The notes under the pieces: model-generated
The model's database searches: none
What the model was told of the DNA's origin: nothing
Seen by the model: the letters and a program-made list of their open reading frames with translations, nothing else
Position numbers and translations under genes: made by a program
Shown: positions 1 to 64,000 of the stretch, in pieces
How positions within the stretch are numbered: position 1 is the first letter of the stretch
How the letters are laid out: every line of letters starts with the position of its first letter
Assembly (NCBI GenBank): GCA_963785725.1
Contig: CAWAWS010000005.1
Span: 32,001 to 96,000 of the forward strand
Length of the DNA stretch: 64,000 nucleotides
Source: an uncultured delta proteobacterium
GTDB lineage: Bacteria > Myxococcota_A > Polyangia > Palsa-1104
Direction: 5' to 3'

Positions 1-859
1 CGAGATTGCGCAGCACCTGGCGCAGGTGGGCCGCGTCGCCGCGCAAAGGTGGCATCGCCTCCAAACCGACGACCTCGATGCGGACCCCCGGCGGCACGAT
101 CAGCGACGAGCAAACGCTCTCGATCAGGGGTGCCAGGGCGACCGCCTCGCGCAGCAGCGGCCGCTCGCGAATCATGTCGAGCAGCGAGCTGACGATGTCG
201 TTGGCGATGCCGAGCTGCTCGCCTACGCGGGTCACGTGCTTGTGCACGCGCGGGTCGCTGCCGGCGTTCTTGTCGATGATGAACATCGAGGACTCGATGA
301 CGCCGAGCGGGTTGCGCAGCTCGTGGCCGATCGAGCCGATGAGCTGCCCGAAGGTGGCCAGCCGCTCCTTGCGCGCCTGCTGCGCTTCCATGTCCTCGCG
401 GTAGGTATGCAGCATGATGGCGAGCTCGAGATCGAGCATCTTGCCGATGGCTCGCTGCGTGAGCAGCAGCGTCTCGGGAGCGCTGCGATAGGCGTGCTCG
501 ACGACCCCTTTGAGCTCGTCGCGGAGCACGTTCATGGCGCCGAACATGTAGTGCTGCGGCAAGCCAATCCGTACGTGCACACGGCCGATGAGGCAGCGCA
601 GCTGGTAATAATCCTCGTCCCACGGCCCGGCCAGCAGCCAATCCATCCACTGCACGAGCTTGACCTTGAGGTGGCCGACGGTCGACTCGCCGCTCTCGAG
701 CACGCCGCGCGCCTCATCGTGTTCCTGGATGCGCGCGTAGAAGACATCGGCGATGCGCTGGAAGTGCGGCGCGGCGATCGGCCGCAGCGCGTGGAGCGCC
801 TGCTCGTGCGGCGCGCTCCACCCGACATAGCGTTTGAGCTCGGCGAACAGCGTCTCCAT
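1..859 (-). CDS. Globin-coupled (protoglobin) sensor histidine kinase, AfGcHK-like; runs off the window edge
   Basis: Hand translation from ATG 859: METLFAELKRYVGW...FYARI...IGRVHVRIGLPQHYMFGAMN...LDLELAIMLHTYRED...FGQLIGSIGHELRNPLG (globin plus HisKA H-box), reaching GDAAHLRQVLRNL at the edge. Confidence 0.9.
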   Translation of the reverse strand, partial: METLFAELKRYVGWSAPHEQALHALRPIAAPHFQRIADVFYARIQEHDEARGVLESGESTVGHLKVKLVQWMDWLLAGPWDEDYYQLRCLIGRVHVRIGLPQHYMFGAMNVLRDELKGVVEHAYRSAPETLLLTQRAIGKMLDLELAIMLHTYREDMEAQQARKERLATFGQLIGSIGHELRNPLGVIESSMFIIDKNAGSDPRVHKHVTRVGEQLGIANDIVSSLLDMIRERPLLREAVALAPLIESVCSSLIVPPGVRIEVVGLEAMPPLRGDAAHLRQVLRNL

Positions 860-1019
860 TGCGGACTGATGGTGCCTCGTTTCCGGGCCGAGCGATATCG
901 ACAAGCGCCGGCTACCCGCGGAATCTGCAGACTAGGCGCACGTTGGGCCGCCTTCGGCGCCGACCGCGACGAGCGGCGCACGATGCCGCCGTCGCCGCAA
1001 TCGGAGCGCCGAGGCTCGA

Positions 1020-1445
1020 CTAAGGATGTTGCCGCTGCGCAGCGCGCAGACGTGGTGAGCGCGGCGAGCGACCGAGCGCGATCGGGTCGACGATGCGGGC
1101 TTCCTGCCTGATGAAGCGACGGAACAGCATCTCGACTCGGCCGAGCGTGCGGGAAAAGACGCGATGGTCATCGTAAGCGACCTCGACCTCGCTCACCGCC
1201 GTCCGCAAGCTGCGGCTGGTCGCGCACAGACCGGCCCACAACCGCTGTCGCAGCGGTCGGGGAAACAGCGCGTGGGCCTGAAGGCGCAGATGCCGGTCGA
1301 GCCGCTCGGCGAACTGCGCGAACGACGCTGCTGCAGCCGAGGGCAGCCGCTCTGCCAACAGCGTGCGCGTCTCGGCCAACAGCGCTTCGAGCTGCGGACG
1401 ATCGTCGAGAAGGAAGAGCGCGACCGCGTGCTCGCTGCCGCTCAC
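1020..1445 (-). CDS. Degenerate hemerythrin (HHE)-like protein
   Basis: Helical pattern FLLDDRPQLEALL / LDRHLRLQAHALFP / FIRQEARIV parallels hemerythrin DH, RHxxxEExxLFP and HxxKEE, with most ligands lost; GTG start inferred. Confidence 0.45.
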   Translation of the reverse strand: MSGSEHAVALFLLDDRPQLEALLAETRTLLAERLPSAAAASFAQFAERLDRHLRLQAHALFPRPLRQRLWAGLCATSRSLRTAVSEVEVAYDDHRVFSRTLGRVEMLFRRFIRQEARIVDPIALGRSPRSPRLRAAQRQHP

Positions 1446-1537
1446 GACGACCACCCCATCGTCGGACACGAATGCGCGACTGCGCACCACAGGGCATCTT
1501 CGAACGAGCGAATGGACAGGGTCGGCGTCATCGGCAT
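1442..1537 (-). CDS. Putative 31-aa small ORF coupled to the hemerythrin-like gene
   Basis: GGAG RBS plus ATG downstream of a sigma54 motif; stop overlaps the next GTG (GTGA). Confidence 0.3.
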   Translation of the reverse strand: MPMTPTLSIRSFEDALWCAVAHSCPTMGWSS

Positions 1538-1558
1538 CGGTTCTCCGCTGCCGCTTTT

Positions 1559-1574
1559 TGCGCATATCGTGCCA
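1559..1574 (-). promoter_or_regulatory. sigma54 promoter
   Basis: TGGCACGATATGCGCA (GG-N10-GC). Confidence 0.65.
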
Positions 1575-1635
1575 AGCTGCCCGCGCGCGCACGCTGGAGT
1601 CGCGTAGCTCGCCACCGGCGCGCTGTCGGAGATCG

Positions 1636-1678
1636 CGCAAGCCGCGCCGTCTTGGGCCACGCACGCGCAAGGCTTGCG
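1636..1678. promoter_or_regulatory. Paired enhancer-like boxes
   Basis: CGCAAGCCGCGCC (weak) and CGCAAGGCTTGCG, starts 30 bp apart. Confidence 0.55.
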
Positions 1679-1817
1679 CGCTTTGGTGATTTGCGGCCGA
1701 GCCGACCGCGAACGCGCGATTCATGCTGCTCTTGGCGGCGCCACTGCACAGACTGGGCGAGCCGCGCGAGACGACGACCGACCCGCGCTCGAGCGCGAGC
1801 GACGGCCGCTCGCTTCC

Positions 1818-2270
1818 CTACTTCGCGCCGGGCTGCGGACGCACGGTGACGACCGGAACGCTGCTCCGCCGCACCACTTGTTCCGCGACGCTGCCGAGCA
1901 CCAGGTGCTTGAAGCCACCGCGACCGTGCGTCCCCAAGACCACGAGGTCGAAGCGGCCCGAGTTGGCGAGCGATGTCACGACGTCCGCGGCCAAACCAAC
2001 TTGCACCTCGCCGGTGCACGGCGCCAGCTCGCGCGAGCGCTCGATCGCCTCGTCGATCCGCTTCTGTCCGCCGCTGACTTCGGCGGCGATGGCTTCGTTC
2101 ATCACGACGATGGCCTCGGGTGAAACGAACGTCGGCGGCTGCGCGACGTACAAGAGATGCAGCGCTGCCCCGAAGCGGCGCGCCAGCAGGACGGCGTATT
2201 CCATGGCCGGCTGCGAGCAGGCGGAGAAGTCGGTGGCGACCAGGATCCGTTTCGGTTCCGTGGGTTTCAT
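1818..2270 (-). CDS. Universal stress protein
   Basis: RILVATDFS...DLVVLGTHGRGG...LGSVAEQVVR. Confidence 0.93.
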   Translation of the reverse strand: MKPTEPKRILVATDFSACSQPAMEYAVLLARRFGAALHLLYVAQPPTFVSPEAIVVMNEAIAAEVSGGQKRIDEAIERSRELAPCTGEVQVGLAADVVTSLANSGRFDLVVLGTHGRGGFKHLVLGSVAEQVVRRSSVPVVTVRPQPGAK

Positions 2271-2283
2271 GAGACTGCGACGA

Positions 2284-2299
2284 AGCAAGCGACGTTCCA
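2284..2299 (-). promoter_or_regulatory. sigma54 promoter, near-leaderless
   Basis: TGGAACGTCGCTTGCT; ATG 15 nt after the -12 C. Confidence 0.75.
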
Positions 2300-2530
2300 G
2301 ACGTCGCGCGCGACGCACTCGGGGACAGCCGGCGACGACGCGGCGCCGCGCCGAACAAGACGAAGCCGGGATGGCAGGCCGGGTAGCCCAGAAAAAAAAA
2401 TGGACACGCTCGTCGAGAACGCAGACGCCGCTCGTCGATCACCAAAGGCTGAGATAGCCGGACAACGAAGTGCCGGCGCCCGCGAGCGGAGTCGCCACGC
2501 GCAGCTCCGTTTGGCTGCGCATGTCACGAC

Positions 2531-2986
2531 TCAGCCGTCGCCGCGGTCGTCGTCCGGCCCTTCGAGGTTGGCCTGGTGTCGGGCGACCTCGATGAGCGTC
2601 GCGGCCGCGCGCTCCGGCTTGTGCGCCGCGATGTCGGCCAGGCTGACGACACCGAGCGGCCGTCCCTCGCCGTCGGCGACGAGGATGCGCGACTTTTCGT
2701 GCAGGATCATCAAATCCTGCGCCCGCTGCACGTCGTCGGTGGCGCGGCACGATACGGGCTCCGGCGACATGACGTCCGAGACCCGTGTCTTCTTGGCCTT
2801 CAAGTTCTCGGCGCAGATGCGCAGCGCGAGGTCGCGATCGGTGACGACGCCGACGGCCTTGCCGGCTTTGTCGCAGACCGGCAGGAATCCGATGTTCCGG
2901 TCACGCATGCGACGCGCAGCCTCTTGGACCGTATCGTGACGACGAACGGTCTGAATCGACGTGCTCATGATCTCTTGGCACAGCAT
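2531..2986 (-). CDS. CBS-pair protein
   Basis: IGFLPV...VGVVTDRDL...LGVVSLADI; GGAGG RBS. Confidence 0.92.
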   Translation of the reverse strand: MLCQEIMSTSIQTVRRHDTVQEAARRMRDRNIGFLPVCDKAGKAVGVVTDRDLALRICAENLKAKKTRVSDVMSPEPVSCRATDDVQRAQDLMILHEKSRILVADGEGRPLGVVSLADIAAHKPERAAATLIEVARHQANLEGPDDDRGDG

Positions 2987-3010
2987 GCGGACCTCCTGCG
3001 CGTGGCGGAG

Positions 3011-3026
3011 AGCAACCGATGTGCCA
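3011..3026 (-). promoter_or_regulatory. sigma54 promoter
   Basis: TGGCACATCGGTTGCT, near consensus. Confidence 0.8.
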
Positions 3027-3101
3027 TCGCGCCCAGCCGTTCGGCGGCGAATGGCGCGACGACATCGCGGCGCGCGCCCGGCGCTTGCATCGCGCGTACG
3101 C

Positions 3102-3812
3102 ATGGCGAGCGACGTCGAGTTTCACACGCGCATCGATCCGCACCGCAGCAGCTCGCGGCTGAGCGACATCATCCTCGGCGGACAGGATGGCCTCATCAAC
3201 GTGCTCGGCGTGATCCTCGGCGTCGCCAGCGCCACCGCGGACGTGCGCATCGTGCTCGCCGCCGGTGTCGCCGCCGCACTGGCGGAGTCGGTGTCGATGG
3301 CGGCCGTCGCCTATACCGCCCGCCGCGCCGATCAGGCGCTCTACGAGAGTGAGCTGGCGCGCGAGAAACGACATATCGATCGCGTGCCGACCTTGGAGAC
3401 GGAAGAGATCCGCAGCCTCTACCGCGACAAAGGCTTCACGGGCGCGCTCCTCGATCAAGTGGTCGCGACGATCACGGCGAACAAAGAGGTCTGGCTGGCG
3501 GTGATGATGGCCGAGGAGCTGCGCCTGCAACCGAGCGATCGCCGGAGCGCGCTGCGTGCGGCGCTGGTCGTCGGCGGGTCGGCGCTGCTGGGCTCGGCGC
3601 TGCCGCTGCCGCCCTTCCTCATCCTCGGCATCCACCACGCGATGTGGCTGGCGGTCATCATCTCGGGCGTCGTGCTGTTCGCGGTCGGCGCCTACAAGAA
3701 CGCGCGCACCGTCGGCAGCTGGCTCGGCGGTGGGCTCGAGATGGCGGCCATCGGTCTCGCCGCCGCCGCCATCGGCTGGCTCGTGGGTCTCGCGTTTCGC
3801 ACGCCCGTGTGA
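3102..3812 (+). CDS. VIT1/CCC1-family Fe/Mn transporter
   Basis: LSDIILGGQDGL, SMAAVAY, E-rich cytoplasmic loop, MMAEEL, about 5 TM helices. Confidence 0.9.
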   Translation: MASDVEFHTRIDPHRSSSRLSDIILGGQDGLINVLGVILGVASATADVRIVLAAGVAAALAESVSMAAVAYTARRADQALYESELAREKRHIDRVPTLETEEIRSLYRDKGFTGALLDQVVATITANKEVWLAVMMAEELRLQPSDRRSALRAALVVGGSALLGSALPLPPFLILGIHHAMWLAVIISGVVLFAVGAYKNARTVGSWLGGGLEMAAIGLAAAAIGWLVGLAFRTPV

Positions 3813-3836
3813 CGCGTGAATGGCACGGCGCGAACG

Positions 3837-3879
3837 CGCAAACCCTGCGCCGACAGCGAGCGCGAACGCAGAGCATGCG
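3837..3879. promoter_or_regulatory. Paired enhancer-like boxes
   Basis: CGCAAACCCTGCG and CGCAGAGCATGCG, 30 bp apart, 32 bp from the promoter. Confidence 0.7.
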
Positions 3880-3910
3880 CGCCACAGAGCGCAGCTTCGC
3901 GAGCCGCAGC

Positions 3911-3926
3911 TGGCATCGCTTTCGCT
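3911..3926 (+). promoter_or_regulatory. sigma54 promoter, near-leaderless
   Basis: TGGCATCGCTTTCGCT; ATG 15 nt after the -12 C; conserved upstream of the paralog at 21988. Confidence 0.7.
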
Positions 3927-3939
3927 AACAAGCCGCTCC

Positions 3940-5115
3940 ATGCACACGATCACGGTCTTCGTCATCCTTGCTGCGTTGGTGGCGCTCGCTTGGCAGTACC
4001 GGCGGTTGCTGCCGGCGGCACAAAGGCGCAGCGAGCCGCCGCCGCCACCGGCGCGATATCCTTCGTTGACGATGGTGCGACCCATCCGCGGCCTCGACTT
4101 CGGCGCGAGTGAGAACGTCACGGCGCTGCTCGCCTCCACGTATCCCGGGACACTGGAGCTTCTCTTCGTCCTCGATGACGAGAGCGACCCGGCGCTGCCG
4201 CTGGTGCGCGCGCTCGTCGCCGCGCATGTCGCCAAGCAGCCGCGGGCGCAGGTCAAGGTGCTGCTCGCGGGCGCGCCGCCGGCGGGACGCACCGGCAAGC
4301 TGCACGCGATGTCGGTCGGCGTCCGCCAGGCCACCGGCGAGCTCATCGGCTTCACCGACTCCGACACGCGGCTCGCGCCGGATCAGCTGCAGGCGATGGT
4401 CGCTGAGCTGCTCGCTTCGCCGCTCGCCGGCGACGTCTTTGCGCCAGCCGTCGCGGTGTCGCCGCCACGCACCATCGGCGATGCCGGCTATGCGCTCATG
4501 CTCAACAGCTGGTACGGCGCGGTCGCCGCCGCCAGCGCCGGCGAGACGCACGAGCTGCCCTTCATCATGGGTCAGCTCATGATCTTCCGTCGCGAGGCGC
4601 TCGTCGCCATCGGCGGCGTCGAGAGCGCCGACGGCCAGCTCGTCGACGACATGTACCTCGGCCGTCGCGTCGTCGCATTCGGTTACCGCAACCTCATGAG
4701 CCGTCAGCCGCTGCGCGTGGTCTCGGAGCAGCTCAGCCTGTCGGGCTTCGTCGTGCTCATGCGCCGCTGGCTCCTCTTTTCGCGCAGCGGTCTGCCCACG
4801 CGCTTCAAGCGTCCCGCCTGGATGCACGGCTTGGCGCTCGGTGTGACGCTGGCCGCGCTGTGTGGCGCGCTCATCGCCGGCTGGACGGCCGTCGCGATCT
4901 TCGCGGCGCTCACGCTGGCCATGGGCTGCATCGGCGACGTCTTCCTGCACCGGGAGCTGGGCGGCGCGCCCATGCCGCTCAAGTGGTGGTGGGTGACCTT
5001 GATCGTGCCGGTGCTCGGCCCGTTTGCGCTCGCTTCGCTGCTCTTCGACCGCCACGTCGACTGGCGTGGTCGCGACTACGCGCTCGACACCGGCGCGCAC
5101 CTCGGCCACTCGTAG
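3940..5115 (+). CDS. GT21/GT2 glycosyltransferase (ceramide glucosyltransferase/HpnI-like)
   Basis: RPIRGLD, GKL, DSD, MG, LVDD, MRRW, C-terminal TMs and WRGRDY. Confidence 0.85.
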   Translation: MHTITVFVILAALVALAWQYRRLLPAAQRRSEPPPPPARYPSLTMVRPIRGLDFGASENVTALLASTYPGTLELLFVLDDESDPALPLVRALVAAHVAKQPRAQVKVLLAGAPPAGRTGKLHAMSVGVRQATGELIGFTDSDTRLAPDQLQAMVAELLASPLAGDVFAPAVAVSPPRTIGDAGYALMLNSWYGAVAAASAGETHELPFIMGQLMIFRREALVAIGGVESADGQLVDDMYLGRRVVAFGYRNLMSRQPLRVVSEQLSLSGFVVLMRRWLLFSRSGLPTRFKRPAWMHGLALGVTLAALCGALIAGWTAVAIFAALTLAMGCIGDVFLHRELGGAPMPLKWWWVTLIVPVLGPFALASLLFDRHVDWRGRDYALDTGAHLGHS

Positions 5116-5321
5116 CCGTAGGCGGTCGCGAAGTGGAGAACGATCGAGCGCTCCGCGCCGTCGCCGCCGCGCAGACGAACACGCCGCGGCGCACCATAGC
5201 CGGCCGCCTTTTACGTCTCGCCGGGAATGTTCGCGTCGGCGCCGAGCAGCTCGACGGCGTCCGCCGGCGGAATCGTCTGTTGCGACCGCGTCGAGGCTCA
5301 TCTCGAACCTCCTGCAGGCGA

Positions 5322-6389
5322 TCAGGGCTTGAGCGCGATCTTGAGGACGCCCTCGCGACGCTCGCCGAACAGCCGATAGGCGTCCACGACCTGGTCGAGC
5401 GCCATCGTGTGCGTCACGAGCGGCTGCAGGTCGAGCCGGCCATGCTCGACGAGCGCGAGCAGCCGGCGCATCCGCTCTTTGCCGCCCGGACAGAGCGAGG
5501 TGACGATGCGTTGGCCGCCGATTCCCGCACTGAACGCGTCGTTCGGCAGCTGCAGCTTGGTCGCGTAAACGCCGAGGCTCGACAATGTGCCGGCGGGACG
5601 CAAGCAGCGCAGCCCCTGCTCGAACGTCGCTTGGCTGCCGAGCGCTTCGATGGCGACGTCGGCGCCGCCTCCGGTCAGCCGCTTGACCTCGGCGACCACG
5701 TCCTGCGACTGCGGATTGAGGGTCACGTTGGCGCCCATGCGCCTCGACAGCTCACGCCGATAGCTCTCGGGATCGACGCCGATGATGAGCGCCGCGCCCA
5801 TGAGACGCGCGCCGACGACGGCGCACAGACCGATCGGCCCCTGCCCGAGCACGACGACCGCGTCGCCGAGCCGCACGCCGCCGGACTCCGCGCCGGCAAA
5901 ACCCGTCGACGCCACGTCCGCCAACATCAGCGCCTGCGTGTCGCTCACCGAGTCGGGAATCAGCGCCAAATTGGCCTGCGCATTGGGCACGCGCAGGTAC
6001 TCCGCTTGCGCGCCGTCGATGGTATGGCCGAAGCGCCAGCCGCCGGTCAGCTGATAGCCGGCGCCGTCGCCGCACTGCGCGCCGTTGCTCGAGAGGCAGG
6101 CCGCGCACTGGCCGCAGGGCGTGATGGCGCCGACGAGCACGCGCTGGCCCACCGAGTAGCCGCGCACGCCGGCGCCGATCTCGGCGATCACGCCGACGGC
6201 TTCGTGGCCCACCGTGAGGCCGGGCTCGATCGGGTATTCGCCACGCAAGATGTGCAGATCGGTCCCGCAGATCGTCGTCAGCGTCACCCGCATGACCACG
6301 TCGCCGGCTTGCGCGATCGGGATCGGCTTCTCGTCCAGGGCGATCTGCCCAACGCCGACGAATGCTGCGACCTTCATCGTCTTCTTCAT
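5322..6389 (-). CDS. Zn-dependent alcohol dehydrogenase (MDR family)
   Basis: CGTDLH, GHE, CGQCAAC...C, GQGPIG. Confidence 0.92.
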   Translation of the reverse strand: MKKTMKVAAFVGVGQIALDEKPIPIAQAGDVVMRVTLTTICGTDLHILRGEYPIEPGLTVGHEAVGVIAEIGAGVRGYSVGQRVLVGAITPCGQCAACLSSNGAQCGDGAGYQLTGGWRFGHTIDGAQAEYLRVPNAQANLALIPDSVSDTQALMLADVASTGFAGAESGGVRLGDAVVVLGQGPIGLCAVVGARLMGAALIIGVDPESYRRELSRRMGANVTLNPQSQDVVAEVKRLTGGGADVAIEALGSQATFEQGLRCLRPAGTLSSLGVYATKLQLPNDAFSAGIGGQRIVTSLCPGGKERMRRLLALVEHGRLDLQPLVTHTMALDQVVDAYRLFGERREGVLKIALKP

Positions 6390-6445
6390 GGTCGTCCTCG
6401 CTCCGGCTTCGACGCCGTGACGTCATTCGTCTCGGCCCTCCACAA

Positions 6446-6461
6446 TGCGAGGTGAGTGCCA
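6446..6461 (-). promoter_or_regulatory. sigma54 promoter (ADH)
   Basis: TGGCACTCACCTCGCA. Confidence 0.7.
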
Positions 6462-6521
6462 ACCCGCGCGACGACCGCGACGACGACGGCGATTGCGCTG
6501 ACGCTGTGCCGGCCGAGAGCC

Positions 6522-6564
6522 CGCAACGCTTGCGGCGCATGAACGCCGGCGCGCAAATCCTGCG
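6522..6564. promoter_or_regulatory. Paired enhancer-like boxes shared by divergent promoters
   Basis: CGCAACGCTTGCG and CGCAAATCCTGCG, 30 bp apart. Confidence 0.75.
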
Positions 6565-6604
6565 AGCTTCGCCGCGGAACGAGCGTGAGCGCCCGGGCAG
6601 CCGT

Positions 6605-6620
6605 TGGCCCTCGTCTTGCG
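6605..6620 (+). promoter_or_regulatory. sigma54 promoter, near-leaderless
   Basis: TGGCCCTCGTCTTGCG; first ATG 15 nt after the -12 C. Confidence 0.7.
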
Positions 6621-6633
6621 ATTGGTGCGCTGC

Positions 6634-7098
6634 ATGATGATGCGCAGGCTGTTGGTTCCCGTCGATTTCTCCGAGCGCTCGCGCGCGCAGCTCGACTACG
6701 CCTTCGCGCTGGCCGAGCTCACGAAGCTCGACGTCGACGTGCTGCACGTCATTGCCGGGCCGAGCCCGACGCGCGCGGCGGTCGACGCCTACGTCGGCCG
6801 CCCGATGCCGCACGTCTCGCGGCTCGACGAATCGACGGCCTATCAAGAGCTGGGCGACCTCGTGGACATCTGTCTCCGGCGCGGTATCGTGCCGCGCTTG
6901 CTGGTCGAGGCCGGCGACGTGGCCTCCGCCATCGTCCGCGTCGCCGCCGAGGCGCCGGCCGACCTCATCGTGCTGGCGACGCGCGGCCATCGTGGTGTCG
7001 CCGAGCTGCTCCTCGGCAGTGTCGCCCACGCGGTGATCACGACCGCCGGGTGCCCCGTCGTCACGCTCGGCGAAGCGGCGACGCGCGGCACGCGCTGA
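6634..7098 (+). CDS. Universal stress protein
   Basis: RLLVPVDFS...DLIVLATRGHRG...LGSVA. Confidence 0.9.
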   Translation: MMMRRLLVPVDFSERSRAQLDYAFALAELTKLDVDVLHVIAGPSPTRAAVDAYVGRPMPHVSRLDESTAYQELGDLVDICLRRGIVPRLLVEAGDVASAIVRVAAEAPADLIVLATRGHRGVAELLLGSVAHAVITTAGCPVVTLGEAATRGTR

Positions 7099-8372
7099 TG
7101 CGCCTCGTCGACGCCGAGGAAGCGATCGCGCTCGCGGTGTCCTCGGGCCGGCAGCTGTTCGTGCAAGGTGGCGCCGCGACGCCGTCGCTGCTGCTGGCGG
7201 CGCTGGCGGCTCGCGGGCCGACGCTCGACGGCGTCGGGGTCGTGCATCTGCACTGCGAAGGCGCCGCGCCCCATCTCGCACCCGAGCTGGCCGGCCACCT
7301 GCGCCATCGCGCGCTCTTCGTCGGCGCCAATGCACGCGCGGCGGTCGCCGAAGGACGCGCGGACTACATTCCCGTCTTCCTCTCCGACATTCCGCGGCTG
7401 TTCGCGCGGCGCCAGCTGCGCATCGACGTCGCGCTCGTCAACGTCTCGCCGCCCGACGCGCACGGCTACTGCACGCTCGGCCCGTCGGTCGACGTCACGA
7501 TGGCGGCCATCGAAGCCGCCGACGTCGTCGTCGCGCAGATCAACAGCGGTCTGCCGCGCGTCCTCGGCGACGGCATTCTCCACGTCGACGACATCGACTT
7601 CGGCGTCGCCTGCGCCATACCACCCTACGTTAGTGCCGTGCACGAGGTTGGCGACGTCGAGCGCCGCATCGGTCAGCACGTGGCCGAGCTCGTGCCCGAC
7701 GGCGCGACGCTGCAGCTCGGGATCGGCGGGCTGCCGGGCGCGATCTGCGCTGCGCTCGCGGACAAGCGCCACCTCGGCATCCACAGCGAGCTGTTCTCCG
7801 ACGGCGTCGTCGACCTGGTGGAGCGCGGCGTCGTCGACGGCGCCGCCAAGGAGCTCGATCGCGGCAAGATCGTCGCCGCCTTCGTCGTCGGCAGTCCGCG
7901 CGTCTATCGCTTCATCGACGACAACCCGATGGTCGAGCTGCGGCGCGCTGACTACACCAACGATCCGGGCGTCATTCGCCGGTTCCGCAAGATGGTCGCC
8001 GTCAACAGCGCCATCGAGGTCGACTTGACGGGCCAGGTGTGCGCCGACTCGATCGGCGCGCGCATCTACAGCGGCGTCGGCGGCCAAGTCGACTTCTTGC
8101 GCGGGGCGGCGCTGGCCGACGAAGGCCGCGCCATCGTCGCGCTGCCCGCCTGCGCCGCCGGCGGACGCCTCTCGCGCATCGCGGCCGAGCTGCAGCCGGC
8201 CGCCGGCGTCGTCACGACGCGCGCGCACGTCCATACCGTCGTGACCGAATACGGGGTCGCCGAGCTGCACGGCCGGGCCATCGGCGAGCGCGCGCGGTCG
8301 CTCATCGCCATCGCGGCGCCGCAGTTCCGGGAGGCGCTCACGGCCGAGGCCCGGCGGCGTCACTACCTCTGA
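7098..8372 (+). CDS. Acetyl-CoA hydrolase/4-hydroxybutyrate CoA-transferase family protein
   Basis: TGATG overlap; DGATLQLGIGG, HLGIHSE, NSAIEVDLTGQV, SGVGGQVDF, VVTEYG. Confidence 0.92.
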   Translation: MRLVDAEEAIALAVSSGRQLFVQGGAATPSLLLAALAARGPTLDGVGVVHLHCEGAAPHLAPELAGHLRHRALFVGANARAAVAEGRADYIPVFLSDIPRLFARRQLRIDVALVNVSPPDAHGYCTLGPSVDVTMAAIEAADVVVAQINSGLPRVLGDGILHVDDIDFGVACAIPPYVSAVHEVGDVERRIGQHVAELVPDGATLQLGIGGLPGAICAALADKRHLGIHSELFSDGVVDLVERGVVDGAAKELDRGKIVAAFVVGSPRVYRFIDDNPMVELRRADYTNDPGVIRRFRKMVAVNSAIEVDLTGQVCADSIGARIYSGVGGQVDFLRGAALADEGRAIVALPACAAGGRLSRIAAELQPAAGVVTTRAHVHTVVTEYGVAELHGRAIGERARSLIAIAAPQFREALTAEARRRHYL

Positions 8373-8412
8373 TCGAACGACGCGCGGCGCGTCGACGACC
8401 GATTCGTGACGG

Positions 8413-8465
8413 CGCAGTGTTTGCGGCCCGAATCGGGCTCACGACTCATCGACGCAAGCCTTGCG
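8413..8465. promoter_or_regulatory. Paired enhancer-like boxes
   Basis: CGCAGTGTTTGCG and CGCAAGCCTTGCG, 40 bp apart, 32 bp from the promoter. Confidence 0.7.
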
Positions 8466-8496
8466 CGCGATCGGGGTCGAACCGTGCCTTTGGCGC

Positions 8497-8512
8497 TGGT
8501 CCGTAGGTTGCT
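8497..8512 (+). promoter_or_regulatory. sigma54 promoter of the cytochrome operon, near-leaderless
   Basis: TGGTCCGTAGGTTGCT; ATG 14 nt after the -12 C. Confidence 0.72.
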
Positions 8513-8524
8513 GAGGCACACCGC

Positions 8525-11020
8525 ATGCGAAGCCGCCCAATCCTCCTCGCGCTGTGTGTGGCTCTCGGCTGCGAAGGTCCGCGCGGGCCGGCGGGAGCGA
8601 CGGGTCCAGCCGGTGCCACCGGTCCGACCGGCGACGCGGGAGCGCCCGGCGCGACGGGTCCGAGCGGCGACGCCGGCACCAACGGCTGCCCCGGCCTCGA
8701 GCCGGGCGCGACCGTCGGCCTGAACGCCGTCGTCGACCTCTCGACTCCGGCCAACGGCAGCTTCTTCGTCGTCGGTGAACGCGCCAAGGTCACGATTCAC
8801 TTCACCAACGGCTGCGGGCAGACCTTGCGGCCGAGCGACCTCGGGACGGCGAGCCTGTATCTGTCGGGACCGCGGCTCGGCTCGCTGACGACGACGGCGG
8901 CCAAGCTGCTCAACTGCGTCACCGATCGCAGCGCGACCGACGGCCAGCACCACTACATCAACCTGCGCAGCCCGAGCTACGCCGATCCGTCGCAAGCCAA
9001 CTTGAGCAGCGCCGCCGACGGCACGCTGACCTACACCTTGGCGCCCGTCAGCGACGAGGCCGCCGGCACGTACACGCTCGGCGTCTGGGCCAAGAGCACC
9101 GACGACAAAGACCAGCTGTTCCCGACGCTCGACTTGCAAATCGGCAACGCCACCGCCGAAACCTTTGCCAGCGGTCCGAGCGCGACGTCGACCTGCTACT
9201 CGTGCCACCGCGGCGCGCAGTCCGGCAAGTCTTATCAGGCGCACATCATCCCCGGCTTCTCGCCCGAGGGAAACTACGCGCTCGACGCCACGCCCATCGC
9301 CACCTGCAAGCTCTGCCACAACCTCGACGGCTACAGCGCCAATCCCACCGTGCGCAAGGTCCACGGCGCACATCGCGGTGCCAACCAGCTGGCGCCCGGC
9401 GTCGCTCACCCCGAGTACGGGCTCGCCGCCGATCCGACGCTGGCCGAGCTCACCGACGTCACGTTCCCGTCGATGCCGGGCGCCGAGAACGACTGCGGCA
9501 AGTGCCACGTCGACGCGCGCTGGAAGACGGCGACGCGGCTCGCCTGCGGCACCTGCCACGACAACCTCTTCTTCGACACCGGCACGCTGACGCCGCCGCG
9601 CACGTTCGGCCCGCCTCCCGCCGGCGCGTGCACGTCGGACGCCGCCTGCGGCGTCTTCGGCGACTTCGCGACCTGCGATTTGCCGTCGGGGAGCTGCTTG
9701 CGCAAGACGCACCCGCCGCAGGCCGACGACGCCCAATGCAGCGTCTGCCACACCCCCGACCCGCCGGGGCTGGCAGCGGTCTCAGCGGTGCACGCGATCC
9801 TGCCGGTCACGGCGAACCCGGGCCTCACGCTGAGCAACGTCACGCTGAGCGGCGCCAGCGGCAGCGGCGGCGCGTTCATTGCCGGCACCGACACGCCGGT
9901 CGTGACCTTCGCGCTCGTCGACGGAACCGGGACGGCCATCGCCACGCTCAAGTCGAGCTCGGTCTTCTCGGCCACCGCCATCGTGTCCGGCCCCACCGAC
10001 GACCGGCAGCGCGTCTACGGACCGCTCACCCTGAAGTCGCAAGGCACGCTCGCCTTCGACGCCACCAAGGGTCTCTATACGTACACCTTCCCGACCGCGT
10101 TTCCGGTCGGCGCGCTCGCGCCCTACAACACGACCGCGCCCTACAGCCGCGCCAACGGGCCCGGCACGTACACGCTGTGGCTCTACGTCAATGAGACCGT
10201 GACCGCGAGCGGTCAGACCTTCCGCGCCGCGGCCAACTCAATCGTCGACTTTCCCGTCGGCACCGCCGGGCCGGTGCAGCCGCGTCAGGTCGTCGCCGAT
10301 GCCGCGTGCAACGGCTGCCACGTCAACGTGCAGGCGCACGGCGGCTCGCGACAGGGCGTCGGCAGCCAGTGCTCGAATTGCCACACCAAGGGCGCGCTCG
10401 ACTTCGGCGTCGGCTCGAAGGGGCTCGCCTGCACGACGAGCGCGCAGTGCGGCGGCAACGCCGCCGGCTGGGAAGCGTGCCAGGACACCAACGGCGACGG
10501 CACGCCCGACAGCTGCGTGGTCACCGTCGATCCCACGCCCGGTCAGACCATCGACTTCGGCGTGCTCGCGCACGACATCCACTACGCCCGCCTCCGCGAC
10601 GGCTACGCCGAGCGCAACAACCTCGTCGCACCGGGCACGCTCACCGTGCTCGGCTATCAGAACGCGCTGTCGAGCTTCGCCACGGATCTGCTTCCGCAGG
10701 ACGTGCGCAACTGCAAGACCTGCCACGCCGACGCCGGCGGCAGCTGCTCGGCGACGCAGCCGTGCGGCATCGGTCAGTCGTGCGTGAGCGGCAGCTGCGT
10801 CAACGTCGCCTGGCTGACGCCGTCGACCCGCGTCTGCACTTCGTGCCACGACGACGCCAGCACCGCCGGCCACGCCGCCATCAACACCTGGACGGACGGC
10901 AGCGGCAACGTCATCGAGACCTGCGCCACCTGCCACGGCTCGGGCGCGCAATTCGCCGTCGACGTCGTGCACCAGATCGCCTCGCCCTACGTGCCGCCCT
11001 ATCCGCGAGAGAAGCAATAG
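8525..11020 (+). CDS. Decaheme c-type cytochrome lipoprotein, OmcA/MtrC-like
   Basis: Lipobox ALGC, collagen-like G-x-x linker, 10 CxxCH in two groups of 5 separated by beta-rich domains; RQVV...CNGCH...HGGSR. Confidence 0.88.
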   Translation: MRSRPILLALCVALGCEGPRGPAGATGPAGATGPTGDAGAPGATGPSGDAGTNGCPGLEPGATVGLNAVVDLSTPANGSFFVVGERAKVTIHFTNGCGQTLRPSDLGTASLYLSGPRLGSLTTTAAKLLNCVTDRSATDGQHHYINLRSPSYADPSQANLSSAADGTLTYTLAPVSDEAAGTYTLGVWAKSTDDKDQLFPTLDLQIGNATAETFASGPSATSTCYSCHRGAQSGKSYQAHIIPGFSPEGNYALDATPIATCKLCHNLDGYSANPTVRKVHGAHRGANQLAPGVAHPEYGLAADPTLAELTDVTFPSMPGAENDCGKCHVDARWKTATRLACGTCHDNLFFDTGTLTPPRTFGPPPAGACTSDAACGVFGDFATCDLPSGSCLRKTHPPQADDAQCSVCHTPDPPGLAAVSAVHAILPVTANPGLTLSNVTLSGASGSGGAFIAGTDTPVVTFALVDGTGTAIATLKSSSVFSATAIVSGPTDDRQRVYGPLTLKSQGTLAFDATKGLYTYTFPTAFPVGALAPYNTTAPYSRANGPGTYTLWLYVNETVTASGQTFRAAANSIVDFPVGTAGPVQPRQVVADAACNGCHVNVQAHGGSRQGVGSQCSNCHTKGALDFGVGSKGLACTTSAQCGGNAAGWEACQDTNGDGTPDSCVVTVDPTPGQTIDFGVLAHDIHYARLRDGYAERNNLVAPGTLTVLGYQNALSSFATDLLPQDVRNCKTCHADAGGSCSATQPCGIGQSCVSGSCVNVAWLTPSTRVCTSCHDDASTAGHAAINTWTDGSGNVIETCATCHGSGAQFAVDVVHQIASPYVPPYPREKQ

Positions 11021-12205
11021 GTGCGGCTGCCGATGGTGCTGGTCAGCCTCCTCGCGGTCGGCTGCGGCGTGGCGCGCGCCGTCGACGGCCGCCGGTGCGC
11101 CAGCGCCGCCGACTGCGAGCAGATCCATCCCGCCGGCATCGCCGATCCGAGCAGCCCCGACTTTCACGGGCAGCTCGTGCAGTCGCTCGGCTGGAACCTC
11201 GGGCTGTGCGCGCAGTGCCACGGCGCCGACTTCAGCGGCGGCGCCTCGGGCAAGTCGTGCCTGACGTGCCATGCCCAAGGACCGACCGCCTGCACCGTCT
11301 GCCACGCACAACCGCCGGCGACGGGCGCGCACGTCGCCCACGCCGCCAAATACGACTGCACCGTCTGCCACGTCAAGCCGGCAGCGTGGAACGATCCCGG
11401 GCACCTCTTCGCCAGCGACGGCAGCGTCATCACGAGCGCGCGCATCACGTTCGGCGGGCTCGCCGTGAGCCACGGCGCGACGCCGAGCTGGGATGGCGCC
11501 AGCTGCAGCGGCACCTATTGCCACGGCAGCGCCAAGCCGGTCTGGACCGGCGGCGCCGGCCAAGCGGCCTGCGGCAGCTGCCACGCCATTCCGCCCGCCA
11601 ACCACGCCAGCAGCCGCTGCGGCGACTGCCACGTCCGCGTCGCCAACGACCAGGCGCAGATCGTCGACGACGCGCTACACGTCGACGGACAGGTCAGCCT
11701 CGGCGATGACAGCGGCACCTGCCTCGCCTGCCATCCGCAGCCGGGCGGCGCGCACGCCAGCCACACGCAGGCGCTGCACGAGCTGCGCGCCCCGCTCGGC
11801 TGCCCCGAGTGCCACGTCGTGCCCACGATGCTCACGAGCCCCGGCCACATCGATCAGCCGAGCGCGCCAGTCTTCCCCGCCGGCTGGAGCGGGCTCGGCG
11901 CCAACGACGGCGCGCAGCCGACCTGGAGCCTCGCCGCCGGTCAGTGCAGCAGCGTCTACTGCCACGGCGGCGGCAAGACGCTCGGCGCCGACGCCGCCGC
12001 GACGATCATTCGTCAGCCGACGTGGATTCCCGGCAGCGGTGCCGCCAGCTGCGGCGCCTGCCACGGCATCCCGCCCGTCGACGGCGCGCACTCGGCCTCG
12101 ATGGGGCTCGGCGACTGCGCGACGTGCCATCCGACGACGATGAACGCCGGCGGCGGGCTCATCAGCGGCGGCACCCATATGGACGGCGTCATCGATGCGC
12201 TTTAG
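11021..12205 (+). CDS. 12-heme cytochrome c lipoprotein (CxxCH/CxxxxCH type)
   Basis: Lipobox AVGC; 10 CxxCH plus CSGTYCH and CSSVYCH. Confidence 0.88.
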   Translation: MRLPMVLVSLLAVGCGVARAVDGRRCASAADCEQIHPAGIADPSSPDFHGQLVQSLGWNLGLCAQCHGADFSGGASGKSCLTCHAQGPTACTVCHAQPPATGAHVAHAAKYDCTVCHVKPAAWNDPGHLFASDGSVITSARITFGGLAVSHGATPSWDGASCSGTYCHGSAKPVWTGGAGQAACGSCHAIPPANHASSRCGDCHVRVANDQAQIVDDALHVDGQVSLGDDSGTCLACHPQPGGAHASHTQALHELRAPLGCPECHVVPTMLTSPGHIDQPSAPVFPAGWSGLGANDGAQPTWSLAAGQCSSVYCHGGGKTLGADAAATIIRQPTWIPGSGAASCGACHGIPPVDGAHSASMGLGDCATCHPTTMNAGGGLISGGTHMDGVIDAL

Positions 12206-13460
12206 CGCGCGGCCGCTGTTGCTCGTGTTGCTGCTCGGCGGCGTCGCGCGCGGCGAGACGGTCGACGCCACGCTGACCACGATCCTGCAGGGCCGACAAG
12301 ATCCGCGCGACGGCAACCTTTACACGTCGGTGCCGCTGTATCAGACGATGACGCTGACGATCGACGACGTGCCGCTGCGCCATGTCGACGATCTGCGGCT
12401 CGTCCTGTCGGGCTGGGGCCAGTTCCAATTCGCGCCCAGCGGCTCGGCGCTCGCAGGCACCGGTGACGTCGACGTCGGCTTCGTCGAGGGCAAGCTGTTT
12501 CATCGCCGCCTCGAGCTGCGGCTCGGGCGGCAGCTCGTCTTCGGCGGCGCCGCCCACGCCTTGCCGCTCGACGGCGCGTCGGTCACCGCGCGCCTGCCGC
12601 GCCGACTCGCGCTCAACGTCTATGGCGGCGTGCCGGTGACGCCACGCTTCGGCGTGCACCAGGGCGACTTCGCCGCCGGCGGCCGGCTGTCGCTGCGGCC
12701 GACGGTCGACAGCGAGCTGGGCGCGTCGTTCCTCGAGATGCTCAAGGACGGCCTACAGGCGCGCCAGGATCTCGGCTTCGACGCGCGCTATCGCCCGTCG
12801 CTGCCGGCGCTGCGCTCGCTGGTGCTGACCGGCTATGCGCTGGTGAGCCTCATCGAGCTGCGGCTCATCGAGGGCGACGTCGCCGCCGTCTGGCAGGCGC
12901 GCGCGCCCTTGCAGCTCGGCGTCGACTATCGGCGCACCTCGCCCGATCTGTACCTGCCGCGCAGCTCGATCTTGTCGGTCTTCGCGCAGGAGACGCACGA
13001 CGAGGTCGGCGGCAACCTCTATTGGCGCCCGCTGTCGCGCTTGCGCATCGAGGGCGACTATCACGCCATCCTCGACGACGACGGCTTCGGGCAGCGCGGC
13101 GGCGCGCGCGTCGTCGGCACCTTGGGCGCGGCCTTCACGACGACGCTCACCGCCGAGACGCGCGTGCTGCGCCTCGCCACCGGCGACGGCTACGTGCAGG
13201 GTCGGCTCTACGCCATCCAGCGGCTGTCGACGCGGCTCGTCGGGACGCTCGATCTCGACGCCTACTCGCTCGAGAAGCCGATCAACGGCCAGACCTTCTC
13301 GTTCACCAGCGCGGCCACGCTCGGCTGGGACTTCGCGCCCGGCTGGCGCACGGTGCTGACCGCGATCGCCGACTCGACGCCGCAGGTCGAGCGCCGCTTC
13401 GAGTGCATGGCCAAGGTCGTCTACAACGCCGTCTACCACGTGCGGCGGGTGATTCAGTGA
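12195..13460 (+). CDS. Putative outer-membrane beta-barrel porin of a porin-cytochrome complex
   Basis: Signal peptide, alternating amphipathic strands (LELRLGRQ, LQLGVDY, LGWDF), flanked by multiheme genes. Confidence 0.7.
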   Translation: MRFSARPLLLVLLLGGVARGETVDATLTTILQGRQDPRDGNLYTSVPLYQTMTLTIDDVPLRHVDDLRLVLSGWGQFQFAPSGSALAGTGDVDVGFVEGKLFHRRLELRLGRQLVFGGAAHALPLDGASVTARLPRRLALNVYGGVPVTPRFGVHQGDFAAGGRLSLRPTVDSELGASFLEMLKDGLQARQDLGFDARYRPSLPALRSLVLTGYALVSLIELRLIEGDVAAVWQARAPLQLGVDYRRTSPDLYLPRSSILSVFAQETHDEVGGNLYWRPLSRLRIEGDYHAILDDDGFGQRGGARVVGTLGAAFTTTLTAETRVLRLATGDGYVQGRLYAIQRLSTRLVGTLDLDAYSLEKPINGQTFSFTSAATLGWDFAPGWRTVLTAIADSTPQVERRFECMAKVVYNAVYHVRRVIQ

Positions 13461-14524
13461 GCGGCGCGCGCGGCTTTGTCCTCGTCGTCGCTTGTGCCGT
13501 CGGCGCCGCCGCCTGTGCGCCGTGGCTGACGATTCGGCTGCCGTACAAAGCCGATCACCTCAAGGTGCCGCACGGGCTGCACGCGCAAGGCAAGGTCGAG
13601 TGCATCGCCTGCCACGACGAGCTCTACGACGCCAAGAACCTCGAGCAGCGCGTGCTGCCCGCCGAGGCCAAGTGCCTCGAGTGCCACCGCGAGCAGAAGG
13701 CCAACGGCCAGTGCGGCTTCTGCCACACCGACGTGACGCGCGCCCGAGCGTGGCCGGCGCGCGAGCCGACGCTGCGCATGTCGCACGCCGAGCACATCGA
13801 TCGAGTCAAGGAGGACTGCCATGTCTGCCACAAGACGCTGCCCAATCCGCTGCGCGGCACCGACGGGACGCCGCCCATGAGCGCCTGCCTCTCGTGTCAC
13901 GAGCATCAACAGGAGTACGACGAGGGCCGCTGCTCTCGCTGCCACATCGACTTGACGCGCTATCCGCTCAAGCCCGTGTCGCTGTTCTCGCACCAAGGCA
14001 ACTTCGTGCGCGAGCACGGCCGCTCGGCGCGCGCCGCGGCCGACACGTGCGCCCAGTGCCACGAGCAGACCTTCTGCAGCGACTGCCACGCGCGCACCGT
14101 GTCGATGCCGATCGAGCAGAAGCTGCCCGAGCGCGTCGACGCCGACTTCATCCATCGCAACGACTTCATCGACCGTCATGTCGTCGAAGCGAAGGCCGAT
14201 CCGGCGTCGTGCCGGCGCTGCCACGGCTCGACCTTCTGCGACGACTGCCATCGCGCGCAGAACCTGACGCCGCAAGCGGCCAACCCGCGCGATCCGCACC
14301 CGGCCGGCTGGTCGTTCCCGGGCGCGGCGCAGTTCCACGGCACCGAGGCGCGGCGCGACATCAACCAGTGCGCCGCCTGCCACGATCAGGGCGCGCGCTC
14401 CATCTGCGTCGACTGCCATAAGGTCGGCGGCATCGGCGGCGATCCGCATCCGGCCGGCTGGTCGGCGCGCCACGGCCGTAACGAGATCGCGCGCAGCTCG
14501 ATGTGCCTCGCGTGCCACTCGTGA
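13457..14524 (+). CDS. 13-heme cytochrome c (c3/c7-like repeats), probable lipoprotein
   Basis: GTGA-coupled start; AAAC lipobox; 13 CxxCH counted. Confidence 0.88.
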   Translation: MSGARGFVLVVACAVGAAACAPWLTIRLPYKADHLKVPHGLHAQGKVECIACHDELYDAKNLEQRVLPAEAKCLECHREQKANGQCGFCHTDVTRARAWPAREPTLRMSHAEHIDRVKEDCHVCHKTLPNPLRGTDGTPPMSACLSCHEHQQEYDEGRCSRCHIDLTRYPLKPVSLFSHQGNFVREHGRSARAAADTCAQCHEQTFCSDCHARTVSMPIEQKLPERVDADFIHRNDFIDRHVVEAKADPASCRRCHGSTFCDDCHRAQNLTPQAANPRDPHPAGWSFPGAAQFHGTEARRDINQCAACHDQGARSICVDCHKVGGIGGDPHPAGWSARHGRNEIARSSMCLACHS

Positions 14525-15129
14525 GCCTCGTCGGCCTCGGCATCGTCGCCGCGCTCTTGCTGCTCTTGCCGCTCGTCGTGCGGCCCTCGTTGACGCTGCG
14601 CAGGGTCGGGCGCGTCTTCGCTTTCGTCGCCATCGTCGTCGTGCCGGTGGCGGTGGGCTTCGGCGGCCTCAGCGAGCACATCGAGCACTCCAAGACGACC
14701 GCCTTTTGCCTCTCGTGCCACGTGATGGAGCCGTACGGACGGAGCTTTCACGTCGACGACCTGGACCATCTACGGCGCAGCACTGGCAATACAGCCGCGT
14801 GCCGCGCGAGACCGCCTGCTTTACCTGCCACACCAACTACACGCTTTACGGCGACTACAAAGCCAAGCTGCGCGGGCTGCATCACGTCTGGGTGCAGTAC
14901 CTCGGAACCATCCCGAAGACGCTCGCGCTGTACACCCCGTACGACAATCGCGAGTGCCTGCATTGCCACGACGGCGCGCGCTCGTTCGTCGAGGCGATCC
15001 CGCACAAGAGCTGAGCTCGCCGCCATCCTCGCCAACCGCAAGTCGTGCGTGGCGAGCGGCTGCCACGCCACCGTGCACGACGTCGCGCACGTCGACGCGC
15101 TCCCGAAGTGGCCCAAGGAGAATCCATGA
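14521..15129 (+). CDS. NapC/NirT (CymA-like) membrane tetraheme quinol dehydrogenase; two compensating frameshifts (~14772, ~15009)
   Basis: 2 TMs, FCLSCHVM; shifted frame CFTCH...AKLRGLHHV...CLHCH; original frame CVASGCH...VH. Confidence 0.82.
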   Translation: MSLVGLGIVAALLLLLPLVVRPSLTLRRVGRVFAFVAIVVVPVAVGFGGLSEHIEHSKTTAFCLSCHVMEPYGRSFHVDDLDHLRRSTGNTAACRARPPALPATPTTRFTATTKPSCAGCITSGCSTSEPSRRRSRCTPRTTIASACIATTARARSSRRSRTRAELAAILANRKSCVASGCHATVHDVAHVDALPKWPKENP

Positions 15130-15407
15130 GCGACCGCGCGGGAGCGACTGCGAGCGTCCGGCCCGTTGCGCCGGCGGATCGACCGTCCGGCTCGTTGACC
15201 GCCGAAAGAGGTCATACGAGCGACGCGAAGCTGGAGCGGCGGCTACAACTGTCGGCCGCGCTGGTCATGCTCGGGCTCGTCGTCGAGCTGGTCAGCCTGC
15301 GCTGGCATCACCCGACGGCGTTCGTCCTGTTCGTGCTCGTCGGCGGCCTGGCCATGGCGGCCGGCATCTTGCTGTTCTCGTACTCAATCGTTTCCCGAGG
15401 AGGATGA
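15126..15407 (+). CDS. Small two-TM membrane protein
   Basis: ATGA overlaps at both ends; two hydrophobic helices around WHHP. Confidence 0.7.
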   Translation: MSDRAGATASVRPVAPADRPSGSLTAERGHTSDAKLERRLQLSAALVMLGLVVELVSLRWHHPTAFVLFVLVGGLAMAAGILLFSYSIVSRGG

Positions 15408-15742
15408 CCATGCGTTGGATCTTCGTGATGGCGCTCGTGCCGAGCTTGGCGTTTGCAGACGGCAACCCGCAGATCGACCGGCTGTGGCGCGCCAAGTGCG
15501 CCTCGTGCCACGGCGCCGATGGCAAGGCGCAGACCGAGCAGGGCAAGAAGATGGCGATCGGCGACTTGTCGACCGCGGCCGCGCAGGCAAAAGTCACCGA
15601 CGCGCAGATCAAGGCGGCGATCAGCGACGGCGTCAATCGCGACCAAAACGGCGTGCACCAGGAGATGGAAGGCTACAAGGCCAAGCTGAAGCCGGACCAG
15701 ATCGACGGTCTGGTCACGTACGTGCGGGCGCTCAAGAAGTAG
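15404..15742 (+). CDS. Class I monoheme cytochrome c (c6/c553-like)
   Basis: Signal peptide AFA, CASCHGADG, distal Met in QEMEGY; start 15404 or 15410. Confidence 0.9.
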   Translation: MTMRWIFVMALVPSLAFADGNPQIDRLWRAKCASCHGADGKAQTEQGKKMAIGDLSTAAAQAKVTDAQIKAAISDGVNRDQNGVHQEMEGYKAKLKPDQIDGLVTYVRALKK

Positions 15743-15755
15743 CCGCGAACGACCG

Positions 15756-15798
15756 CGCACGCCTTGCCGCCGCCGGCGGCGCCGCCGCAAATCCTGCG
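15756..15798. promoter_or_regulatory. Paired enhancer-like boxes
   Basis: CGCACGCCTTGCC and CGCAAATCCTGCG, 30 bp apart. Confidence 0.65.
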
Positions 15799-15840
15799 CG
15801 AGTCGCGCGGAGGCGACCGCGCCGTCGCGGCTGCGGCTTT

Positions 15841-15856
15841 CGGCACGCCTCCTGCT
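15841..15856 (+). promoter_or_regulatory. sigma54 promoter
   Basis: CGGCACGCCTCCTGCT. Confidence 0.72.
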
Positions 15857-15877
15857 CTGAGCCGAGATGGAGGCCTC

Positions 15878-16306
15878 ATGCAGATCGAGAGCGTCATGAC
15901 GCGCAACGTTCACTTCTGCCGCAAGGACGACAGCCTCGACGCTGCCGCGCGCGTGATGTGGGACGCCGATTGCGGCTGCCTTCCGGTGGTCGACCACTGC
16001 GGCGAGCTCGTCGGCGTCATCACCGATCGCGACATCTGCATGGCCGCGTATACGCGAGGCGAGCCGCTGCGTCAGCTGCGCGTCGTCGATGCGATGGCCA
16101 AGACCGTCATCATCTGCCGAGCCGAGGACTCGACGCAGCACGCCGAGCGCCTCATGCGCACGCATCGCGTGCGTCGCCTGCCGGTCGTCGGCGGCCGCGG
16201 CGAGCTCGTGGGCATGCTCTCGCGTACCGACATCGCGCGCGGTACGCATCGCGACGCAGCGCCCACCGCGGCCGCGCGAACCGGGCCTGGCGCGTCGCGA
16301 CACTGA
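15878..16306 (+). CDS. CBS-pair protein
   Basis: DCGCLPVVD...GVITDRDIC...VRRLPVV; GGAGG RBS. Confidence 0.92.
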   Translation: MQIESVMTRNVHFCRKDDSLDAAARVMWDADCGCLPVVDHCGELVGVITDRDICMAAYTRGEPLRQLRVVDAMAKTVIICRAEDSTQHAERLMRTHRVRRLPVVGGRGELVGMLSRTDIARGTHRDAAPTAAARTGPGASRH

Positions 16307-16329
16307 CGGCACGCCGCGAATGAATGGTC

Positions 16330-16345
16330 TGGAACGATTCGTGCT
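16330..16345 (+). promoter_or_regulatory. sigma54 promoter
   Basis: TGGAACGATTCGTGCT. Confidence 0.7.
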
Positions 16346-16367
16346 CAACGAACACTCGGAGGTTCCC

Positions 16368-16844
16368 ATGGAAGTCCGTGAGCTCATGTCCGCCCCCGTC
16401 GCGACGCTGACGATCGACGACACGTTGAATTGCGCCGCCAAGATGATGCTCGATCTGGGGATCGGCTGCGTTCCGATCGTCGACCGTCACGGCGTGCTGG
16501 TCGGCATCCTGACCGACCGCGACATCGCGCTGGCCGGCTACGAGATCGGCGAGGCGTTCTGGCGGCTGCGCATCGACGGCAGCATGACCAAGCCGGTGCA
16601 CACCTGCCGCGCCGAAGACGACATCGCGGTCGCCGCGCAGCGCATGCGCGCTCATCGCGTGCGCCGACTGCCGGTCGTCGACGCCGCCGGCAAGCCGCTC
16701 GGCGTCATCTCGCTCGACGACCTGACGCACGCCTCGCGCCAGCCCCTGCTCGATCCGACGCCTGGCCTGACGTGCGACGAGATTGCCGGGCTCTACGAAG
16801 CGACGTCGGGCCGCACGAAGCACAGCCAAGACGGGCAAGGCTGA
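16368..16844 (+). CDS. CBS-pair protein
   Basis: GCVPIVD...LTDRDI...VRRLPVVD; GGAGG RBS. Confidence 0.92.
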   Translation: MEVRELMSAPVATLTIDDTLNCAAKMMLDLGIGCVPIVDRHGVLVGILTDRDIALAGYEIGEAFWRLRIDGSMTKPVHTCRAEDDIAVAAQRMRAHRVRRLPVVDAAGKPLGVISLDDLTHASRQPLLDPTPGLTCDEIAGLYEATSGRTKHSQDGQG

Positions 16845-16923
16845 GCCCGCAATCGCGCGCGCCCTCCGTCCTCGTGGCGCGCGGCGCGCGATCATTCCTG
16901 CGCAGGCATCCGCGGAGGCTCAC

Positions 16924-17400
16924 ATGCACGTTCGCGAGCTGATGACGGCACCGGTAGAGACGCTGACCATCGATGACACCTTGAATCACGCGGCCAAGAC
17001 GATGCGGGATCACGCCGTCGGCTGCGTCCCGATCGTCGATCGTCGCGGCGTGCTCGTCGGCATGCTCACCGATCGCGACATCGCGCTGGCGGCGTACGAG
17101 CGCGGCGAGTCGCTGTGGCGATTGTCCGTCGAGTCCAGCATGCATCAGCCCGTGCACGCCTGCCGCGCCGACGACGCCGTGGCGACCGCGGCGGCGACGA
17201 TGCGGGCCTACCGCTTGCGGCGGCTGCCGGTCATCGACGCCGGGGGCAAGCCGATCGGCCTCATCTCGCTCGACGATCTCACGCACGCCTTGCATCGGCC
17301 CGACCTCGATCGGCCGCCCGGCTTGAGCGACGCCGACATCACCGGGCTCTACGAGGCGACGTCGGGCCGCAGCAAGCATCGCCGCACGGGTGGCCGATGA
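16924..17400 (+). CDS. CBS-pair protein (tandem paralog)
   Basis: Collinear with the preceding gene; GGAGG RBS. Confidence 0.92.
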   Translation: MHVRELMTAPVETLTIDDTLNHAAKTMRDHAVGCVPIVDRRGVLVGMLTDRDIALAAYERGESLWRLSVESSMHQPVHACRADDAVATAAATMRAYRLRRLPVIDAGGKPIGLISLDDLTHALHRPDLDRPPGLSDADITGLYEATSGRSKHRRTGGR

Positions 17401-17859
17401 GCGGCCTCGGCAAGCTGCTGGTCGCGGTCGACTTCTCCGCCGAGCAGAAGGCGGCGCTGGCGCTGGCGGTGACCTTGGCTCGCCCGTTCGCAGCCGCGAT
17501 CGAGCTCCTTCACGTCTGGACGCCGCCGCCCTTGTTCGGCGAGCCGCTGATGGTGTGGACGGCCGCGGACGCGCCGCCCATCAGCCTCGAAGATCTGGCG
17601 CGCCAGCGCGCGGGCATGCACATGCAAGAGCTGGTCGACGAGCTGCATCGGGCCGGCTGCAAGCAAGCGCACGCGACCGTGGCGGTTGGCGACGCAGCCG
17701 ATCAGATTCTGCGCGCACGCCGCCAAGAGCCGCCCCGATCTGATCGTCATGGGCACGAGAGGTCGCACCGGTCTTGCGCACGTTCTACTCGGAAGCGTGG
17801 CCGAGCGCGTCGTACGCCATGCGCCCTGCCCCGTCGTCACGGTGCGCGCGTCACGCTGA
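17397..17859 (+). CDS. Universal stress protein, frameshift ~17715
   Basis: KLLVAVDFS...GDAADQILR, then shifted frame PDLIVMGTRGRTG...LGSVAERVVRHAPCPV. Confidence 0.85.
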
Positions 17860-17880
17860 CGCTTCGCTCGTCCGCGCTCG

Positions 17881-17896
17881 CGGCACGCGCTTTGCT
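17881..17896 (+). promoter_or_regulatory. sigma54 promoter
   Basis: CGGCACGCGCTTTGCT, near consensus. Confidence 0.8.
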
Positions 17897-17919
17897 CACC
17901 CTGCCCTCGGAGGTCACAC

Positions 17920-18630
17920 ATGCGTGCAAACAAGATCCTGGTCGCGGTCGATTTCGGCGCGACCTCGTTGCTGGCAATGGAGACGGCGCTCGACTTCGCC
18001 CGGCGGCTCGACGCGTCGCTGGAGATCGTCCACGTCTGCCCGCGCGTTCCTTTCGAAGCGGAGACGAACGCGACGGCCCCGGCCTATATCGAGGACGCGC
18101 AGCGCGAGCTGTCGCTGCTCGGTGCACGCGCGGAGGCGGCGGGACTGAAAGCGGCCACCCACCTGCGGCAAGAGAGCGTCGTGTTCGGCCTGCTCGAAGC
18201 CATCGACGAGCTGCAACCCACGCTCATCGTGCTCGGCAGCCACGGCCGCGGCGGGCTGACGCGCGTGCTCTTGGGCAGCGTCTCGGAGGCCGTCGCCCGG
18301 CGTAGCCGAGTGCCGGTCCTGATCGTGCCCTCGCCCGAGCGCGACAAAGAGGCCGTCGCGCAGGCCTGGAGCTGCCGCGACTGCGGCCACATCCTCTCCG
18401 ACGGCGAGTCGACGACGACCTGCGCACGCTGCGGCGAATCGCCGGCGCGCTGGAGCTCGGCGCCGCTGGGCGGCGGCCCCGCCGACGCCGGCGAGCCCAC
18501 CGTCGGCATCGCGGTCGGCGATGAGAGCCAGTCGATCGTGACGCAGGATCCGGTCGAGCTGTTCGCGACCGCGCCCGCCGGCATCGGCGGCGGCACCACG
18601 AACGCCGAGCTGCGCATCCGTCGCTTCTGA
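17920..18630 (+). CDS. Universal stress protein with C-terminal rubredoxin-like/Zn-ribbon domain
   Basis: USP motifs, then WSCRDCGHI...CARCG. Confidence 0.88.
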   Translation: MRANKILVAVDFGATSLLAMETALDFARRLDASLEIVHVCPRVPFEAETNATAPAYIEDAQRELSLLGARAEAAGLKAATHLRQESVVFGLLEAIDELQPTLIVLGSHGRGGLTRVLLGSVSEAVARRSRVPVLIVPSPERDKEAVAQAWSCRDCGHILSDGESTTTCARCGESPARWSSAPLGGGPADAGEPTVGIAVGDESQSIVTQDPVELFATAPAGIGGGTTNAELRIRRF

Positions 18631-18732
18631 CTGTCACGCCCGCCCCGCGCGATAGCCGCGCCACCTCGACGCCATTCGCATCGCCCGAGACGTATGCCAG
18701 GTCGTGCCACGCCCGTCGCCGCCGACGCCGCA

Positions 18733-18776
18733 CGCAAGCGCTGCGTCGCCTGCGCCGGCCCTCCGCAACTCTTGCG
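18733..18776. promoter_or_regulatory. Paired enhancer-like boxes
   Basis: CGCAAGCGCTGCG and CGCAACTCTTGCG, 31 bp apart. Confidence 0.72.
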
Positions 18777-18816
18777 CGGTCTTGCGGTTTCGCCCCGCGC
18801 GACCGCCGCGAAGAGT

Positions 18817-18832
18817 TGGCGCGGTTCGCGCA
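18817..18832 (+). promoter_or_regulatory. sigma54 promoter
   Basis: TGGCGCGGTTCGCGCA. Confidence 0.55.
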
Positions 18833-18860
18833 GAGGCGAAGGCCATCGACGGAGGTTCCC

Positions 18861-19061
18861 ATGAAAGAAGCGATGGTTGCAGGCTCGAGCGCGATCAACT
18901 GGACCGGTGTCGCGGTGATCGCCGGTGGTGGCGCGGCCGTGCTCCTGACCGACGTGTTGCTGGGAGCGCCGATGGCCGGATGGCACAGCGCGCTGGCTGC
19001 CTCGGGATTGGCGGGCGGGATTACGGCGGTGCTCGCCTACGTGTTCTCGCACGGTCATTAG
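18861..19061 (+). CDS. 66-aa two-TM membrane protein
   Basis: GGAGG RBS, own promoter and boxes, two hydrophobic segments. Confidence 0.65.
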   Translation: MKEAMVAGSSAINWTGVAVIAGGGAAVLLTDVLLGAPMAGWHSALAASGLAGGITAVLAYVFSHGH

Positions 19062-19092
19062 TCGGACAAGCTCCCGACCGCCCGCTTCCACC

Positions 19093-19164
19093 GCGCCGGC
19101 GGCGCTGCACGAGCTCGCGCTCGACCTGCGCTGGACGTGGAGCAGCGCCGCCGCCGAGGATTGG
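19093..19164 (+). pseudogene. Relic of an alpha-glucan (glycogen) phosphorylase N-terminus
   Basis: Translates APAALHELALDLRWTWSSAAAEDW, resembling GlgP LxELAxDLRWxW; no start codon and no body. Confidence 0.55.
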
Positions 19165-19210
19165 CCGCCGGCGTGGCACGGGCGCCGGCGGCCGTCGTTC
19201 TCGCCGGGCT

Positions 19211-21779
19211 TCAGCGGATGAGCTTGCGCATCAGTCGCCCCTTGACCAGCTCGACCAACCCCAAGTAAGTGAGCGTCGCCAGCGTCAAGAAGGCGAAGAA
19301 CGGCAGCGGCAACGGCACGAAGCCGAGCGCGCCCGCCAGCGGCGAATAGGGCAGCGCCAGCGCCACCGCCGTCGCGCCCAGCGTCGTCAGCACGAGCGCC
19401 GGGCTGGGCCGATTGCGCCACGGCCGCCCAACGGTGCGAATGACGAACAGCACCAGCGTCTGCGTCGCCAGCGACTCGACGAACCAGCCCGTGTGAAACA
19501 GCCGCTCGGACGCGTGAAACAGCCGCAGCAGCACGAAGAAGGTCAGAAAGTCGTAGATCGAGCTGAGCGGGCCGATCCACAGCATGAAGCTGCGAATCGC
19601 GCCGATGTCCCACTTGCGCGGCTTGATCGTGTAGGCCGGGTCGACGCGATCGAGCGGGATCGTCAGCTGCGCCAGGTCGTAGAGGAAATTATTGAGCAGG
19701 ATCTGCGTCGGCAGCATCGGCAGGAACGGCAAGAAGAGCGACGCGCCCGCCATCGACAGCATGTTGCCGAAGTTGGAGCTGGTGCCCATGAGCAGGTACT
19801 TGAGCACGTTGCCGAAGGCGCGCCGCCCCTCGACGATGCCGGTATGCAGGACGTCGAGGCCCGGCCGCATGAGGATGACCTCGGCGGCGTCGCGCGCCAC
19901 GTCGACGGCGCTGGCGACCGAGATGCCGACATCGGCGGCGCGCAAGGAAGGCGCATCGTTGATGCCGTCGCCGAGGAAGCCGACGACGTGGCCGCGACTC
20001 TTGAGCGCCATCAGAGATCCGGTTCTTCTGCCCGGGGCTCAGCCGCGCGAACAGCGCCACCTCCTCGGCGCGCTTGCCCAGCGCCGCGTCGGTCAGCCGA
20101 CCGATGTCGGCGCCCGAGAGCACATCGTCGACGGGCAAGCCGACGCGCGCGCAGACATGACGGGCAACGGGCTCGTTGTCGCCGGTGAGGATCTTGACCA
20201 CGACGCCGTCGGCGCGCAGCCGCTCGAGCATGGCCGCGGCGTCGTCGCGAGGCGGGTCGCAAAAGGCGAGGAAGCCGAGGAGCGTGAGGTCGCGCTCGTC
20301 GCCGGCGTCGAGCCCGTCCGGGCGTGTGACCGCGGCGATCGCCACCGCCAGCACGCGCAACCCCTCTTCGCCGAGCGCACCGAAGGTCGCTTGCGCGCGC
20401 GCCTGCTCGGCGTCATCGAATGGGATGCGGCGACCGTCGCGCTCGACCGCGCTGCACAGCGGCAGCACCGACTCCGGCGCGCCCTTGGTGACGAGCAGAT
20501 GCTGCGCGTCGTGCTGCAAGACGACGGAGACGCGCCGGCGCTCGAAGTCGAACGGGATCTCGTCCGTCTTGCGCCAACCTTCGGCCGGCGTGCACGGTCG
20601 CGCCAGGATGGCGGCGTCGAGCGGGCTCTTGATGCCGGTCTCGTAAACCGCGTTGAGATAGCCGTGCTCGAGCACACGCGGCGCGTCGTTGCCGGCGATG
20701 TCGACGGTGCGCTCGAGCGCGGTCGAGCCGGTGGTGAGCGTGCCGGTCTTGTCGCTGCACAACACATCGATGCTGCCGAGGTTCTGGATCGCCGCCAGCT
20801 GCTTCACGATCACGTGCGCACGGCCCATGCGCACCGCGCCGCGCGCCAGCGTCACCGTCGTGATCATGGGCAGAAACTCGGGCGTCATGCCGACGGCGAG
20901 CGCGACGGCGAACAGCAGCGACTGAAAGGCGTCGCGATGCAGCAGCACGCTCACCATCACGATGAACAGCACGAGAAACAGCACGGTGCGCGCGATGAAG
21001 AGGCCGAACTGCCGCGTGCCGCGCTCGAACTCCGTCGGCGGCGGGTGATGCGCCAGCCGGGCAGCGATGTCGCCGAAGGCGGTGGCCGCGCCGGTAAAGG
21101 CCACCCGCGCCGTCGCCGTGCCGCTGACGACGGAAGTGCCGAGGAAAACCATGTGCGCCGCGTCGGCGTCGCGCGAGACCGGCAGCACCCCCGAGCGCTT
21201 CTCGACCGGCAGCGACTCGCCCGTCAGCGCCGCCTGCGCCACATGCAAATCGTGGGATGACAAGAGCCGGCAGTCGGCGGGGACCAAGTCTCCCGCGCAC
21301 AGCTTGACGAGATCGCCGGGGACGATTTCGCGGCGCGGCAGCTCTTGCCAACGACCGTCGCGCATGACGGTCGCCGTCGGCGCGACCGTCGCCTGCAGAC
21401 GCTCCACGGCGCGCGCCGAGCGATAGGTCTGCACGAAGTCGATGGCGATGCCGAGCACGACCATGAGCCCGATGATCGCCGCGTCCACGCGTTCGCCGAG
21501 CACGGCCGAGACCACCGCGGCGATGGCCAAGAGAAGTATCAACGGGCTGGCCGCGAAGTGACCGAGCGCTCGCAAGGGCGACCACCGGTCGGCCGTCGCC
21601 GATTCATTGAAGCCGTGACGCTCGCGCAGCGCGCGCGCCGCTTCGTCGGTCAGTCCGGCGTCGTCAGCGGCGGCGGATTCGCCGCCGGGCGCAGCCGCCT
21701 CGTTCGCCAGCGACGACCCCGCGATCCCCGAAGCGGCGGCGCGGCGATCGCGAGCAGAGACGCGAGTGACAGGGCGCAT
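19211..21779 (-). CDS. mgtA: Mg2+-translocating P-type ATPase; frameshift ~20015
   Basis: TGES, GMTPEFLP, DKTGTLT, KGAPE, GDGINDAP, SSNFGN, FHTGWFVES. Confidence 0.92.
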
Positions 21780-21791
21780 GTCGAACGCCGA

Positions 21792-21807
21792 TGCGAGGCC
21801 CGCGCCA
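21792..21807 (-). promoter_or_regulatory. sigma54 promoter, near-leaderless
   Basis: TGGCGCGGGCCTCGCA; ATG 14 nt after the -12 C. Confidence 0.6.
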
Positions 21808-21913
21808 ACGGATTCGCCGCGGAGCTCGCCGATCGGCGCATCCCGAGCGCGGACGTTGGAAGAACCGTGCCGTCGCCAACGCTCGACTGCCCTGGCCGCA
21901 TGACCCAGCGTCG

Positions 21914-21957
21914 CGCAACCTTGGCGCCCGGATCAGCCGGAAGCCGCAAAGTCTGCG
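21914..21957. promoter_or_regulatory. Paired enhancer-like boxes
   Basis: CGCAACCTTGGCG and CGCAAAGTCTGCG, 31 bp apart. Confidence 0.68.
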
Positions 21958-21987
21958 CGCATTCGACGGGTCGACGCCATCTGCGCC

Positions 21988-22003
21988 TGGCATCGCGCTC
22001 GCT
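21988..22003 (+). promoter_or_regulatory. sigma54 promoter, near-leaderless
   Basis: TGGCATCGCGCTCGCT; ATG 14 nt after the -12 C. Confidence 0.68.
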
Positions 22004-22015
22004 AAGAGCCGCGCC

Positions 22016-23249
22016 ATGCAAACGATCGCGGTCTTCATCATCCTGAGCGCGCTCTCCTGTCTGGCCTGGCAGTGCCGGCGTCTGTTTCAGTCCGCGCAAT
22101 CCCGCGTCGCCCGACCGTCGGTGCCGCGCGGTCATCCTGCGTTGACGATGGTGCGCCCCGTGCGCGGGCTCGACTTCGGAGCGCGCGCGAGCATCGAGAC
22201 GCTGCTGACGAGCGCCTATCCCGGAACGCTCGAGCTCATCCTCGTCCTCGACGATGACGATCCGGCGCTGCCGATGGTGCGCGCCCTAGTCCGACGCCAT
22301 CGGCAGCGCCATCCGGAGGCGTGCGTCAGGTCTTGCTCGCGGGCGCGCCGCCGGCCGGATGCTCGGGCGAGCTGCACGCGATGTCGGTCGGCGCGCGGCA
22401 CGCCACCGGCGCGCTCATCGGCTTCAGCGACTCCGACACGCGGCTCGAGCCGCAACAGCTGCATGCGATGGTCGACGAGCTGCTCGCCGAGCCGAGCGCC
22501 GGCGACGTCTTCGCGCCCACCGTCGCCACCACGTCCCCACGCACGCTCGGCGAGGCCGGCGCCGCACTCTTGGTCAACCGCTGGTATGGCACCGTCGCCG
22601 CTGCCACGGCCGGACCAGCGCAAACGCTGCCCTTACTCACCGGTCCGCTCATGATCTTTCGCCGCGAAGCGCTCGACGCGATCGGGGGATCGGCTGCGCG
22701 GACAGCCAGCTCGTCGCCAAGATGGCGCTCGGCGGTCGCGTCGTCGCATGCGGCTATCGCAACCTCGTGAGCCGCTATCCGCTGCGCCTCGTCACCGAGT
22801 CGCTCGGCCTGTCGGGTCTCGTCGGGTTCATGCGCCGTTGGCTCCTGGTCTCGCGCAGCGGTCTGCCGGCGCGCCTCGCGCGTCCAGTGTGGCTGCACGA
22901 TTTGGCGCTCGGCGTCACGCTGGCGGCGCTCTGCGGCGCGCTCGTCGCCGGCTGGGTCGGCGTCGCCACGTTCGCGGCGCTCACGCTCGCCATTGGCTGC
23001 CTCGGTGACATCCTCTTGCATCAGGAGCTCGGCGGCGCACCCGTCCCTGTCAAGTGGTGGTGGGTCAGCCTGTTGATGGCGCTGCTCGGCCCGTTTGCGT
23101 TCGCGTCGCTGCTCTTCGGTCGTCGTGCTGGCCGCGCGGCCGGCGTTGGGCGTCAGGCGTCGCCCGAGCCGAGGACGTCGTCGACGATCGCGCGCGCTTC
23201 GTCCTGGATCTGCGCGAGGTGGTCGCGACCGCGAAAGCTCTCGGCGTAG
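22016..23249 (+). pseudogene. Degenerate duplicate of the GT21 glycosyltransferase
   Basis: Collinear with 3940-5115; frameshifts ~22330 and ~22686; GKL>GEL, LVDD>LVAK; WRGRDY tail lost; reads into the pgm 3' end. Confidence 0.7.
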
Positions 23250-24805
23250 ATCTTGTAGACATTCTCGGTCCCCGACGGGCGCGCCGCGAACCAGCCGTTC
23301 TCGGTCGCGACCTTGAGACCGCCGATGGGCTCGCCGTTGCCAGGCGCGTGGCTCAGCTTGGCGACGATGGGCTCGCCCGCCAACATGACGGCGCCGACCT
23401 CGGCCGGCGTGATGTGCTTGAGCCGCTCCTTTTGCGCTGCGCTCGCCGGGCTGTCGACTCGCGCGTAGACCGGATCGCCGAGCTCGGCGGTCAGGCGGCG
23501 ATAGCGTTCGCCGAGGTCGTCACCGGTGACCGCGCGAATCTCGGCCGCGAGCAGCGCGAGCAGGATCCCGTCCTTGTCGGTCGTCCAGGCGCTGCCATCG
23601 CGACGCAAGCAGGCCGCGCCCGCGCTCTCCTCGCCTGCGAAGCCGAGCGTGCCGTCGAAGAGACCGCCGGCGAACCACTTGAAGCCGACCGGGACCTCGA
23701 CGAGCGGCCGGCCGAGCTTGGCGGCGACGCGCTCGATGAGGCTGCTCGACACCAACGTCTTGCCGATAGCCAAGCCCGCGCGCCAGTCGGGTCGATGCGT
23801 GAACAGATATTCGATGGCGACCGCCAAGTAGTGGTTGGGGTTGAGCAAGCCCACCGACGGGACGACGATGCCGTGCCGATCGGCGTCCGTGTCATTGCCG
23901 AACGCGAGGTCGTGGCGGTCCTTGAGCTCGACGAGGCCCGCCATCGCCCACGGCGACGAGCAGTCCATCCTGATCTTGCCGTCGTGATCGACGCGCATGA
24001 AGGAGAAGGTCGGGTCGACACAATCGTGCACGATCGTCAGATCGAGCCGGTAACGCTCGGCGATCGGCGCCCAATAAGCCACGCTGGCGCCGCCCAGCGG
24101 ATCGACGGCCAGCGACAGCTTGGCCGCGCGCACCGCCTCGAGGTCGATGACGGACGCGAGATCGGCCACGTAGCCGCCGACGTAATCGTGCCGTCGTGTG
24201 GTCGCGGCCGAAAGCGCGCGCGCATAGGGAATCCGTCGCACATCGCGATTGCCGGCCGCGAGGAGCGCGTTGGCGGTGCGCTCGATGAAGGTCGTGATCG
24301 CGCCTTCGGCGGGGCCGCCGTGCGGTGGGTTGTACTTGAAGCCGCCGTCCGCGGGCGGGTTGTGCGATGGCGTCACGACGATGCCGTCGCCGTGACCGCT
24401 CTGTCGACCGCGATTGTGCGTGAGGATGGCGTGCGAGATGACGGGCGTCGGCGTGTAGCCGTCGGCGGCGTCGATGCGAACCTCGACCCCGTTGGCCGCC
24501 AACACCTCGAGCGCGCTGACCTGCGCCGGCTCCGACAAGGCGTGGGTGTCCTTGCCCAAGAAGAGCGGTCCCTCGATGCCCACGCTCTTGCGATAGAGAC
24601 AAATGGCCTGCGTGATGGCCAGGATGTGGTCCTCGTTGAACGTGCCGTCGAGGGCCGAGCCGCGATGGCCGGACGTGCCGAAGGCGACACGCTGCCCGGG
24701 CTCGCCCGGATCGACGCGGACTGCGTAATAGGCGGTGACGAGCCGCGGGACGTCGACGAGGATGGACCGCGGTGCGAGCTGGCCTGCGAGCGGATGTGGG
24801 CTCAT
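23153..24805 (-). CDS. pgm: Phosphoglucomutase
   Basis: [35 protein letters not shown] follows GGAG. Confidence 0.95.
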
Positions 24806-24899
24806 GACTCTCCTGATCGGGCGGCGACGACGACTGTACTCGAAGCGAGCCGTCACTGCCGATCAGCGTGCGCGCCGCGACCACGATGCAGCCGTGCGA

Positions 24900-25337
24900 C
24901 TATGGCGCGGCCGCGCGCAGCTTGACCGGACGGCGACGCCGGCGCGCTCGGCTCAACAGCTCGCTCAGCGCACGCAAGGCGTCGATCGTGGTCAAGATGC
25001 CGACGACCTTCTCGTGCTCGACCACGATCATAGAGCCGAGCTTGTGTTGCGCCATCTCGGCGGCGGCCCACTCGAGTGAGCTGTCGGGCGAGATGACATG
25101 CGGTGCCGCCGTCATCGCCTCGGATACGACGACCCGCGCCAAGTCGACAGCCGGCAGCGCGCCCACCAGCGCGACGTCGCGCGCGGAGAGGATGCCGACG
25201 AGTCGGCCGCCGTCCAGCACCGGCAGATGGCGGAATCCGTGGAGGCGCATCCGCTCGGCCGCCTCTGCCAGCGGCTGGTCGGCGCCGATCGTCTGCGGGG
25301 CAGCCGTCATGAACGCACGAATCGTGAGCTTGTCCAT
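24900..25337 (-). CDS. CBS-pair protein
   Basis: FRHLPV...VGILSARD...VGILTTID. Confidence 0.9.
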   Translation of the reverse strand: MDKLTIRAFMTAAPQTIGADQPLAEAAERMRLHGFRHLPVLDGGRLVGILSARDVALVGALPAVDLARVVVSEAMTAAPHVISPDSSLEWAAAEMAQHKLGSMIVVEHEKVVGILTTIDALRALSELLSRARRRRRPVKLRAAAP

Positions 25338-25373
25338 GCTCGCGTCCAATGCAGCGGGCGAGCCAGCGGCCGC

Positions 25374-25793
25374 TTACTCGCGGACGACGAGCACCGACTG
25401 CTTGGCGTGGTCGACCACCTTCGCCGCGGTCGTGCCGAGCAGCCGATCGACACCGCCATAGCCGTGCGAGCCGATCACGACGAGCGCCGCGCCTTCGTCG
25501 CGCGCGGCGTCACAGATGACGTGCCACGGCACGCCGACCTCGACGCGAAGCTTGGCGACCACCTCGGGCGGCAGCTCGGCCGCGCGCGCCGCCAGCGCCG
25601 CGCGTGCCTCGCGCTCGAGCGTGGCCACGACCTCGTCCGGGCGCACCGTCAACAGGTGCGGCGGCAGCTCGACCGGCCGCGTGACGGCGCGCAAGAGCAC
25701 GAGCTGGTCCCCGAGCCGGGTGAGCCGCAGCGCCGCGCGCAACACGGCCGGCTCCCGCGGTGAGCCATCCAGTCCTACGATAATCTCGGGCAT
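25374..25793 (-). CDS. Universal stress protein
   Basis: IIVGLDGS...VIGSHGYGG...LGTTAAKVV. Confidence 0.9.
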   Translation of the reverse strand: MPEIIVGLDGSPREPAVLRAALRLTRLGDQLVLLRAVTRPVELPPHLLTVRPDEVVATLEREARAALAARAAELPPEVVAKLRVEVGVPWHVICDAARDEGAALVVIGSHGYGGVDRLLGTTAAKVVDHAKQSVLVVRE

Positions 25794-25822
25794 CTCGCGC
25801 TCCTCCAAAACCTGGGCGAGTC

Positions 25823-26458
25823 TCAGGCGGCATGGCCACCCTGACGCGCGAGCCAGCGGGTCACGTCGAGTGTCGTGACCAGCCCGACGATCTCCAGATG
25901 GCCCGCGGTCACGAGGACGTGATGCACCCCTTCCGTCGCCATCAGCGCCGCTCCTTGCAGAAGTGAGACGTGCTCGTCGACCATGAACGGAATGGGCATC
26001 ATGACCTCGTCGACGGTCCGGGCATCGCTGCCGAGGGCCAGCGCGCCCAAGAGGTCGGAGCGCGCCAGCATTCCAACCGGGCGTCCGCCTGGGCCGACGA
26101 CAGGCGCTCCGCTCAGGCCTCGCTCGATGAGGAGTGTCCGTGCGTCGCCGCAACCGACGCTGGCCGCCAGGCAGACGCACGATTCGCCCATGACCTCGCC
26201 CATGGTCGGGATGGTCAGGGTGAGCGTCTCGGTCGCGGCGGCCGGCGACGGCGGCGCCGACGCGCACAGCACGGCGCGAATCCCATTCTGATCGAGCCGC
26301 AGCCCATGACTGCGCTGGCAGGCGTGGCAGCGATCGAGCGAGCAGGTCGCACCTCGCTCGGGGCAATGCACCACCAGCGCGCGCTCGCATGCGCCTCGCT
26401 TGTAATAGGTCGATCGAACGCGCACGCCAATCTGCGTCAACGTCGTGGGCGGGCTCAT
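25823..26458 (-). CDS. CBS-pair protein with N-terminal Cys-rich domain
   Basis: HCPERGATCSLDRCHAC...VLC, then a CBS pair; GGAGG RBS. Confidence 0.82.
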   Translation of the reverse strand: MSPPTTLTQIGVRVRSTYYKRGACERALVVHCPERGATCSLDRCHACQRSHGLRLDQNGIRAVLCASAPPSPAAATETLTLTIPTMGEVMGESCVCLAASVGCGDARTLLIERGLSGAPVVGPGGRPVGMLARSDLLGALALGSDARTVDEVMMPIPFMVDEHVSLLQGAALMATEGVHHVLVTAGHLEIVGLVTTLDVTRWLARQGGHAA

Positions 26459-26482
26459 CGTGCACCTCCACGTCATCCGCTA

Positions 26483-26573
26483 TGAGAAAAGCGTGCCGGC
26501 TAAAGGGCGCGATGGACCCTGATCTTTCGCGCAAACGCTGCGCCCGCCGGCAGATCGCGCGCCAAATCGTGCG
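26483..26573 (-). promoter_or_regulatory. Variant sigma54 promoter with paired boxes
   Basis: CGGCACGCTTTTCTCA (-12 GC>TC) at 26483-26498; boxes CGCAAACGCTGCG (26530) and GCCAAATCGTGCG (26561). Confidence 0.55.
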
Positions 26574-26601
26574 CGGGTCGCCGCTCGGTTGCGCGTCGGC
26601 T

Positions 26602-26763
26602 TCAGCGTTTCGCGGGGCGCCTTCGTTTGCGCGCGATGGTCGCGGCCGACGCCTTCTTGCTCTTGCCGGCTTTGGCGCGGGTCGTGCGCTGTTTGCGCGC
26701 GGCCGGGATGAAGATCGAGAGCTCGTGAATCAGATCGTCTTCGGAGTCTTTCTGCTTGGTCAT
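26602..26763 (-). CDS. 53-aa highly basic small protein
   Basis: MTKQKDSEDDLIHELSIFIP followed by a K/R/A-rich tail; GAGG upstream. Confidence 0.5.
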   Translation of the reverse strand: MTKQKDSEDDLIHELSIFIPAARKQRTTRAKAGKSKKASAATIARKRRRPAKR

Positions 26764-26913
26764 ACGCGCCTCAGCTTGATCATCGCTCGCCGCCGTGCAG
26801 GCGCCTCCGCGACGATACATTGCGCAACGTCTTCGCTTTCATTCGTCATGACAGGTCGTGGCGCCGCGTTTCGTCGAGGCGGAGGAGGAGCGCGACCGTG
26901 TCCTCGCGACCGC

Positions 26914-27411
26914 TCATGACGCATGCTCGGTCACGACCGGCGTCACTGTCCTCGCCTCTTGGACCGCCGCCGCGCGAATCGTCAGCACCGGAATCGGCGA
27001 GCGCCGCATGACCGCCTCGGCGATCGAGCCCATCAAGAGGCGACGCAAGCCGGTGCGCCCGTGCGTACCCATGACGATGAGATCGTAGTGGCCCGATTCG
27101 GCCAGCCGCAGAATCTCGTCTGCCGGCGCGCCCATCAACGCCTGCGCCGTCACCTCGATGCCGGCGGCGCGCGCGACGACCGCTGCGCGCGCCTGCGCCA
27201 GCGCCGTCTCGGCGCGCTCGGTCACCCCCCACAGCTCGTCGGCGGTCGCCGGGAACGCGCTGCCGTCGGGCAGGATGATGCCCGGCGGACCGTACACGTG
27301 CACCAGCTCGATCGCGCCACCGGCGGTCGGAGCCAAGGCGACGGCCACCTCGGCGGCGGGCATGGCGTTGGCCGAGAAGTCGGTGGGTACCAGAATTCGC
27401 TTGAATCGCAT
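26914..27411 (-). CDS. Universal stress protein
   Basis: RILVPTDFS...DLIVMGTHGRTG...MGSIAE; GAGGA RBS. Confidence 0.93.
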   Translation of the reverse strand: MRFKRILVPTDFSANAMPAAEVAVALAPTAGGAIELVHVYGPPGIILPDGSAFPATADELWGVTERAETALAQARAAVVARAAGIEVTAQALMGAPADEILRLAESGHYDLIVMGTHGRTGLRRLLMGSIAEAVMRRSPIPVLTIRAAAVQEARTVTPVVTEHAS

Positions 27412-27451
27412 GTGATCCTCCTCGAGCGTGCTCATCGCCGAATGGCCGATC

Positions 27452-27715
27452 TCATCGCGTGACGCGCACGACGTCACCGACTGGTCGCCGCGCGGTCGGC
27501 GGAACGGCCGACCCATAGCCGAGGCGCAAGACGAGCTGCGGATGTCCCGTTTGGCCCAACGGATCGCGCAGCCGCTCGCGCATGAGGAAGCGCCAAGGCT
27601 GCGAGTTGTGCGTCGAAGGCGCCAAGATGGCGAAGCGCGCGGCGAAGGCCAGCTTCTCCTCGTCCGAGCCCTGCGCCGGGAATTCGCCGACGTCCTGTCG
27701 AGCCTCGAGGTCCAT
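27452..27715 (-). pseudogene. Internally deleted Acg-type nitroreductase
   Basis: N-terminal LAPSTHNSQPWRF joined in frame to C-terminal PQLVLRLGYG...TARRPV. Confidence 0.7.
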
Positions 27716-27728
27716 GCTCGTTCCTTAT

Positions 27729-27744
27729 TGCCAATGACGTGCCG
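27729..27744 (-). promoter_or_regulatory. sigma54 promoter, near-leaderless
   Basis: CGGCACGTCATTGGCA; ATG 15 nt after the -12 C. Confidence 0.68.
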
Positions 27745-27775
27745 GCGCGAAAAGCCGGCCGAGCGTTCCCGATCG

Positions 27776-27818
27776 CGCAAGCGATGCGCCGGCGCTCGAT
27801 GGAGACGCAAAGGCAGCG
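27776..27818. promoter_or_regulatory. Paired enhancer-like boxes
   Basis: CGCAAGCGATGCG and CGCAAAGGCAGCG, 30 bp apart. Confidence 0.68.
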
Positions 27819-28015
27819 CGAACGCACGCGCGCGCCGACTGACGCCGAGCGTCGCGCCCAGCTGCGGGCGCAGTCGCCGTAACACGCTCGAAGATGCCTT
27901 TACTGCGCGAAGTCAATGGGCGGCGTGAAGAGCAACGGTTGCGCGGGACAGCGTGCCGTGCCGCGGCGCTTACGGGCGCGACGCGTCGGTGGTCGAGTCG
28001 AGCTCGGTCCGGGGA

Positions 28016-29389
<1,374 letters not shown>

Positions 29390-29463
29390 CTGTTCCTCTC
29401 GATTCCGCTGTTCGCCAGGCAAGCCATCGTCGAATCGGTGCGCGCAACTGCTCCTGCGAGCCA

Positions 29464-29479
29464 AGCAAGCTTCGCGCCA
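29464..29479 (-). promoter_or_regulatory. sigma54 promoter of the activator gene
   Basis: TGGCGCGAAGCTTGCT. Confidence 0.78.
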
Positions 29480-29511
29480 GCCAGAGGAACCCAGCTGGCG
29501 CGTCACACGCC

Positions 29512-29554
29512 GGCAAACGTTGCGCCGGTACCGAGCACAAACGCAAGCTTTGCG
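29512..29554. promoter_or_regulatory. Paired enhancer-like boxes
   Basis: GGCAAACGTTGCG and CGCAAGCTTTGCG, 30 bp apart. Confidence 0.75.
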
Positions 29555-29627
29555 CGTATCAGTCCAGCTGAGGCGGAGCCTGCGGCGAGTCGTTCTTTCT
29601 AGGGCGACACGCGTCGGGATGGAGGCG

Positions 29628-30434
29628 CTATCGCTTCGGCGCTCCGGCCGTCCGCGGTTCACGTTCGAGGAGCCACCAGCGCGGCCGCGGGCGACGGTAG
29701 CTCAAGCCGAAGTCGGACAGCGCACGGGCGCGCACCAAGGCGGCGGCCTCTTGCGGCGAGTCGGTCAGCACGAGGCGGTCGACATCGATGACGTCGATAG
29801 TGCCGCTGCCGAGCAGTCGCTCGCGCAGATAGCCGAGCAGCGGACGCCAATGATCGACGCCCAAGAGGACGATGGGAAAGTCGATCATCTTGCCGGTCTG
29901 AATCAGGACGGCCACTTCGAAGAGCTCATCGAGCGTCCCAAAGCCGCCCGGCACGGCGATAAAGGCGTAGGAGTATTTGGCCAACATCAGCTTGCGCACG
30001 AAGAAATAGCGAAACTGCACCCAGTCATCGAGATAGACGTTCGGCCTCTGTTCGGCGGGCAGGATGATGTTGCAACCGATCGAGCGGCCCTGGACATCCT
30101 TGGCGCCGCGATTGGCCGCCTCCATCAGCCCCGGCCCGCCGCCGGTCAAGACCGTGAATCCAGCGCGCGCGAGCTCGGCCCCGAGCTCCCGCGTCATCGC
30201 ATAATAGGGATGAGTCGGGCCGAAGCGCGCCGAGCCGAAAACCGTCGCGCACGGCCCGGCGAAGTGCAGGTGGCGAAAGCCGCGAATCATCTCGCCGAAG
30301 ACGCGGAAGGCAACGCGGAGCTCACGGTGTCGTGCGCGCGGGCCGACGAGAAATCGCTGCTCCTCGGCATCGCCCGTCGACTTGCCCCATTCCGGCTCCT
30401 CTGGCGTCGCGGCCGGGGCCAGCGGCTGGCTCAT
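29628..30434 (-). CDS. LOG-family (TIGR00730-like) Rossmann-fold protein
   Basis: [29 protein letters not shown]. Confidence 0.92.
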
Positions 30435-30469
30435 CTCCCGCTCGGATCTTGGCGCATGTCGCAGCGCCA

Positions 30470-30485
30470 TGCGAGCGACATGCCG
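30470..30485 (-). promoter_or_regulatory. sigma54 promoter
   Basis: CGGCATGTCGCTCGCA. Confidence 0.6.
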
Positions 30486-30557
30486 ATATGAGCAGTCACC
30501 CTCGAGCACCCGTCGGTCACTCATCTCGATGCGATCTGCGCGAGACGGCCTGAGATG

Positions 30558-30573
30558 CGGCACGCGCCTTGCT
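30558..30573 (+). promoter_or_regulatory. sigma54 promoter
   Basis: CGGCACGCGCCTTGCT, near consensus. Confidence 0.78.
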
Positions 30574-30670
30574 GTCTGCCAGACGTGAAGCTGCCCATGA
30601 TGAAGTCGAAGATGATACTGAGCCAGGCTGGCAGTCCGGCGCCGCAGCTGACCTCGGACCGGTGGTTCTA

Positions 30671-31042
30671 ATGGCGTCCCACCCTCCAGCCGGCGGAGGT
30701 GCTCCGGCGCGGATTCTCGTCGTCGACGCGGAGCCGAACGCGACGTCTGCGCTGGCCGAGCTCTTGGGCGACGAAGGCTACGAGGTCTATTGCGCGGACA
30801 ACGGGGCGTCGGCGCAAGTGAGCTTGCAAGCGCTGTGTCCCGATCTGCTGCTGACCGGTCTGCAACTTCCCGGCGCCCAATCGCTCGAGGAGACCGCCGC
30901 GCAGCTCTCGACGGCCATCGTGCGCATGCTGGCGACCGGTCCGGTTCGTGGCGACGGATCGGCCGTGCTGCTCAAGCCGATCGATGTCGGCGAGCTGTTG
31001 GCGATGGTCGAGGGCGCGCTGGCACGGCGACACTCCCGTTAG
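30671..31042 (+). CDS. Atypical (pseudo-)receiver domain protein
   Basis: RILVVDAE...DLLLTGLQLPG (phospho-Asp replaced by Gly)...LLKP. Confidence 0.7.
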   Translation: MASHPPAGGGAPARILVVDAEPNATSALAELLGDEGYEVYCADNGASAQVSLQALCPDLLLTGLQLPGAQSLEETAAQLSTAIVRMLATGPVRGDGSAVLLKPIDVGELLAMVEGALARRHSR

Positions 31043-31154
31043 AAGCGAGTGACACGACGCCACCTCATGCGAAAGACCGAGGCATGGTGGTCGGCGGACC
31101 GATGACGAGCCGGACGGCCCGAGGCTGAGCCGAGCGGCAGCAGCGGTGCGCCGC

Positions 31155-31440
31155 GTGGCGTCGTTCTTCTCGTCGACGACAACGCGGCTCTCGTCGACAA
31201 CTTGTGCGAGATCGTCGAGGACGCCGGATTCCGCACGCGCCGCGCCCACGGCTTCGTCGAGGCCCACGCGCAAGCGGCCAGAGGATTGGACGACGGCTTG
31301 TCTCTTGCTGACCGCTGCAGCTATCGAACGTCACCGCGCGGCGCTGCAAGAGGCCGGGCGCATCGCGGACGTGCGCATCAGCGAAGGCCCGGCGCCCAAG
31401 CGGGCGCGCACGCGACGCACGCGTCATGTGCGGCCGCTCG
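31155..31440 (+). pseudogene. Mosaic of relics: receiver N-terminus plus a deleted copy of the 35953 gene with its sigma54 promoter
   Basis: VLLVDDNAALVDNLCEIVEDAGF; 31294-31336 matches 35924-35966 (ATG>ATC), then jumps to the homologous 3' end. Confidence 0.65.
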
Positions 31441-31458
31441 CGATGAAACCGCCGTCAT

Positions 31459-31474
31459 TGGAACGTTTGATGCT
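31459..31474 (+). promoter_or_regulatory. sigma54 promoter
   Basis: TGGAACGTTTGATGCT. Confidence 0.72.
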
Positions 31475-31496
31475 TATGCGACGAGCGGAGGCAATC

Positions 31497-32000
31497 ATGG
31501 ACGTCTACGAGATTATGACGACGCCAGCTCAAACGCTGAACCCGGAAAATACGCTCGATAGCGCCGCCCGCTTGATGCGCGACCGCTCAGTCGGTTGCGT
31601 GCCCATTGTCAGCACCGACGACAAGCTCATCGGCATCCTGACCGATCGCGACATCGTCATGGCGGCTTCGCTGGCCGACCGGACCTTGTCGTCGCTGCGC
31701 ATCGCCGATGCCATGCACGCGCCGGTGCACGCGTGTCACGCCGACGACGACATCGCGGTGTCCGCGCGCATCATGCGTCAGCATCGCGTGCGGCGGCTGC
31801 CGGTCGTCGACGCCACCGATCGGCCTATCGGCATCGTGTCGCTGGACGACCTGGCCAACGCTTCCCGCCAGCCGACGATCGATCCCACGCCCGGCTTGAC
31901 CGCCGACGAGCCCGGCGACGCCTATCATGCGACCTCGGGCCGCAGCAAACAGCCGCACGACAGCCAGCCGGACTGGATGCAGCGCGCGAGACAACGCTAA
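31497..32000 (+). CDS. CBS-pair protein (paralog of 16368 and 16924)
   Basis: GCVPIV...LTDRDI...; shared tail PGL...ATSGRSK. Confidence 0.92.
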   Translation: MDVYEIMTTPAQTLNPENTLDSAARLMRDRSVGCVPIVSTDDKLIGILTDRDIVMAASLADRTLSSLRIADAMHAPVHACHADDDIAVSARIMRQHRVRRLPVVDATDRPIGIVSLDDLANASRQPTIDPTPGLTADEPGDAYHATSGRSKQPHDSQPDWMQRARQR

Positions 32001-32004
32001 GGCC

Positions 32005-32823
32005 ATGCTACGCGTCTTGACCAGCCTCGTGGGCTACAAGATCGCCGCCACCGACGGCGATATCGGCAAGGTCACCGACTTCTATTTCGACGACGAGCAT
32101 TGGACGGTGCGCTATCTCGTCGCCGACACGGGCGGCTTCTGGAGCGGGCCACACTGCGTGCTCATTTCGCCCATCGCCTTTGGCAAGGTCGACTGGGCGA
32201 GTCGGAGCTTCTGCGTCAATCTCGACCGCGAGAAGATCAAGAATAGCCCGCCGGTGGACCTCGATCGGCCCGTCGCAATGCAATACGAGGAGGATTACCA
32301 CCGCTATTACGGCTTCGCTCCCTATTGGGGATATAGCGCCGCTTGGGGGATGCAGCCCTATCCGGGTATGCTGAGCGGCGTCGATTGGCCGGCGGATCGC
32401 GAGCACCCGGCGAAGGTATCCGGCGACCCGCACCTGCGCAGCGCGGGGACGGTCAAGCGCTATCGCGTCGACGGCGACCACGAGCTCCTCGGCCACGTCA
32501 CCGACTTCATCGTCGACGACGAGACCTGGGCCATCCGCTATCTGGTGGTCGACACGAGCAAATGGTGGCCGGGCAAGAAGGTCCTGGTCGCGCCTCACTG
32601 GGCGCGCGAGATCAGTTGGCTCGACGAGACTGTCCATACCGACATTCCGCGCGGCCTGCTCAAAGACAGCCCCGAGTGGAACGCGAGCGGTCCCGTCAAT
32701 CGCGAATATGAATCCCGCTTATATGACTATTATGGCCGCCCGGCTTATTGGACCCAATCGGATACGAAGCAAAGCGAGACCGCCCGCGATCGGAAGCTCG
32801 ACGCCGACCACCCGCTACCGTAA
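32005..32823 (+). CDS. Tandem PRC-barrel domain protein
   Basis: Two repeats of G.V.DF..DD..W.(V/I)RYLV.DT..W; DPHLRS. Confidence 0.9.
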   Translation: MLRVLTSLVGYKIAATDGDIGKVTDFYFDDEHWTVRYLVADTGGFWSGPHCVLISPIAFGKVDWASRSFCVNLDREKIKNSPPVDLDRPVAMQYEEDYHRYYGFAPYWGYSAAWGMQPYPGMLSGVDWPADREHPAKVSGDPHLRSAGTVKRYRVDGDHELLGHVTDFIVDDETWAIRYLVVDTSKWWPGKKVLVAPHWAREISWLDETVHTDIPRGLLKDSPEWNASGPVNREYESRLYDYYGRPAYWTQSDTKQSETARDRKLDADHPLP

Positions 32824-32947
32824 GCAGAAAACACTCGATTCTGCGTTCGCCAGAACCGCACGTCACCCGCGCGCGAAAGAAATGACTCGAGCTCAACATT
32901 CACTATGATTTATCGACGGAATTACGGAATGAGGTGTACCTATAATC

Positions 32948-33334
32948 ATGGTCAATATCCTGATTGTCGACGATGACTCGGATCTGGCGGATACGCTCGG
33001 CGCTGTGCTGCAGAAGAAGGGCTACGCGGTGAAATGTACGCGCAGCGGCGAGGAAGGGCTGCGATCACTCAAGACGCCGCCGCTGCCCAACGTCGTCATT
33101 CTCGACGTCGAAATGCCCGTTCTCGACGGGCCTGGGGTCGCCCATCGCATGCTCCTGCACGACGCAGGGCAGGAGAAGATCCCTATCGTGCTCGTCTCCG
33201 GCCACGCCGATCTGCCGCAAATCGCGGCACGCATGGGAACGCCCTATTTCCTGCGCAAGCCATGCGGCATCCCGGACATTCTCGACGTCCTGAATCGCGC
33301 GCTCGAAGGACGGTTGGCGCCCGCCTCCGCTTGA
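32948..33334 (+). CDS. Single-domain response regulator
   Basis: ILIVDDD, ILDVEMP, VSG, KP. Confidence 0.9.
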   Translation: MVNILIVDDDSDLADTLGAVLQKKGYAVKCTRSGEEGLRSLKTPPLPNVVILDVEMPVLDGPGVAHRMLLHDAGQEKIPIVLVSGHADLPQIAARMGTPYFLRKPCGIPDILDVLNRALEGRLAPASA

Positions 33335-33631
33335 CCGCTTCGTCATAGCCGCGTCCCGGCTCCGCGCGCGAGCAATCTGCGATGAATGGAGTCAACCAAT
33401 ACGACCTCATCACATACGAGAGTCGCTCGGGGCGACAAAATACGTTTGTTCCGCCGTTCGTCGGCCACCTCGTCGCGATACGGCTCGCTGTTGCAATGCG
33501 GCGCTCGCAACCTACGATACGCAGCGAGAACGGAGCTTCGTAGCTCGGCAGTAGCCGCGTCGCCCACGTCCGTACGACGAGCAGCGGACCATTCGCTATG
33601 TATCGATGTCCATCATCCGGAGGACTGAATC

Positions 33632-34618
33632 ATGCAAGCGATGGTGCTGAAGCAGCTCCGCGCAGCGCTCGAATGGACCGACCTCGCAGATCGTTTGCCG
33701 GGACCGGGTCAGATTCGTGTGAAGGTAACGGCCTGCGGCGTCTGTCGTACCGACCTTCACGTGGTGGACGGTGAGCTGCCCAATCCTTCGCTGCCCATCA
33801 TTCCCGGACACGAAATCGTCGGCCGAATCGACGCCATCGGCGACGGCGTCCAAGGCTTGCGAATGGGTGAGCGCGTCGGTATCCCCTGGCTTGGCCATAC
33901 CTGCGGCGTCTGTCCGTACTGCTTGGCAAACCGCGAGAACCTCTGCGACAGCCCGCTCTTCAACGGCTACACGCGCGACGGCGGCTTCGCCACGTCGGCG
34001 ATCAGCGACGCGCGCTACGCGTTCCCGCTCGGCGAGCTCGGCAGCGATGTGGCGCTTGCTCCGCTGCTCTGCGCTGGGCTCATCGGCTGGCGCTCCTTGG
34101 TCATCGCCGGCCCCGCCCGCCGATTGGGGCTCTACGGCTTCGGCGCCGCCGCTCACATCCTCACGCAAGTGGCCCGATCGCAGGACCGCTCGGTGTTTGC
34201 CTTCACTCGTCCCGGGGACGTTGCCGCGCAGACCTTCGCGCGAAAGCTCGGCGCCGAATGGGCGGGCGGATCCGATGAAATAGCGCCGCTGCCGCTCGAC
34301 GCCGCGATCATCTTCGCCACCGCCGGAGAGCTCGTGCCGATGGCGCTCAAAGCCGTGAAAAAGGGTGGCCGAGTCGTTTGCGCGGGTATCCACATGAGCG
34401 ACATTCCGAGCTTTCCTTACGAGCTGCTTTGGGAGGAGCGCCAACTATTGTCAGTCGCGAATTTGACTCGGCAAGATGGACTCGACTTCCTCGCCATGGC
34501 GCCGCGAATCGGTATCACGACGCAAACGACGCAGTATTCGCTCAAGGATGCCAATCGCGCGCTGGCGGACCTACGCGCCGGCCGCTTCGAGGGAGCCGCC
34601 GTCCTCGTGCCGCCGTAA
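33632..34618 (+). CDS. Zn-dependent alcohol dehydrogenase (AdhP-like)
   Basis: CRTDLH, GHE, CGVCPYC...C, LLCAG, YGFGAAA. Confidence 0.93.
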   Translation: MQAMVLKQLRAALEWTDLADRLPGPGQIRVKVTACGVCRTDLHVVDGELPNPSLPIIPGHEIVGRIDAIGDGVQGLRMGERVGIPWLGHTCGVCPYCLANRENLCDSPLFNGYTRDGGFATSAISDARYAFPLGELGSDVALAPLLCAGLIGWRSLVIAGPARRLGLYGFGAAAHILTQVARSQDRSVFAFTRPGDVAAQTFARKLGAEWAGGSDEIAPLPLDAAIIFATAGELVPMALKAVKKGGRVVCAGIHMSDIPSFPYELLWEERQLLSVANLTRQDGLDFLAMAPRIGITTQTTQYSLKDANRALADLRAGRFEGAAVLVPP

Positions 34619-34752
34619 GCGCTGCCGCCACTCAGGCGCAACGAGCGCTCGAGCCCGACGCGTGCCACCGTCCGATCTACCGGGCCGAAACCTGTGTGCG
34701 GCCTGCCGTCGCAACTGGATTCTTGTTGGCCGACTCCGGCCGCCGCGCTCGG

Positions 34753-35142
34753 TCAACGCGCGGGCGCAGTCGGAGACGCGGGCGCGAAATACTGGCGAAC
34801 GAAGGCCGCCACTTGCCGATTCGTCGGATGATCGACGGTCTCGACGCCGGCGATGCCGAAGCTCAGCGTCGCGGCGTGCGCGGTCACGTAGTCGCGAAAA
34901 TGCAGCTTGGCATCCGCCGGTCCCAAGAGCAGCACGCTCTCCGAGCCGGCCAGCGACTGCGCCACCGCGGCGAAGAAACGCCCTTGATCGTCGGGATGAT
35001 GATGCGGCGACGCCTGCCCTCGCGGATGACGCAAGACATGCGTAGGCGCCCGCAGCGTGGACACCGTGAAGCTCTCGGGGTCAACGTGAAATACGTGGGC
35101 CTCTTGATGGTCGATCCAGAGGGCCGCTTGATGAAGCTGCAT
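34753..35142 (-). CDS. eRF1-domain-2-like ('translational machinery') protein
   Basis: WIDHQEAHVF...FFAAVA...LLLGPADAK...ETVDHPT. Confidence 0.7.
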   Translation of the reverse strand: MQLHQAALWIDHQEAHVFHVDPESFTVSTLRAPTHVLRHPRGQASPHHHPDDQGRFFAAVAQSLAGSESVLLLGPADAKLHFRDYVTAHAATLSFGIAGVETVDHPTNRQVAAFVRQYFAPASPTAPAR

Positions 35143-35384
35143 GGGACACGCTCACTCTCTTGACAGGGTCGCCCGGAGTTGGGCGACAGACGCAGACAGC
35201 ACGCGCGAGGACACGGAAGCATGCATTCAGCCTCGAATCGTACAGTCGGCATCTGCCAATGTAGTCATTCCCCCGAAAGTGCAATGACCCAATTCGAATA
35301 ATCGTCTTGCTCGTGTAGACACGTCCTTGAAGGCGGAGACGCAGCGCTGGCCACCGTTCGAGCCGCGCGCTTCGGCTGTTCTAC

Positions 35385-35837
35385 TCATCGCGCGCCGGAA
35401 TGAATCGTGAGGACGGGAATGAGGCTGCGGCGCACGACCTGCTCGGCCACGCTTCCGAGCAGCAGATGCTTGAAGCCGCCGCGCCCGTGCGTGCCCAGAA
35501 TCACGAGGTCATAACGTCCCGAGTTGGCCAGGCCCACTGCCACATCGGCGGCCAAGCCGACGACCACTTCGCCGCTGAGCGCGGCCAAGTCGGCCTGTGC
35601 GAGCGCGACCAGCGCCGCGTCCATTCGCTTGTGTCCCTCCAACACTTCCGCTTCGATCGCGCGATCGACGATGCAAATCGCGTCGGGCGCCACGAAGGTC
35701 GGCGGCTCGGCGACGAAGAGCAAGCTCAAGGTCGCTTTGAAGCGCCGCGCCAAAATCACGGCATAGTCAGTCGCCGGCTGCGAACAGAGGGAGAAGTCGG
35801 TGGCGACGAGGATGCGGCGCGGCTCGGTCGGTTTCAT
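35385..35837 (-). CDS. Universal stress protein (close paralog of 1818-2270)
   Basis: MKPTEPRRILVATDFS...GTHGRGGFKHLLLGSVAEQVVR. Confidence 0.93.
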   Translation of the reverse strand: MKPTEPRRILVATDFSLCSQPATDYAVILARRFKATLSLLFVAEPPTFVAPDAICIVDRAIEAEVLEGHKRMDAALVALAQADLAALSGEVVVGLAADVAVGLANSGRYDLVILGTHGRGGFKHLLLGSVAEQVVRRSLIPVLTIHSGAR

Positions 35838-35849
35838 GATTGAACGCGA

Positions 35850-35939
35850 CGCAACATCCATTCCGTGCCGGCTGGCCGAGCCGCCCGCGATCAACCCGCA
35901 ATCAGTGCGACACTCGATGGCGCCGGCTCGTTTCTTGCT
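35850..35939. promoter_or_regulatory. Divergent sigma54 promoters with a central box
   Basis: (-) CGGAATGGATGTTGCG 35850-35865; box CGCAATCAGTGCG 35897-35909; (+) CGGCTCGTTTCTTGCT 35924-35939. Confidence 0.7.
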
Positions 35940-35952
35940 GACTGCTGCATTC

Positions 35953-36282
35953 ATGGAACATCACCGGAATCACGAAGGTCGCGAGCAGCACGTTCATCCC
36001 TCGAGCGGCATCGACACGGTGCGCGACGAGCTGGAGTCGCCGGCGGTCGCCAACGGCAGCGAGCACGCGCCCACTCTCAAGGCGACCGAGCGTGAGGACG
36101 AGCGCCATCGCATCGAGCGCGACCTCGGCCGCATCGCCGCCGGCACCATGGGGATGCAGCGCGCGACGCAGGACGCGTCCATCACGCGCGCGGACCTCCG
36201 AGAGGCCGGGCGAATCGCCGACGTGCTCGTCGGTAAGAGGCCGGCGCGCAAGCGGCCGCGCAAACGGCATATTCGCCATTAA
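35953..36282 (+). CDS. Hypothetical 109-aa protein with basic C-terminus
   Basis: ATG 15 nt after the sigma54 -12; homologous relic at 31294-31440. Confidence 0.6.
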   Translation: MEHHRNHEGREQHVHPSSGIDTVRDELESPAVANGSEHAPTLKATEREDERHRIERDLGRIAAGTMGMQRATQDASITRADLREAGRIADVLVGKRPARKRPRKRHIRH

Positions 36283-36475
36283 AGACTGCCCGCGTATGGA
36301 TTAGCGTGTCTCGCACGTTTGATACTTCAACAGCCGCGACCGCTGGGACTCGCGTCCGTGGCCTCCGCCGGCCGAGCGCGCGGAATAAGTGACAACGAGC
36401 GCGCGGGCGTGAGCTTATGCCGCTTGATCGGAGAAAGTAGTCGCATACGGCCCGATTCTTGCGGACTCGGCGAGT

Positions 36476-36859
36476 ATGGCCGCGACCACCTCGACTCGAA
36501 TGGCTACGATCGCCAACGTATTCATTGACGCAACCTGCGAGCGCATGTGCTCGCAGACGCAGGAGGCGATGGAATGCCTCACGAGCGCGTCGTGGCTCGG
36601 CGTTCGCCAGAATCTCACATCACTGCGCGACGAAGCCGAGCGGGCCGCGCGAATCGAGCGCCATCTATTGCATCGCGCGTCGAGCGCCCAGCGACTGCAA
36701 GAGCAAGTGGGCGTGGCAGTGGCTGCGCTCGACGGCGAGTCGACGTTGCGCCTCGAAAAAGCGCTCACTCGGATCATGGAGCTAGTCAAAGGCCACCTGG
36801 GCAGAAGGCGGGCTCATCCGACGCGCGCGGGCGGGCGTACGCGTCATTCGCGGTCCTGA
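36476..36859 (+). CDS. Hypothetical helical protein
   Basis: Fills the gap with plausible composition; no motif. Confidence 0.35.
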   Translation: MAATTSTRMATIANVFIDATCERMCSQTQEAMECLTSASWLGVRQNLTSLRDEAERAARIERHLLHRASSAQRLQEQVGVAVAALDGESTLRLEKALTRIMELVKGHLGRRRAHPTRAGGRTRHSRS

Positions 36860-37007
36860 CCTCGCTCGAAGCGCCATTTACGGGCGGAATTGACGAGACG
36901 AGGCTACGGTACAGATCGAGGAATCGCGCGCTCGTTGGAGGGTAATTGCCCTGTGAAAGTTTTCGCCGCGGCTTACAACCCCGCGTAAGCAGCGGCGGTG
37001 AGGCACA

Positions 37008-37715
37008 GTGAAATCCTTGGACGTTCTGGTTGTCGACGATCACGAAGTATTCCGCGACGGTTTACGGACGGTGATCGAATCGCAGCCGAACGCCCGCATC
37101 GTGGCCGAGGCGTCTTCGGTGCGCGAGGCGACCGCGCTGCTCGACACGCTCGTGTTCGACCTCCTCATCCTCGATCTGACGATGCCGGGCGTCAACGGCA
37201 TCTCGCTCGTGCGCGAGATGCGCCGTCGCGGCTGCCGACAGCGCATCCTCGTCCTGACCATGCATGCCGACGCCGATATCGCCGCCGAGGCGTTCGCTTG
37301 CGGCGCCGCCGGCTTCGCACTGAAGTCCGATAGTCGCGCGACGCTGCTCGGGGCCATCGACCGCGTGATGCGCGGTGAGCGTTTCGTCGCGCCGACGCTG
37401 CCGATCGATCGGATCGATCGCTTCTTGTCGGCGCGGCCGAGCGCGTTCGACGCCTCGGGCGTGCTCGCCGTGCTGTCGGCGCGCGAACGCGAGGTCTACG
37501 ATCTGCTGGTGCGCGGCTACGAAAATGGCGGGATCGCGATCGAGCTGTCGATCTCGCGCCGCACGGTCGATACCCATCGCACGCATGTCTTCAATAAGCT
37601 GGGCGTGCATTCGATTGGCGAGCTGTTGCGCTTCGGCTTTCGCAAGCAGCTCGTGCGCGAGAGCGAAGGCGCCGTGGAGGCTCAGCCGCCACCTCCGCCC
37701 AAGCCGACGCGCTGA
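37008..37715 (+). CDS. NarL/FixJ-family response regulator
   Basis: VVDDH, LDLTMPG, LTMH, LSAREREV...TVDTHR...KLG. Confidence 0.93.
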   Translation: MKSLDVLVVDDHEVFRDGLRTVIESQPNARIVAEASSVREATALLDTLVFDLLILDLTMPGVNGISLVREMRRRGCRQRILVLTMHADADIAAEAFACGAAGFALKSDSRATLLGAIDRVMRGERFVAPTLPIDRIDRFLSARPSAFDASGVLAVLSAREREVYDLLVRGYENGGIAIELSISRRTVDTHRTHVFNKLGVHSIGELLRFGFRKQLVRESEGAVEAQPPPPPKPTR

Positions 37716-38060
37716 GACTCACGCGCGAATGTCGGCATTGTCAGGCCGCCGCCGCCGAATGAAATCGCAGCTTCATTCGCCGATTCGCTAAACGTCTGAT
37801 CCCGCACCGGCACAATCTTCTCTTGTTTCATGACGTTCTGCCGGGATGCAGGCTTAGCACGTCGCACTCAGCTGTTTAGCTGATGTACGGCCGACGCTTC
37901 TGCGTATGAACCACGGGAACCGTTACGACAGTCTAATCCCTAGATTTCGCCGAGGTGCGCAGATGCCGCAGGAGCGAGTGAACCAGCGGAGCTCCGCCGA
38001 GCGGCGGCGTCCGAGCATGGACAGGACGTCGATTACGGGCTCATCGGAGACTCTCGCGCC

Positions 38061-42367
<4,307 letters not shown>

Positions 42368-42375
<8 letters not shown>

Positions 42376-42706
42376 CGAGCGCCACAAAAGGGACGCCGCC
42401 CCGGCGCCGACCTTCGCCGCCCGGGTCGGCGCGAAAGCGACACGCAAGCTGAGCGCGCGCCGCAATCCCGCGCAAGGCGTGTGGTTTGGCCTCGGCATGA
42501 TGGGGCTCGTCGGCTGGTCGGTGACGATTCCCACGCTGCTCGGCGCGGCGCTGGGGAGCTGGCTCGACCGGCGGCACTCCGGCCCGCATCCGTGGACGCT
42601 GGCGCTGCTGATGGCCGGGCTCGTGATCGGCTGCTTCAACGCGTGGCATTGGGTCGCCAAAGAGGACAAGGCGATGCAAGACGAACGGCAGGAAGACCAT
42701 GAATGA
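42368..42706 (+). CDS. atpQ: N-ATPase AtpQ (AtpZ/AtpI-like)
   Basis: GLGMMGLVGWSV...GSWLD...NAWHW; operon position. Confidence 0.85.
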
Positions 42707-43013
42707 GGCAGTAACCATCGGGCTGGCCGGCGTGGCCGGCGGAATGCTGGGCCTCGTCTTCTTCGGCGGTCTGTGGTGGACCATTCGCAAGGGCGTCGCG
42801 GCCAAACAGCCGGCGCTCTGGTTCTTGGGCAGCCTATTCGTCCGAATGAGCGTCACCGTCGCCGGCTTCTATCTCGTCTCGGCGGGCAGCTGGAAGCGGC
42901 TGCTGTCATGCCTGCTCGGATTCGTCTTGGCCTGCGCGGCGGTGACCCGACTGACCCGCCGGTCGAGCGAGCCGGTGGCCGACCGCGCCGCCGCGAGCCA
43001 CCATGCGCCTTAG
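42699..43013 (+). CDS. atpR: N-ATPase AtpR
   Basis: FFGGLWWT...SLFVR; operon position. Confidence 0.85.
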   Translation: MNEAVTIGLAGVAGGMLGLVFFGGLWWTIRKGVAAKQPALWFLGSLFVRMSVTVAGFYLVSAGSWKRLLSCLLGFVLACAAVTRLTRRSSEPVADRAAASHHAP

Positions 43014-43728
43014 CTCCGACACGCTGATCTTCTGGCAGCACGGCTTTGTCAAGCTCAACGGCACCATCGTGTTCACGTGGGGACTGATGCTGCTCCTGAC
43101 CGTCGGCTCGTGGCTCACCACCCGCAAGCTCTCGCTCGACCTGAAGCGCGCCCGCTGGCAAAACGTCCTCGAGATCATCGTCACGACGATCGACCAACAG
43201 ATCGCCGAAGTCGGGCTCCGCAATCCCGAGAAGTATCTCGGCTTCTTGGGCACGCTCTTTCTATTCGTCGCCGTGGCCAACCTGTGCACCGTCATTCCCG
43301 GCTATCAGCCGCCGACGGGCTCCCTGTCGACGACGGCGGCGCTGGCGCTGTGCGTCTTGGTCGCCGTCCCCGTCTTCGGAATCGCCGAGCAGGGATTGGG
43401 CGGCTATCTCGAGTCCTATCTCGAGCCGACCTTCATCATGCTGCCCTTCAATATCATCAGCGAGATCTCGCGGACGCTGGCGCTCGCCATTCGCCTCTTC
43501 GGCAACATGATGAGCGGCGCCATGATCGTCGCCATTCTGCTCACGATCACGCCCTTCATCTTTCCCGTCGTCATGACGGCGCTCGGCCTTTTGACCGGCA
43601 TGGTCCAGGCCTACATCTTCAGCATTCTGGCCGCGGTCTATATCGCGGCCGCCACGCGTAAGCACAAGCGGGCGGTCGGCGCAGGCTCGAGCATTCAACG
43701 AACCAACGAGAGGTCGCAGCATGGATAG
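43003..43728 (+). CDS. atpB: N-ATPase a subunit
   Basis: PPT, SRTLALAIRLFGN, VQAYIF. Confidence 0.94.
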   Translation: MRLSSDTLIFWQHGFVKLNGTIVFTWGLMLLLTVGSWLTTRKLSLDLKRARWQNVLEIIVTTIDQQIAEVGLRNPEKYLGFLGTLFLFVAVANLCTVIPGYQPPTGSLSTTAALALCVLVAVPVFGIAEQGLGGYLESYLEPTFIMLPFNIISEISRTLALAIRLFGNMMSGAMIVAILLTITPFIFPVVMTALGLLTGMVQAYIFSILAAVYIAAATRKHKRAVGAGSSIQRTNERSQHG

Positions 43729-44002
43729 CTCGACGGTCATTGCGGTGGCGTCCATTGTCGTCGCCGGCATCACCACCGGATTCGGCACGATGGGCCCGGC
43801 GCTGGCGGAAGGCAGAGCGGTCGCGACCGCGGTCAGCTCGCTGGCGCAGCAGCCCGACGCCTCGGCGACCATCACCCGAACCCTGTTCGTCGGCTTGGCG
43901 ATGATCGAATCGACGGCCATCTACTGCTTCGTGGTCTCGATGATCCTCATTTTCGCCAATCCATTCTGGAATCACGCCATCGCCCATGCAGCGACGAAGT
44001 AA
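43721..44002 (+). CDS. atpE: N-ATPase c subunit with Na+-type ligands
   Basis: PALAEG, QQP loop, ESTAIY. Confidence 0.94.
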   Translation: MDSSTVIAVASIVVAGITTGFGTMGPALAEGRAVATAVSSLAQQPDASATITRTLFVGLAMIESTAIYCFVVSMILIFANPFWNHAIAHAATK

Positions 44003-44004
44003 CC

Positions 44005-44839
44005 ATGCTCATCGACTGGTTCACCGTCGGAGCGCAGGCGCTCAACTTCGTCATCCTCGTCTGGCTGATGAAGCATTTTCTATATAAGCCCATCCTCCGC
44101 GCCGTCGACGCGCGCGAGCAACGGATCGCCAAGGAGCTCGCCGACGCCGACGCCGCGCAGCGCGAGGCCCATCAGGCGCGTGACGAGCTCCAGCAGAAGA
44201 ACGAGGCCTTCGACCGCCAGCGCGCCGACTTGCTCGGGCGCGCGACCGACGCGGCCCAAGCTGGAGCGCGATCGGCTCTTCGAAGCGGCGCGGCAAGCGG
44301 CCGAGACCGCCGGCGCCAAGCGACGCGAGACGCTGAAGAACGACGCGCACTCGCTGGAACAGCTGATCCGCCTCAAGACCCAGACGGAAGTATTCGCCAT
44401 CGCCCGACGGGCGCTGACGGACCTCGCCGCCGTCAGCCTGGAAGAGCGACTGGTGGCCGTGTTCAATCGCCGGCTCGGGGAGATGGACGACCGGGCAAAG
44501 ACCATCCTCATCGAAGCGCTCACGAAGACCACCGAGCCGGCGCTGGTGCGCTCCGCGTTCGACTTACCGCCCGAGCAGCGCGCCGCCATTCACGAGACCC
44601 TCAAGAGTCGCTTGGCGGTCGAGGTCCAGCTCCGCTTCGAGACTGCGCCCAGCCTGATCGGAGGGATCGAGCTGAGCAAGAATGGCCAGAAGATCGCCTG
44701 GAGCATCCAGGACTATCTGGCGTCGCTGGAGAGCGAGATGGGCGACCTCTTGAACCCACCGGCGCAGCCGGCGCCGAGGCCCGAGAACGCGACAGAGCAG
44801 TCGAGCGCCGCGAGCAGGTCCAATGGACACTTCGTCTAG
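44005..44839 (+). CDS. atpF: N-ATPase b(-delta) subunit; frameshift ~44256
   Basis: [13 protein letters not shown]...LYKPI; shifted frame VRSAF...LIGGIEL...WSIQDYL. Confidence 0.88.
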
Positions 44840-46466
44840 CGAGCTGCACAGCGTCTTCGACCGCGCGTTCGCCGAGATCGCCGCAGCGCGAGAGGCGTTC
44901 ACGCCGCGACTGGCGCCGCGGGAAGTCGGCACGATCAAGACGGTCTCCACGGGTATCGCGAAGGTCGCCGGTCTGCCCGGCGTGGGCTTCGAAGAGCTGC
45001 TCGAGTTTCCCGGCGACGTGTTCGGCATCGCGTTCAATCTGGACGTGGATGAGGTCGGCGTCATCTTGCTCGGCGAATACTCGCAGCTGCACGCCGGCGA
45101 CGAGGTCAAACGCACCGGCCGGGTCATGGACGTGGCCGTGGGCGAGCAACTGCTCGGGCGGGTCATCGACCCGCTCGGCCGGCCGCTCGACGGCAAGCCG
45201 CCGATCGTCGCCGCCGCGCGCTTGCCCATCGAGCGCCCGGCCGCGCCCATCATGGATCGCGCGCCCGTCAATATTCCGCTGCAAACCGGCCTCAAGGTCG
45301 TCGACGCGCTCGTCCCCATCGGCCGCGGCCAGCGTGAATTGATCCTCGGAGATCGCCAGACCGGCAAGACGGCGATCGCCATCGACACGATCGTGAACCA
45401 ACGCGGCAAGGATGTCCTGTGCGTCTATTGTGCGATCGGTCAGCGCGCCTCCGCCGTCGCCAAGGTGATCGCGAATCTGCGGGACGCGGGAGCGATGGAT
45501 TACACCGTCGTCGTCGTGGCCGAGGGCAATGAAGCGCCCGGCCTCGCCTACATCACGCCCTACGCCGCGACCAGCATCGCCGAGCACTTCATGGAGATGG
45601 GCCGCGACGTCCTCATCGTCTACGACGATCTCACGCAGCACGCCCGCGCCTATCGGGAGCTGTCGCTGCTGCTGCGCCGCCCGCCCGGTCGCGAGGCCTT
45701 TCCCGGCGACATCTTCTACATTCACTCGCGCCTGCTCGAGCGATCGACCCATCTGCGGTCGGAGCGCGGCGGCGGCTCGCTCACCGCCCTGCCCATCATC
45801 GAGACCGAAGCGCAGGATATCTCCGCCTATATCCCGACCAACCTGATCTCGATTACGGACGGGCAGATCTATCTGTCGCCGTCGCTGTTCGAGCTGGGCG
45901 TGCTGCCGGCAGTCGATGTCGGCAAATCGGTCTCGCGCGTCGGCGGCAAGGCGCAGCGCGCCGCCTACCGCGCGGTCACCGGCGACCTCAAGCTCGCCTA
46001 CGCGCAGTTCGAAGAGCTGGAGGCCTTCGCGCGGTTCGGTGCCCGCCTCGACGAGAACACGCGCAAGATCATCGAGCACGGACGGCGCATCCGCGCCTGC
46101 CTCAAGCAGGCCGAGCTCGTCTCGATCTCGATGCCGGTCCAGATTGCGATCCTGTTGGCGTTGACGGAGAAGCTCTTCGACGCAGTGCCGCTCGATCGGA
46201 TGGTCGACGCCGAGGAGGCCGTGCGGGCGGCAGCGTTGACCACTTCCGCGGCCATCTGCGGGCGATTCGAGAGCGCCGCCCAATTGAATGACGCTGATCG
46301 TCAGGCGATCGTGGAGCTCGCGCGCCTGGCGCTCGTGCCCTTTCATACCCGTGCGGAAGGTCAGTCTGAAAAGGAGGCAGCGTCCACGCGCGCAGCGGTC
46401 TCCACCGCCACCGCGCAAGCCGACGTCGCGCCGAAGCCCGCGTCTCCGTCGACTGGAAAGTCATGA
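44823..46466 (+). CDS. atpA: N-ATPase alpha subunit
   Basis: [28 protein letters not shown]. Confidence 0.95.
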
Positions 46467-47359
46467 GTGACACGACGGCGAGCCTGCGTCGGAAGATCAA
46501 CAGCGCCGGCGAGCTCCAGTCGGTCGTCAGGACGATGAAGGCGCTGGCCGCTTCCAGCATCGGACAATATGAACAGTCGGTGCGCGCCGTGGCCGACTAC
46601 CATCGAGCCGTGGAGCTGGGCTTGGGCGCCTGCTTCCGCGCCACGGCGCCGGCGCGCTCGACAGCCGAGCCGCGGCCGCGAGCCGAGGCAGGCCCGATCG
46701 GCGCCGTCGTCTTCGGCTCCGATCAGGGCCTGGTCGGGCAGTTCAATGAGGTCGTGACAGATTATGCCGTCGGAAAGCTCGCGGAGCTGCCTGGCGGCCC
46801 GCTGGTCTGGGCCGTCGGCGAACGGGTCCACGCGCGCCTGACCGATGCGGGCATCCCAGTGATGGCGCTCTTTAGCCTGCCCAGCTCAGCCGAAGCGATC
46901 ACGCCACTCGTGGGACGAATTCAAGTCGAGACCGAATCGCGTCTCGCCGAAGGGAAGCAAACCTGTCTCTATGTCTTTCATAATCGGCCGCAGTCCGGCG
47001 CGCTGTACGAGCCGGTCAGTCAGCGTCTGCTGCCGATCGACGCCCAATGGCAGCGCGACGCAGCGCGAGCGCCTTGGCCGACCGGCAACTTGCCCGAGGT
47101 CGTCGGCGGCGGCGCGACTACGCTGCAAATGCTCATCCGTGAATACTTGTTCATCTCGCTCTTTCGGGCCTGCGCGGAGTCTCTGGCGAGCGAGAACGCC
47201 AGCCGCCTGGCGGCGATGCAGCGCGCCGACAAAAACATAGACGAGCTGATCGAGAGCCTCAGCGGCGCATTTCATGGCCTGCGGCAGAGCAGCATCGACG
47301 AAGAGCTGTTCGATGTCATCTCGGGTTTCGAAGCGCTGGGCAAGAACGAGCTCGCCTGA
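46463..47359 (+). CDS. atpG: N-ATPase gamma subunit
   Basis: [34 protein letters not shown]. Confidence 0.93.
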
Positions 47360-48069
47360 TCGCTGACGGTCATGCGGCAGGCGGCGCGATGAGGCGCGCC
47401 ACCAACTGCAGCGCGCTTGCGCTTTCGCAAACGTGATCATCGTCGATGCTGCGGAGGTCGGGCGCTCGGGAACGACCCACGCTTCGCGCGGCTCTCGATG
47501 TTGCGACGCCGGCCGGTGGCGCGGTCTCTCATGCAGGTAACGGCATACTGTCGCCGCCCGAACCCGGCCAGTCGGGAAACGGCGCCATGGACGACTTCGG
47601 CAGCCAGCACTTCACGTGGCACGCCGTCCTCGCGGATGGCGCCAGCTCCAATCCGACCCCGACTCCCACGCCCACCGGCGGCTACGGCTACTACGCTTCG
47701 CAGGCGCAGCCGCAGCCTCGTAGCCGGCCTGCGCGCACCTCGACGACGTGAACCGCTTGGGCACGCGCTGGGCGCGACTCGTGCCCAAGCTGCGGCGGCT
47801 GTGCGGCTCGCTGAGCCTGTCGCCGTTCGGTTCGATGCTAGGCGGGCCTGAGCAACCTCTTGGAGCGAAAGTCGTCTCCCGATCGTCATCGTCGCTGCCA
47901 GCGTCAATGGGATCTACCGCCGCACCGACGCGGTAAAGCGCACTCTGCCGGGATGCGCGGTCGCGGAGTCAGCCACAAGTGTCACGGCTGCGGTCCGATC
48001 ACATTGGCGCCAGATGTCCGACGGCTTTTTGCTCTGGCGGACCTACCTTACGGTTCAGGTGGTGAGGCG

Positions 48070-48522
48070 ATGATACCAGACCAAATCAGGAACTATCTCG
48101 AGGACAGCGGCGTGCCCTTTCGTGAGGCGACACATCCGTGCCGCATGACCGCGCAGCGTACCGCCGAGGCCGCGCGCATCTCGGGCAAGCGGTTCGGCAA
48201 GACAGTCGTGCTGCGCCAGGGCGATCGATACGTCATGGCGGTCGTGCCCGCCAACGAGCGGGTCGACCTTGCCGCCATGCGCGACCTGTTCGGCGCCGGT
48301 CTCAACCTCGTGGGCGAGCAGGAGCTGGCGCAACTGTTCCCCGACTGCGAGGTGGGAGCGATGCCGCCCTTCGGTGGGCTCTATGGGTTGCCGGTGATCG
48401 CGGACGCGTGCTTGGCGCGACAAGATACCGTTGCCATCAACGGCGGCACGCATACCGACATGATCGAGCTGCGCTGGGACGACTTCGTGCAAGCCGAACA
48501 TCCGCGCATCGTCGGCCATTGA
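48070..48522 (+). CDS. YbaK/EbsC aminoacyl-tRNA deacylase family protein
   Basis: GKTVV, FPDCEVGAMPPFG, NGGTH. Confidence 0.9.
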   Translation: MIPDQIRNYLEDSGVPFREATHPCRMTAQRTAEAARISGKRFGKTVVLRQGDRYVMAVVPANERVDLAAMRDLFGAGLNLVGEQELAQLFPDCEVGAMPPFGGLYGLPVIADACLARQDTVAINGGTHTDMIELRWDDFVQAEHPRIVGH

Positions 48523-48819
48523 TCGCGCCGCCCGGTCGGCGCTGAGGACGCGGCCCGGCCATTCCGATCGGACCCGATCGACGGCGGCTGGCAGCCAATG
48601 AAGAGATGGACCCATCATCTCGTCGGCGTCTTTATCGCCGAATTGCGTCTGCCGCGGCTGTCACTGCGGGGAACGCGTGGCGCGAGGATGCGCGGCTCGC
48701 GCCTCACGCGCCGGTGGTCCCGCGAGCGAGCTCTTCGTCGGGCACGATGTTGCGCGTCGCGCCGCACGTGCGTCCGCGCCGCGCGGAGCTACCTTGCAGC
48801 TTAGAAACGGAGGTTGGCG

Positions 48820-49170
48820 ATGGTTCGTGGGCTCTCTCTGCTGCTGGCCGCTGGCCTCGTGATCTTGTGGGCCGCCGGCCTCGACAATCATGCGACCGTC
48901 TGGTTGACGTGGCTCGCCGGCTTCGGCGCGCTCGCCGGCTTCATGATCGCCGCCGGTCCGGGTGTCGGGCCCGGCCACGCGGTCAAGCCGGGCGCCTTGG
49001 TCGCGCTGGCGCTGGGTCTGACCGCGCTCGCGACCATCGGCTTCGCGCGCCACGCCGAGCTGTGGCTCAACGCGTGCGTTCTGTTCGTCGGCTGCGGATT
49101 CCTCTTCGTCGGCGCCGCCGGCAGCCTCTCGGGCAAGGCGATCACGCGCACGCGGATGCGCCCGGCGTGA
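48820..49170 (+). CDS. Four-TM membrane protein
   Basis: GGAGG RBS; two similar hydrophobic hairpins (A.xWL repeated). Confidence 0.65.
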   Translation: MVRGLSLLLAAGLVILWAAGLDNHATVWLTWLAGFGALAGFMIAAGPGVGPGHAVKPGALVALALGLTALATIGFARHAELWLNACVLFVGCGFLFVGAAGSLSGKAITRTRMRPA

Positions 49171-49172
49171 GG

Positions 49173-49463
49173 TTACTTGCGGGCGGCTCGTTTCAGAGTG
49201 GAGACGATCAACCCTAGATACCGGCGCACCTGCTCACGATCACTCTCCTTCTCGGCCTCGCTCAGGTCGTCATATGCCGTCGAGATCTGCGTCTCCCACC
49301 GCTCGACCAGCTTTGCGGGCAAAATGAGTGAGCCATCGGGCTGACGACTGCCTTTTTCATGCACGTGACGCTGCCAGTGCGACCAGCGAACATGTTCGAT
49401 GGCTGCCAGCTCTTCAAGCAAGCCGCTCAGCACACGGTCCACATCATCCGGCTCCATCGTCAT
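49173..49463 (-). CDS. Small RyR-domain-like protein
   Basis: LEELAAIEHVRW...YDDLSEAEKESDREQV; AAGGAGG RBS. Confidence 0.65.
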   Translation of the reverse strand: MTMEPDDVDRVLSGLLEELAAIEHVRWSHWQRHVHEKGSRQPDGSLILPAKLVERWETQISTAYDDLSEAEKESDREQVRRYLGLIVSTLKRAARK

Positions 49464-49846
49464 CCCCTCCTTTATCATCGCGAAGCTCGGAGCCGCCCCC
49501 GAATCGTTTGCCGCACTCTCGCAGTTGCGGGCCAAGTAGCCAGCCGCCACTTCCAATGGTGCAGTCGCTCCGACTGGTAAGTCGCGTGCATTCGCCCAGA
49601 CGCGTCTCGTCGAACCTGGTAAGCAGTCGAGAATGCCCAATTGGCGGCAGAATAGCCGCGATATAGATCGTGATCATATTGGCGAAAAGTCGCGCAGTGT
49701 CCTAAATGCAAGGCGTTAGGTCAGTCGCTGCTTCAGTCACACCCGCGCGGCGTGCTCAAAAGACCGGATAGCCTTACGGGGTCGAGAAAGGCTCAGATTT
49801 CCTTTTCCATTGCCCGAATAGGGGCGAGCTCACGCGGAGTACGACG

Positions 49847-51400
49847 CTACGTGATCGGCGGGTTGCCCGGCGGAATCGTGTCGGGCACCACGCACGACGA
49901 GAGATCGAAGAGCATGAACTCGAGCGCCTTCTCCTGCGCCGACAGATCGCCCGAGGCGCAGCCATCGGGCGGCGGCGGCGAGTCGAGCGTCGCCGGATCG
50001 CCCGACACGTGCAGGTCGCTGAACACCGCCCGACCGCAGTAGTTGGGCGTGCCGGCGTCGGTGACCTGCGCGTTGACGGGCGTGTCGAACGACAGATACA
50101 TCGTCGCGCCCGACTGGCCCGTCGAGTCCGACGTAATCCACGGCTGCGACGCCTTGTTCGACGCCGAGACGATCGCGTTGTAGCGCGGCGAGTAGATCGA
50201 GACTTCGCCCGCTTTCACGCCGTTCTGCCCGAGCGCGCCCACATTCGTCATCCACTTCTGCAGCGAGACGCCTTTCGGGAACGACTGCGTCGAGCCGTTG
50301 AGCGTCGTGTCGATGATGCCACCGATGGGCCCGTCGTCTTCGCTGCTGTCGTCCGACCACGTGGCCAGGTTGCTGCCCCAATCTGCCGGCGCCGTGTAGC
50401 TCTGCCCGGACGATATGGCGCCGGAGAACCACGCGTAGTGGTAGTGCGAGCCGAACGCTCGCCCACCCGCGTTCAAGTACGCCTCGAGCGCTTGCGGGTT
50501 GGCGTTGAAGGTCTCGCCGCCCTCGCACGAGAGCAGCACGATGTCGTACGGCATCAACTGAGCTTGCGTCGACCACAGGTTCGTATCGCTCTCCGGCGCG
50601 CCGGTCATCGACGGGAACTCGGGCGCCCCGCCGGCGCTGAGGCCGGTCGGGTCGCCGCCCGAGAAGACGTGCACGTGACCGCCGCTGGCGTTGCCGGCGA
50701 CGTACTCGGTCGTCGGCAGGCCGATGCGCCGCATCAGGCACTCGAGCGTGTCGGCCGAGCCGGTCGAGACGGCGATGTGCGGCATGCTGCTGGTGATGTC
50801 CCCGGGGGCGATGCTGCTGGGGAAGGCGAGTGACTTATCGGGCTGCGGGTTGTCCTGGCACGACGTGACGTTGATGGTGTACTGGCGGCGCCACTTGCCG
50901 ATCTGGATGACGAGCGGGACCGCCGAGCCGGCGGGCGCGTTCGTGAGCGTGAAGGTGCCGTCCTCGGCCGTCGACGTGACGACCACGGCGCCACTCTGGA
51001 AGAGCGCCGCGCACGAGCAAGCGTCGGCGCCGGTGGGCACGCCCTCCGGCAGCGCCACCAGCGGGCTCGCGGGAACATAGACCGAGACGTTGTAGAGCGG
51101 ATTCTTGGCGGCCGGATCGTAGACCTTGCCGGAGATCGTCGTCGTGCCGTTGTTGCTGCACGACACGTTGCACGTCAACCCGGTCGGGCACGCGATCCCG
51201 CCGCCGCCGCCGGCGGAACCGCCGCCGCCGCCGCCGGCGCTGCCGCCACCACCGCTGCTGCTACCGCCACCGCCGCTGCTACCGTTGCCACCGACGCCGG
51301 CGCCGGCGTCCATGCCGCTACTGGTTTGGCCGTGGCGGATTCCCGTACTGCTACAGCCGACAACGAGTGCGAGAGAAAGAAATCGGGCGCGCATCAGCAT
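49847..51400 (-). CDS. Cys-rich lipoprotein with a carboxypeptidase-regulatory-like domain (myxobacterial type)
   Basis: Lipobox VVGC, Gly/Ser linker, TTISGKVYDP, GKWRR, EKALEFMLFDLSSC. Confidence 0.8.
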   Translation of the reverse strand: MLMRARFLSLALVVGCSSTGIRHGQTSSGMDAGAGVGGNGSSGGGGSSSGGGGSAGGGGGGSAGGGGGIACPTGLTCNVSCSNNGTTTISGKVYDPAAKNPLYNVSVYVPASPLVALPEGVPTGADACSCAALFQSGAVVVTSTAEDGTFTLTNAPAGSAVPLVIQIGKWRRQYTINVTSCQDNPQPDKSLAFPSSIAPGDITSSMPHIAVSTGSADTLECLMRRIGLPTTEYVAGNASGGHVHVFSGGDPTGLSAGGAPEFPSMTGAPESDTNLWSTQAQLMPYDIVLLSCEGGETFNANPQALEAYLNAGGRAFGSHYHYAWFSGAISSGQSYTAPADWGSNLATWSDDSSEDDGPIGGIIDTTLNGSTQSFPKGVSLQKWMTNVGALGQNGVKAGEVSIYSPRYNAIVSASNKASQPWITSDSTGQSGATMYLSFDTPVNAQVTDAGTPNYCGRAVFSDLHVSGDPATLDSPPPPDGCASGDLSAQEKALEFMLFDLSSCVVPDTIPPGNPPIT

Positions 51401-51566
51401 GGCTAGTCTCCGCTATTGGCGGCGCCGAGCCAGCAAGCCGCGATCCATTACCTATGAAAATCCGCGCAACGCTCATCTCCTTGGACTGCAAGACAGACTT
51501 TCGTGTGCAACTTCAAAGCGACTGCGCCGAAGCTCGAGTCGCCGTCGCGTTACACCCCAAACGCGG

Positions 51567-51603
51567 GGGTCGAGTGACCCCAAAGGCAGGGTCGAGTGAC
51601 CCC
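51567..51603. repeat. Tandem 15-bp palindromic repeat
   Basis: GGGTCGAGTGACCCC at 51567 and 51589. Confidence 0.75.
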
Positions 51604-51840
51604 GCCTCGGCTGCAAACGCGGACGCAAATGGCTGCTAGAGGCGTTCATGGGTACATTGAAAAGAGACCTCGCCAGCGACAAGTTGTCGCACGTCGATGA
51701 GCTAGCTGATCAACCCGACTAGGCGACCAGAAACAAACAGCTCGGTGCCTCCCGAGCGAGAATGATGATCGGGTTTGGGCGAGTGATACGGAGAACGCGA
51801 CGGCTCGCTGAAGTCGCGAGGATTCGACGTCGGTGACTGC

Positions 51841-52452
51841 TCAGGCAGCCTGACGCTGCCAGTGGCCCAACGTGTCGACATGATCGATCTCCAAGAGATC
51901 GGACGCATCGAGCTCGATCTCGGCGTCGGCCGGCGGCGCCGCGCATGGGCGCGGATCAACCATCATGACCGCCAGGGGCAGCACCGACTCGGTCTCGATG
52001 GACACGATCCCCGAGTCATCGAGGTCCAGCTCCAACTCCTCGACGCCCACGACGAGCTCTTCGTCGCCCGACAGCGCCGCGGCAGGCGGCCGCGTGGCCG
52101 CCGCGATCGGCGTGGCGATCGTCTCGGCGGCGACCGCCACCAGCTCGGGCGACGCGTGCTCGACCTCGTCGAAGTGATCGTTGGCGGCTGGCTTCCGGAG
52201 GTCGACGGTGATGGCCCGCGACCGAACCGTCCGTTCGTTGACCGGCGTGCCGGCCTGCCGGCGCGCAACATCCATGACGAGCGCGGCGAGCGGATCGCCG
52301 TTGGGCTCGACCAAAGACGCCTTGTCGCGCACTCGCGAGATGATGATCTGGATCGTCGTTTCTTCTTCGTAGCGGTCGTTCGCTGACACTGCCATGCGCA
52401 AGGTGTCCGAGATTGCCGCATCCAACTGCGCTAACTTGAGTCCGCCGTTCAT
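51841..52452 (-). CDS. Hypothetical acidic protein
   Basis: GGAGG before ATG 52452; repeated ELD(L/A).D motifs. Confidence 0.55.
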   Translation of the reverse strand: MNGGLKLAQLDAAISDTLRMAVSANDRYEEETTIQIIISRVRDKASLVEPNGDPLAALVMDVARRQAGTPVNERTVRSRAITVDLRKPAANDHFDEVEHASPELVAVAAETIATPIAAATRPPAAALSGDEELVVGVEELELDLDDSGIVSIETESVLPLAVMMVDPRPCAAPPADAEIELDASDLLEIDHVDTLGHWQRQAA

Positions 52453-52995
52453 TTCATGTCGCCTCCCACCTGTACCTTCGCTTACTAGCAAGACCTTGGC
52501 CAATCGTTATTGACCAATGATTCTCGGGCAGTTTGAAGCGCTAAGTCGCTCGCTGTCGCCAGTCTTGGCGCGTCAGCGACTTGACGCCGGAGACGCCGAC
52601 GCCCGCTATCTTCCCCCGACGATTCCGACCTGCGCGGCAGCGAACGGACCCGTTGCGGATGCGGCTGGTCCGGACAAGCGATCCCGTCAGACTCTTGACG
52701 CTGCCCTTCCGACGGCGAGCACGGCTATCACGGCGATGACGAACCGAAAAGCGCGCTCGTCACCGAGCTCCGGCGCTCGTCGAGCGATCGCAACGCGGGA
52801 TGGCGCAGGTCCCGAGATTGGCGCTCGCCGCGATCGAGGCCGGACTGGCTCGCAGCTCCGCGAATCAGGCCGAGCTTGATGGAGCCGCCGCCCGCCCTGC
52901 GGAAATGCCGTGACCTCACTCCGCAACTCTTGTAAGCGGTTTGTTGGTAAGCGTCGGCCAACCGCGGATGAGCCTCGGGCAAGGAGTCTCGCTTC

Positions 52996-53982
52996 ATGAT
53001 CAGGATGACGGCCCTCATCGGGCTCGTATTGAGCGCATGCACAGTTGGCTGCGCCACGACGGCCACCCCGTCGCGCGCCGCGACGACGACTCCACCGACG
53101 ACGACGACGCCGCCGCCGGCGGCCACGACGTCACCACCGGCCGCGCCCGCGCCGGCGGCTACGACACCGGGAGATGCCAAGGCGCTCCTGCACGCCGCTT
53201 TTACCGAGGTCGGCAAAGGCAATCTCGCGCAAGCGCGCGCGCTGCTCGATCAGGCGCGCCCGCTCGTCGGCGCGGATCGCGATCTCGAGCTCCGCTCGGT
53301 CAGCGTGGCGATCGCGGTCTTCAGCAATTTGGGCGACTACGAAGCGGCCGCCCGCTTCATCCTCGACGTCATCCGTCACCGCAACGGCGATCCGACCGAC
53401 GGGCAGCTGTTCACGCTGCACAACTGGATGGCCATCCTGCGTGAGGCGCAAGGCGATCTGCCGAGTGCCATTATCGAGTCTTCTGAACGCACGGCGATCG
53501 GCTACGAAGGAACGTGGGAGCCGGCTGCCGAGCGATTGCAGCAGGCGCGCTTCAAAGACGATTGGCACCGCGCTTATCTGTTTCGCATGTACGCCGAGCA
53601 GTTGAGCGGCACGGCGCGCGAGGCCGCGCTCTACGCCGCCGAGAATGCCCGCAGAGCTTACGTCGCGGCCGGCGGCTATCCCGATTCCGTCGCCGTGCTC
53701 GATGCGCTGTTCGCCATGTATGACCGGCGCTGGGACGACGTTCGCGTCGCGGTCAAGCGCGTCGACATCGCCAAAGACGACGACGAAGAGGACTTGTACC
53801 TGCTATTTAGCGCGCTCGATTCGACCGGCGATCACGCAGCGGCCGCCGCCATTCGCAAACATATCGAACAGAGTCCGCCGACGTGGGGAATGTGGCGCGG
53901 CTGGCTCAAGCATGACACGGACGGCACGCCGCCCGCGCAAAAGCGCTTCTCGCCGCGCTTTCCGCTCGGCAAGCGGCCTTAG
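52996..53982 (+). CDS. Helical (TPR-like) lipoprotein
   Basis: Lipobox TVGC, Thr/Pro linker, all-helical body. Confidence 0.7.
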   Translation: MIRMTALIGLVLSACTVGCATTATPSRAATTTPPTTTTPPPAATTSPPAAPAPAATTPGDAKALLHAAFTEVGKGNLAQARALLDQARPLVGADRDLELRSVSVAIAVFSNLGDYEAAARFILDVIRHRNGDPTDGQLFTLHNWMAILREAQGDLPSAIIESSERTAIGYEGTWEPAAERLQQARFKDDWHRAYLFRMYAEQLSGTAREAALYAAENARRAYVAAGGYPDSVAVLDALFAMYDRRWDDVRVAVKRVDIAKDDDEEDLYLLFSALDSTGDHAAAAAIRKHIEQSPPTWGMWRGWLKHDTDGTPPAQKRFSPRFPLGKRP

Positions 53983-54045
53983 AACAAACCCGCAGTCGGC
54001 TGCGCGTGGCGGTCATGCCCCGCCATCAACGGCTCCGTTGGCGCT

Positions 54046-54612
54046 TTACCACTCGACGCGGATGGTGCCGGCCTTCCCATCATCGGTGATCTTGGTCGGG
54101 CTGACACTGCCGTTGACGCGACAGAGCCGGAGCATGTACTCGCACGACGTCTCGAATCCGATGAAGGCGGCGCGCTGGTTGCCTCCATGCGGGAACGTCG
54201 CCAGCAAGCTGCCTTTGCGTGGATCTTCCAACGTCCAGCGCAAGGCAATGCCGCGCAGCTGCGTGCGCGTCATGTCGCTGAAGCGCGACAGCAGCGTGTT
54301 GGGCGTCGCGCCGAACACGCGCAGCAGACCGCTGACGATCGGCATGAGCAGCGGGCCGATGGACGTCTCCTGCGCGCCCAGGCTCACCTGGCGGGCCGCC
54401 TCGATCCCGCACACCGCGTCGACAGCCACCAGCAGATCCTGAAGCACCATGCCGTCCATCCACGCCGCCGCAAGCGGGAGGGTTTCGAGCGCCTGGCGCG
54501 TCTGTGCGGGCAGCTTCGCTAGCACCTCGGGAAACGCGCTCAGCTTCTCCGCCTGCGACAGATGGGCACGCACGGTCCAGCATTTGAGCTCGTAGCTACC
54601 CCGACTCGCCAT
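54046..54612 (-). CDS. DUF2378/V4R-like hypothetical protein
   Basis: Pattern LP..TR..L...LAAAW.D and C-terminal W resembles myxobacterial DUF2378-like proteins. Confidence 0.5.
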   Translation of the reverse strand: MASRGSYELKCWTVRAHLSQAEKLSAFPEVLAKLPAQTRQALETLPLAAAWMDGMVLQDLLVAVDAVCGIEAARQVSLGAQETSIGPLLMPIVSGLLRVFGATPNTLLSRFSDMTRTQLRGIALRWTLEDPRKGSLLATFPHGGNQRAAFIGFETSCEYMLRLCRVNGSVSPTKITDDGKAGTIRVEW

Positions 54613-54854
54613 ATCGCCCGACTCACCCCTGATGGTCTTCGACTATATGGTATTCGACCGCGCCACCGAAACTCAAGGCAATGCTGCGCGCGCACCGCCT
54701 CGCGGTCGTCGCATCGGGGTGTCGAGCTGTTTTATGGAGAGGCGCAGCTCGCCATTGGGAAGAGCGAGCGAATCGCACGCGGGCGCTGGCTCGATGCGCT
54801 CGGGTGAGGCTCAGCCGCTTCGCTTGGCCGGGCGGAGACGCGCGCAGACCGACC

Positions 54855-56450
54855 TCAGTACGCGCTTTCGAAGACGCGATAGCGCCGCTCGAGCTCCCAT
54901 TGCGCCTGCGCGCGCGCGCTCGCGGACAAGTAAGCCGCGCAGGCCGCGGTCGGCGTCGTCGTGCTCGATTTGTCGGTCGCGTCCGCGCAAGCGGGCACGA
55001 CAGAGAGCGACGCGAAGTCGGCAAACAAGCTCGGGCCGGGCAGGAAGCTGTACTCGAGGCTGTTGCGCGACAGCTCCTTCAGGTCGAGGTAGCCGAGCTT
55101 CTGGTCGGTCACCGCGCGGACGTACTCGCCCGCCATGCTCGAGCGCGAGACCCCTTGATCGTCGGTCGCGAGCGCGACGGGCACGCCCGCCGCCCGGTAC
55201 TGCGCGAGCGGGTGCGCCGTCCCCGAGACGAGGAGAATCTGCGCGTTGCTCGACAAGCATATTTCGACGAGGATCTTTTTGTCGGCCAGCTCGGTCAACA
55301 CCGTCGCGCCGGCCGACTCTTGCGCGATGTCGACGCCGTGCCCGATGCGTTCGGCGCCGGCGATCTCCACCGCCTTCTGCACGTGATCGACGACCGGGAT
55401 CGTGTAGCCCGAAGGCAGGTACTGAGCGGCGAGCTCGCCGGCGTGCAAGGCCAGACGAAGTGGGCTCTGCCCCGCGTACACGCTCGTCAGGTACTGCAGC
55501 ATCGACATCTGCAGGTCGTAATTCTGGAGCGCGGCGGTGCCGTCCTCCGGTCCCACGAGGTTCAGCGCGACGAGGCGCGGCTCGACCTTCGCCGCCTCGT
55601 ACGCGGCCACCATCTGGGCGAAGACCGCCGGCGCCGCACCGCTGCGCGAGATGTAGACCTGGTAGCGCGTGGCGATGCCGCAGGCGGGCGGCGGGCTCGC
55701 GCCGCTGCAGCCGAGCATGGACTTGGCCCCGCTCTCGGTCGTGGCGATGTCGGTCGTGATGGCGCTGACCGCGGACGCCCAGCTGGACGATGCCAGCAGC
55801 GTCGAGCGGAAGGCGTCGAAGTCGGACGCGGTCATGGTGGCGGTGCCGTTTGCCGTCGACCAGGCGCTGGTGCCGAGGTCCGACGCGGTGGAGTCCGAGG
55901 TGAGCATCGCCTCGATGTAGACCTCGTTCTCGTTCGCGCCGCGCGTGAGCACGTCGGCCAGACCCGCGGCATGATGCGCGGTCCCCGACATCGCACCATA
56001 CAAGCCGAAGGTGGAGAAGAAGTGATCGTGACCGCTCTCCGTCGGTGTCGCGACGAAGTTCAGCATCGACATCGCCTCGACGATCTGCGTGTACAGCGGA
56101 TCGGTCGTGGCCGGGATGGGGACGTCGTCGGCGTAAGCGCACGAGCTGTCGATGGCGAGGTAATAACTGCCGGCGGTGGTCTCGATACAGTCGTTCACGG
56201 CGGCGGCCCAGTCGAGGTAGGTCTCGGCGTAGACGGCGCCCGAAAGGTGGTGATGCAGGTCGCCGCCCTTCGGCATCGACGTGAGGAAGGCGCCGAGCTG
56301 CGTCGGATCGCCTTCGATCGAGGTCAGGTGCGCGGCGGTGGCCTGCTCGTGCGTGGGGCCGCCGGTGTTGCCGCTGCCGCCGCACGCGATAAAGAGGGAC
56401 GCAGCGATCGGGCAGAGACGAATCAGCTTCGGAAGCGAACGAACGCGCAT
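54855..56450 (-). CDS. Adenosine deaminase-family lipoprotein
   Basis: PKGGDLHHHLSG, LHAGE, RIGHG, ATDDQG; lipobox FIAC. Confidence 0.9.
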   Translation of the reverse strand: MRVRSLPKLIRLCPIAASLFIACGGSGNTGGPTHEQATAAHLTSIEGDPTQLGAFLTSMPKGGDLHHHLSGAVYAETYLDWAAAVNDCIETTAGSYYLAIDSSCAYADDVPIPATTDPLYTQIVEAMSMLNFVATPTESGHDHFFSTFGLYGAMSGTAHHAAGLADVLTRGANENEVYIEAMLTSDSTASDLGTSAWSTANGTATMTASDFDAFRSTLLASSSWASAVSAITTDIATTESGAKSMLGCSGASPPPACGIATRYQVYISRSGAAPAVFAQMVAAYEAAKVEPRLVALNLVGPEDGTAALQNYDLQMSMLQYLTSVYAGQSPLRLALHAGELAAQYLPSGYTIPVVDHVQKAVEIAGAERIGHGVDIAQESAGATVLTELADKKILVEICLSSNAQILLVSGTAHPLAQYRAAGVPVALATDDQGVSRSSMAGEYVRAVTDQKLGYLDLKELSRNSLEYSFLPGPSLFADFASLSVVPACADATDKSSTTTPTAACAAYLSASARAQAQWELERRYRVFESAY

Positions 56451-56678
56451 GGTGCCTCGGGGACGAATGCCCGCGTTGCCGCAGGCACTGACCAGGTCAA
56501 CGTGGAGAAAGCCCTGCGCGACGATCGCTTCGTCGCGCGTGAATGTTCAGCAACACGCTCGTGGATGCCGCAACGGGCAAGCGGCCTTCACGGATTCTGC
56601 GGTCGCGCGCCTCGAGGACCGCGGCCGCAGCCACGCCACGCGATTGACCGCGGTGCGGCGGCCGTGGTTTGGTGCACC

Positions 56679-58390
<1,712 letters not shown>

Positions 58391-58541
58391 ACGAGACACA
58401 CTGCGCCCTCCCGAGCCGGCGGCCGCTCGCCTCGTCGCGTAAAGTCGCTGGGGCAGCCGCCGGTTCGTGGATGGCGCGGCTACACACCGCTCACGAGACA
58501 CGGGGATCCGCGTGGCGCCGCGTTTGCATTTGGCCGCGGAC

Positions 58542-59864
58542 ATGAAACGGCTCATCCCTCTGGCGCTCGTGATCCTCTCCGGCTGCGGCGGCGACCACGT
58601 GCCGACCCCGGCCTCGTTGACGACGCCCGATCCGACCTACCTCTTCGACACCGACAACGGCCCCTCGTCGCAGCACGTGTTCGCGATCACCAATCAGGGC
58701 GAGCAGGCCACCGAGCCGCTGACGACGCTGCTCAGCGGCGACACCATGCAGTTCCAAATCGTCGACGATCAATGCAAAGACACGAGCTTGGCCGGCGGCA
58801 GGAGCTGCATGATCACGGTGCAGCTGTCGTCCGCGGTCGCCGCCAACTACGCGGCGCAGCTGCACATGACGGCGGCGGGCGTCGCGCTCGACATCGACAT
58901 GTCGGGCCGGGTCTCGCCGGCCACGCTGACGGTGAAGGCGCCAAGCCAGCCCGCGCTCGTCGAGGCCGGCGGCACGACGACGGCGACGGTCACCGTCACC
59001 AACGGCGGCGGCGCGACGCTGCCGAGCGCGATCGTGCTCGCCGACGGCGCCATCAGCTTCGGCACGAGCACGATCGTCAACGACCACTGCAGCGGCGTGA
59101 CGTTGGCCGGAGGCGCCAGCTGCACGTTCGACCTCAGCCTCACGGCCGCCTTCGACGCGGGCGGCGTCGGCACGAATCCGGTCACGGTCAGCGACGGTCA
59201 AGGCGACGCGACGACGGCGCTCGTGGCCTTCACCATCGCCCCCCTGCCGCCGATCGTCGTCACCGACGGTGACTTCGGCGTCGAAGATCCGACAGCCCCC
59301 AACATCAAGACGATCACGGTCGGCAACACCACCAAGACGACGAGCGGCGTCCTCAGCATCGGATTGGGCGGCCCCGATCCCAGCAACCCATTGTTTCCCT
59401 TCGTCTTCGTGCCCGGCATGGACGGCTGCAACGGCGTGGCGCTCGCGCCGCTGGCGAGCTGCACCATCGCGCTCTCGGTCGATCCCACGGCGTCCGCGCC
59501 CAAGCTGTGGACGGGCTCGGTGCTCGCGGTCGTTCCCGCCGGCGGCACCGCCGTCAGCGTGCCGCTCCAGCTGCAAACGACCGTGGGCCACGTGGTCGTG
59601 ACCATGAACGCGGTCGGAACCGCCGGCCACGTCCAGACGCCCTGGGGAAACCTGTGCAACGGCACCGATCCCGCTTGCGGCACCGTGAACGTCGGGCTCG
59701 GCTTCACGACCACCTTCACCGCCGTCCCCGACGGCGCCAACTCCGTCTTCGATTTCTGGAACGACGGCCCTTGCGTCGGCAGCAGCAACCCGGTCTGCGC
59801 CTGGCTGCCACCGGCCGGGGTCGTCTCGCCGTTCAACTGGAGCGCCGAGTTCAAGCCGAAGTAA
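58542..59864 (+). CDS. Lipoprotein with three Ig-like repeats and a C-terminal InlB-B-like module
   Basis: Lipobox LSGC; three copies of D.C...LA....SC; FTA.P...SVF..W..GPC. Confidence 0.75.
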   Translation: MKRLIPLALVILSGCGGDHVPTPASLTTPDPTYLFDTDNGPSSQHVFAITNQGEQATEPLTTLLSGDTMQFQIVDDQCKDTSLAGGRSCMITVQLSSAVAANYAAQLHMTAAGVALDIDMSGRVSPATLTVKAPSQPALVEAGGTTTATVTVTNGGGATLPSAIVLADGAISFGTSTIVNDHCSGVTLAGGASCTFDLSLTAAFDAGGVGTNPVTVSDGQGDATTALVAFTIAPLPPIVVTDGDFGVEDPTAPNIKTITVGNTTKTTSGVLSIGLGGPDPSNPLFPFVFVPGMDGCNGVALAPLASCTIALSVDPTASAPKLWTGSVLAVVPAGGTAVSVPLQLQTTVGHVVVTMNAVGTAGHVQTPWGNLCNGTDPACGTVNVGLGFTTTFTAVPDGANSVFDFWNDGPCVGSSNPVCAWLPPAGVVSPFNWSAEFKPK

Positions 59865-59963
59865 ACAGCCGTTTACTAAGCTCCCGAGCTCGACCGGAAG
59901 CGAAAGACGGCTTCAGTGCCAGGCAGAATATCGCTCATTCGCCTCGTTCGTCACGACCGCGCG

Positions 59964-61337
59964 TCACGAGGATGCAGCCGATCGCGCGCTCCAATGCCGG
60001 TTTTCGACCACCCGCAAATGGATCGGAGCGCGCGGCGCCATGGTGATGTTCTTGAGCGCGCGCGCGGGCGTCCCTGCCGGCCGCGTCGCCAACTGCAGAG
60101 ACGTCACAATCGTTCCGACGACGATTCGCATTTGATACGCGCCGAACGCCGCGCCGATGCAGCGGCGAACGCCACCGCCGAATGGCGCATATTCGAACGG
60201 CCCGTATTGCCGCGCCAGGAACCGCGCGGGGTCGAAGCGCGCCGGGTCCGGCCATACGTCCCGGTCGGTGTGCAAGAGCGTCGTGGCCACGGCGACGTTC
60301 TGTCCGGGCGCGACCTTGACGCCGCGCAAGGAGAACGGCTGCAAGCAACGCCGCGGAATGACCGGCACGATCGGGTGTAATCGCAGCGCCTCGTTGCAGA
60401 CGGCACCGAGATACGGCTGCTGCGCGAGCTGCTCGGGTGCGGGGCTGGGACCGAGCGCGCCGAGCTCCGCCTTGAGCGTCGCGAGCACGGCTGGCGAACG
60501 ATGCAGATGGAACAGCGTCCACGCCAGCGCAGTCGTCGTCGTATCGTGCCCACCCACGATGAGCGTGCGCAATTCGTCGATGAGCTCGTCCTCGCTGAGC
60601 GCCGAGCCGTCTTCATAACGAGCGTCCATGAGCAGGCTGAGGATGTCCTCACGTCCCGCCGTGCCGGTGCGGCGGCGCGCGGCGATCTCCTGCCGGAACA
60701 GCGCGCACACGGCGTCGCGCGCGGCGACGAGACGGTCCCACGGGCCGAGACCGCAGAGACCGCGGCGTAAGAAAGGCAGGATCAACAGCGCCGGCGTATA
60801 GGCGGACAGCATCGTCGAGATCGCCGTCGTGAACCGCGCGCTCTTGTCCTGGCCTTCGACGCCGAGCACGGCCCGCATGATGACGTGCAGCGTAATCCGC
60901 CGCATGGCGTCCTGGAGGCTGACGCGGTCGGACGGACGCCACGTGGCCAGCTCCGCCAGCGCCGTGTCGCGAATGATCGTGCCGTAGGCGCGCATTCTCT
61001 CGCCGTGAAACGACGGCGTCATCAAGCGGCGCTCGCGACGGTGCTTCTCGCCCGCGAGGAGCAACAGCGAATGTTGCCCCAAGAGCGGCTCCACGGGATT
61101 GGGCGAGACCGGCTCGAAGACGTCCATCGGCGCCGAGAAGATGGCGCGCGCGCCCTCCGGATGGCCGGTCACCAAAATCGCGCCCAGCGACGGCAGCTCG
61201 ACGACGAAGGGATTGCCGCGGCGCGTCCGACACCCTTCGAGATAACGCTCGAGATCGACGGCCATCGCCAGCGCGGCGACGAACCGCGGGCTGCGCTGGC
61301 GCGGAAGGCCCCACTCGCCGCGACGCGCGACGTTCAC
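59964..61337 (-). CDS. Cytochrome P450
   Basis: GGHDTT, EALR, FDPARF, PFGGGVRRCIG; GTGA-coupled start. Confidence 0.93.
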   Translation of the reverse strand: MNVARRGEWGLPRQRSPRFVAALAMAVDLERYLEGCRTRRGNPFVVELPSLGAILVTGHPEGARAIFSAPMDVFEPVSPNPVEPLLGQHSLLLLAGEKHRRERRLMTPSFHGERMRAYGTIIRDTALAELATWRPSDRVSLQDAMRRITLHVIMRAVLGVEGQDKSARFTTAISTMLSAYTPALLILPFLRRGLCGLGPWDRLVAARDAVCALFRQEIAARRRTGTAGREDILSLLMDARYEDGSALSEDELIDELRTLIVGGHDTTTTALAWTLFHLHRSPAVLATLKAELGALGPSPAPEQLAQQPYLGAVCNEALRLHPIVPVIPRRCLQPFSLRGVKVAPGQNVAVATTLLHTDRDVWPDPARFDPARFLARQYGPFEYAPFGGGVRRCIGAAFGAYQMRIVVGTIVTSLQLATRPAGTPARALKNITMAPRAPIHLRVVENRHWSARSAASS

Positions 61338-62251
61338 GCGCGCTCGCCGTCGAAGCCCACGGTGAGCGTCGTCAGCAGCGGCCAAATGCGGCCGATGCGA
61401 ACGGCCGCGCCCGGCGCCGCCATCGCGGCGATCGCCTGCAGCTCGGCTTCGGGATAGAACTTGCGCGCGCTGATCACCGCGTCGTGCACCATCGCCGGCC
61501 AGATCGTCAAGAGCGCCGTCCCCGATACGAAGGCGGTGGTCGCCAAGCTCCGGTAGCCGTCGACGGAGACGAAGGCCGTGGTGGCGACCCGGCGCGACTC
61601 GGCGATCATCCGCGCCAGCTGTCCCGGCGAAAAGTGGTGAACGCTCTGCGCCACGAAGATGATGTCGTAGGCGCCGTCGGCGATGTCGCTCATGTCGAAC
61701 GCGTTCAAGTGGCGAAAGGTGACCGGCAGCGCTTGCGCGGCCGCCTTCGCCCGACTGCGCTCGACGTACAGCGGGACGATGTCGGAGCCGGTGACCTCGA
61801 CCGCCAGGCGCTTGGACTTCGCCAGTGAAGCCAGCGCGAACGCGAACCCGCCCGCGCCGCTCGCCAGCTCGAGCACGCGCGCCGGCCGCCCGTGACGTGC
61901 GGCGATCGCGCGCAGCTGCGGCTCCAACAGGGCGAAGAAGCGCCGATAGAACGTGCTCACCGTATTCAACAGGTGCAGACCGAGCGCGATGGCGAGCTTG
62001 CCCCGCTCCGAGTAGCCCGGCTCGTCCAGATGCTCGACCGCGTTGGTGCGCAGCGCCTCGTCGAGCGCGCAGTCGATGCGCGCGAGCGGCCCGGCGGTGA
62101 CGGCGCGCCGCGCCCGCTCCGTTCGCATGCGCGCGATGACGCCGTCGACGTGGCGCTCGAGCGACTCGCCTTGCGGCGCGGGCGGCGCCATCGTGGCGCG
62201 AAACGCGGGGTCATTCAGAACGGAGCGATTGAGCGTTCGCAGCTGCAGCAT
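61334..62251 (-). CDS. Class I SAM methyltransferase
   Basis: VLELASGAGG, GSD, YDII, SVHHF. Confidence 0.88.
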   Translation of the reverse strand: MLQLRTLNRSVLNDPAFRATMAPPAPQGESLERHVDGVIARMRTERARRAVTAGPLARIDCALDEALRTNAVEHLDEPGYSERGKLAIALGLHLLNTVSTFYRRFFALLEPQLRAIAARHGRPARVLELASGAGGFAFALASLAKSKRLAVEVTGSDIVPLYVERSRAKAAAQALPVTFRHLNAFDMSDIADGAYDIIFVAQSVHHFSPGQLARMIAESRRVATTAFVSVDGYRSLATTAFVSGTALLTIWPAMVHDAVISARKFYPEAELQAIAAMAAPGAAVRIGRIWPLLTTLTVGFDGERA

Positions 62252-62273
62252 CGGTCATCTCCTCGGCTAAGGG

Positions 62274-62798
62274 TCATTCCAGTAGTGCGTCCGGCGCTCG
62301 CTTGCGGCGTCCGGCGCCCGATCGCGGCGGCGGCGGCGGCGTCGCCGGCACCAGCTGATGCGCGATCAGCTTCTCCAACACCGGCGTGAGCGCCCGCTTG
62401 AGCCGCCCCACTTCTGCGAGCTCGACGCTGGTGCTACACAACAGCTGCGTCGGGATGCCGACGGCGCGCCGCTTGAGCGCGCGCCCACGGCGGGTGAGCC
62501 AGTTCTCGACCACCCGATCGTCGGCATCGTTGCGGATCCGATCGATCAGCCCGTCGCTGGCCAGCCGCTTGAGCACCGGCGTGAGCGTGCCGGAATCGAG
62601 CACCAGTCGCTCGCCAATCTGGCTCACGGTCGAGCCGTCCTTTTCCCACAGCACCATCAGCGTCAAATATTGCGAATAGGTGATGCCGAGCCGGTCCAGG
62701 TGCGGCCGATACGCTTGGACGATCAACCGCGACGCGGCGTACAGCGGAAAACAGATCTGATTGTCGAGCTTGAGCACGTCGAATTCGTCTGCGGGCAT
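62274..62798 (-). CDS. MarR-family regulator, OhrR-like
   Basis: LDNQICFPLY (reactive-Cys motif), ITYSQYL, LDSGTLTP.LKRL. Confidence 0.9.
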   Translation of the reverse strand: MPADEFDVLKLDNQICFPLYAASRLIVQAYRPHLDRLGITYSQYLTLMVLWEKDGSTVSQIGERLVLDSGTLTPVLKRLASDGLIDRIRNDADDRVVENWLTRRGRALKRRAVGIPTQLLCSTSVELAEVGRLKRALTPVLEKLIAHQLVPATPPPPPRSGAGRRKRAPDALLE

Positions 62799-62818
62799 TG
62801 CCAATCTCACCAGCCGCA

Positions 62819-64000
62819 TCAGGCGGCGGACGAGACTGTAACCGCATTCCACGCGGCCACGCAGGTCTCGGCGTCCTCGGGCAAGAACGGCGCGAACGGC
62901 GGCATCTCCTCGCGCTGCAAGCGCACCTCGAGCACGCCCGGGCGCGCGCCGCCGTCGGCGTGATAGGCGGCGAGCTGGGCCAACAGCTGCGCCGGCGACG
63001 ACGCGCTGCCGACCCAGAGACGGCCGGGCCCGAGGCCACGCGCCATGCCGGCGATGTCGACCGTGGCGTAGCGCGAGCACTCGAGGCGCGCATCGAAGTA
63101 GAGCCGCTGTCGGGTCGCGCACATGCCGTGTTGATTGTCGTTGAACACCACGAACAGGACGCGCAGCCCGAGGTCGACGGCGGTGTGCACCTCGGTCCCG
63201 AGCATCAGAAAGGCGCCGTCGCCGCACACGACGAGCGTGCGTGCGTCGCGCTCGCTGCCGAGCTGGGCGCCGGTCGCGGCGGCGATGGCGTAACCCATGC
63301 CGCCCTGGCCGAGCGCGATGGTGGTGCTGGTGCCGGCGCGGATCGAGAGCAGATGGAGCGCGGTGGCGGCGCAATTACCGGCGTCGAAGAGGACGTGGCC
63401 GCGCTCGGGCAGATAGCGCTGCAGGATCTCGATGGCGACGCTGGAGCGCAGCGCGTCGCCGCGCGCGGCTTCCGGGCGCAAAGGAGCCGCGATCGGCTGG
63501 ATGCGATAGCGGCGCAGCTCGTAGCCCGCGACGGGCGCGTGGCGGAACGGCTGCTCGGCCAGCCGGTCGTTCAGCCGTTCGAACACGAGGCCGGCGTCGG
63601 CTTCGACCACTAGCGCCGGCTCGCACGCACGTCGCGCTTGGGGCGGCATCGATGTTGACCAGGGCCACCCGGGCGCGCGCGAGGCCGCGGGCGATCGGGC
63701 CGCGCGTCATGACGTCGAGCCCGCTGCCGACGGCGATGATGAGATCGGCCTCGTGGTTCAGATAGTCGTGCGCCGACGGGTGGCCGGCCGCGCCCACGAC
63801 GCCGAGGAAGAGCGGATGATCGTGCGGGAACGCGCCGACGTTGCCCATCGTCGTGACGACCGGGAGCTGCGCGGCGACGGCGAAGCGGCGCACTTCGTCC
63901 GGCGCCGACGAACGCTCGACGCCGGTCCCGAGGATCAGCACGGGACGGCGCGCGTCACGCACCGCCGCAAACAGCCGATCGAGCCCGGCTGCGTCGTCGA
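62819..64000 (-). CDS. ThDP-dependent enzyme (acetolactate synthase-like), 5' partial; frameshift ~63641
   Basis: RPVLILG, ADLIIAVG, DAGN, GGMGY, GDGAF...N. Confidence 0.88.

Follow-up and report, generated by a model that had tools for sequence, protein, structure and literature searches.

The locus considered here brings together USPs, CBS-pair proteins, a predicted heme-based sensor and a sigma54 activator, raising the question of whether it forms a single low-oxygen programme and by which circuit it would be driven. The window, i.e. the whole analysed stretch of 64,000 nt, covers positions 32,001 to 96,000 of the forward strand of contig CAWAWS010000005.1 from an uncultured delta proteobacterium (GCA_963785725.1; GTDB lineage Bacteria; Myxococcota_A; Polyangia; Palsa-1104). 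The island occupies window positions 1..47359, and the source genome (G000, 88% complete) was scanned over 8.9 Mb. A sequence-only reading had taken the island for a DosR-like programme rebuilt on sigma54, assembled by convergence or horizontally.

Pfam/NCBIfam scans of 70 window proteins and CxxCH counts confirmed the inventory given there, i.e. seven USPs, seven CBS-pair genes, an Acg relic, a P-type ATPase, VIT1, two Zn-ADHs, a CoA-transferase, pgm, xfp, a cytochrome conduit and an N-ATPase, together with a predicted heme O2 sensor (protoglobin-HisKA kinase), a sigma54 activator, receivers and a NarL-type regulator. In the left part, leaving aside the relay and the conduit, the following features were placed, mostly by domain scans:

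1818..2270 (-): USP; sigma54 site at 2284-2299
2531..2986 (-): CBS-pair protein; perfect sigma54 site at 3011-3026
3102..3812 (+): VIT1 Fe/Mn transporter (Pfam/NCBIfam scan)
3940..5115 (+): GT21 (HpnI-like) glycosyltransferase
5322..6389 (-): first ADH, Zn-dependent alcohol dehydrogenase family
6634..8372 (+): USP and acetyl-CoA hydrolase/CoA-transferase operon
15878..17400 (+): three CBS-pair genes
17397..18630 (+): two USPs, the first frameshifted and the second carrying a Cys motif at its C-terminus; sigma54 site 17881
19102..19164 (+): possible glgP N-terminal remnant
19211..21779 (-): MgtA-like P-type ATPase in two frames (one frame change)
22016..23111 (+): another GT21 copy, spread over three frames and 78% identical to the first at DNA level
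23153..26458 (-): gene string CBS - USP - CBS - pgm, with a sigma54 site at 25365 and a perfect NmpR site at 26529
26914..27715 (-): Acg remnant and USP; NmpR sites 27775 and 27930, sigma54 site 27744
31497..32823 (+): CBS-pair gene, with a sigma54 site at 31459, and a gene for a PRC-barrel protein
35385..35837 (-): USP, 71% identical to USP 1818 at DNA level; one NmpR site, at 35896

Six of the USPs are intact and one is frameshifted (17412-17847); of 16 USP matches genome-wide, eight (7 genes) fall inside the island, which exceeds chance. The Acg relic is an 87-aa remnant, both ends of which match the family (NF047509, E=2e-16; PDB 2YMV). The glgP relic proposed earlier is plausible, its 21-residue match (E=1.7) being not significant. 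As had been reported, no sigma54 motif was found directly before pgm, xfp or adh 33632. The pgm gene (TIGR01132, above cut-off) sits 95 bp behind a CBS gene bearing its own sigma54 site (25365), and may be transcribed by read-through from that promoter.

A de novo dyad search in the 9.2 kb of island intergenic DNA recovered the palindrome CGCA-N5-TGCG at 16 sites, against 0.56 expected, and this palindrome is identical to the published NmpR consensus GCGCA-N5-TGCGC (PMC11841059). It occurred 19 times between window coordinates -1100 and 36000 (0.61 expected) and was absent from 36000-47400 (0.10 expected). Genome-wide promoter search by rules adapted from the NmpR paper (PMC11841059) selected seven genes in 8.9 Mb: six lie in the island, five of them with a 15-bp gap, and the seventh is located 14 kb from nmpS; of 59 permuted palindromes, 58 had no match in the island. 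Across 80 nmpU loci, 73 bear the motif, and 47 of 77 close site pairs are spaced 29-31 bp. As for sigma54 -24/-12 sites, seven with at most one mismatch were detected in the island against 0.95 expected; with at most two mismatches there were 27 against 4.4, the latter count being too high, since half of the NmpR site resembles a -12 box. Apart from the conduit promoter, the regions concerned are:

1665..1679 (unstranded): perfect NmpR-type site; sigma54-like site 1559-1574 (-) before the poorly scoring ORF 1020-1469
3836..3926 (+): NmpR site pair, 15-bp gap, and sigma54 site, before GT21 3940
6446..6620 (unstranded): divergent promoter in which sigma54 sites flank the NmpR site pair 6521/6551
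15755..15856 (+): NmpR site pair, 15-bp gap, and sigma54 site, before the CBS genes
18732..19061 (+): NmpR site pair, weak sigma54 site and small membrane-protein gene
21792..22003 (unstranded): divergent promoter in which sigma54 sites flank the NmpR site pair 21913/21944
29464..29555 (-): predicted autoregulatory nmpR promoter, site pair 29511/29541, 15-bp gap, with sigma54 site

Unlike in M. xanthus, nmpU is preceded by one weak NmpR site (two mismatches) and no clear separate sigma54 site. In the left 36 kb of the island, the palindromes are likely to be NmpR operators upstream of sigma54 promoters, a prediction to be read alongside the NmpR paper, where NmpR failed to bind five of ten promoters predicted for it and results were mixed for gaps of 24-28 bp (PMC11841059), the range into which the 25-bp gap of the G000 conduit pair falls. 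The upstream activator motif, the second GT21 and the leftward kinase operon are additions to the sequence-only account.

The right-hand part of the island comprises:

32948..34618 (+): receiver and second ADH (adh 33632); GC3 0.77, no NmpR or sigma54 site
37008..37715 (+): NarL-type regulator; no NmpR or sigma54 site
38061..40427 (+): phosphoketolase xfp; no NmpR or sigma54 site
40505..47359 (+): N-ATPase operon atpD-C-Q-R-B-E-F-A-G, with atpF split over two frames; NmpR site absent

The N-ATPase operon is full (TIGR03305/03324/03322 and AtpR above cut-off), with AtpR present and no delta subunit, and xfp is 75-82% identical to plasmid-borne copies. Plasmid xfp/ackA/pgm blocks with N-ATPase operons (NZ_CP080242.1, NC_007960.1, NZ_CP143310.1) share the order atpDCQRBEFAG with AtpR; in NZ_CP080242.1 the N-ATPase neighbours USP, PRC-barrel, xfp and pgm genes, as in the island, and NC_007960.1 carries mgtA and VIT beside xfp, gene kinds also found here. 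The island version differs in being cut to xfp and the atp operon and in adjoining the NmpR sites. The island is composed of two pieces, the left 36 kb carrying NmpR sites and the xfp/N-ATPase part, which has none, resembling a plasmid-borne block. Since the right-hand 11 kb contains no NmpR and sigma54 sites (over the xfp/N-ATPase part, the intergenic DNA scored totals 1.5 kb and covers in essence two promoter regions), the 47 kb would not form one programme.

We therefore favour, with a probability of roughly 0.78, a reading in which the left 36 kb would be an expanded, clustered NmpRSTU regulon switched on as oxygen falls, and the right 11 kb a separately acquired plasmid-type block. That all 47 kb, with xfp and the N-ATPase, form instead a single co-induced low-O2 dormancy programme convergent with DosR, its right part served by the NarL-type regulator or read-through, appears unlikely. 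Its content does overlap with DosR and lxa (USP, CBS, Acg, ATPase, ADH), a different xfp (69% identical) stands behind NmpR site pairs in G002 and G004, and the joining of USP, PRC-barrel, N-ATPase, xfp and pgm in plasmid blocks might mean that low-O2 selection placed the right block here. However, neither the NarL gene nor adh 33632 nor xfp has an NmpR or sigma54 site before it, and the 64-kb window contains no Dev box within five mismatches of the 20-bp consensus and no Anr/Fnr box (TTGAT-N4-ATCAA) within one mismatch, only nine scattered two-mismatch sites. Moreover, strong AtpR matches occur in only 2 of 61 related genomes, the N-ATPase of G002 lies about 470 kb from its Nmp cluster without an NmpR site, and right-hand GC3 is 0.77-0.88 against a genome median of 0.90.

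The relay itself is represented in the window by four features:

1..859 (-): nmpU orthologue, 5' part, protoglobin-HisKA-HATPase kinase (domain scans, 5OHE, comparison with Myxococcus locus L110)
28016..29389 (-): nmpR orthologue, receiver - sigma54 AAA+ - HTH, with D54, V87, K104 and GAFTGA
30701..31042 (+): stand-alone receiver with NmpR-like first helix (domain scan)
31154..31300 (+): nmpS 5' remnant, about 49 codons (sequence comparison)

The nmpU gene ends 301 bases left of the window, so that the kinase operon runs on leftward, and a dual-receiver nmpT orthologue follows directly (G000:C5:30998-31702). The NmpU globin domain matches the AfGcHK structure of Anaeromyxobacter sp. Fw109-5 (PDB 5OHE; PMC8697598) with E=3e-54, and Y41/H95/H179 correspond to its Y45/H99/H183, i.e. 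distal Tyr, proximal heme His and phospho-His are kept as judged from sequence. Locus L110 follows M. xanthus in gene layout and residue numbering, and its U, T, S and R proteins gave the named G000 genes as best hits (58.8% for NmpU, 48% for NmpT, 58.7% for NmpS). In a quick tree, the window activator joined NmpR of Myxococcus, Anaeromyxobacter and Archangium (SH-aLRT 94), apart from 47 other G000 activators. By these comparisons, NmpU, NmpT and NmpR have their orthologues in the globin kinase, the dual receiver and the sigma54 activator, respectively, and the relay is the known, lineage-wide myxobacterial NmpRSTU system, nmpS adjoining nmpU in 74 of 80 loci and nmpR in 61; this speaks against a module assembled by convergence or horizontally. 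The proposed heme-sensed, sigma54-driven low-O2 control thus gains support for the USP/CBS genes and loses it for the xfp/N-ATPase part.

In G000 the contiguity of nmpU-T-S is broken: intact nmpS (72% to same-genus NmpS) lies on another contig (G000:C24:190644-191750), where a PAS kinase and a receiver line up with it and a second nmpR stands beside it. This relocation, the nmpS relic left in the locus, the presence of two NmpR paralogues (86% identical) and the activity of AfGcHK also as Fe(III) and Fe(II)-CO (PMC8697598) would suit an NmpR orthologue with another input or sign, responding to the presence of O2, to NO/CO, to heme redox or to the neighbouring PAS kinase instead of hypoxia. We consider this very unlikely, as the intact nmpS keeps the M. 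xanthus specificity pattern (the first helix of NmpT RR1 is like NmpS and unlike NmpR, as in L110), U-T-S are contiguous in the same-genus genomes G002, G003 and G004, and the targets suit low O2. Least credible is a locus in decay, made up of gene duplicates and imports, with leftover motifs and a regulon dead in this strain: true deletions (Acg, nmpS, perhaps glgP), the second GT21 in three frames, paralogues of 66-78% DNA identity and mobile-element-like genes left of the window would fit, but U, T, R and S are intact, site pairs hold exact spacing, and single frameshifts are found throughout the genome (in 41 kb outside the island, 5 of 48 loci have one; housekeeping atpD and cydA are also split) and therefore point to assembly errors.

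Within the favoured NmpRSTU regulon, the largest predicted target is an operon identified by domain scans and CxxCH counts:

8412..8512 (+): NmpR site pair, 25-bp gap (8412/8452), and sigma54 site before the conduit, kept in relatives
8525..15742 (+): predicted porin-cytochrome conduit operon

It encodes a 10-heme MtrC/OmcA-like protein, a 10-heme CxxxxCH-type cytochrome, a putative porin and a 13-heme cytochrome (10, 10 and 13 CxxCH motifs counted), followed by a split NapC-like protein, a small membrane protein and a monoheme cytochrome c. As in MtrCAB/OmcA-type conduits, a 10-heme MtrC/MtrF-domain protein, putative porin, periplasmic multiheme cytochrome and NapC-like quinol oxidase share one operon; different are the MtrC-like score below the OmcA/MtrC TIGR03507 cut-off (167.5 vs 209.3), the collagen-like linker, the extra Geobacter-type cytochrome and the sigma54/NmpR promoter. 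No PDB sequence match was obtained for the conduit. The putative porin had no Pfam match, its nearest named Atlas clusters being outer-membrane barrels at 0.90-0.91 (single-sequence fold pLDDT 30). Of 16 genomes examined, five (G000 itself, G002, G004, G011 and G041) have an NmpR site pair and sigma54 promoter directly before the conduit, as does one metagenome contig (L179). Nine of 15 relatives' conduits examined have no site pair directly upstream, lying outside the Nmp cluster or having one site only; these include G003, G017, G032 and G054, despite their holding nmpU or nmpR. The promoter predicts oxygen-gated extracellular electron transfer, which is new here.

By analogy with M. xanthus and Anaeromyxobacter, the sources of the published work on heme-dependent autophosphorylation, U>S>R transfer and hypoxic induction, O2-bound NmpU would phosphorylate NmpT and the receiver of NmpS, holding NmpS off. 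At low O2, NmpS, acting in trans from C24, would phosphorylate NmpR, which would oligomerise on site pairs and open sigma54 promoters of USPs, CBS proteins, ADH, CoA-transferase, GT21, the Mg-type ATPase, nmpR itself and the multiheme conduit. As for the right 11 kb (xfp, N-ATPase, lower-GC adh and receiver), it shows no sign of NmpR control and would have been acquired separately. As NmpR is hypoxia-activated in M. xanthus, one target being induced 6.5-fold (PMC11841059), the low-oxygen reading is probably right. The conduit might serve as electron exit to extracellular acceptors, replacing the cbb3 oxidase induced by M. xanthus; single queries of the 88% complete G000 gave no ccoNO match and only 30-37% hemN-like matches. 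Tentatively, at slightly less than even odds, a Polyangia lineage with aerobic terminal oxidases has rewired NmpRSTU from microaerobic respiration (cbb3, hemN) to anoxic survival, switching on a conduit of at least 34 hemes, so that soil-type myxobacteria would turn to extracellular electron transfer on O2 loss. If true, myxobacteria that also bear heme-copper and bd oxidases would have a named oxygen sensor and a named operator controlling their extracellular electron transfer, i.e. a globin-sensed, sigma54-driven oxygen switch for extracellular respiration. Short DNA probes usable with existing M. xanthus reagents are on offer.

With NmpRSTU of M. xanthus (PMC6211767, PMC11841059), the G000 system shares protoglobin kinase, dual receiver, hybrid kinase and NtrC-like activator. 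The two also agree in binding consensus, in a gap of 14-15 bp between sites, in sigma54 promoters, in predicted autoregulation of nmpR and in having CBS and USP genes as targets. Predicted targets are here more numerous and clustered in one island (seven USP, seven CBS, ADH, CoA-transferase, GT21, VIT1, MgtA-like ATPase, multiheme conduit), nmpS stands on another contig with a second nmpR, and the queries used did not recover cbb3 oxidase or hemN. According to the NmpR paper, the regulon in Anaeromyxobacter, and outside M. xanthus generally, is unknown (PMC11841059); the island and its relatives predict NmpR control of a USP/CBS expansion, fermentative enzymes and a multiheme conduit. What is new is thus the target list, not the circuit.

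In the DosR system, the GAF-heme kinases DosS/DosT are active without O2, with a NarL-type activator. The DosR/DevR regulon of Mycobacterium tuberculosis (PMC3177182) resembles the island in USP, CBS (Rv2626c), Acg and P-type ATPase content, heme-kinase input and tandem operator sites, the Acg being here a remnant and the ATPase MgtA-like. DosR, however, binds 18-bp Dev boxes (PMC3177182), and the 70 window proteins include no GAF domain, alpha-crystallin, narK2 or tgs1. The protoglobin sensor kinase would be on with O2 (PMC8697598), opposite in sign to DosS/DosT, and would need NmpS as an inverter. The DosR likeness is an analogy only, and since the circuit and the parallel were already known, the idea of DosR rebuilt on sigma54 is not new: the comparison is in print in the NmpR paper and for the Burkholderia cenocepacia lxa locus, whose authors drew it (PMC3721108). 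The low-O2 induced lxa locus is likewise a single cluster of about 50 kb with six USPs, ADHs, nitroreductase, cation ATPase and cytochromes, but relies on a TGA-N6-TCA (Anr/Fnr-like) motif and CRP-family regulators in place of a globin kinase and sigma54.

The island (window positions 1-47359) belongs to the NmpRSTU family, the Myxococcus oxygen relay composed of the globin kinase NmpU, the dual receiver NmpT, the hybrid kinase NmpS and the sigma54 activator NmpR. The sequence-only reading had likened the island to a DosR-like hypoxia/dormancy programme rebuilt on sigma54. Orthology, operator motif and tree place its circuit in this known family, and what would be new is the predicted NmpR target set, which is larger, clustered and differently composed. 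In M. xanthus, NmpU, the homologue of the AfGcHK-type kinase, is reported to phosphorylate NmpT and the receiver of NmpS, and NmpS to phosphorylate NmpR; phosphorylated NmpS is modelled as off, and NmpR would therefore be on at low O2 according to the authors' model (PMC11841059, PMC6211767). AfGcHK itself is described as active in the O2-bound form and inactive in the deoxy form (PMC8697598). NmpR recognizes pairs of GCGCA-N5-TGCGC sites with a preferred spacing of 14-15 bp, depends on sigma54 and controls seven M. xanthus promoters (23 genes); among the targets are cbb3 oxidase, hemN, hemerythrin, a USP and a CBS gene. Sealed tubes gave a 6.5-fold increase of one target, and the authors liken their USP to those of the tuberculosis dormancy regulon (PMC11841059).

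The window covers C5:32001-96000 of the source genome (G000). The island begins left of it, and the circuit genes of G000 are arranged as follows.

C5:31699, end of the globin kinase gene (nmpU)
C5:30998-31702, dual-receiver gene (nmpT), directly after the globin kinase
window 28016, nmpR
window 30701-31042, stand-alone receiver gene
window 31154-31300, nmpS remnant of about 49 codons
C24:187600-207000, second Nmp locus

The globin domain of the window kinase matches AfGcHK (PDB 5OHE, E=3e-54). All 8 of the 8 kinase orthologues compared share Y41, L64, H95 and H179, of which Y41, H95 and H179 correspond to Tyr45, His99 and His183 of AfGcHK. When a Myxococcus sp. locus (L110) with the M. xanthus layout and the published residues (D54, V87 and K104 in NmpR, D59 in NmpS, H96 in NmpU) was compared with G000, the best matches were C5:31699 for NmpU (58.8%), C5:30998 for NmpT (48%), C24:190644 for NmpS (58.7%) and window 28016 for NmpR (54.6%, 488 bits), followed by the second nmpR copy on C24 (472 bits) and the next match at 408. 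Fifty-six activator cores entered a quick tree: 49 G000 activators, frameshifted ones excluded, and seven outside rows, three of which are other activators caught by the filter. Both G000 nmpR copies clustered with NmpR of Myxococcus, Anaeromyxobacter and Archangium (SH-aLRT 94), and the 47 other G000 activators fell apart from this group. In the first receiver helix, T-RR1 resembles NmpS and both differ from NmpR, as is also seen in L110.

In the second Nmp locus, an intact nmpS stands back to back with the second nmpR, which shares 86% identity with the window copy. The locus also includes a PAS kinase, a four-CBS gene that has a perfect site, and consecutive receiver/kinase genes up to a predicted NmpR promoter (206746). 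The stand-alone receiver has an NmpR-like first helix and is kept in the clusters of the relatives G002 and G004; it might act as a phospho-sink in the NmpS branch, an element absent from the M. xanthus papers.

An unbiased dyad count compared the 37 intergenic regions of the island (9.2 kb) with 4756 others, all dependent on gene calls from our own hexamer-scoring script; CGCA-N5-TGCG was the top dyad (16 sites vs 0.56 expected). This motif, missed in the sequence-only reading, is by its sequence the NmpR consensus GCGCA-N5-TGCGC (PMC11841059). Intergenic DNA contains twenty sites from 1666 to 35897 and none at 36-47 kb; a slightly different pattern gave 19 vs 0.61 expected in the left part and 0 vs 0.10 in the right. 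The sites are mostly paired at 30 bp and located 30-130 bp upstream of sigma54 sites, which are themselves enriched in the island (7 vs 0.95 at one mismatch or less).

Rules adapted from PMC11841059 (two sites separated by 5-50 bp, each with a perfect core and no more than 2 mismatches, and a sigma54 site at most 170 bp downstream of the pair) picked seven genes in the whole G000 genome. Six are in the island (GT21, ADH, USP/CoA-transferase, the MtrC-like gene, CBS 15878 and nmpR) and one on C24, 14 kb away from nmpS. The predicted island pairs have a gap of 15 bp in five of six cases and of 25 bp at the conduit. Of 59 permuted palindromes used as a control, a single one gave island hits (two). 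Under slightly looser rules, the gene at 18861 and the mgtA/GT21b divergent promoter qualify as well. The prediction is weakened by the finding that only 5 of 10 predicted promoters bound NmpR in the M. xanthus work (PMC11841059). A sigma70/terminator scan of 22900-41000 remained at chance level. The low-scoring ORF 1020-1469 (-) is preceded by a perfect NmpR site and a sigma54 site and resembles, by eye, the hemerythrin-type genes of relatives' clusters; the Pfam scan matched neither this ORF nor ORF 34753-35142. In loci L042-L121, NmpR-type sites precede genes named by eye from sequence as copper nitrite-reductase-like, cbb3, hemN, Crp-like, DksA-like, ribosome-hibernation-like, Hsp20, acyl-CoA synthetase and thiC.

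The island was scanned with Dev box and FNR consensus strings. FNR/Anr control is rejected, no box having been found within 1 mismatch. The proposed likeness to DosR holds for content and probable trigger; membership is rejected, as the island has neither a Dev box (described in PMC3177182) nor a GAF kinase. The same applies to lxa, a low-O2 cluster of 50 kb that includes six USPs and whose DosR overlap has already been described (PMC3721108): the island is similar in content and probable trigger, but lacks the FNR box. A single regulon spanning all 47 kb is likewise rejected, since no sites occur right of 36 kb.

Receiver 32948, adh 33632, the NarL gene and xfp have no NmpR or sigma54 site upstream, confirming the earlier failure to find a sigma54 motif before xfp and adh 33632. 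GC3 of the right-hand block, which carries xfp and the N-ATPase, is 0.77-0.88 vs a median of 0.90. The island xfp shares 75-82% identity with its ten best plasmid matches (Actinobacteria, Proteobacteria, Bacteroidota and cyanobacteria) and 69% with the NmpR-linked xfp of G004. Of the 61 related genomes, 2 have strong AtpR matches. On a Polymorphobacter plasmid, USP, PRC-barrel, N-ATPase, ackA, xfp and pgm lie together in a 45-kb stretch; on other plasmids, ackA and xfp are linked either with mgtA and VIT or with pgm and glgP. We infer that pgm and mgtA, now behind NmpR promoters, may have been captured earlier from plasmid-type blocks of this kind. No paper linking the N-ATPase with xfp/USP was found in open-access full text.

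As for the left-hand module, kinase matches at E<=1e-40 were found in 24 of 61 related genomes, 13 besides G000 being near full length (55-69%). Within 10 kb of the best 80 of 413 nmpU loci (kin, a few overlapping our related genomes, so that counts are not independent) were nmpS in 74, nmpT in 71, nmpR in 61, CBS in 49 and USP in 37; the motif was present in 73, and 47 of 77 close site pairs were 29-31 bp apart. Among the matches listed, the same-genus G002 and G004 possess similar large clusters with USPs, CBS, GT21, VIT1, CoA-transferase, Acg, xfp, hemN or hemerythrin, and the conduit. The module was therefore mostly inherited within the group, and not assembled in this strain. NmpR clusters of G002 and G003 contain a sigma70-family factor gene (L023 8370-9173; L025 15132-15824). 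L154 (G049) and L155 (G010) encode globin kinases that exceed NmpU in length (~520 aa); they adjoin nmpR and the conduit, without separate nmpT/nmpS beside them.

The genome (8.9 Mb, 68% GC, 47 contigs, 88% complete) encodes more than 57 sigma54 activators and two heme-copper oxidase subunit I genes; cydA is split. Profile scans upheld the gene list of the sequence-only reading, with the P-type ATPase being MgtA-like, except for the glgP relic, rejected as not significant (E=1.7). Frame changes affect 5 of 48 test loci over 41 kb outside the island, about 1 per 8 kb, and also housekeeping atpD and cydA; at this rate, the view that each frameshift marks decay is rejected. Because frame changes occur genome-wide, housekeeping genes included, the single frameshifts in USP, mgtA, napC and atpF are more likely assembly errors, whereas the remnants of Acg and nmpS reflect true deletions.

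The region left of the dual-receiver gene contains poorly scoring genes, primase-like ORFs and a recombinase; C5:4475-18055, near the contig end, holds primase/helicase-like ORFs, a serine recombinase and an IS66 tnpB-like fragment. Close paralogues of island genes occur elsewhere in G000 (C8:41210-50312, C22:258388-262500, C33:351589): NarL 79%, ORF 34753 70%, USP 17920 69%, PRC-barrel 65% and CBS genes 60-66%. CBS protein 25823-26458 (-) has a Cys-rich N-terminal domain (CP..C..C..C) that recurs in NmpR clusters (L023, L026, L151, L155), and USP 17920 has a Cys-motif tail at its C-terminus. At 59964-63610 (-) there are P450, methyltransferase, MarR and TPP-enzyme genes, with more biosynthetic-looking genes beyond the window.

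Finally, the predicted multiheme conduit (8525-15742, +) raises a testable point, namely its proposed control by NmpR. A PDB search with its MtrC-like protein gave no match, and the putative porin is tentatively assigned by position and weak likeness. No paper linking Nmp or sigma54 oxygen control to myxobacterial conduits was found in open-access full text. The MtrC-like gene was matched in 19 of 61 genomes of the relatives set and 7 of 121 class-wide. Conduit surroundings were inspected in 15 of the 18 other relatives-set genomes; with G000 included, 5 of 16 have a site pair and a sigma54 site directly upstream (G000, G002, G004, G011 and G041), the distal NmpR sites being degenerate in G002 and G004. 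No NmpR site was found at the conduit in G003, G014, G017, G022, G025, G026, G032 and G054. G006 has a single site, and no nmpR was found there in a search of five genomes. In G049 and G010, the conduit operon lies inside the Nmp cluster. Of four metagenome contigs, two are without the region or without sites, L181 has one NmpR site plus a sigma54 site, and L179 shows the order CBS-USP-USP-site pair-sigma54-mtrC.

Follow-up and report, generated by a model that had tools for sequence, protein, structure and literature searches.

What protein reads the paired palindromes that lie beside sigma-54-type promoters in this DNA of an uncultured myxobacterium, and to what signal do the genes behind them respond? 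The window, by which we mean the whole stretch of 64,000 nt that was analyzed, carries these pairs in a 35-kb island at 1.5–36 kb. Its sequence and that of related loci make it likely that the paired boxes are enhancers of an NmpR-type activator of the NtrC family, and that the island is the clustered low-oxygen regulon of this activator.

Paired boxes in the island, the genome and its relatives

The initial annotation proposed ten pairs of a CGCA-N5-TGCG palindrome, and all 20 boxes were found where it placed them. Its spacings also agree with our recount: six pairs are spaced by 30 bp, three by 31 bp and a single one by 40 bp, i.e., three helical turns, or four in the last case. Fourteen of the boxes are exact; the other six are those at 1636, 15756, 21914, 26561, 27806 and 29512, the lowest-scoring being 1636 (6.4 bits) and 26561 (7.2 bits) on a matrix of the 20 boxes. 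When symmetrized, this matrix reads (G/C)CGCA(A)-N3-(T)TGCG(C/G). Because it was built from the boxes of the initial annotation, any score that it gives within the window is circular. The weight is borne by shuffles, the genome-wide count, the genome-wide spacing histogram, the loci of relatives and the neighborhoods of NmpU-like genes.

Could such boxes and spacings arise by chance? The host genome has 68%–70% G+C, a composition in which CGCA and TGCG are frequent; there are 592 exact matches in the genome (4.3 per 64 kb), and eight in the window are unpaired and mostly intragenic. However, the window holds 22 exact matches, 21 of them within 1.6–36 kb, against 8.1 ± 2.9 after shuffling (100 shuffles; maximum 16; none reached 22), and all ten pairs are intergenic on the gene map made in the analysis. 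The genome-wide histogram peaks sharply, with 12 pairs at 30 bp (seven in the window, including one overlapping extra) and six at 31 bp (three in the window), while each remaining spacing from 16 to 74 bp has 0–7 pairs. About 14 pairs in the genome are strong, ten of which lie in the island with the window activator; further pairs are present on contig C24.

The arrangement is also kept in relatives. The sample comprised 19 loci with activator homologues from 14 related genomes, together with the host's own C24 locus, and includes loci of 57% G+C. The same pairs occur near orthologous activators in 10 of the 14 genomes, with spacings of 30 bp (n = 26), 31 bp (n = 5) and 29 bp (n = 4); no other spacing between 16 and 80 bp is seen more than twice. 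Pairs at 29–31 bp are absent from 4 of the 19 relatives' loci, including L023, whose activator is 75% identical. Within 300 bp of a pair, 71 promoter-like sites read away from it and only four read in the wrong direction; 31 of the 71 lie at 38–41 bp and 14 at 47–51 bp. Taken together, the shuffles, the histogram and the relatives' spacings and geometry refute a chance origin, which is hardly credible.

A wider, phylum-level sample of 20 neighborhoods of NmpU-like genes separates the adjoining activators into two groups. In 14 neighborhoods the activator is 55%–67% identical to that of the window, and 13 of these hold pairs at 29–31 bp (17 pairs: 13 at 29 bp, three at 30 bp and one at 31 bp). 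The six neighborhoods that lack such an activator have no box pairs; the activators of the boxless group are 39%–41% identical.

It is conceivable that a different protein binds the palindromes, with the sigma-54 promoters nearby by coincidence. A repressor might do so, or the NarL/FixJ-type regulator encoded at 37008–37715, just outside the island. This is very improbable, given that the NarL-type gene has no boxes nearby, that the pairs travel with activator orthologues in relatives, that an NtrC-type protein binds the same dyad in Myxococcus xanthus, and that a fixed distance and orientation to the −24/−12 elements suits an enhancer-binding protein.

Promoters and genes of the island

Twelve GG-N10-GC-type sites read away from pairs, two of them without GC at −13/−12. 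From the center of the proximal box to the first G of GG the distance is 38–40 bp in six cases, 48–50 bp in four and 68–69 bp in two; a 13th site accompanies a single box, at 39 bp. The initial annotation had likewise seen three distance classes, although its counts of 7, 3 and 2, taken edge to edge, become 6, 4 and 2 when taken from box center to GG. Its view of the enhancers as promoter-proximal and phased is borne out by distances that recur in the window and in relatives. Counted from the predicted start site, the proximal box is centered ~63 or 73 bp upstream, always shifting by one helical turn at a time, and no conserved or AT-rich bend site was found between proximal box and promoter. 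Because of these one-turn shifts and the lack of a bend site, the AAA+ ring of the activator is predicted to contact the promoter from a single helical face and to need hardly any looping, if at all.

Scored with a matrix whose training set included seven window sites, 14 sigma-54-like sites of ≥13 bits fall in 1.5–36.5 kb and two in the remaining 27.5 kb; at the genome average, 1.7 would be expected per 35 kb. The proposed figure of ~20 promoters is thus sound as a count of sigma-54 sites; the set with operators is only 12–13, because seven or eight good promoters of the island lack a box within 170 bp. At these, either the activator acts from a distance or another of the genome's >50 activators serves.

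The left end contains a gene that the initial annotation overlooked, leaving its account incomplete: the 5′ part of an nmpU-like gene for a globin-coupled histidine kinase (1–859, minus strand; Protoglobin, HisKA and HATPase_c), which continues beyond the window edge to G000:C5:31702. Its globin domain matches PDB 5ohe, “globin-coupled histidine kinase” (E 1e-55), and GRVHVRIGLPQHYMFGAMN is common to both. A 2xREC (NmpT-like) gene follows outside the window, and both genes lie behind box pair 1 (1636–1678; spacing 30 bp), which joins a weak box at 1636 to a perfect one at 1666. The promoter toward nmpU, TGGCACGATATGCGCA (1559–1574, minus), is 69 bp from the center of the weak box and 99 bp from box 1666. 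Between this promoter and nmpU sits an open frame of uncertain start (1020–1490, minus) that has a codon-position GC pattern and no Pfam match. Two boxless promoters follow on the same strand: a strong one, TGGAACGTCGCTTGCT (2284–2299; no box within 170 bp), before a USP-like gene (1818–2270; product start MKPTEPKRILVATDFS) that was called from its N-terminus and because it resembles the USP at 35385–35843, and TGGCACATCGGTTGCT (3011–3026) before a gene for a CBS-pair protein (2531–2986).

Pair 2 (3837–3879; spacing 30 bp) lies 39 bp from a plus-strand promoter (3911–3926) that precedes a GT21-family glycosyltransferase gene with its ATG at 3940 (3940–5115, plus). Pair 3 (6522–6564; spacing 30 bp) is flanked by divergent promoters. 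One, at 68 bp (6446–6461, minus), serves a Zn-dependent alcohol dehydrogenase (ADH) gene (5322–6389, minus); the other, at 48 bp (6605–6620, plus), precedes a USP-like gene that ends at 7098 and an acetyl-CoA hydrolase/transferase gene (together 6634–8372, plus). Pair 4 (8413–8465), the one with 40-bp spacing, is 39 bp from a promoter (8497–8512, plus) and is followed, from an ATG at 8525, by a series of multihaem and c-type cytochrome genes (8525–15742, plus). The first product is MtrC/MtrF-like with a collagen-like N-terminus, and in relative L013 the same operator is again followed by this first gene. Behind pair 5 (15756–15798; spacing 30 bp) and its promoter at 50 bp (15841–15856, plus) come three CBS and two USP genes (15878–18630, plus), with boxless sigma-54-type promoters inside the array at 16330–16345 and 17881–17896.

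Pair 6 (18733–18776; spacing 31 bp) has a promoter with a weak −12 element at 48 bp (18817–18832, plus), followed by a small frame (18861–19061). Pair 7 (21914–21957; spacing 31 bp) again stands between divergent promoters: a candidate with CC for GC at 49 bp, CGGCACGGTTCTTCCA (21857–21872, minus), on the side of a P-type cation ATPase gene that spans two frames (19211–21779, minus), and a site at 38 bp (21988–22003, plus) before a second GT21-like gene, which starts at ATG 22016 and spans three frames with two frame changes (22016–23123, plus). Pair 8 (26530–26573; spacing 31 bp; second box weak) and a candidate promoter with TC for GC at 39 bp, CGGCACGCTTTTCTCA (26483–26498, minus), precede a likely operon (23153–26458, minus) of CBS (25823–26458), USP, CBS (24900–25349) and phosphoglucomutase (23153–24856) genes. 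Pair 9 (27776–27818; spacing 30 bp) and its promoter at 39 bp (27729–27744, minus) precede a small frame (27452–27715) and then a USP gene (together 26914–27715, minus). Further right, boxless promoters precede a REC-containing frame (30558–30573, plus) and a CBS gene (promoter 31459–31474, gene 31497–32000; plus). The single box CGCAATCAGTGCG (35897–35909) lies 39 bp from a weak promoter candidate, CGGAATGGATGTTGCG (35850–35865, minus), near a USP gene (35385–35843, minus; product start MKPTEPRRILVATDFS); on its other side is the promoter CGGCTCGTTTCTTGCT (35924–35939, plus; ATG 35953).

The gene families recur elsewhere. Among 36 operator-plus-promoter units in relatives, the first genes are CBS (11), USP (9), the activator (6) and cytochrome c′ (2), with single cases of globin kinase, GT21, MtrC-like cytochrome, radical SAM, hemerythrin and metal-domain P-type ATPase; the rest have weak other matches (1) or no match (4).

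The activator, its paralogue and the signal

The NmpR-type activator gene (28016–29389, minus) encodes 457 aa with REC, sigma-54 AAA+ (with GAFTGA) and HTH_8 domains. Its promoter, TGGCGCGAAGCTTGCT (29464–29479, minus), is 40 bp from the box center of pair 10 (29512–29554; spacing 30 bp), a predicted autoregulatory operator. The protein has D54 and V87 at positions mutated in NmpR, a numbering that carries little weight because D54 is common in the family.

The initial annotation assigned the boxes to one activator, most likely this one. One NtrC-type family fits well, and this activator has its own pair and promoter. The window activator need not act alone, because a second activator on C24 (C24:191865–193217) is 86% identical and has the same 13-residue reading of the recognition helix. 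The recognition helix common to the orthologues, 14 residues followed by (K/T)IQY(K/R)L, differs in the genome's other activators. Is the C24 protein then the main or co-acting regulator of a real operator? This is a possible reading, though the less favored one. It would fit the adjoining NmpS-like REC-HisKA-HATPase hybrid kinase, which the window copy lacks as a neighbor, the box pairs of C24 itself and the presence of two activator copies in two same-genus genomes. The paralogues might then split the promoters or form mixed rings, and the window activator may be one output. On the other hand, the window copy sits behind an operator and a promoter of its own, amid most of the strong pairs of the genome, and no sequence feature divides the boxes into two classes.

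What is the signal? Haem-globin sensors can bind several gases, so NmpR-like wiring could serve NO, CO or redox instead of low oxygen, with the island as a general stress or dormancy set. Many genes of the island do belong to USP and CBS, families of general stress and energy state, and high-affinity oxidase genes are absent from it. We consider this unlikely: the globin domain closely resembles that of an Anaeromyxobacter globin-coupled kinase described as active with oxygen bound, mxan_4236 of M. xanthus is induced by hypoxia through NmpR, and in relatives the same operator precedes genes for hemerythrin, a radical-SAM enzyme and a metal-domain P-type ATPase.

Comparison with NmpR of M. xanthus

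The initial annotation did not recognize the motif, but it is a described one: according to McAllister et al. 2025, EMSA and lacZ reporters show that the NtrC-like NmpR (MXAN_4240) of M. xanthus, an oxygen-response activator, binds GCGCA-N5-TGCGC (PMC11841059). In the same study, two sites lie upstream of sigma-54 promoters, 14–15 nt apart in five of seven bound promoters (29–30 bp center to center) and 24 nt apart at nmpU; target expression needs the proximal site and the sigma-54 site; and NmpR regulates its own gene as well as CBS, USP and P-type ATPase genes (PMC11841059). Because the paired boxes match this published site, they point to a known regulon rather than a new operator.

How might the system work? 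By analogy with the M. xanthus work (PMC11841059, PMC6211767), the oxygen-bound haem kinase NmpU would phosphorylate and silence the hybrid kinase NmpS; when oxygen drops, NmpS would phosphorylate NmpR. NmpR dimers on both boxes would then form an AAA+ ring and open the adjoining sigma-54 closed complex. Judging from their families, the products would help the cell to cope when oxygen is short: USP, CBS nucleotide-binding proteins, P-type ATPase, ADH, acetyl-CoA hydrolase/transferase, phosphoglucomutase, multihaem cytochromes and GT21.

The likeness extends to the parts list. First, the putative counterparts of NmpU and NmpT are the globin kinase and 2xREC protein behind pair 1, and that of NmpS is the hybrid kinase on C24. 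Second, the window activator has a box pair and promoter before its own gene, as befits the autoregulated NmpR. Third, the regulon of the relatives overlaps the M. xanthus set, which comprises CBS, USP, P-type ATPase, hemN, hemerythrin and nmp genes. The rigid promoter-proximal phasing, the enhancers common to divergent promoters and the leaderless-like start codons may be new. The island probably adds a large new case to a known kind of regulon, a clustered and enlarged one of the NmpR type.

Paired boxes and the genes around them

All 20 CGCA-N5-TGCG palindromes (boxes) listed in the initial annotation are present as stated, 14 as exact matches and six as imperfect ones, of which two are weak. 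The window contains 22 exact matches, compared with 8.1 ± 2.9 in shuffled sequence, and 0 of 100 shuffles reaches 22; enrichment over shuffled sequence, which had been set as a test beforehand, is thus borne out. The island, as we call window positions 1.5–36 kb, holds 21 of these 22 matches, and the whole genome holds 592, or 4.3 per 64 kb. The symmetrised box matrix reads (G/C)CGCA(A)-N3-(T)TGCG(C/G), with flanks that favour G or C. Because the matrix was built from the initially annotated boxes, its scores inside the window are circular, and non-circular controls were relied on instead. The boxes form ten pairs, all ten of them in gaps between genes, spaced 30–31 bp apart in nine pairs and 40 bp apart in one. 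Genome-wide, a spacing of 30 bp is found 12 times (seven in the window) and a spacing of 31 bp six times (three in the window); each remaining spacing from 16 to 74 bp accounts for 0–7 pairs. A genome-wide pair search found convincing pairs outside the window at C3:533771 and at C24:187634, 193416 and 206747, C3 and C24 being other contigs of the same genome.

What are these boxes? The initial annotation did not recognise them as a described motif, and in this it was wrong: GCGCA-N5-TGCGC is the published site of NmpR, the NtrC-like activator of a low-oxygen relay in Myxococcus xanthus. According to the available text of the NmpR paper, binding was demonstrated by EMSA with mutated sites (McAllister et al. 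2025, PMC11841059). There are two sites per promoter, separated by a gap of 14–15 nt in five of seven bound promoters, equivalent to 29–30 bp centre to centre; the exceptions are nmpU, with 24 nt, and pilR, with 5 nt. Expression requires the proximal site and the sigma-54 site, and NmpR turns on its own operon and the nmpUTS operon. Since that text describes NmpR sites, the motif, its pairing and its link to sigma-54 were already in print, and the operator itself, published in 2025, is no discovery.

Strong boxes also occur without a partner or a promoter, at 8817, 10695, 15037, 16161, 16636, 22619, 26823, 27931, 30739, 33254 and 35030. These eleven are treated as chance or unexplained. Five of them (33254, 35030, 8817, 22619 and 15037) score 13–15 bits, lie inside genes and are commoner than the genome average predicts. 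A good pair at C24:193416–193458 (~11417–11459 of fetched locus L032) lies between a pair of convergent genes, one for the paralogue of the window's activator and one for a receiver-PAS-GGDEF-EAL protein; no promoter was found beside it.

The window spans C5:32001–96000 of an assembly that comprises 8.9 Mb in 47 contigs, with ~68%–70% G+C. Among the matches listed, the named ones closest to the window proteins are metagenome bins of Polyangia, Polyangiaceae or Polyangiales. Pfam matches at 1.5–36 kb include at least six USP genes, at least six CBS-pair genes, a VIT1 transporter, two GT21 glycosyltransferases, two Zn-ADH genes and an acetyl-CoA hydrolase/transferase. The island further contains a stretch of 7 kb encoding multihaem and c-type cytochromes, along with genes for a P-type ATPase, a phosphoglucomutase and a LOG-like protein. 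The second GT21-like gene (22016–23123, +) is spread over three frames with two frame changes, and the P-type ATPase gene (19211–21779, −) over two frames, which points either to gene decay or to errors in the assembly. Both in the window (8525–11020) and in a relative (L013:12318–14825), the first gene after an NmpR-type operator encodes an MtrC/MtrF-like multihaem cytochrome whose N-terminus bears a collagen-like repeat, an arrangement that hints at extracellular electron transfer under low oxygen. Beyond 36.5 kb (37008–47359) lie a NarL/FixJ-type response regulator, a phosphoketolase and an alternative F-type ATPase operon that starts with the beta subunit, and NmpR-type boxes are absent at all three. 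The label “DosR-like” for the regulator at 37008 was dropped, as it has no specific likeness to DevR: in PDB it matches ChrA and NarL best, and DevR comes only eighth.

The activator, its partners and its relatives

The island encodes one NtrC-type activator (28016–29389, −), with the Pfam domains Response_reg, Sigma54_activat, AAA_lid_14 and HTH_8. GAFTGA and D54 are both present in its translation, giving it the architecture of an NmpR-like NtrC-type protein. The genome contains more than 50 NtrC-type activators, most at 45%–50% identity to this one; the paralogue on C24 is 86% identical. In the recognition helix, the orthologues have in common [14 protein letters not shown](K/T)IQY(K/R)L, which is identical in both copies here and missing from this genome's other activators. 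The homologues listed in a protein homology search are metagenome proteins only, at ≥72% identity and labelled “Polyangia bacterium” where named. A contig scan with the activator gave at least 80 loci, mostly from unrelated taxa, at 42%–64% identity.

The partners of NmpR are represented as well. In M. xanthus, NmpU is a haem protoglobin kinase sensor, NmpT has two receiver domains, and NmpS is a receiver-HisKA-CA hybrid kinase, as given in the available text of two papers (PMC11841059; Bretl et al. 2018, PMC6211767). Here, a Protoglobin-HisKA-HATPase (NmpU-like) gene runs from 859 leftwards off the window, behind the first box pair. Its globin domain matches PDB 5ohe, a “globin-coupled histidine kinase,” over 157 residues (E 1e-55), including the proximal-histidine stretch. 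A two-receiver (NmpT-like) gene is the next downstream. A receiver-HisKA-HATPase (NmpS-like) kinase of 373 residues is divergent from the C24 paralogue, and near it a CBS gene lies behind another box pair. Thus, NmpU-, NmpT- and NmpS-like partners are all present, with the NmpS-like one on the other contig beside the paralogue rather than in a single locus. The pair at 29512/29542 and a promoter at 29464–29479 precede the activator gene, and the pair at 1636/1666 and a promoter at 1559–1574 precede the NmpU-like gene. This would be the autoregulatory layout of the NmpR system, at both the activator and the nmpU-like gene.

The pairing extends to relatives. Orthologues of the activator at 60%–86% identity are found in relatives of the same genus, family and order, and 19 loci from 14 genomes were compared together with the genome's own C24 locus. 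In this set, boxes are spaced by 30 bp in 26 cases, 31 bp in five and 29 bp in four, with no more than two cases for any other spacing; pairs at 29–31 bp are absent from four of the loci (L023, L028, L029 and L031). L023 (G015:C281:1–19000) has a 75%-identical activator and no box of at least 9 bits in 19 kb, unlike other close orthologues. Across the phylum, 20 neighbourhoods of NmpU-like genes were compared. An activator 55%–67% identical to that of the window lies beside the kinase in 14 of the 20, and 13 of these 14 have box pairs 29–31 bp apart (17 pairs: 13 at 29 bp, three at 30 bp and one at 31 bp). No box pairs were found in any of the six neighbourhoods with only a 39%–41% identical activator or no activator.

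The genes controlled are also shared in part. Behind 36 operator-plus-promoter units in relatives, the first gene encodes a CBS protein in 11 cases, USP in nine, the activator in six and cytochrome c' in two. There is one case each of globin kinase, GT21, MtrC-like cytochrome, radical SAM, hemerythrin and metal-domain P-type ATPase; one unit has weak other matches and four have none. This set overlaps the NmpR regulon of M. xanthus, which comprises seven promoters and 23 genes, including CBS, USP, a P-type ATPase with cbb3 oxidase, hemN and hemerythrin, in the available text of the NmpR paper (PMC11841059). The published nmpR primer, used as a pattern in 401 genomes, gave one chance match with two mismatches, in this genome, and no locus with the published M. 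xanthus nmp gene layout was found in the phylum and class genome samples. The literature found under NmpR, NmpU and NmpRSTU concerns M. xanthus only. The putative orthology of the activator to MXAN_4240 (M. xanthus NmpR) rests on the operator, the partner genes, the regulon, the NmpU link and the helix rather than on alignment.

The proposal that the boxes are the operator of one activator is supported by the operator before the activator's own gene, by the pairs beside its orthologues in relatives and by fixed distances to promoters. Judged from sequence, the island is probably a new member of the NmpR regulon family, enlarged and clustered.

Promoter phasing and start codons

Promoters were called as GG-N10-GC with nine or more of the 12 positions of the consensus, and they read away from the pairs. 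Measured from the centre of the proximal box to the first G of GG (the −24 element), six promoters lie at 38–40 bp (3911(+), 8497(+), 21988(+), 26498(−), 27744(−) and 29479(−)), four at 48–50 bp (6605(+), 15841(+), 18817(+) and 21872(−)) and two at 68–69 bp (1574(−) and 6461(−)). The distribution of seven, three and two promoters proposed initially agrees with this to within one. Those at 21872 and 26498 have CC or TC instead of GC at −13/−12; the grounds for accepting them are solely their position and the gene starts that follow. A thirteenth candidate lies 39 bp from a single box at 35897. Alternative promoters at 21807(−), 18663(−), 26673(+), 1734(+) and 3980(+) were rejected as off the phase classes or leaving no room for a leader.

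With a sigma-54 matrix derived from 45 of this lineage's promoters, 14 sites reach 13 bits or more in the island and two elsewhere in the window, against 1.7 per 35 kb expected from the genome average. For seven or eight good promoters, any box is more than 170 bp away: 2284–2299(−), 3011–3026(−), 16330–16345(+), 17881–17896(+), 30558–30573(+), 31459–31474(+) and 35924–35939(+). They precede USP, CBS and other genes, and are followed by a ribosome site and ATG or by ATG directly. They may be served from the nearest pair, 0.5–2 kb off, or by another activator. Thus, the initial estimate of ~20 sigma-54-type promoters stands for the island as a promoter count, but the operator is found at only 12–13 of them, since the other seven or eight lack a box within 170 bp.

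The geometry was also examined in a larger set, consisting of sites within 300 bp of a pair in the relatives' loci, the window and the C24 and C3 regions. There are 71 promoter-like sites reading away from a pair, 31 of them at 38–41 bp and 14 at 47–51 bp, and only four pointing towards one. Many pairs lie between two divergent promoters and serve both, at ~39 bp from the nearer box in each case. The proximal box centre lies ~63 or 73 bp upstream of the predicted start, and alignment of the 39-bp and 49-bp classes revealed no conserved or AT-rich block indicative of IHF-like or bent DNA between box and promoter. A separate case is C24:206714–206837 (~4715–4840 of locus L116), where a pair lies exactly midway between two divergent sigma-54-type promoters, 39 bp from each. 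Downstream of one is a receiver-GGDEF gene; downstream of the other, a receiver gene precedes that of an ETR1_N-PAS hybrid kinase. Through this pair the oxygen relay might be linked to c-di-GMP.

Does the short distance hold elsewhere? In other orders of the same class, box-promoter distances are 40, 41, 50, 51, 68, 68 and 118 bp. For family f16, of another class, whose pairs are spaced by 29 bp, the values are 84, 121, 142, 142, 159 and 191 bp. Because these are long, the short promoter-proximal form of enhancer looks lineage-specific, on small numbers. At the f16 loci (L136–L141), the globin kinase and activator genes are adjacent in one operon, and the promoters are remote, as in the classical arrangement.

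The start codon lies 14–16 nt past the −12 C in 18 of 44 units, none of which has a Shine-Dalgarno match; most other units have GGAGG and 23–32 nt from the −12 C to the start codon. Starts of the first kind in the window are 3940, 8525, 22016, 2270(−), 27715(−), 35953 and 35843(−), with others in relatives (L013–L027). This spacing suggests that the sigma-54 messages are near-leaderless. Sequencing runs listed for 21000–30999 of the window include none of RNA. The short phased distance between enhancer and promoter, the pairs common to divergent promoters and the near-leaderless starts may be new. A joint reading of all three is tentative, and we consider it rather unlikely to hold in full: the NmpR-type activators of this lineage would act as a rigid, loop-free sigma-54 switch, with dyads spaced by 30 bp and set rigidly on one face of the helix, 39 or 49 bp from the −24 element; a single pair would often fire two divergent promoters 39 bp off, and transcripts at many of the promoters would start 1–3 nt before the ATG, leaderless. 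If true, this would be a compact, modular enhancer-promoter-start cassette with mechanics unlike those of the textbook looping enhancer.

Comparison with known systems

What does the island add to the published relay? First, it offers a second example, far larger than the first, of the targets of an NmpR-type oxygen relay. Its cargo comprises enzymes of fermentation and carbon storage, multihaem cytochromes of extracellular type, lipid glycosyltransferases and numerous USP/CBS proteins; the host group, uncultured soil myxobacteria, is regarded as aerobic. Second, the comparative data add rules unstated for M. xanthus in the available text on NmpR: the short phased distance, divergent sharing and leaderless-like starts. 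Such rules would help to predict the regulons of sigma-54 activators, and they can be tested with simple reporters.

Classical NtrC sites, for example at glnAp2, are found ~100–150 bp upstream and work through DNA looping, which IHF often assists. Two dyads about three turns apart nucleate an AAA+ ring that activates sigma-54 RNA polymerase under the control of phosphorylation. The system described here is alike in its two dyad sites about three turns apart, its predicted sigma-54 AAA+ ring and its predicted control by phosphorylation. It differs in that the proximal centre lies 38–50 bp from GG at 10 of 12 promoters, in one-turn steps and with no conserved bend site; the remote enhancer and intervening bend site of the classical form are not found here.

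USP-rich hypoxia or dormancy regulons are also known from DosR/DevR and from the Burkholderia low-oxygen-activated locus, with NarL-type or FNR-type regulators and sigma-70-type promoters. What these share with the island is a cluster of USP, CBS, cation ATPase and fermentative enzyme genes controlled by a single oxygen-linked two-component output. The likeness is functional only: a DosR/DevR-type system has a NarL-family regulator, its own palindrome and sigma-70-type promoters, whereas the units here have −24/−12 elements and an NtrC-type activator with sigma-54. DosR/DevR of Mycobacterium tuberculosis is named in the discussion of the NmpR paper, within its available text (PMC11841059).

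The closest likeness is to M. xanthus NmpR itself. Both systems have the dyad GCGCA-N5-TGCGC, sigma-54 promoters and sites about three helical turns apart, with four turns at one promoter in each organism. In both, the operator stands ahead of the genes for the activator and the globin kinase, NmpU-, NmpT- and NmpS-like proteins are encoded, and CBS, USP and P-type ATPase belong to the regulon. There are also differences. The available text of the NmpR paper states no helical phasing or fixed distance from S2 to the promoter, and Polyangia are unmentioned in it (PMC11841059), whereas the proximal site here is fixed at ~39 or 49 bp from the promoter. The nmp genes here are on two contigs, and the activator is duplicated. 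The island is without cbb3 oxidase, hemN and pilR, and carries instead multihaem cytochromes, ADH, acetyl-CoA hydrolase/transferase, phosphoglucomutase and GT21. Finally, seven promoters and 23 genes are scattered in M. xanthus, whereas ~12 operator-bearing promoters here lie within 35 kb.

Follow-up and report, generated by a model that had tools for sequence, protein, structure and literature searches.

The window, i.e. the whole stretch of 64,000 nucleotides that was analysed, contains an operon of seven genes (g1-g7), all located on the same strand at 8525-15742 (+). Reading-frame analysis indicated that neighbouring genes abut or overlap throughout. The genes are as follows:

g1, 8525-11020, + strand: 831 aa, 10 CxxCH motifs; decaheme lipoprotein of the MtrC/OmcA family
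g2, 11021-12205, + strand: 394 aa, 10 CxxCH and 2 CxxxxCH motifs; lipobox-like signal
g3, 12195-13460, + strand: 421 aa, no heme motif; predicted outer-membrane beta-barrel
g4, 13457-14524, + strand: 355 codons (about 354 aa), 13 CxxCH motifs; probable lipoprotein
g5, 14521-15129, + strand: 3 CxxCH motifs and 1 CxxxxCH (the fourth motif); frameshifted NapC/NirT (CymA-like) membrane tetraheme cytochrome
g6, 15126-15407, + strand: 93 aa, two hydrophobic segments; small two-helix membrane protein
g7, 15404 or 15410 to 15742, + strand: 1 CxxCH motif; periplasmic monoheme class I cytochrome c

In total, 40 heme motifs (37 CxxCH and 3 CxxxxCH) are distributed among five cytochromes, and both the series of seven abutting or overlapping genes and the roughly 40 hemes reported in an earlier note on this DNA were recovered. 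Only 11 reading frames with at least three heme motifs were identified in the whole 8.9-Mb genome, three of them being g1, g2 and g4, and the clustering of motifs at this locus is therefore not a product of chance.

Of the seven genes listed in the earlier note, six are open; the g5 frame is broken and lies in three pieces in the present assembly. Relative to an intact copy from the same genus, one base is missing near 14771 and one has been added near 15008-15012. The gene is intact in close relatives, and contigs of 92-94% identity from two other sequencing runs contain neither indel (the three sequencing runs with matching contigs represent relatives, not the source sample). Since close relatives have intact copies and the essential rpoC gene is likewise split over several frames in the same assembly, the g5 frameshifts are probably assembly artefacts.

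Predicted promoter and regulators

Candidate regulatory elements preceding g1, and two regulatory genes located elsewhere in the window, are as follows:

NmpR-type enhancer box S1, 8412..8426, + strand: predicted; GCGCA-N5-TGCGC with 1 mismatch
NmpR-type enhancer box S2, 8452..8466, + strand: predicted; 1 mismatch, 25 bases after S1
sigma54 -24/-12 site, 8497..8512, + strand: 13 bases before the g1 ATG
Protoglobin-coupled histidine kinase of NmpU-like domain layout, 1..931, - strand: PF11563 and HATPase_c; runs past the window start
NtrC-like sigma54 activator, candidate regulator, 28016..29701, - strand: carries paired boxes (at 29511 and 29541) and a sigma54 site of its own

The transcript of the g1 operon would be near-leaderless. 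Among 10 loci examined, a sigma54 site lies 13-14 bases before the start in five and 19-20 bases before it in two more, against a background of 0.44% of ATGs; an NmpR-like box is present upstream in six, and both motifs are absent in three. The predicted pair of boxes has a perfect GCA-N5-TGC core, a separation within 5-50 bp, an intergenic location and a position 5' of the sigma54 site, in agreement with the NmpR rules given in the part of PMC11841059 covered here. When the 8.9-Mb genome was searched for paired boxes with a sigma54 site, using a pattern drawn up after the g1 promoter was known, two places were found, one of which is the g1 promoter, and none was found in two shuffled genomes.

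The arrangement resembles the Myxococcus xanthus NmpRSTU regulon (PMC11841059, in part) in having paired boxes before a sigma54 site and a protoglobin kinase, an NtrC-like activator and USP and CBS genes nearby, the neighbourhood being rich in the latter two. It differs in that the boxes are spaced by 25 bases, whereas M. xanthus boxes (consensus GCGCA-N5-TGCGC) have a preferred spacing of 14-15, and in that the regulators are matched by domain layout; M. xanthus promoters spaced near 24 include both bound and unbound examples. No porin-cytochrome target of NmpR was found in the covered part of that paper. The sigma54 control proposed earlier is supported by a real site at 8497-8512, conserved in position, and with the paired boxes the link to low oxygen is stronger than the earlier note could tell. 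The O2 sensor that had been placed beside the operon is not adjacent, the protoglobin kinase (window 1-931) lying about 7.6 kb upstream. These sequence features predict induction of the operon at low oxygen, and an NmpR-like activator may control it. No RNA data set holding the region was listed, which carries no information on expression. Genes for alcohol dehydrogenases, acetyl-CoA hydrolase and phosphoketolase (fermentative or stress functions) and a VIT-family transporter are also located nearby.

Families of the encoded proteins

The g1 product scores 106.8 bits against PF22113 (cut-off 30) and 167 against TIGR03507, which is under the cut-off of 209, and it is therefore a divergent MtrC-family member. 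Its profile search matched MtrF (1.5e-26), OmcA and MtrC, and the best 15 fold matches of its structure model (pLDDT 91.8) were all UndA, OmcA, MtrC or MtrF. The four-domain beta/5-heme/beta/5-heme layout is accompanied by a collagen-like linker and three 4-Cys inserts, and the 10 heme motifs are kept in 115 of 115 aligned sequences. By sequence and modelled fold, g1 is a true MtrC/OmcA homologue, as its earlier assignment to a Shewanella-type part had implied. Unlike MtrC, it has the Cys-rich inserts and linker and no CX8C disulfide in domain III (motif defined in PMC9973256), residues 433-586 being Cys-free; only 2 of the 115 aligned sequences contain CX8C. The g2 product is a CxxxxCH/CxxCH repeat cytochrome with 12 motifs, scoring 68.4 bits against TIGR01904 (cut-off 27) and 37.2 against PF09698 (cut-off 21.7), and a PDB sequence search with it gave no match. 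Lipobox-like signals are present in three of the operon's cytochromes, and g1 and g2 may be exposed at the cell surface.

The AlphaFold2 model of the 421-aa protein described earlier as barrel-like (g3) shows a barrel of 22 strands that lacks a plug domain (pLDDT 90.8, pTM 0.81), in keeping with that description. The textbook barrel formula gives a C-alpha radius of about 20 A for 22 strands, and something must therefore fill this plug-less barrel. MtrB/PioB barrels have about 26-28 strands; g3 has no match to their family (PF11854), nor does any other protein of the 88%-complete genome. No Pfam or NCBIfam family was found for g3 itself, and its barrel profile had no match in the PDB at E<=10. 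Family scans returned only weak scattered matches for 111 close homologues and a single weak OMP_b-brl match for 37 distant ones. The Foldseek matches were generic (ushers, Occ porins and a TonB receptor; TM <= 0.54) and were headed by pilus ushers (TM 0.43-0.52, identity 8-10%, rmsd 9-15 A), with no porin-cytochrome barrel among the matches listed. The model thus suggests an outer-membrane barrel of no known family.

The 13 CxxCH motifs of g4 are conserved in 118 of 119 homologous sequences. Its N-terminal half consists of two c7-type repeats, and profile matches were to c7-type and ActA structures, not to MtrA, which was not found; a search against plasmid records gave no match. The earlier note's count of 13 hemes stands. 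A lipobox is conserved in 83 of 91 full-length homologues, so that g4 is probably a lipoprotein and not a free periplasmic protein. Its constant pairing with the barrel gene fits the co-evolution of porin and cytochrome described for Pcc systems (PMC4245776, in part).

Because the gene is split, the first piece of g5 scores 23 against PF03264, just under the cut-off of 24.1; a distant intact homologue (L069) scores 39.7 bits. No family match was obtained for g6 in family scans; it occurs in 9 of 17 close loci, always together with a NapC-like gene. The g7 product scores 39.9 bits against PF00034 (cut-off 21.3), and a monoheme cytochrome of this type occurs in 16 of the 17 close loci.

Conserved core, distribution and known systems

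The barrel gene and a g4 homologue are adjacent in 35 of 36 wide loci (16/17 close and 19/19 distant), the sole miss being a locus in which a contig edge falls inside the barrel gene, and in 29 of 29 short loci; the two sets have 11 genomes in common. An MtrC-type surface cytochrome is present in 14 of the 17 close loci. Loci without NapC carry other quinol-active modules, i.e. cytochrome b with an octaheme (L023), Rieske with an octaheme (L024), cytochrome b-monoheme (L027) and NrfC/NrfD-type (L031 and L082). In L071 and L072, the barrel is accompanied by g4 alone with no surface cytochrome nearby, and in distant relatives a single locus encodes as many as about 65 hemes. The fixed core is the barrel plus the 13-heme protein, and the MtrC-type and NapC-type parts are exchangeable.

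The barrel is carried by about 69 of 401 phylum genomes (about 17%). This count was derived from 98 matches, of which 20 (E > 1e-10, mostly short) were discarded as probable unrelated barrels and 9 more (1e-10 to 1e-20) were kept out. In other sampled groups, the barrel was found in 0/22, 4/48 and 1/121 genomes, and in another family in 13/20. A g1 homologue of 54% identity is present in the cultured Anaeromyxobacter oryzae, whose genus is known to respire Fe(III); with that protein as query (1e-15), 6 of 401 genomes matched, and the g1 profile (1e-20) matched 0 of 71 genomes of one sampled group. The close g1 type is therefore much narrower in distribution than the barrel. Judged by its nearest named relatives, the host is a Polyangia-type myxobacterium, a myxobacterium having been thought probable earlier; such bacteria are usually pictured as aerobic predators and decomposers. 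The host genome contains cytochrome c maturation genes, futalosine menaquinone genes and two heme-copper oxidases. It is poor in multiheme proteins, with the 11 frames mentioned above, whereas A. dehalogenans has 68 genes for c-type cytochromes.

Like MtrCAB with CymA/PdsA/MtoD (PMC8805035, in part), the operon clusters an MtrC-family decaheme lipoprotein, a NapC-type quinol oxidase and a small periplasmic cytochrome. Unlike MtrCAB, it has a 13-heme g4 with c7-type repeats, a 421-aa barrel of 22 strands and an extra CxxxxCH cytochrome. It was therefore not assigned to MtrCAB, there being no MtrA, MtrB/PF11854 or CX8C, although g1 has the MtrC fold. Since CymA and periplasmic cytochromes are commonly encoded in the same cluster as mtrCAB (Baker et al. 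2022, PMC8805035, in part), the complete set, though present as the earlier note described, is not unusual in being self-contained; the covered part of that paper contains no mention of Myxococcota, Polyangia or Anaeromyxobacter. The hybrid design was sustained insofar as an MtrC-family protein is combined with a barrel and a cytochrome that are not MtrB and MtrA, but the MtrC and NapC parts are not fixed components.

Pcc systems include OmbB-OmaB-OmcB, ExtABCD, ExtEFG and Anaeromyxobacter Adeh_3391-3392 (Shi et al. 2014, PMC4245776, in part). By description only, not by sequence, g3 and g4 can be set beside OmbB, OmaB, ExtB, ExtE and Adeh_3391/3392: the modelled 22 strands lie within the 18-22 range, the barrel is co-inherited with a cytochrome of 5-14 hemes, and g4 (13 hemes, about 354 aa) resembles the Anaeromyxobacter partner (12 hemes, 338-344 aa). 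Atypical CX3-4CH motifs in outer cytochromes, like those of the putatively surface-located g2, and variable outer and inner-membrane partners are also shared. The published Anaeromyxobacter clusters differ in having two genes and no outer cytochrome, and no published Pcc cluster covered here has an MtrC-family decaheme or a comparable NapC-type gene. PCC3 and PCC4, known from genome predictions only (He et al. 2017, PMC5566968, in part), similarly combine a porin, periplasmic and extracellular multihemes and an inner-membrane partner. Membership was rejected, as the operon lacks their five-helix HX13H membrane protein of about 300 aa and has the NapC-like tetraheme g5 and the 93-aa two-helix g6 in its place; most PCC3 porins far exceed g3 in size, and PCC4 has 4-, 5- and 10-heme cytochromes, none extracellular. 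In boreal-lake MAGs, Myxococcota were richest in novel multiheme clusters, with matches to MtrC, ExtABC and CbcL (Olmsted et al., bioRxiv 10.1101/2022.03.26.485925, in part). The covered part does not describe this operon, barrel family or regulation, and the supplementary tables may include these proteins.

Proposed electron conduit and alternatives

Given the observed parts with their families and shared inheritance, the folds predicted for the barrel and the MtrC-like protein, and the motifs of the promoter, we consider it probable that the operon encodes a porin-cytochrome conduit from menaquinol to the cell surface, induced by hypoxia. The NapC/CymA-like tetraheme g5, together with the small membrane protein g6, would oxidize menaquinol, and the monoheme g7 would carry electrons across the periplasm to the 13-heme lipoprotein g4 threading the g3 barrel. 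At the surface, g2 and the MtrC-like g1 would reduce Fe(III)/Mn(IV) oxides or humic quinones; we infer both this acceptor and the outward direction. More tentatively, the locus may exemplify a distinct, phylum-wide conduit family whose core is an unclassified barrel of 22 strands with a c7-derived wire of 13 hemes, in which MtrC was recruited without MtrAB and the quinol oxidase is cassette-like, allowing oxygen-respiring Polyangia to respire minerals or humics when an NmpR-type sensor detects hypoxia. Against the hypoxia-induced outward conduit count the frameshifted g5 with no other NapC found in the 88%-complete genome, the generic fold matches of g3, the box spacing of 25, the promoter pattern drawn up after the fact, the three loci with neither motif, the missing CX8C of g1 and the few multihemes of the host. 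Iron oxidizers also have a monoheme cytochrome and CymA beside a porin-cytochrome pair, which counts against the outward reading.

Electrons might instead run inward under microoxic conditions, from Fe(II), reduced humics or neighbouring cells into the quinone pool or oxidases, as in MtoAB-MtoD-CymA. The monoheme cytochrome of most close loci recalls MtoD beside MtoAB (PMC5566968 and PMC8805035, in part), the Rieske and cytochrome b variants could work in reverse, and the host has oxidases, low-oxygen induction suiting microaerophilic oxidizers as well. This direction is nevertheless unlikely, given that an MtrC-type surface cytochrome is typically missing from oxidizer clusters (PMC4245776, in part), yet is frequent in the close loci, and that the menaquinone of the host is of low potential. 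Export unrelated to growth, i.e. a survival valve or capacitor in transient anoxia, reductive iron acquisition or cell-to-cell transfer, would suit the hypoxia-stress and fermentative neighbours, the VIT-family transporter, the single copy and the scarcity of multihemes. Dedicated, exchangeable quinol-oxidizing modules and loci of up to about 65 hemes would be costly for such a role, which also appears improbable in view of the g1 homologue in an Fe(III)-respiring genus.

It is very unlikely that g3 is a channel through which cytochrome lipoproteins are exported or assembled rather than the sheath of a heme wire. The leading usher matches and the three lipobox-like signals point that way, but those matches are generic, the plug and periplasmic domains of ushers are absent, and L071 and L072 have nothing of surface type nearby to export. 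Equally doubtful is a system that is real in relatives and decaying here, with the quinol oxidase gene as a pseudogene. The two frameshifts and the failure to find another NapC in the 88%-complete genome would fit decay, against which stand the split rpoC, the indel-free contigs and the six open genes; g5 as a true pseudogene was rejected as unlikely on the open copies of relatives and the state of rpoC.

The porin-cytochrome principle (Shewanella and Geobacter), self-contained clusters and many similar predicted clusters are already known, and the combination of parts found here appears to be undescribed. The literature searched, which lay mostly outside subscription journals, yielded no account of the operon or of its barrel family, and the operon is not described in the covered parts of PMC12133095, PMC9386147, PMC6730927, PMC11492766, PMC12307469 and PMC11748539. 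If the outward conduit is correct, docking of MtrC-type surface reductases is not confined to MtrAB but extends to an unrelated conduit, which annotation tools keyed to MtrB would overlook. Judged from the barrel in about 17% of sampled genomes, a substantial fraction of the uncultured Polyangia and of related lineages would then be able to export respiratory electrons under hypoxia and take part in the redox cycling of iron and humics. The promoter motifs link the operon to a characterized myxobacterial oxygen-sensing system, and a cultured organism, A. oryzae, has a gene closely homologous to the MtrC-like one.

The operon and its cytochromes

A seven-gene operon, as proposed in the earlier note, is present at 8525-15742 on the + strand, with neighbouring genes abutting or overlapping, and the 40 hemes attributed to it agree with the 37 CxxCH and 3 CxxxxCH motifs (40 in total) that it contains. 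Its genes encode an MtrC/OmcA-type decaheme cytochrome (g1), a CxxxxCH/CxxCH cytochrome (g2), a predicted barrel (g3), a 13-heme cytochrome (g4), a probable NapC/NirT (CymA-like) tetraheme cytochrome (g5), a small two-helix membrane protein (g6), and a class I monoheme cytochrome (g7). Only 11 frames with three or more heme motifs were identified in the whole 8.9-Mb host genome; the other large multiheme frames include G000:C6:232604-235117 (29 CxxCH) and C16:196356-199109 (13 CxxCH). The closest named relatives of the host are labelled Polyangia or Haliangiales bacteria, which supports its earlier description as a probable myxobacterium.

The g1 product scores above the PF22113 cut-off and below that of TIGR03507, and its profile (115 sequences) matches the structures of MtrF (1.5e-26), OmcA, MtrC, and UndA. 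The predicted structure (pLDDT 91.8) has a beta/heme/beta/heme layout, and its best 15 fold matches all belong to the MtrC/OmcA/MtrF/UndA family. Unlike Shewanella MtrC, however, g1 contains three inserts with four cysteines each, as well as a linker of collagen-like type, and lacks the CX8C switch of domain III described in the available portion of PMC9973256 (CX8C occurs in 2 of the 115 aligned sequences). A homologue of g1 sharing 54% identity is annotated in Anaeromyxobacter oryzae (WP_248360893.1). The g2 product exceeds the TIGR01904 cut-off. Thirteen motifs are conserved in 118 of 119 g4 sequences, and a lipobox is present in 83 of the 91 full-length ones; assignment of g4 to MtrA was rejected, since profile comparison with structures showed that its N-terminal half instead resembles tandem c7 domains.

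The barrel core, its relatives and known conduits

The earlier note had offered as refutable its claim that 12195-13460 (g3) encodes a barrel, and modelling supports the claim: g3 is confidently predicted to form a 22-strand barrel without a plug. No family for g3 was found in family scans or in a PDB profile search.

Among 40 relatives at the level of order or closer, the barrel was detected in 14. Of 401 genomes sampled from the phylum, with its limits as set by the search tool, 98 match at E<=0.001 and 69, by our own count from the same table, below 1e-20; the distribution is patchy in the other groups searched (0/22, 4/48, 13/20, and 1/121 genomes). A search of cluster representatives yielded 681 proteins at E<=1e-10, and the look-alike clusters in the Atlas are mostly from Myxococcota, with one from Zixiibacteriota. 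Among 17 wide loci (larger neighbourhoods around barrel homologues) from 14 close genomes, several of which are cut by contig ends, g4, g2, and the monoheme gene are each present in 16, a close g1 in 14, a NapC-like gene in 10, and g6 in 9. The corresponding numbers for 19 distant wide loci, picked from the barrel hits, are 19 for g4, 15 for g2, 6 for an MtrC-like gene, and 5 for a NapC-like gene. These counts are lower bounds owing to the thresholds used, and they are descriptive because the loci come from kin and are not independent. Gene order differs among loci, and those lacking NapC often carry other quinol-active modules (cytochrome b, Rieske plus octaheme, or NrfC/NrfD-type). This pattern of co-occurrence points to a fixed core of barrel and 13-heme protein with exchangeable ends. 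The g2 homologue has grown to 28-36 motifs in four distant loci (L070, L073, L074, and L082), and a 23-27-heme cytochrome has been added beside the 13-heme gene in several others (L077-L079, L083, L085, and L086). Two minimal loci, L071 and L072, contain only the barrel and 13-heme genes, like the two-gene Anaeromyxobacter Pcc clusters.

The operon product most likely works, by analogy, like a porin-cytochrome conduit. Membership of MtrCAB was rejected, as MtrA and MtrB are both absent; no MtrB was found in the host genome, which is 88% complete. Comparison with the definitions in the accessible part of PMC5566968 likewise excluded PCC3 and PCC4. The looser Pcc description in the portion of PMC4245776 available (a barrel of 18-22 strands whose 5-14-heme partner co-evolves with it) fits g3 and g4; in the Anaeromyxobacter pairs described there, the partner carries 12 hemes and is 338-344 aa long. 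The core, set beside Pcc proteins by their descriptions only, may thus represent a Pcc subfamily. The parts of the complete one-operon conduit claimed earlier are present, but its completeness is not novel, since self-contained clusters bearing CymA are common among mtrCAB loci according to the text available of PMC8805035. Novel multiheme clusters, together with MtrC and ExtABC hits, are also known to abound in Myxococcota MAGs, from the accessible part of bioRxiv 10.1101/2022.03.26.485925. The operon is real, conserved, and uncharacterised; no published description was found in the literature searched, a body with most subscription journals outside its reach. Its distinctive features are an MtrC-type protein on a non-MtrAB core, a barrel from an unclassified family, inner-membrane modules exchanged like cassettes, and predicted NmpR-type control.

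Promoter and proposed electron path

Sigma54 control, suggested earlier, is supported by a predicted site 13 bases 5' of the g1 start, a position that recurs in relatives. Of the 10 loci examined, 5 (window 8497-8527, L019, L020, L027, and L035) have such a site 13-14 bases ahead of their first gene and two more have it at 19-20 bases, against a background of 0.44% of all genome ATGs with a site at 13-14 bases; this spacing suggests a nearly leaderless transcript. Similar spacing occurs at a few other window genes. Two predicted GCGCA-N5-TGCGC boxes lie upstream of the sigma54 site; this is the site of NmpR, which governs a low-oxygen regulon in M. xanthus (PMC11841059, in the part available). 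The combination of paired boxes (<=1 mismatch) and a downstream sigma54 site is present at two places in the genome, one being the operon promoter, and at none in two shuffled genomes, a small control for a pattern drawn up after the site had been seen. Boxes of a similar kind precede the operon in 6 of the 10 loci, and both motifs are absent in 3.

From the parts, predicted folds, co-inheritance, and promoter motifs observed here, we infer how the conduit would be assembled, localised, and regulated, and the direction and acceptor of its electrons. An outward path operating under hypoxia appears likely: menaquinol would hand electrons to g5/g6, from which g7 would take them to g4 inside the g3 barrel, and g2 and g1 at the surface would then carry them onward, with Fe(III)/Mn(IV) oxides or humic quinones as the acceptors. 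The host genome encodes cytochrome c maturation, futalosine menaquinone synthesis, and two heme-copper oxidases, which together fit an aerobe with a backup.

Inward electron flow through the same proteins is unlikely, and we give similarly little weight to an electron valve not tied to growth or to a role in iron acquisition. That the barrel is an exporter is very improbable; the structures it matches by fold are barrels of a generic kind (TM <=0.54).

Decay of the operon copy in the host strain is hardly credible either. The NapC-like gene g5 is present as reported earlier but is not an open frame, being split by two indels that had been overlooked: one base is missing near 14771, and one has been gained near 15008-15012. 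The split is probably an assembly artefact, because rpoC is likewise broken across several frames (G000:C6:189097-193165), both indels are absent from 92-94% identical contigs of two other runs, and g5 is a single open frame in relatives. A P-type ATPase gene (window 19211-21779) is also split across frames; with rpoC, this suggests that indel errors are pervasive in the assembly, where apparent pseudogenes should be distrusted.

The surrounding island

Window positions 1-36000 resemble a hypoxia-type island, containing genes for a protoglobin kinase, an NtrC-like activator, alcohol dehydrogenases, an acetyl-CoA hydrolase, and the P-type ATPase, together with at least four USP and at least six CBS genes. 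Further NmpR-type box pairs, with a spacing of 15-16 bases, were identified at 3836/3866, 6521/6551, 15755/15785, 18732/18763, and 29511/29541. Two related glycosyltransferase family 21-like genes (3820-5115 and 21791-22654), the second apparently frameshifted, have NmpR-type boxes near each start. The region 37944-47359, of lower GC (0.62-0.67), encodes a phosphoketolase and, after it, an additional ATP synthase operon that starts with the beta subunit, an order typical of N-ATPase.
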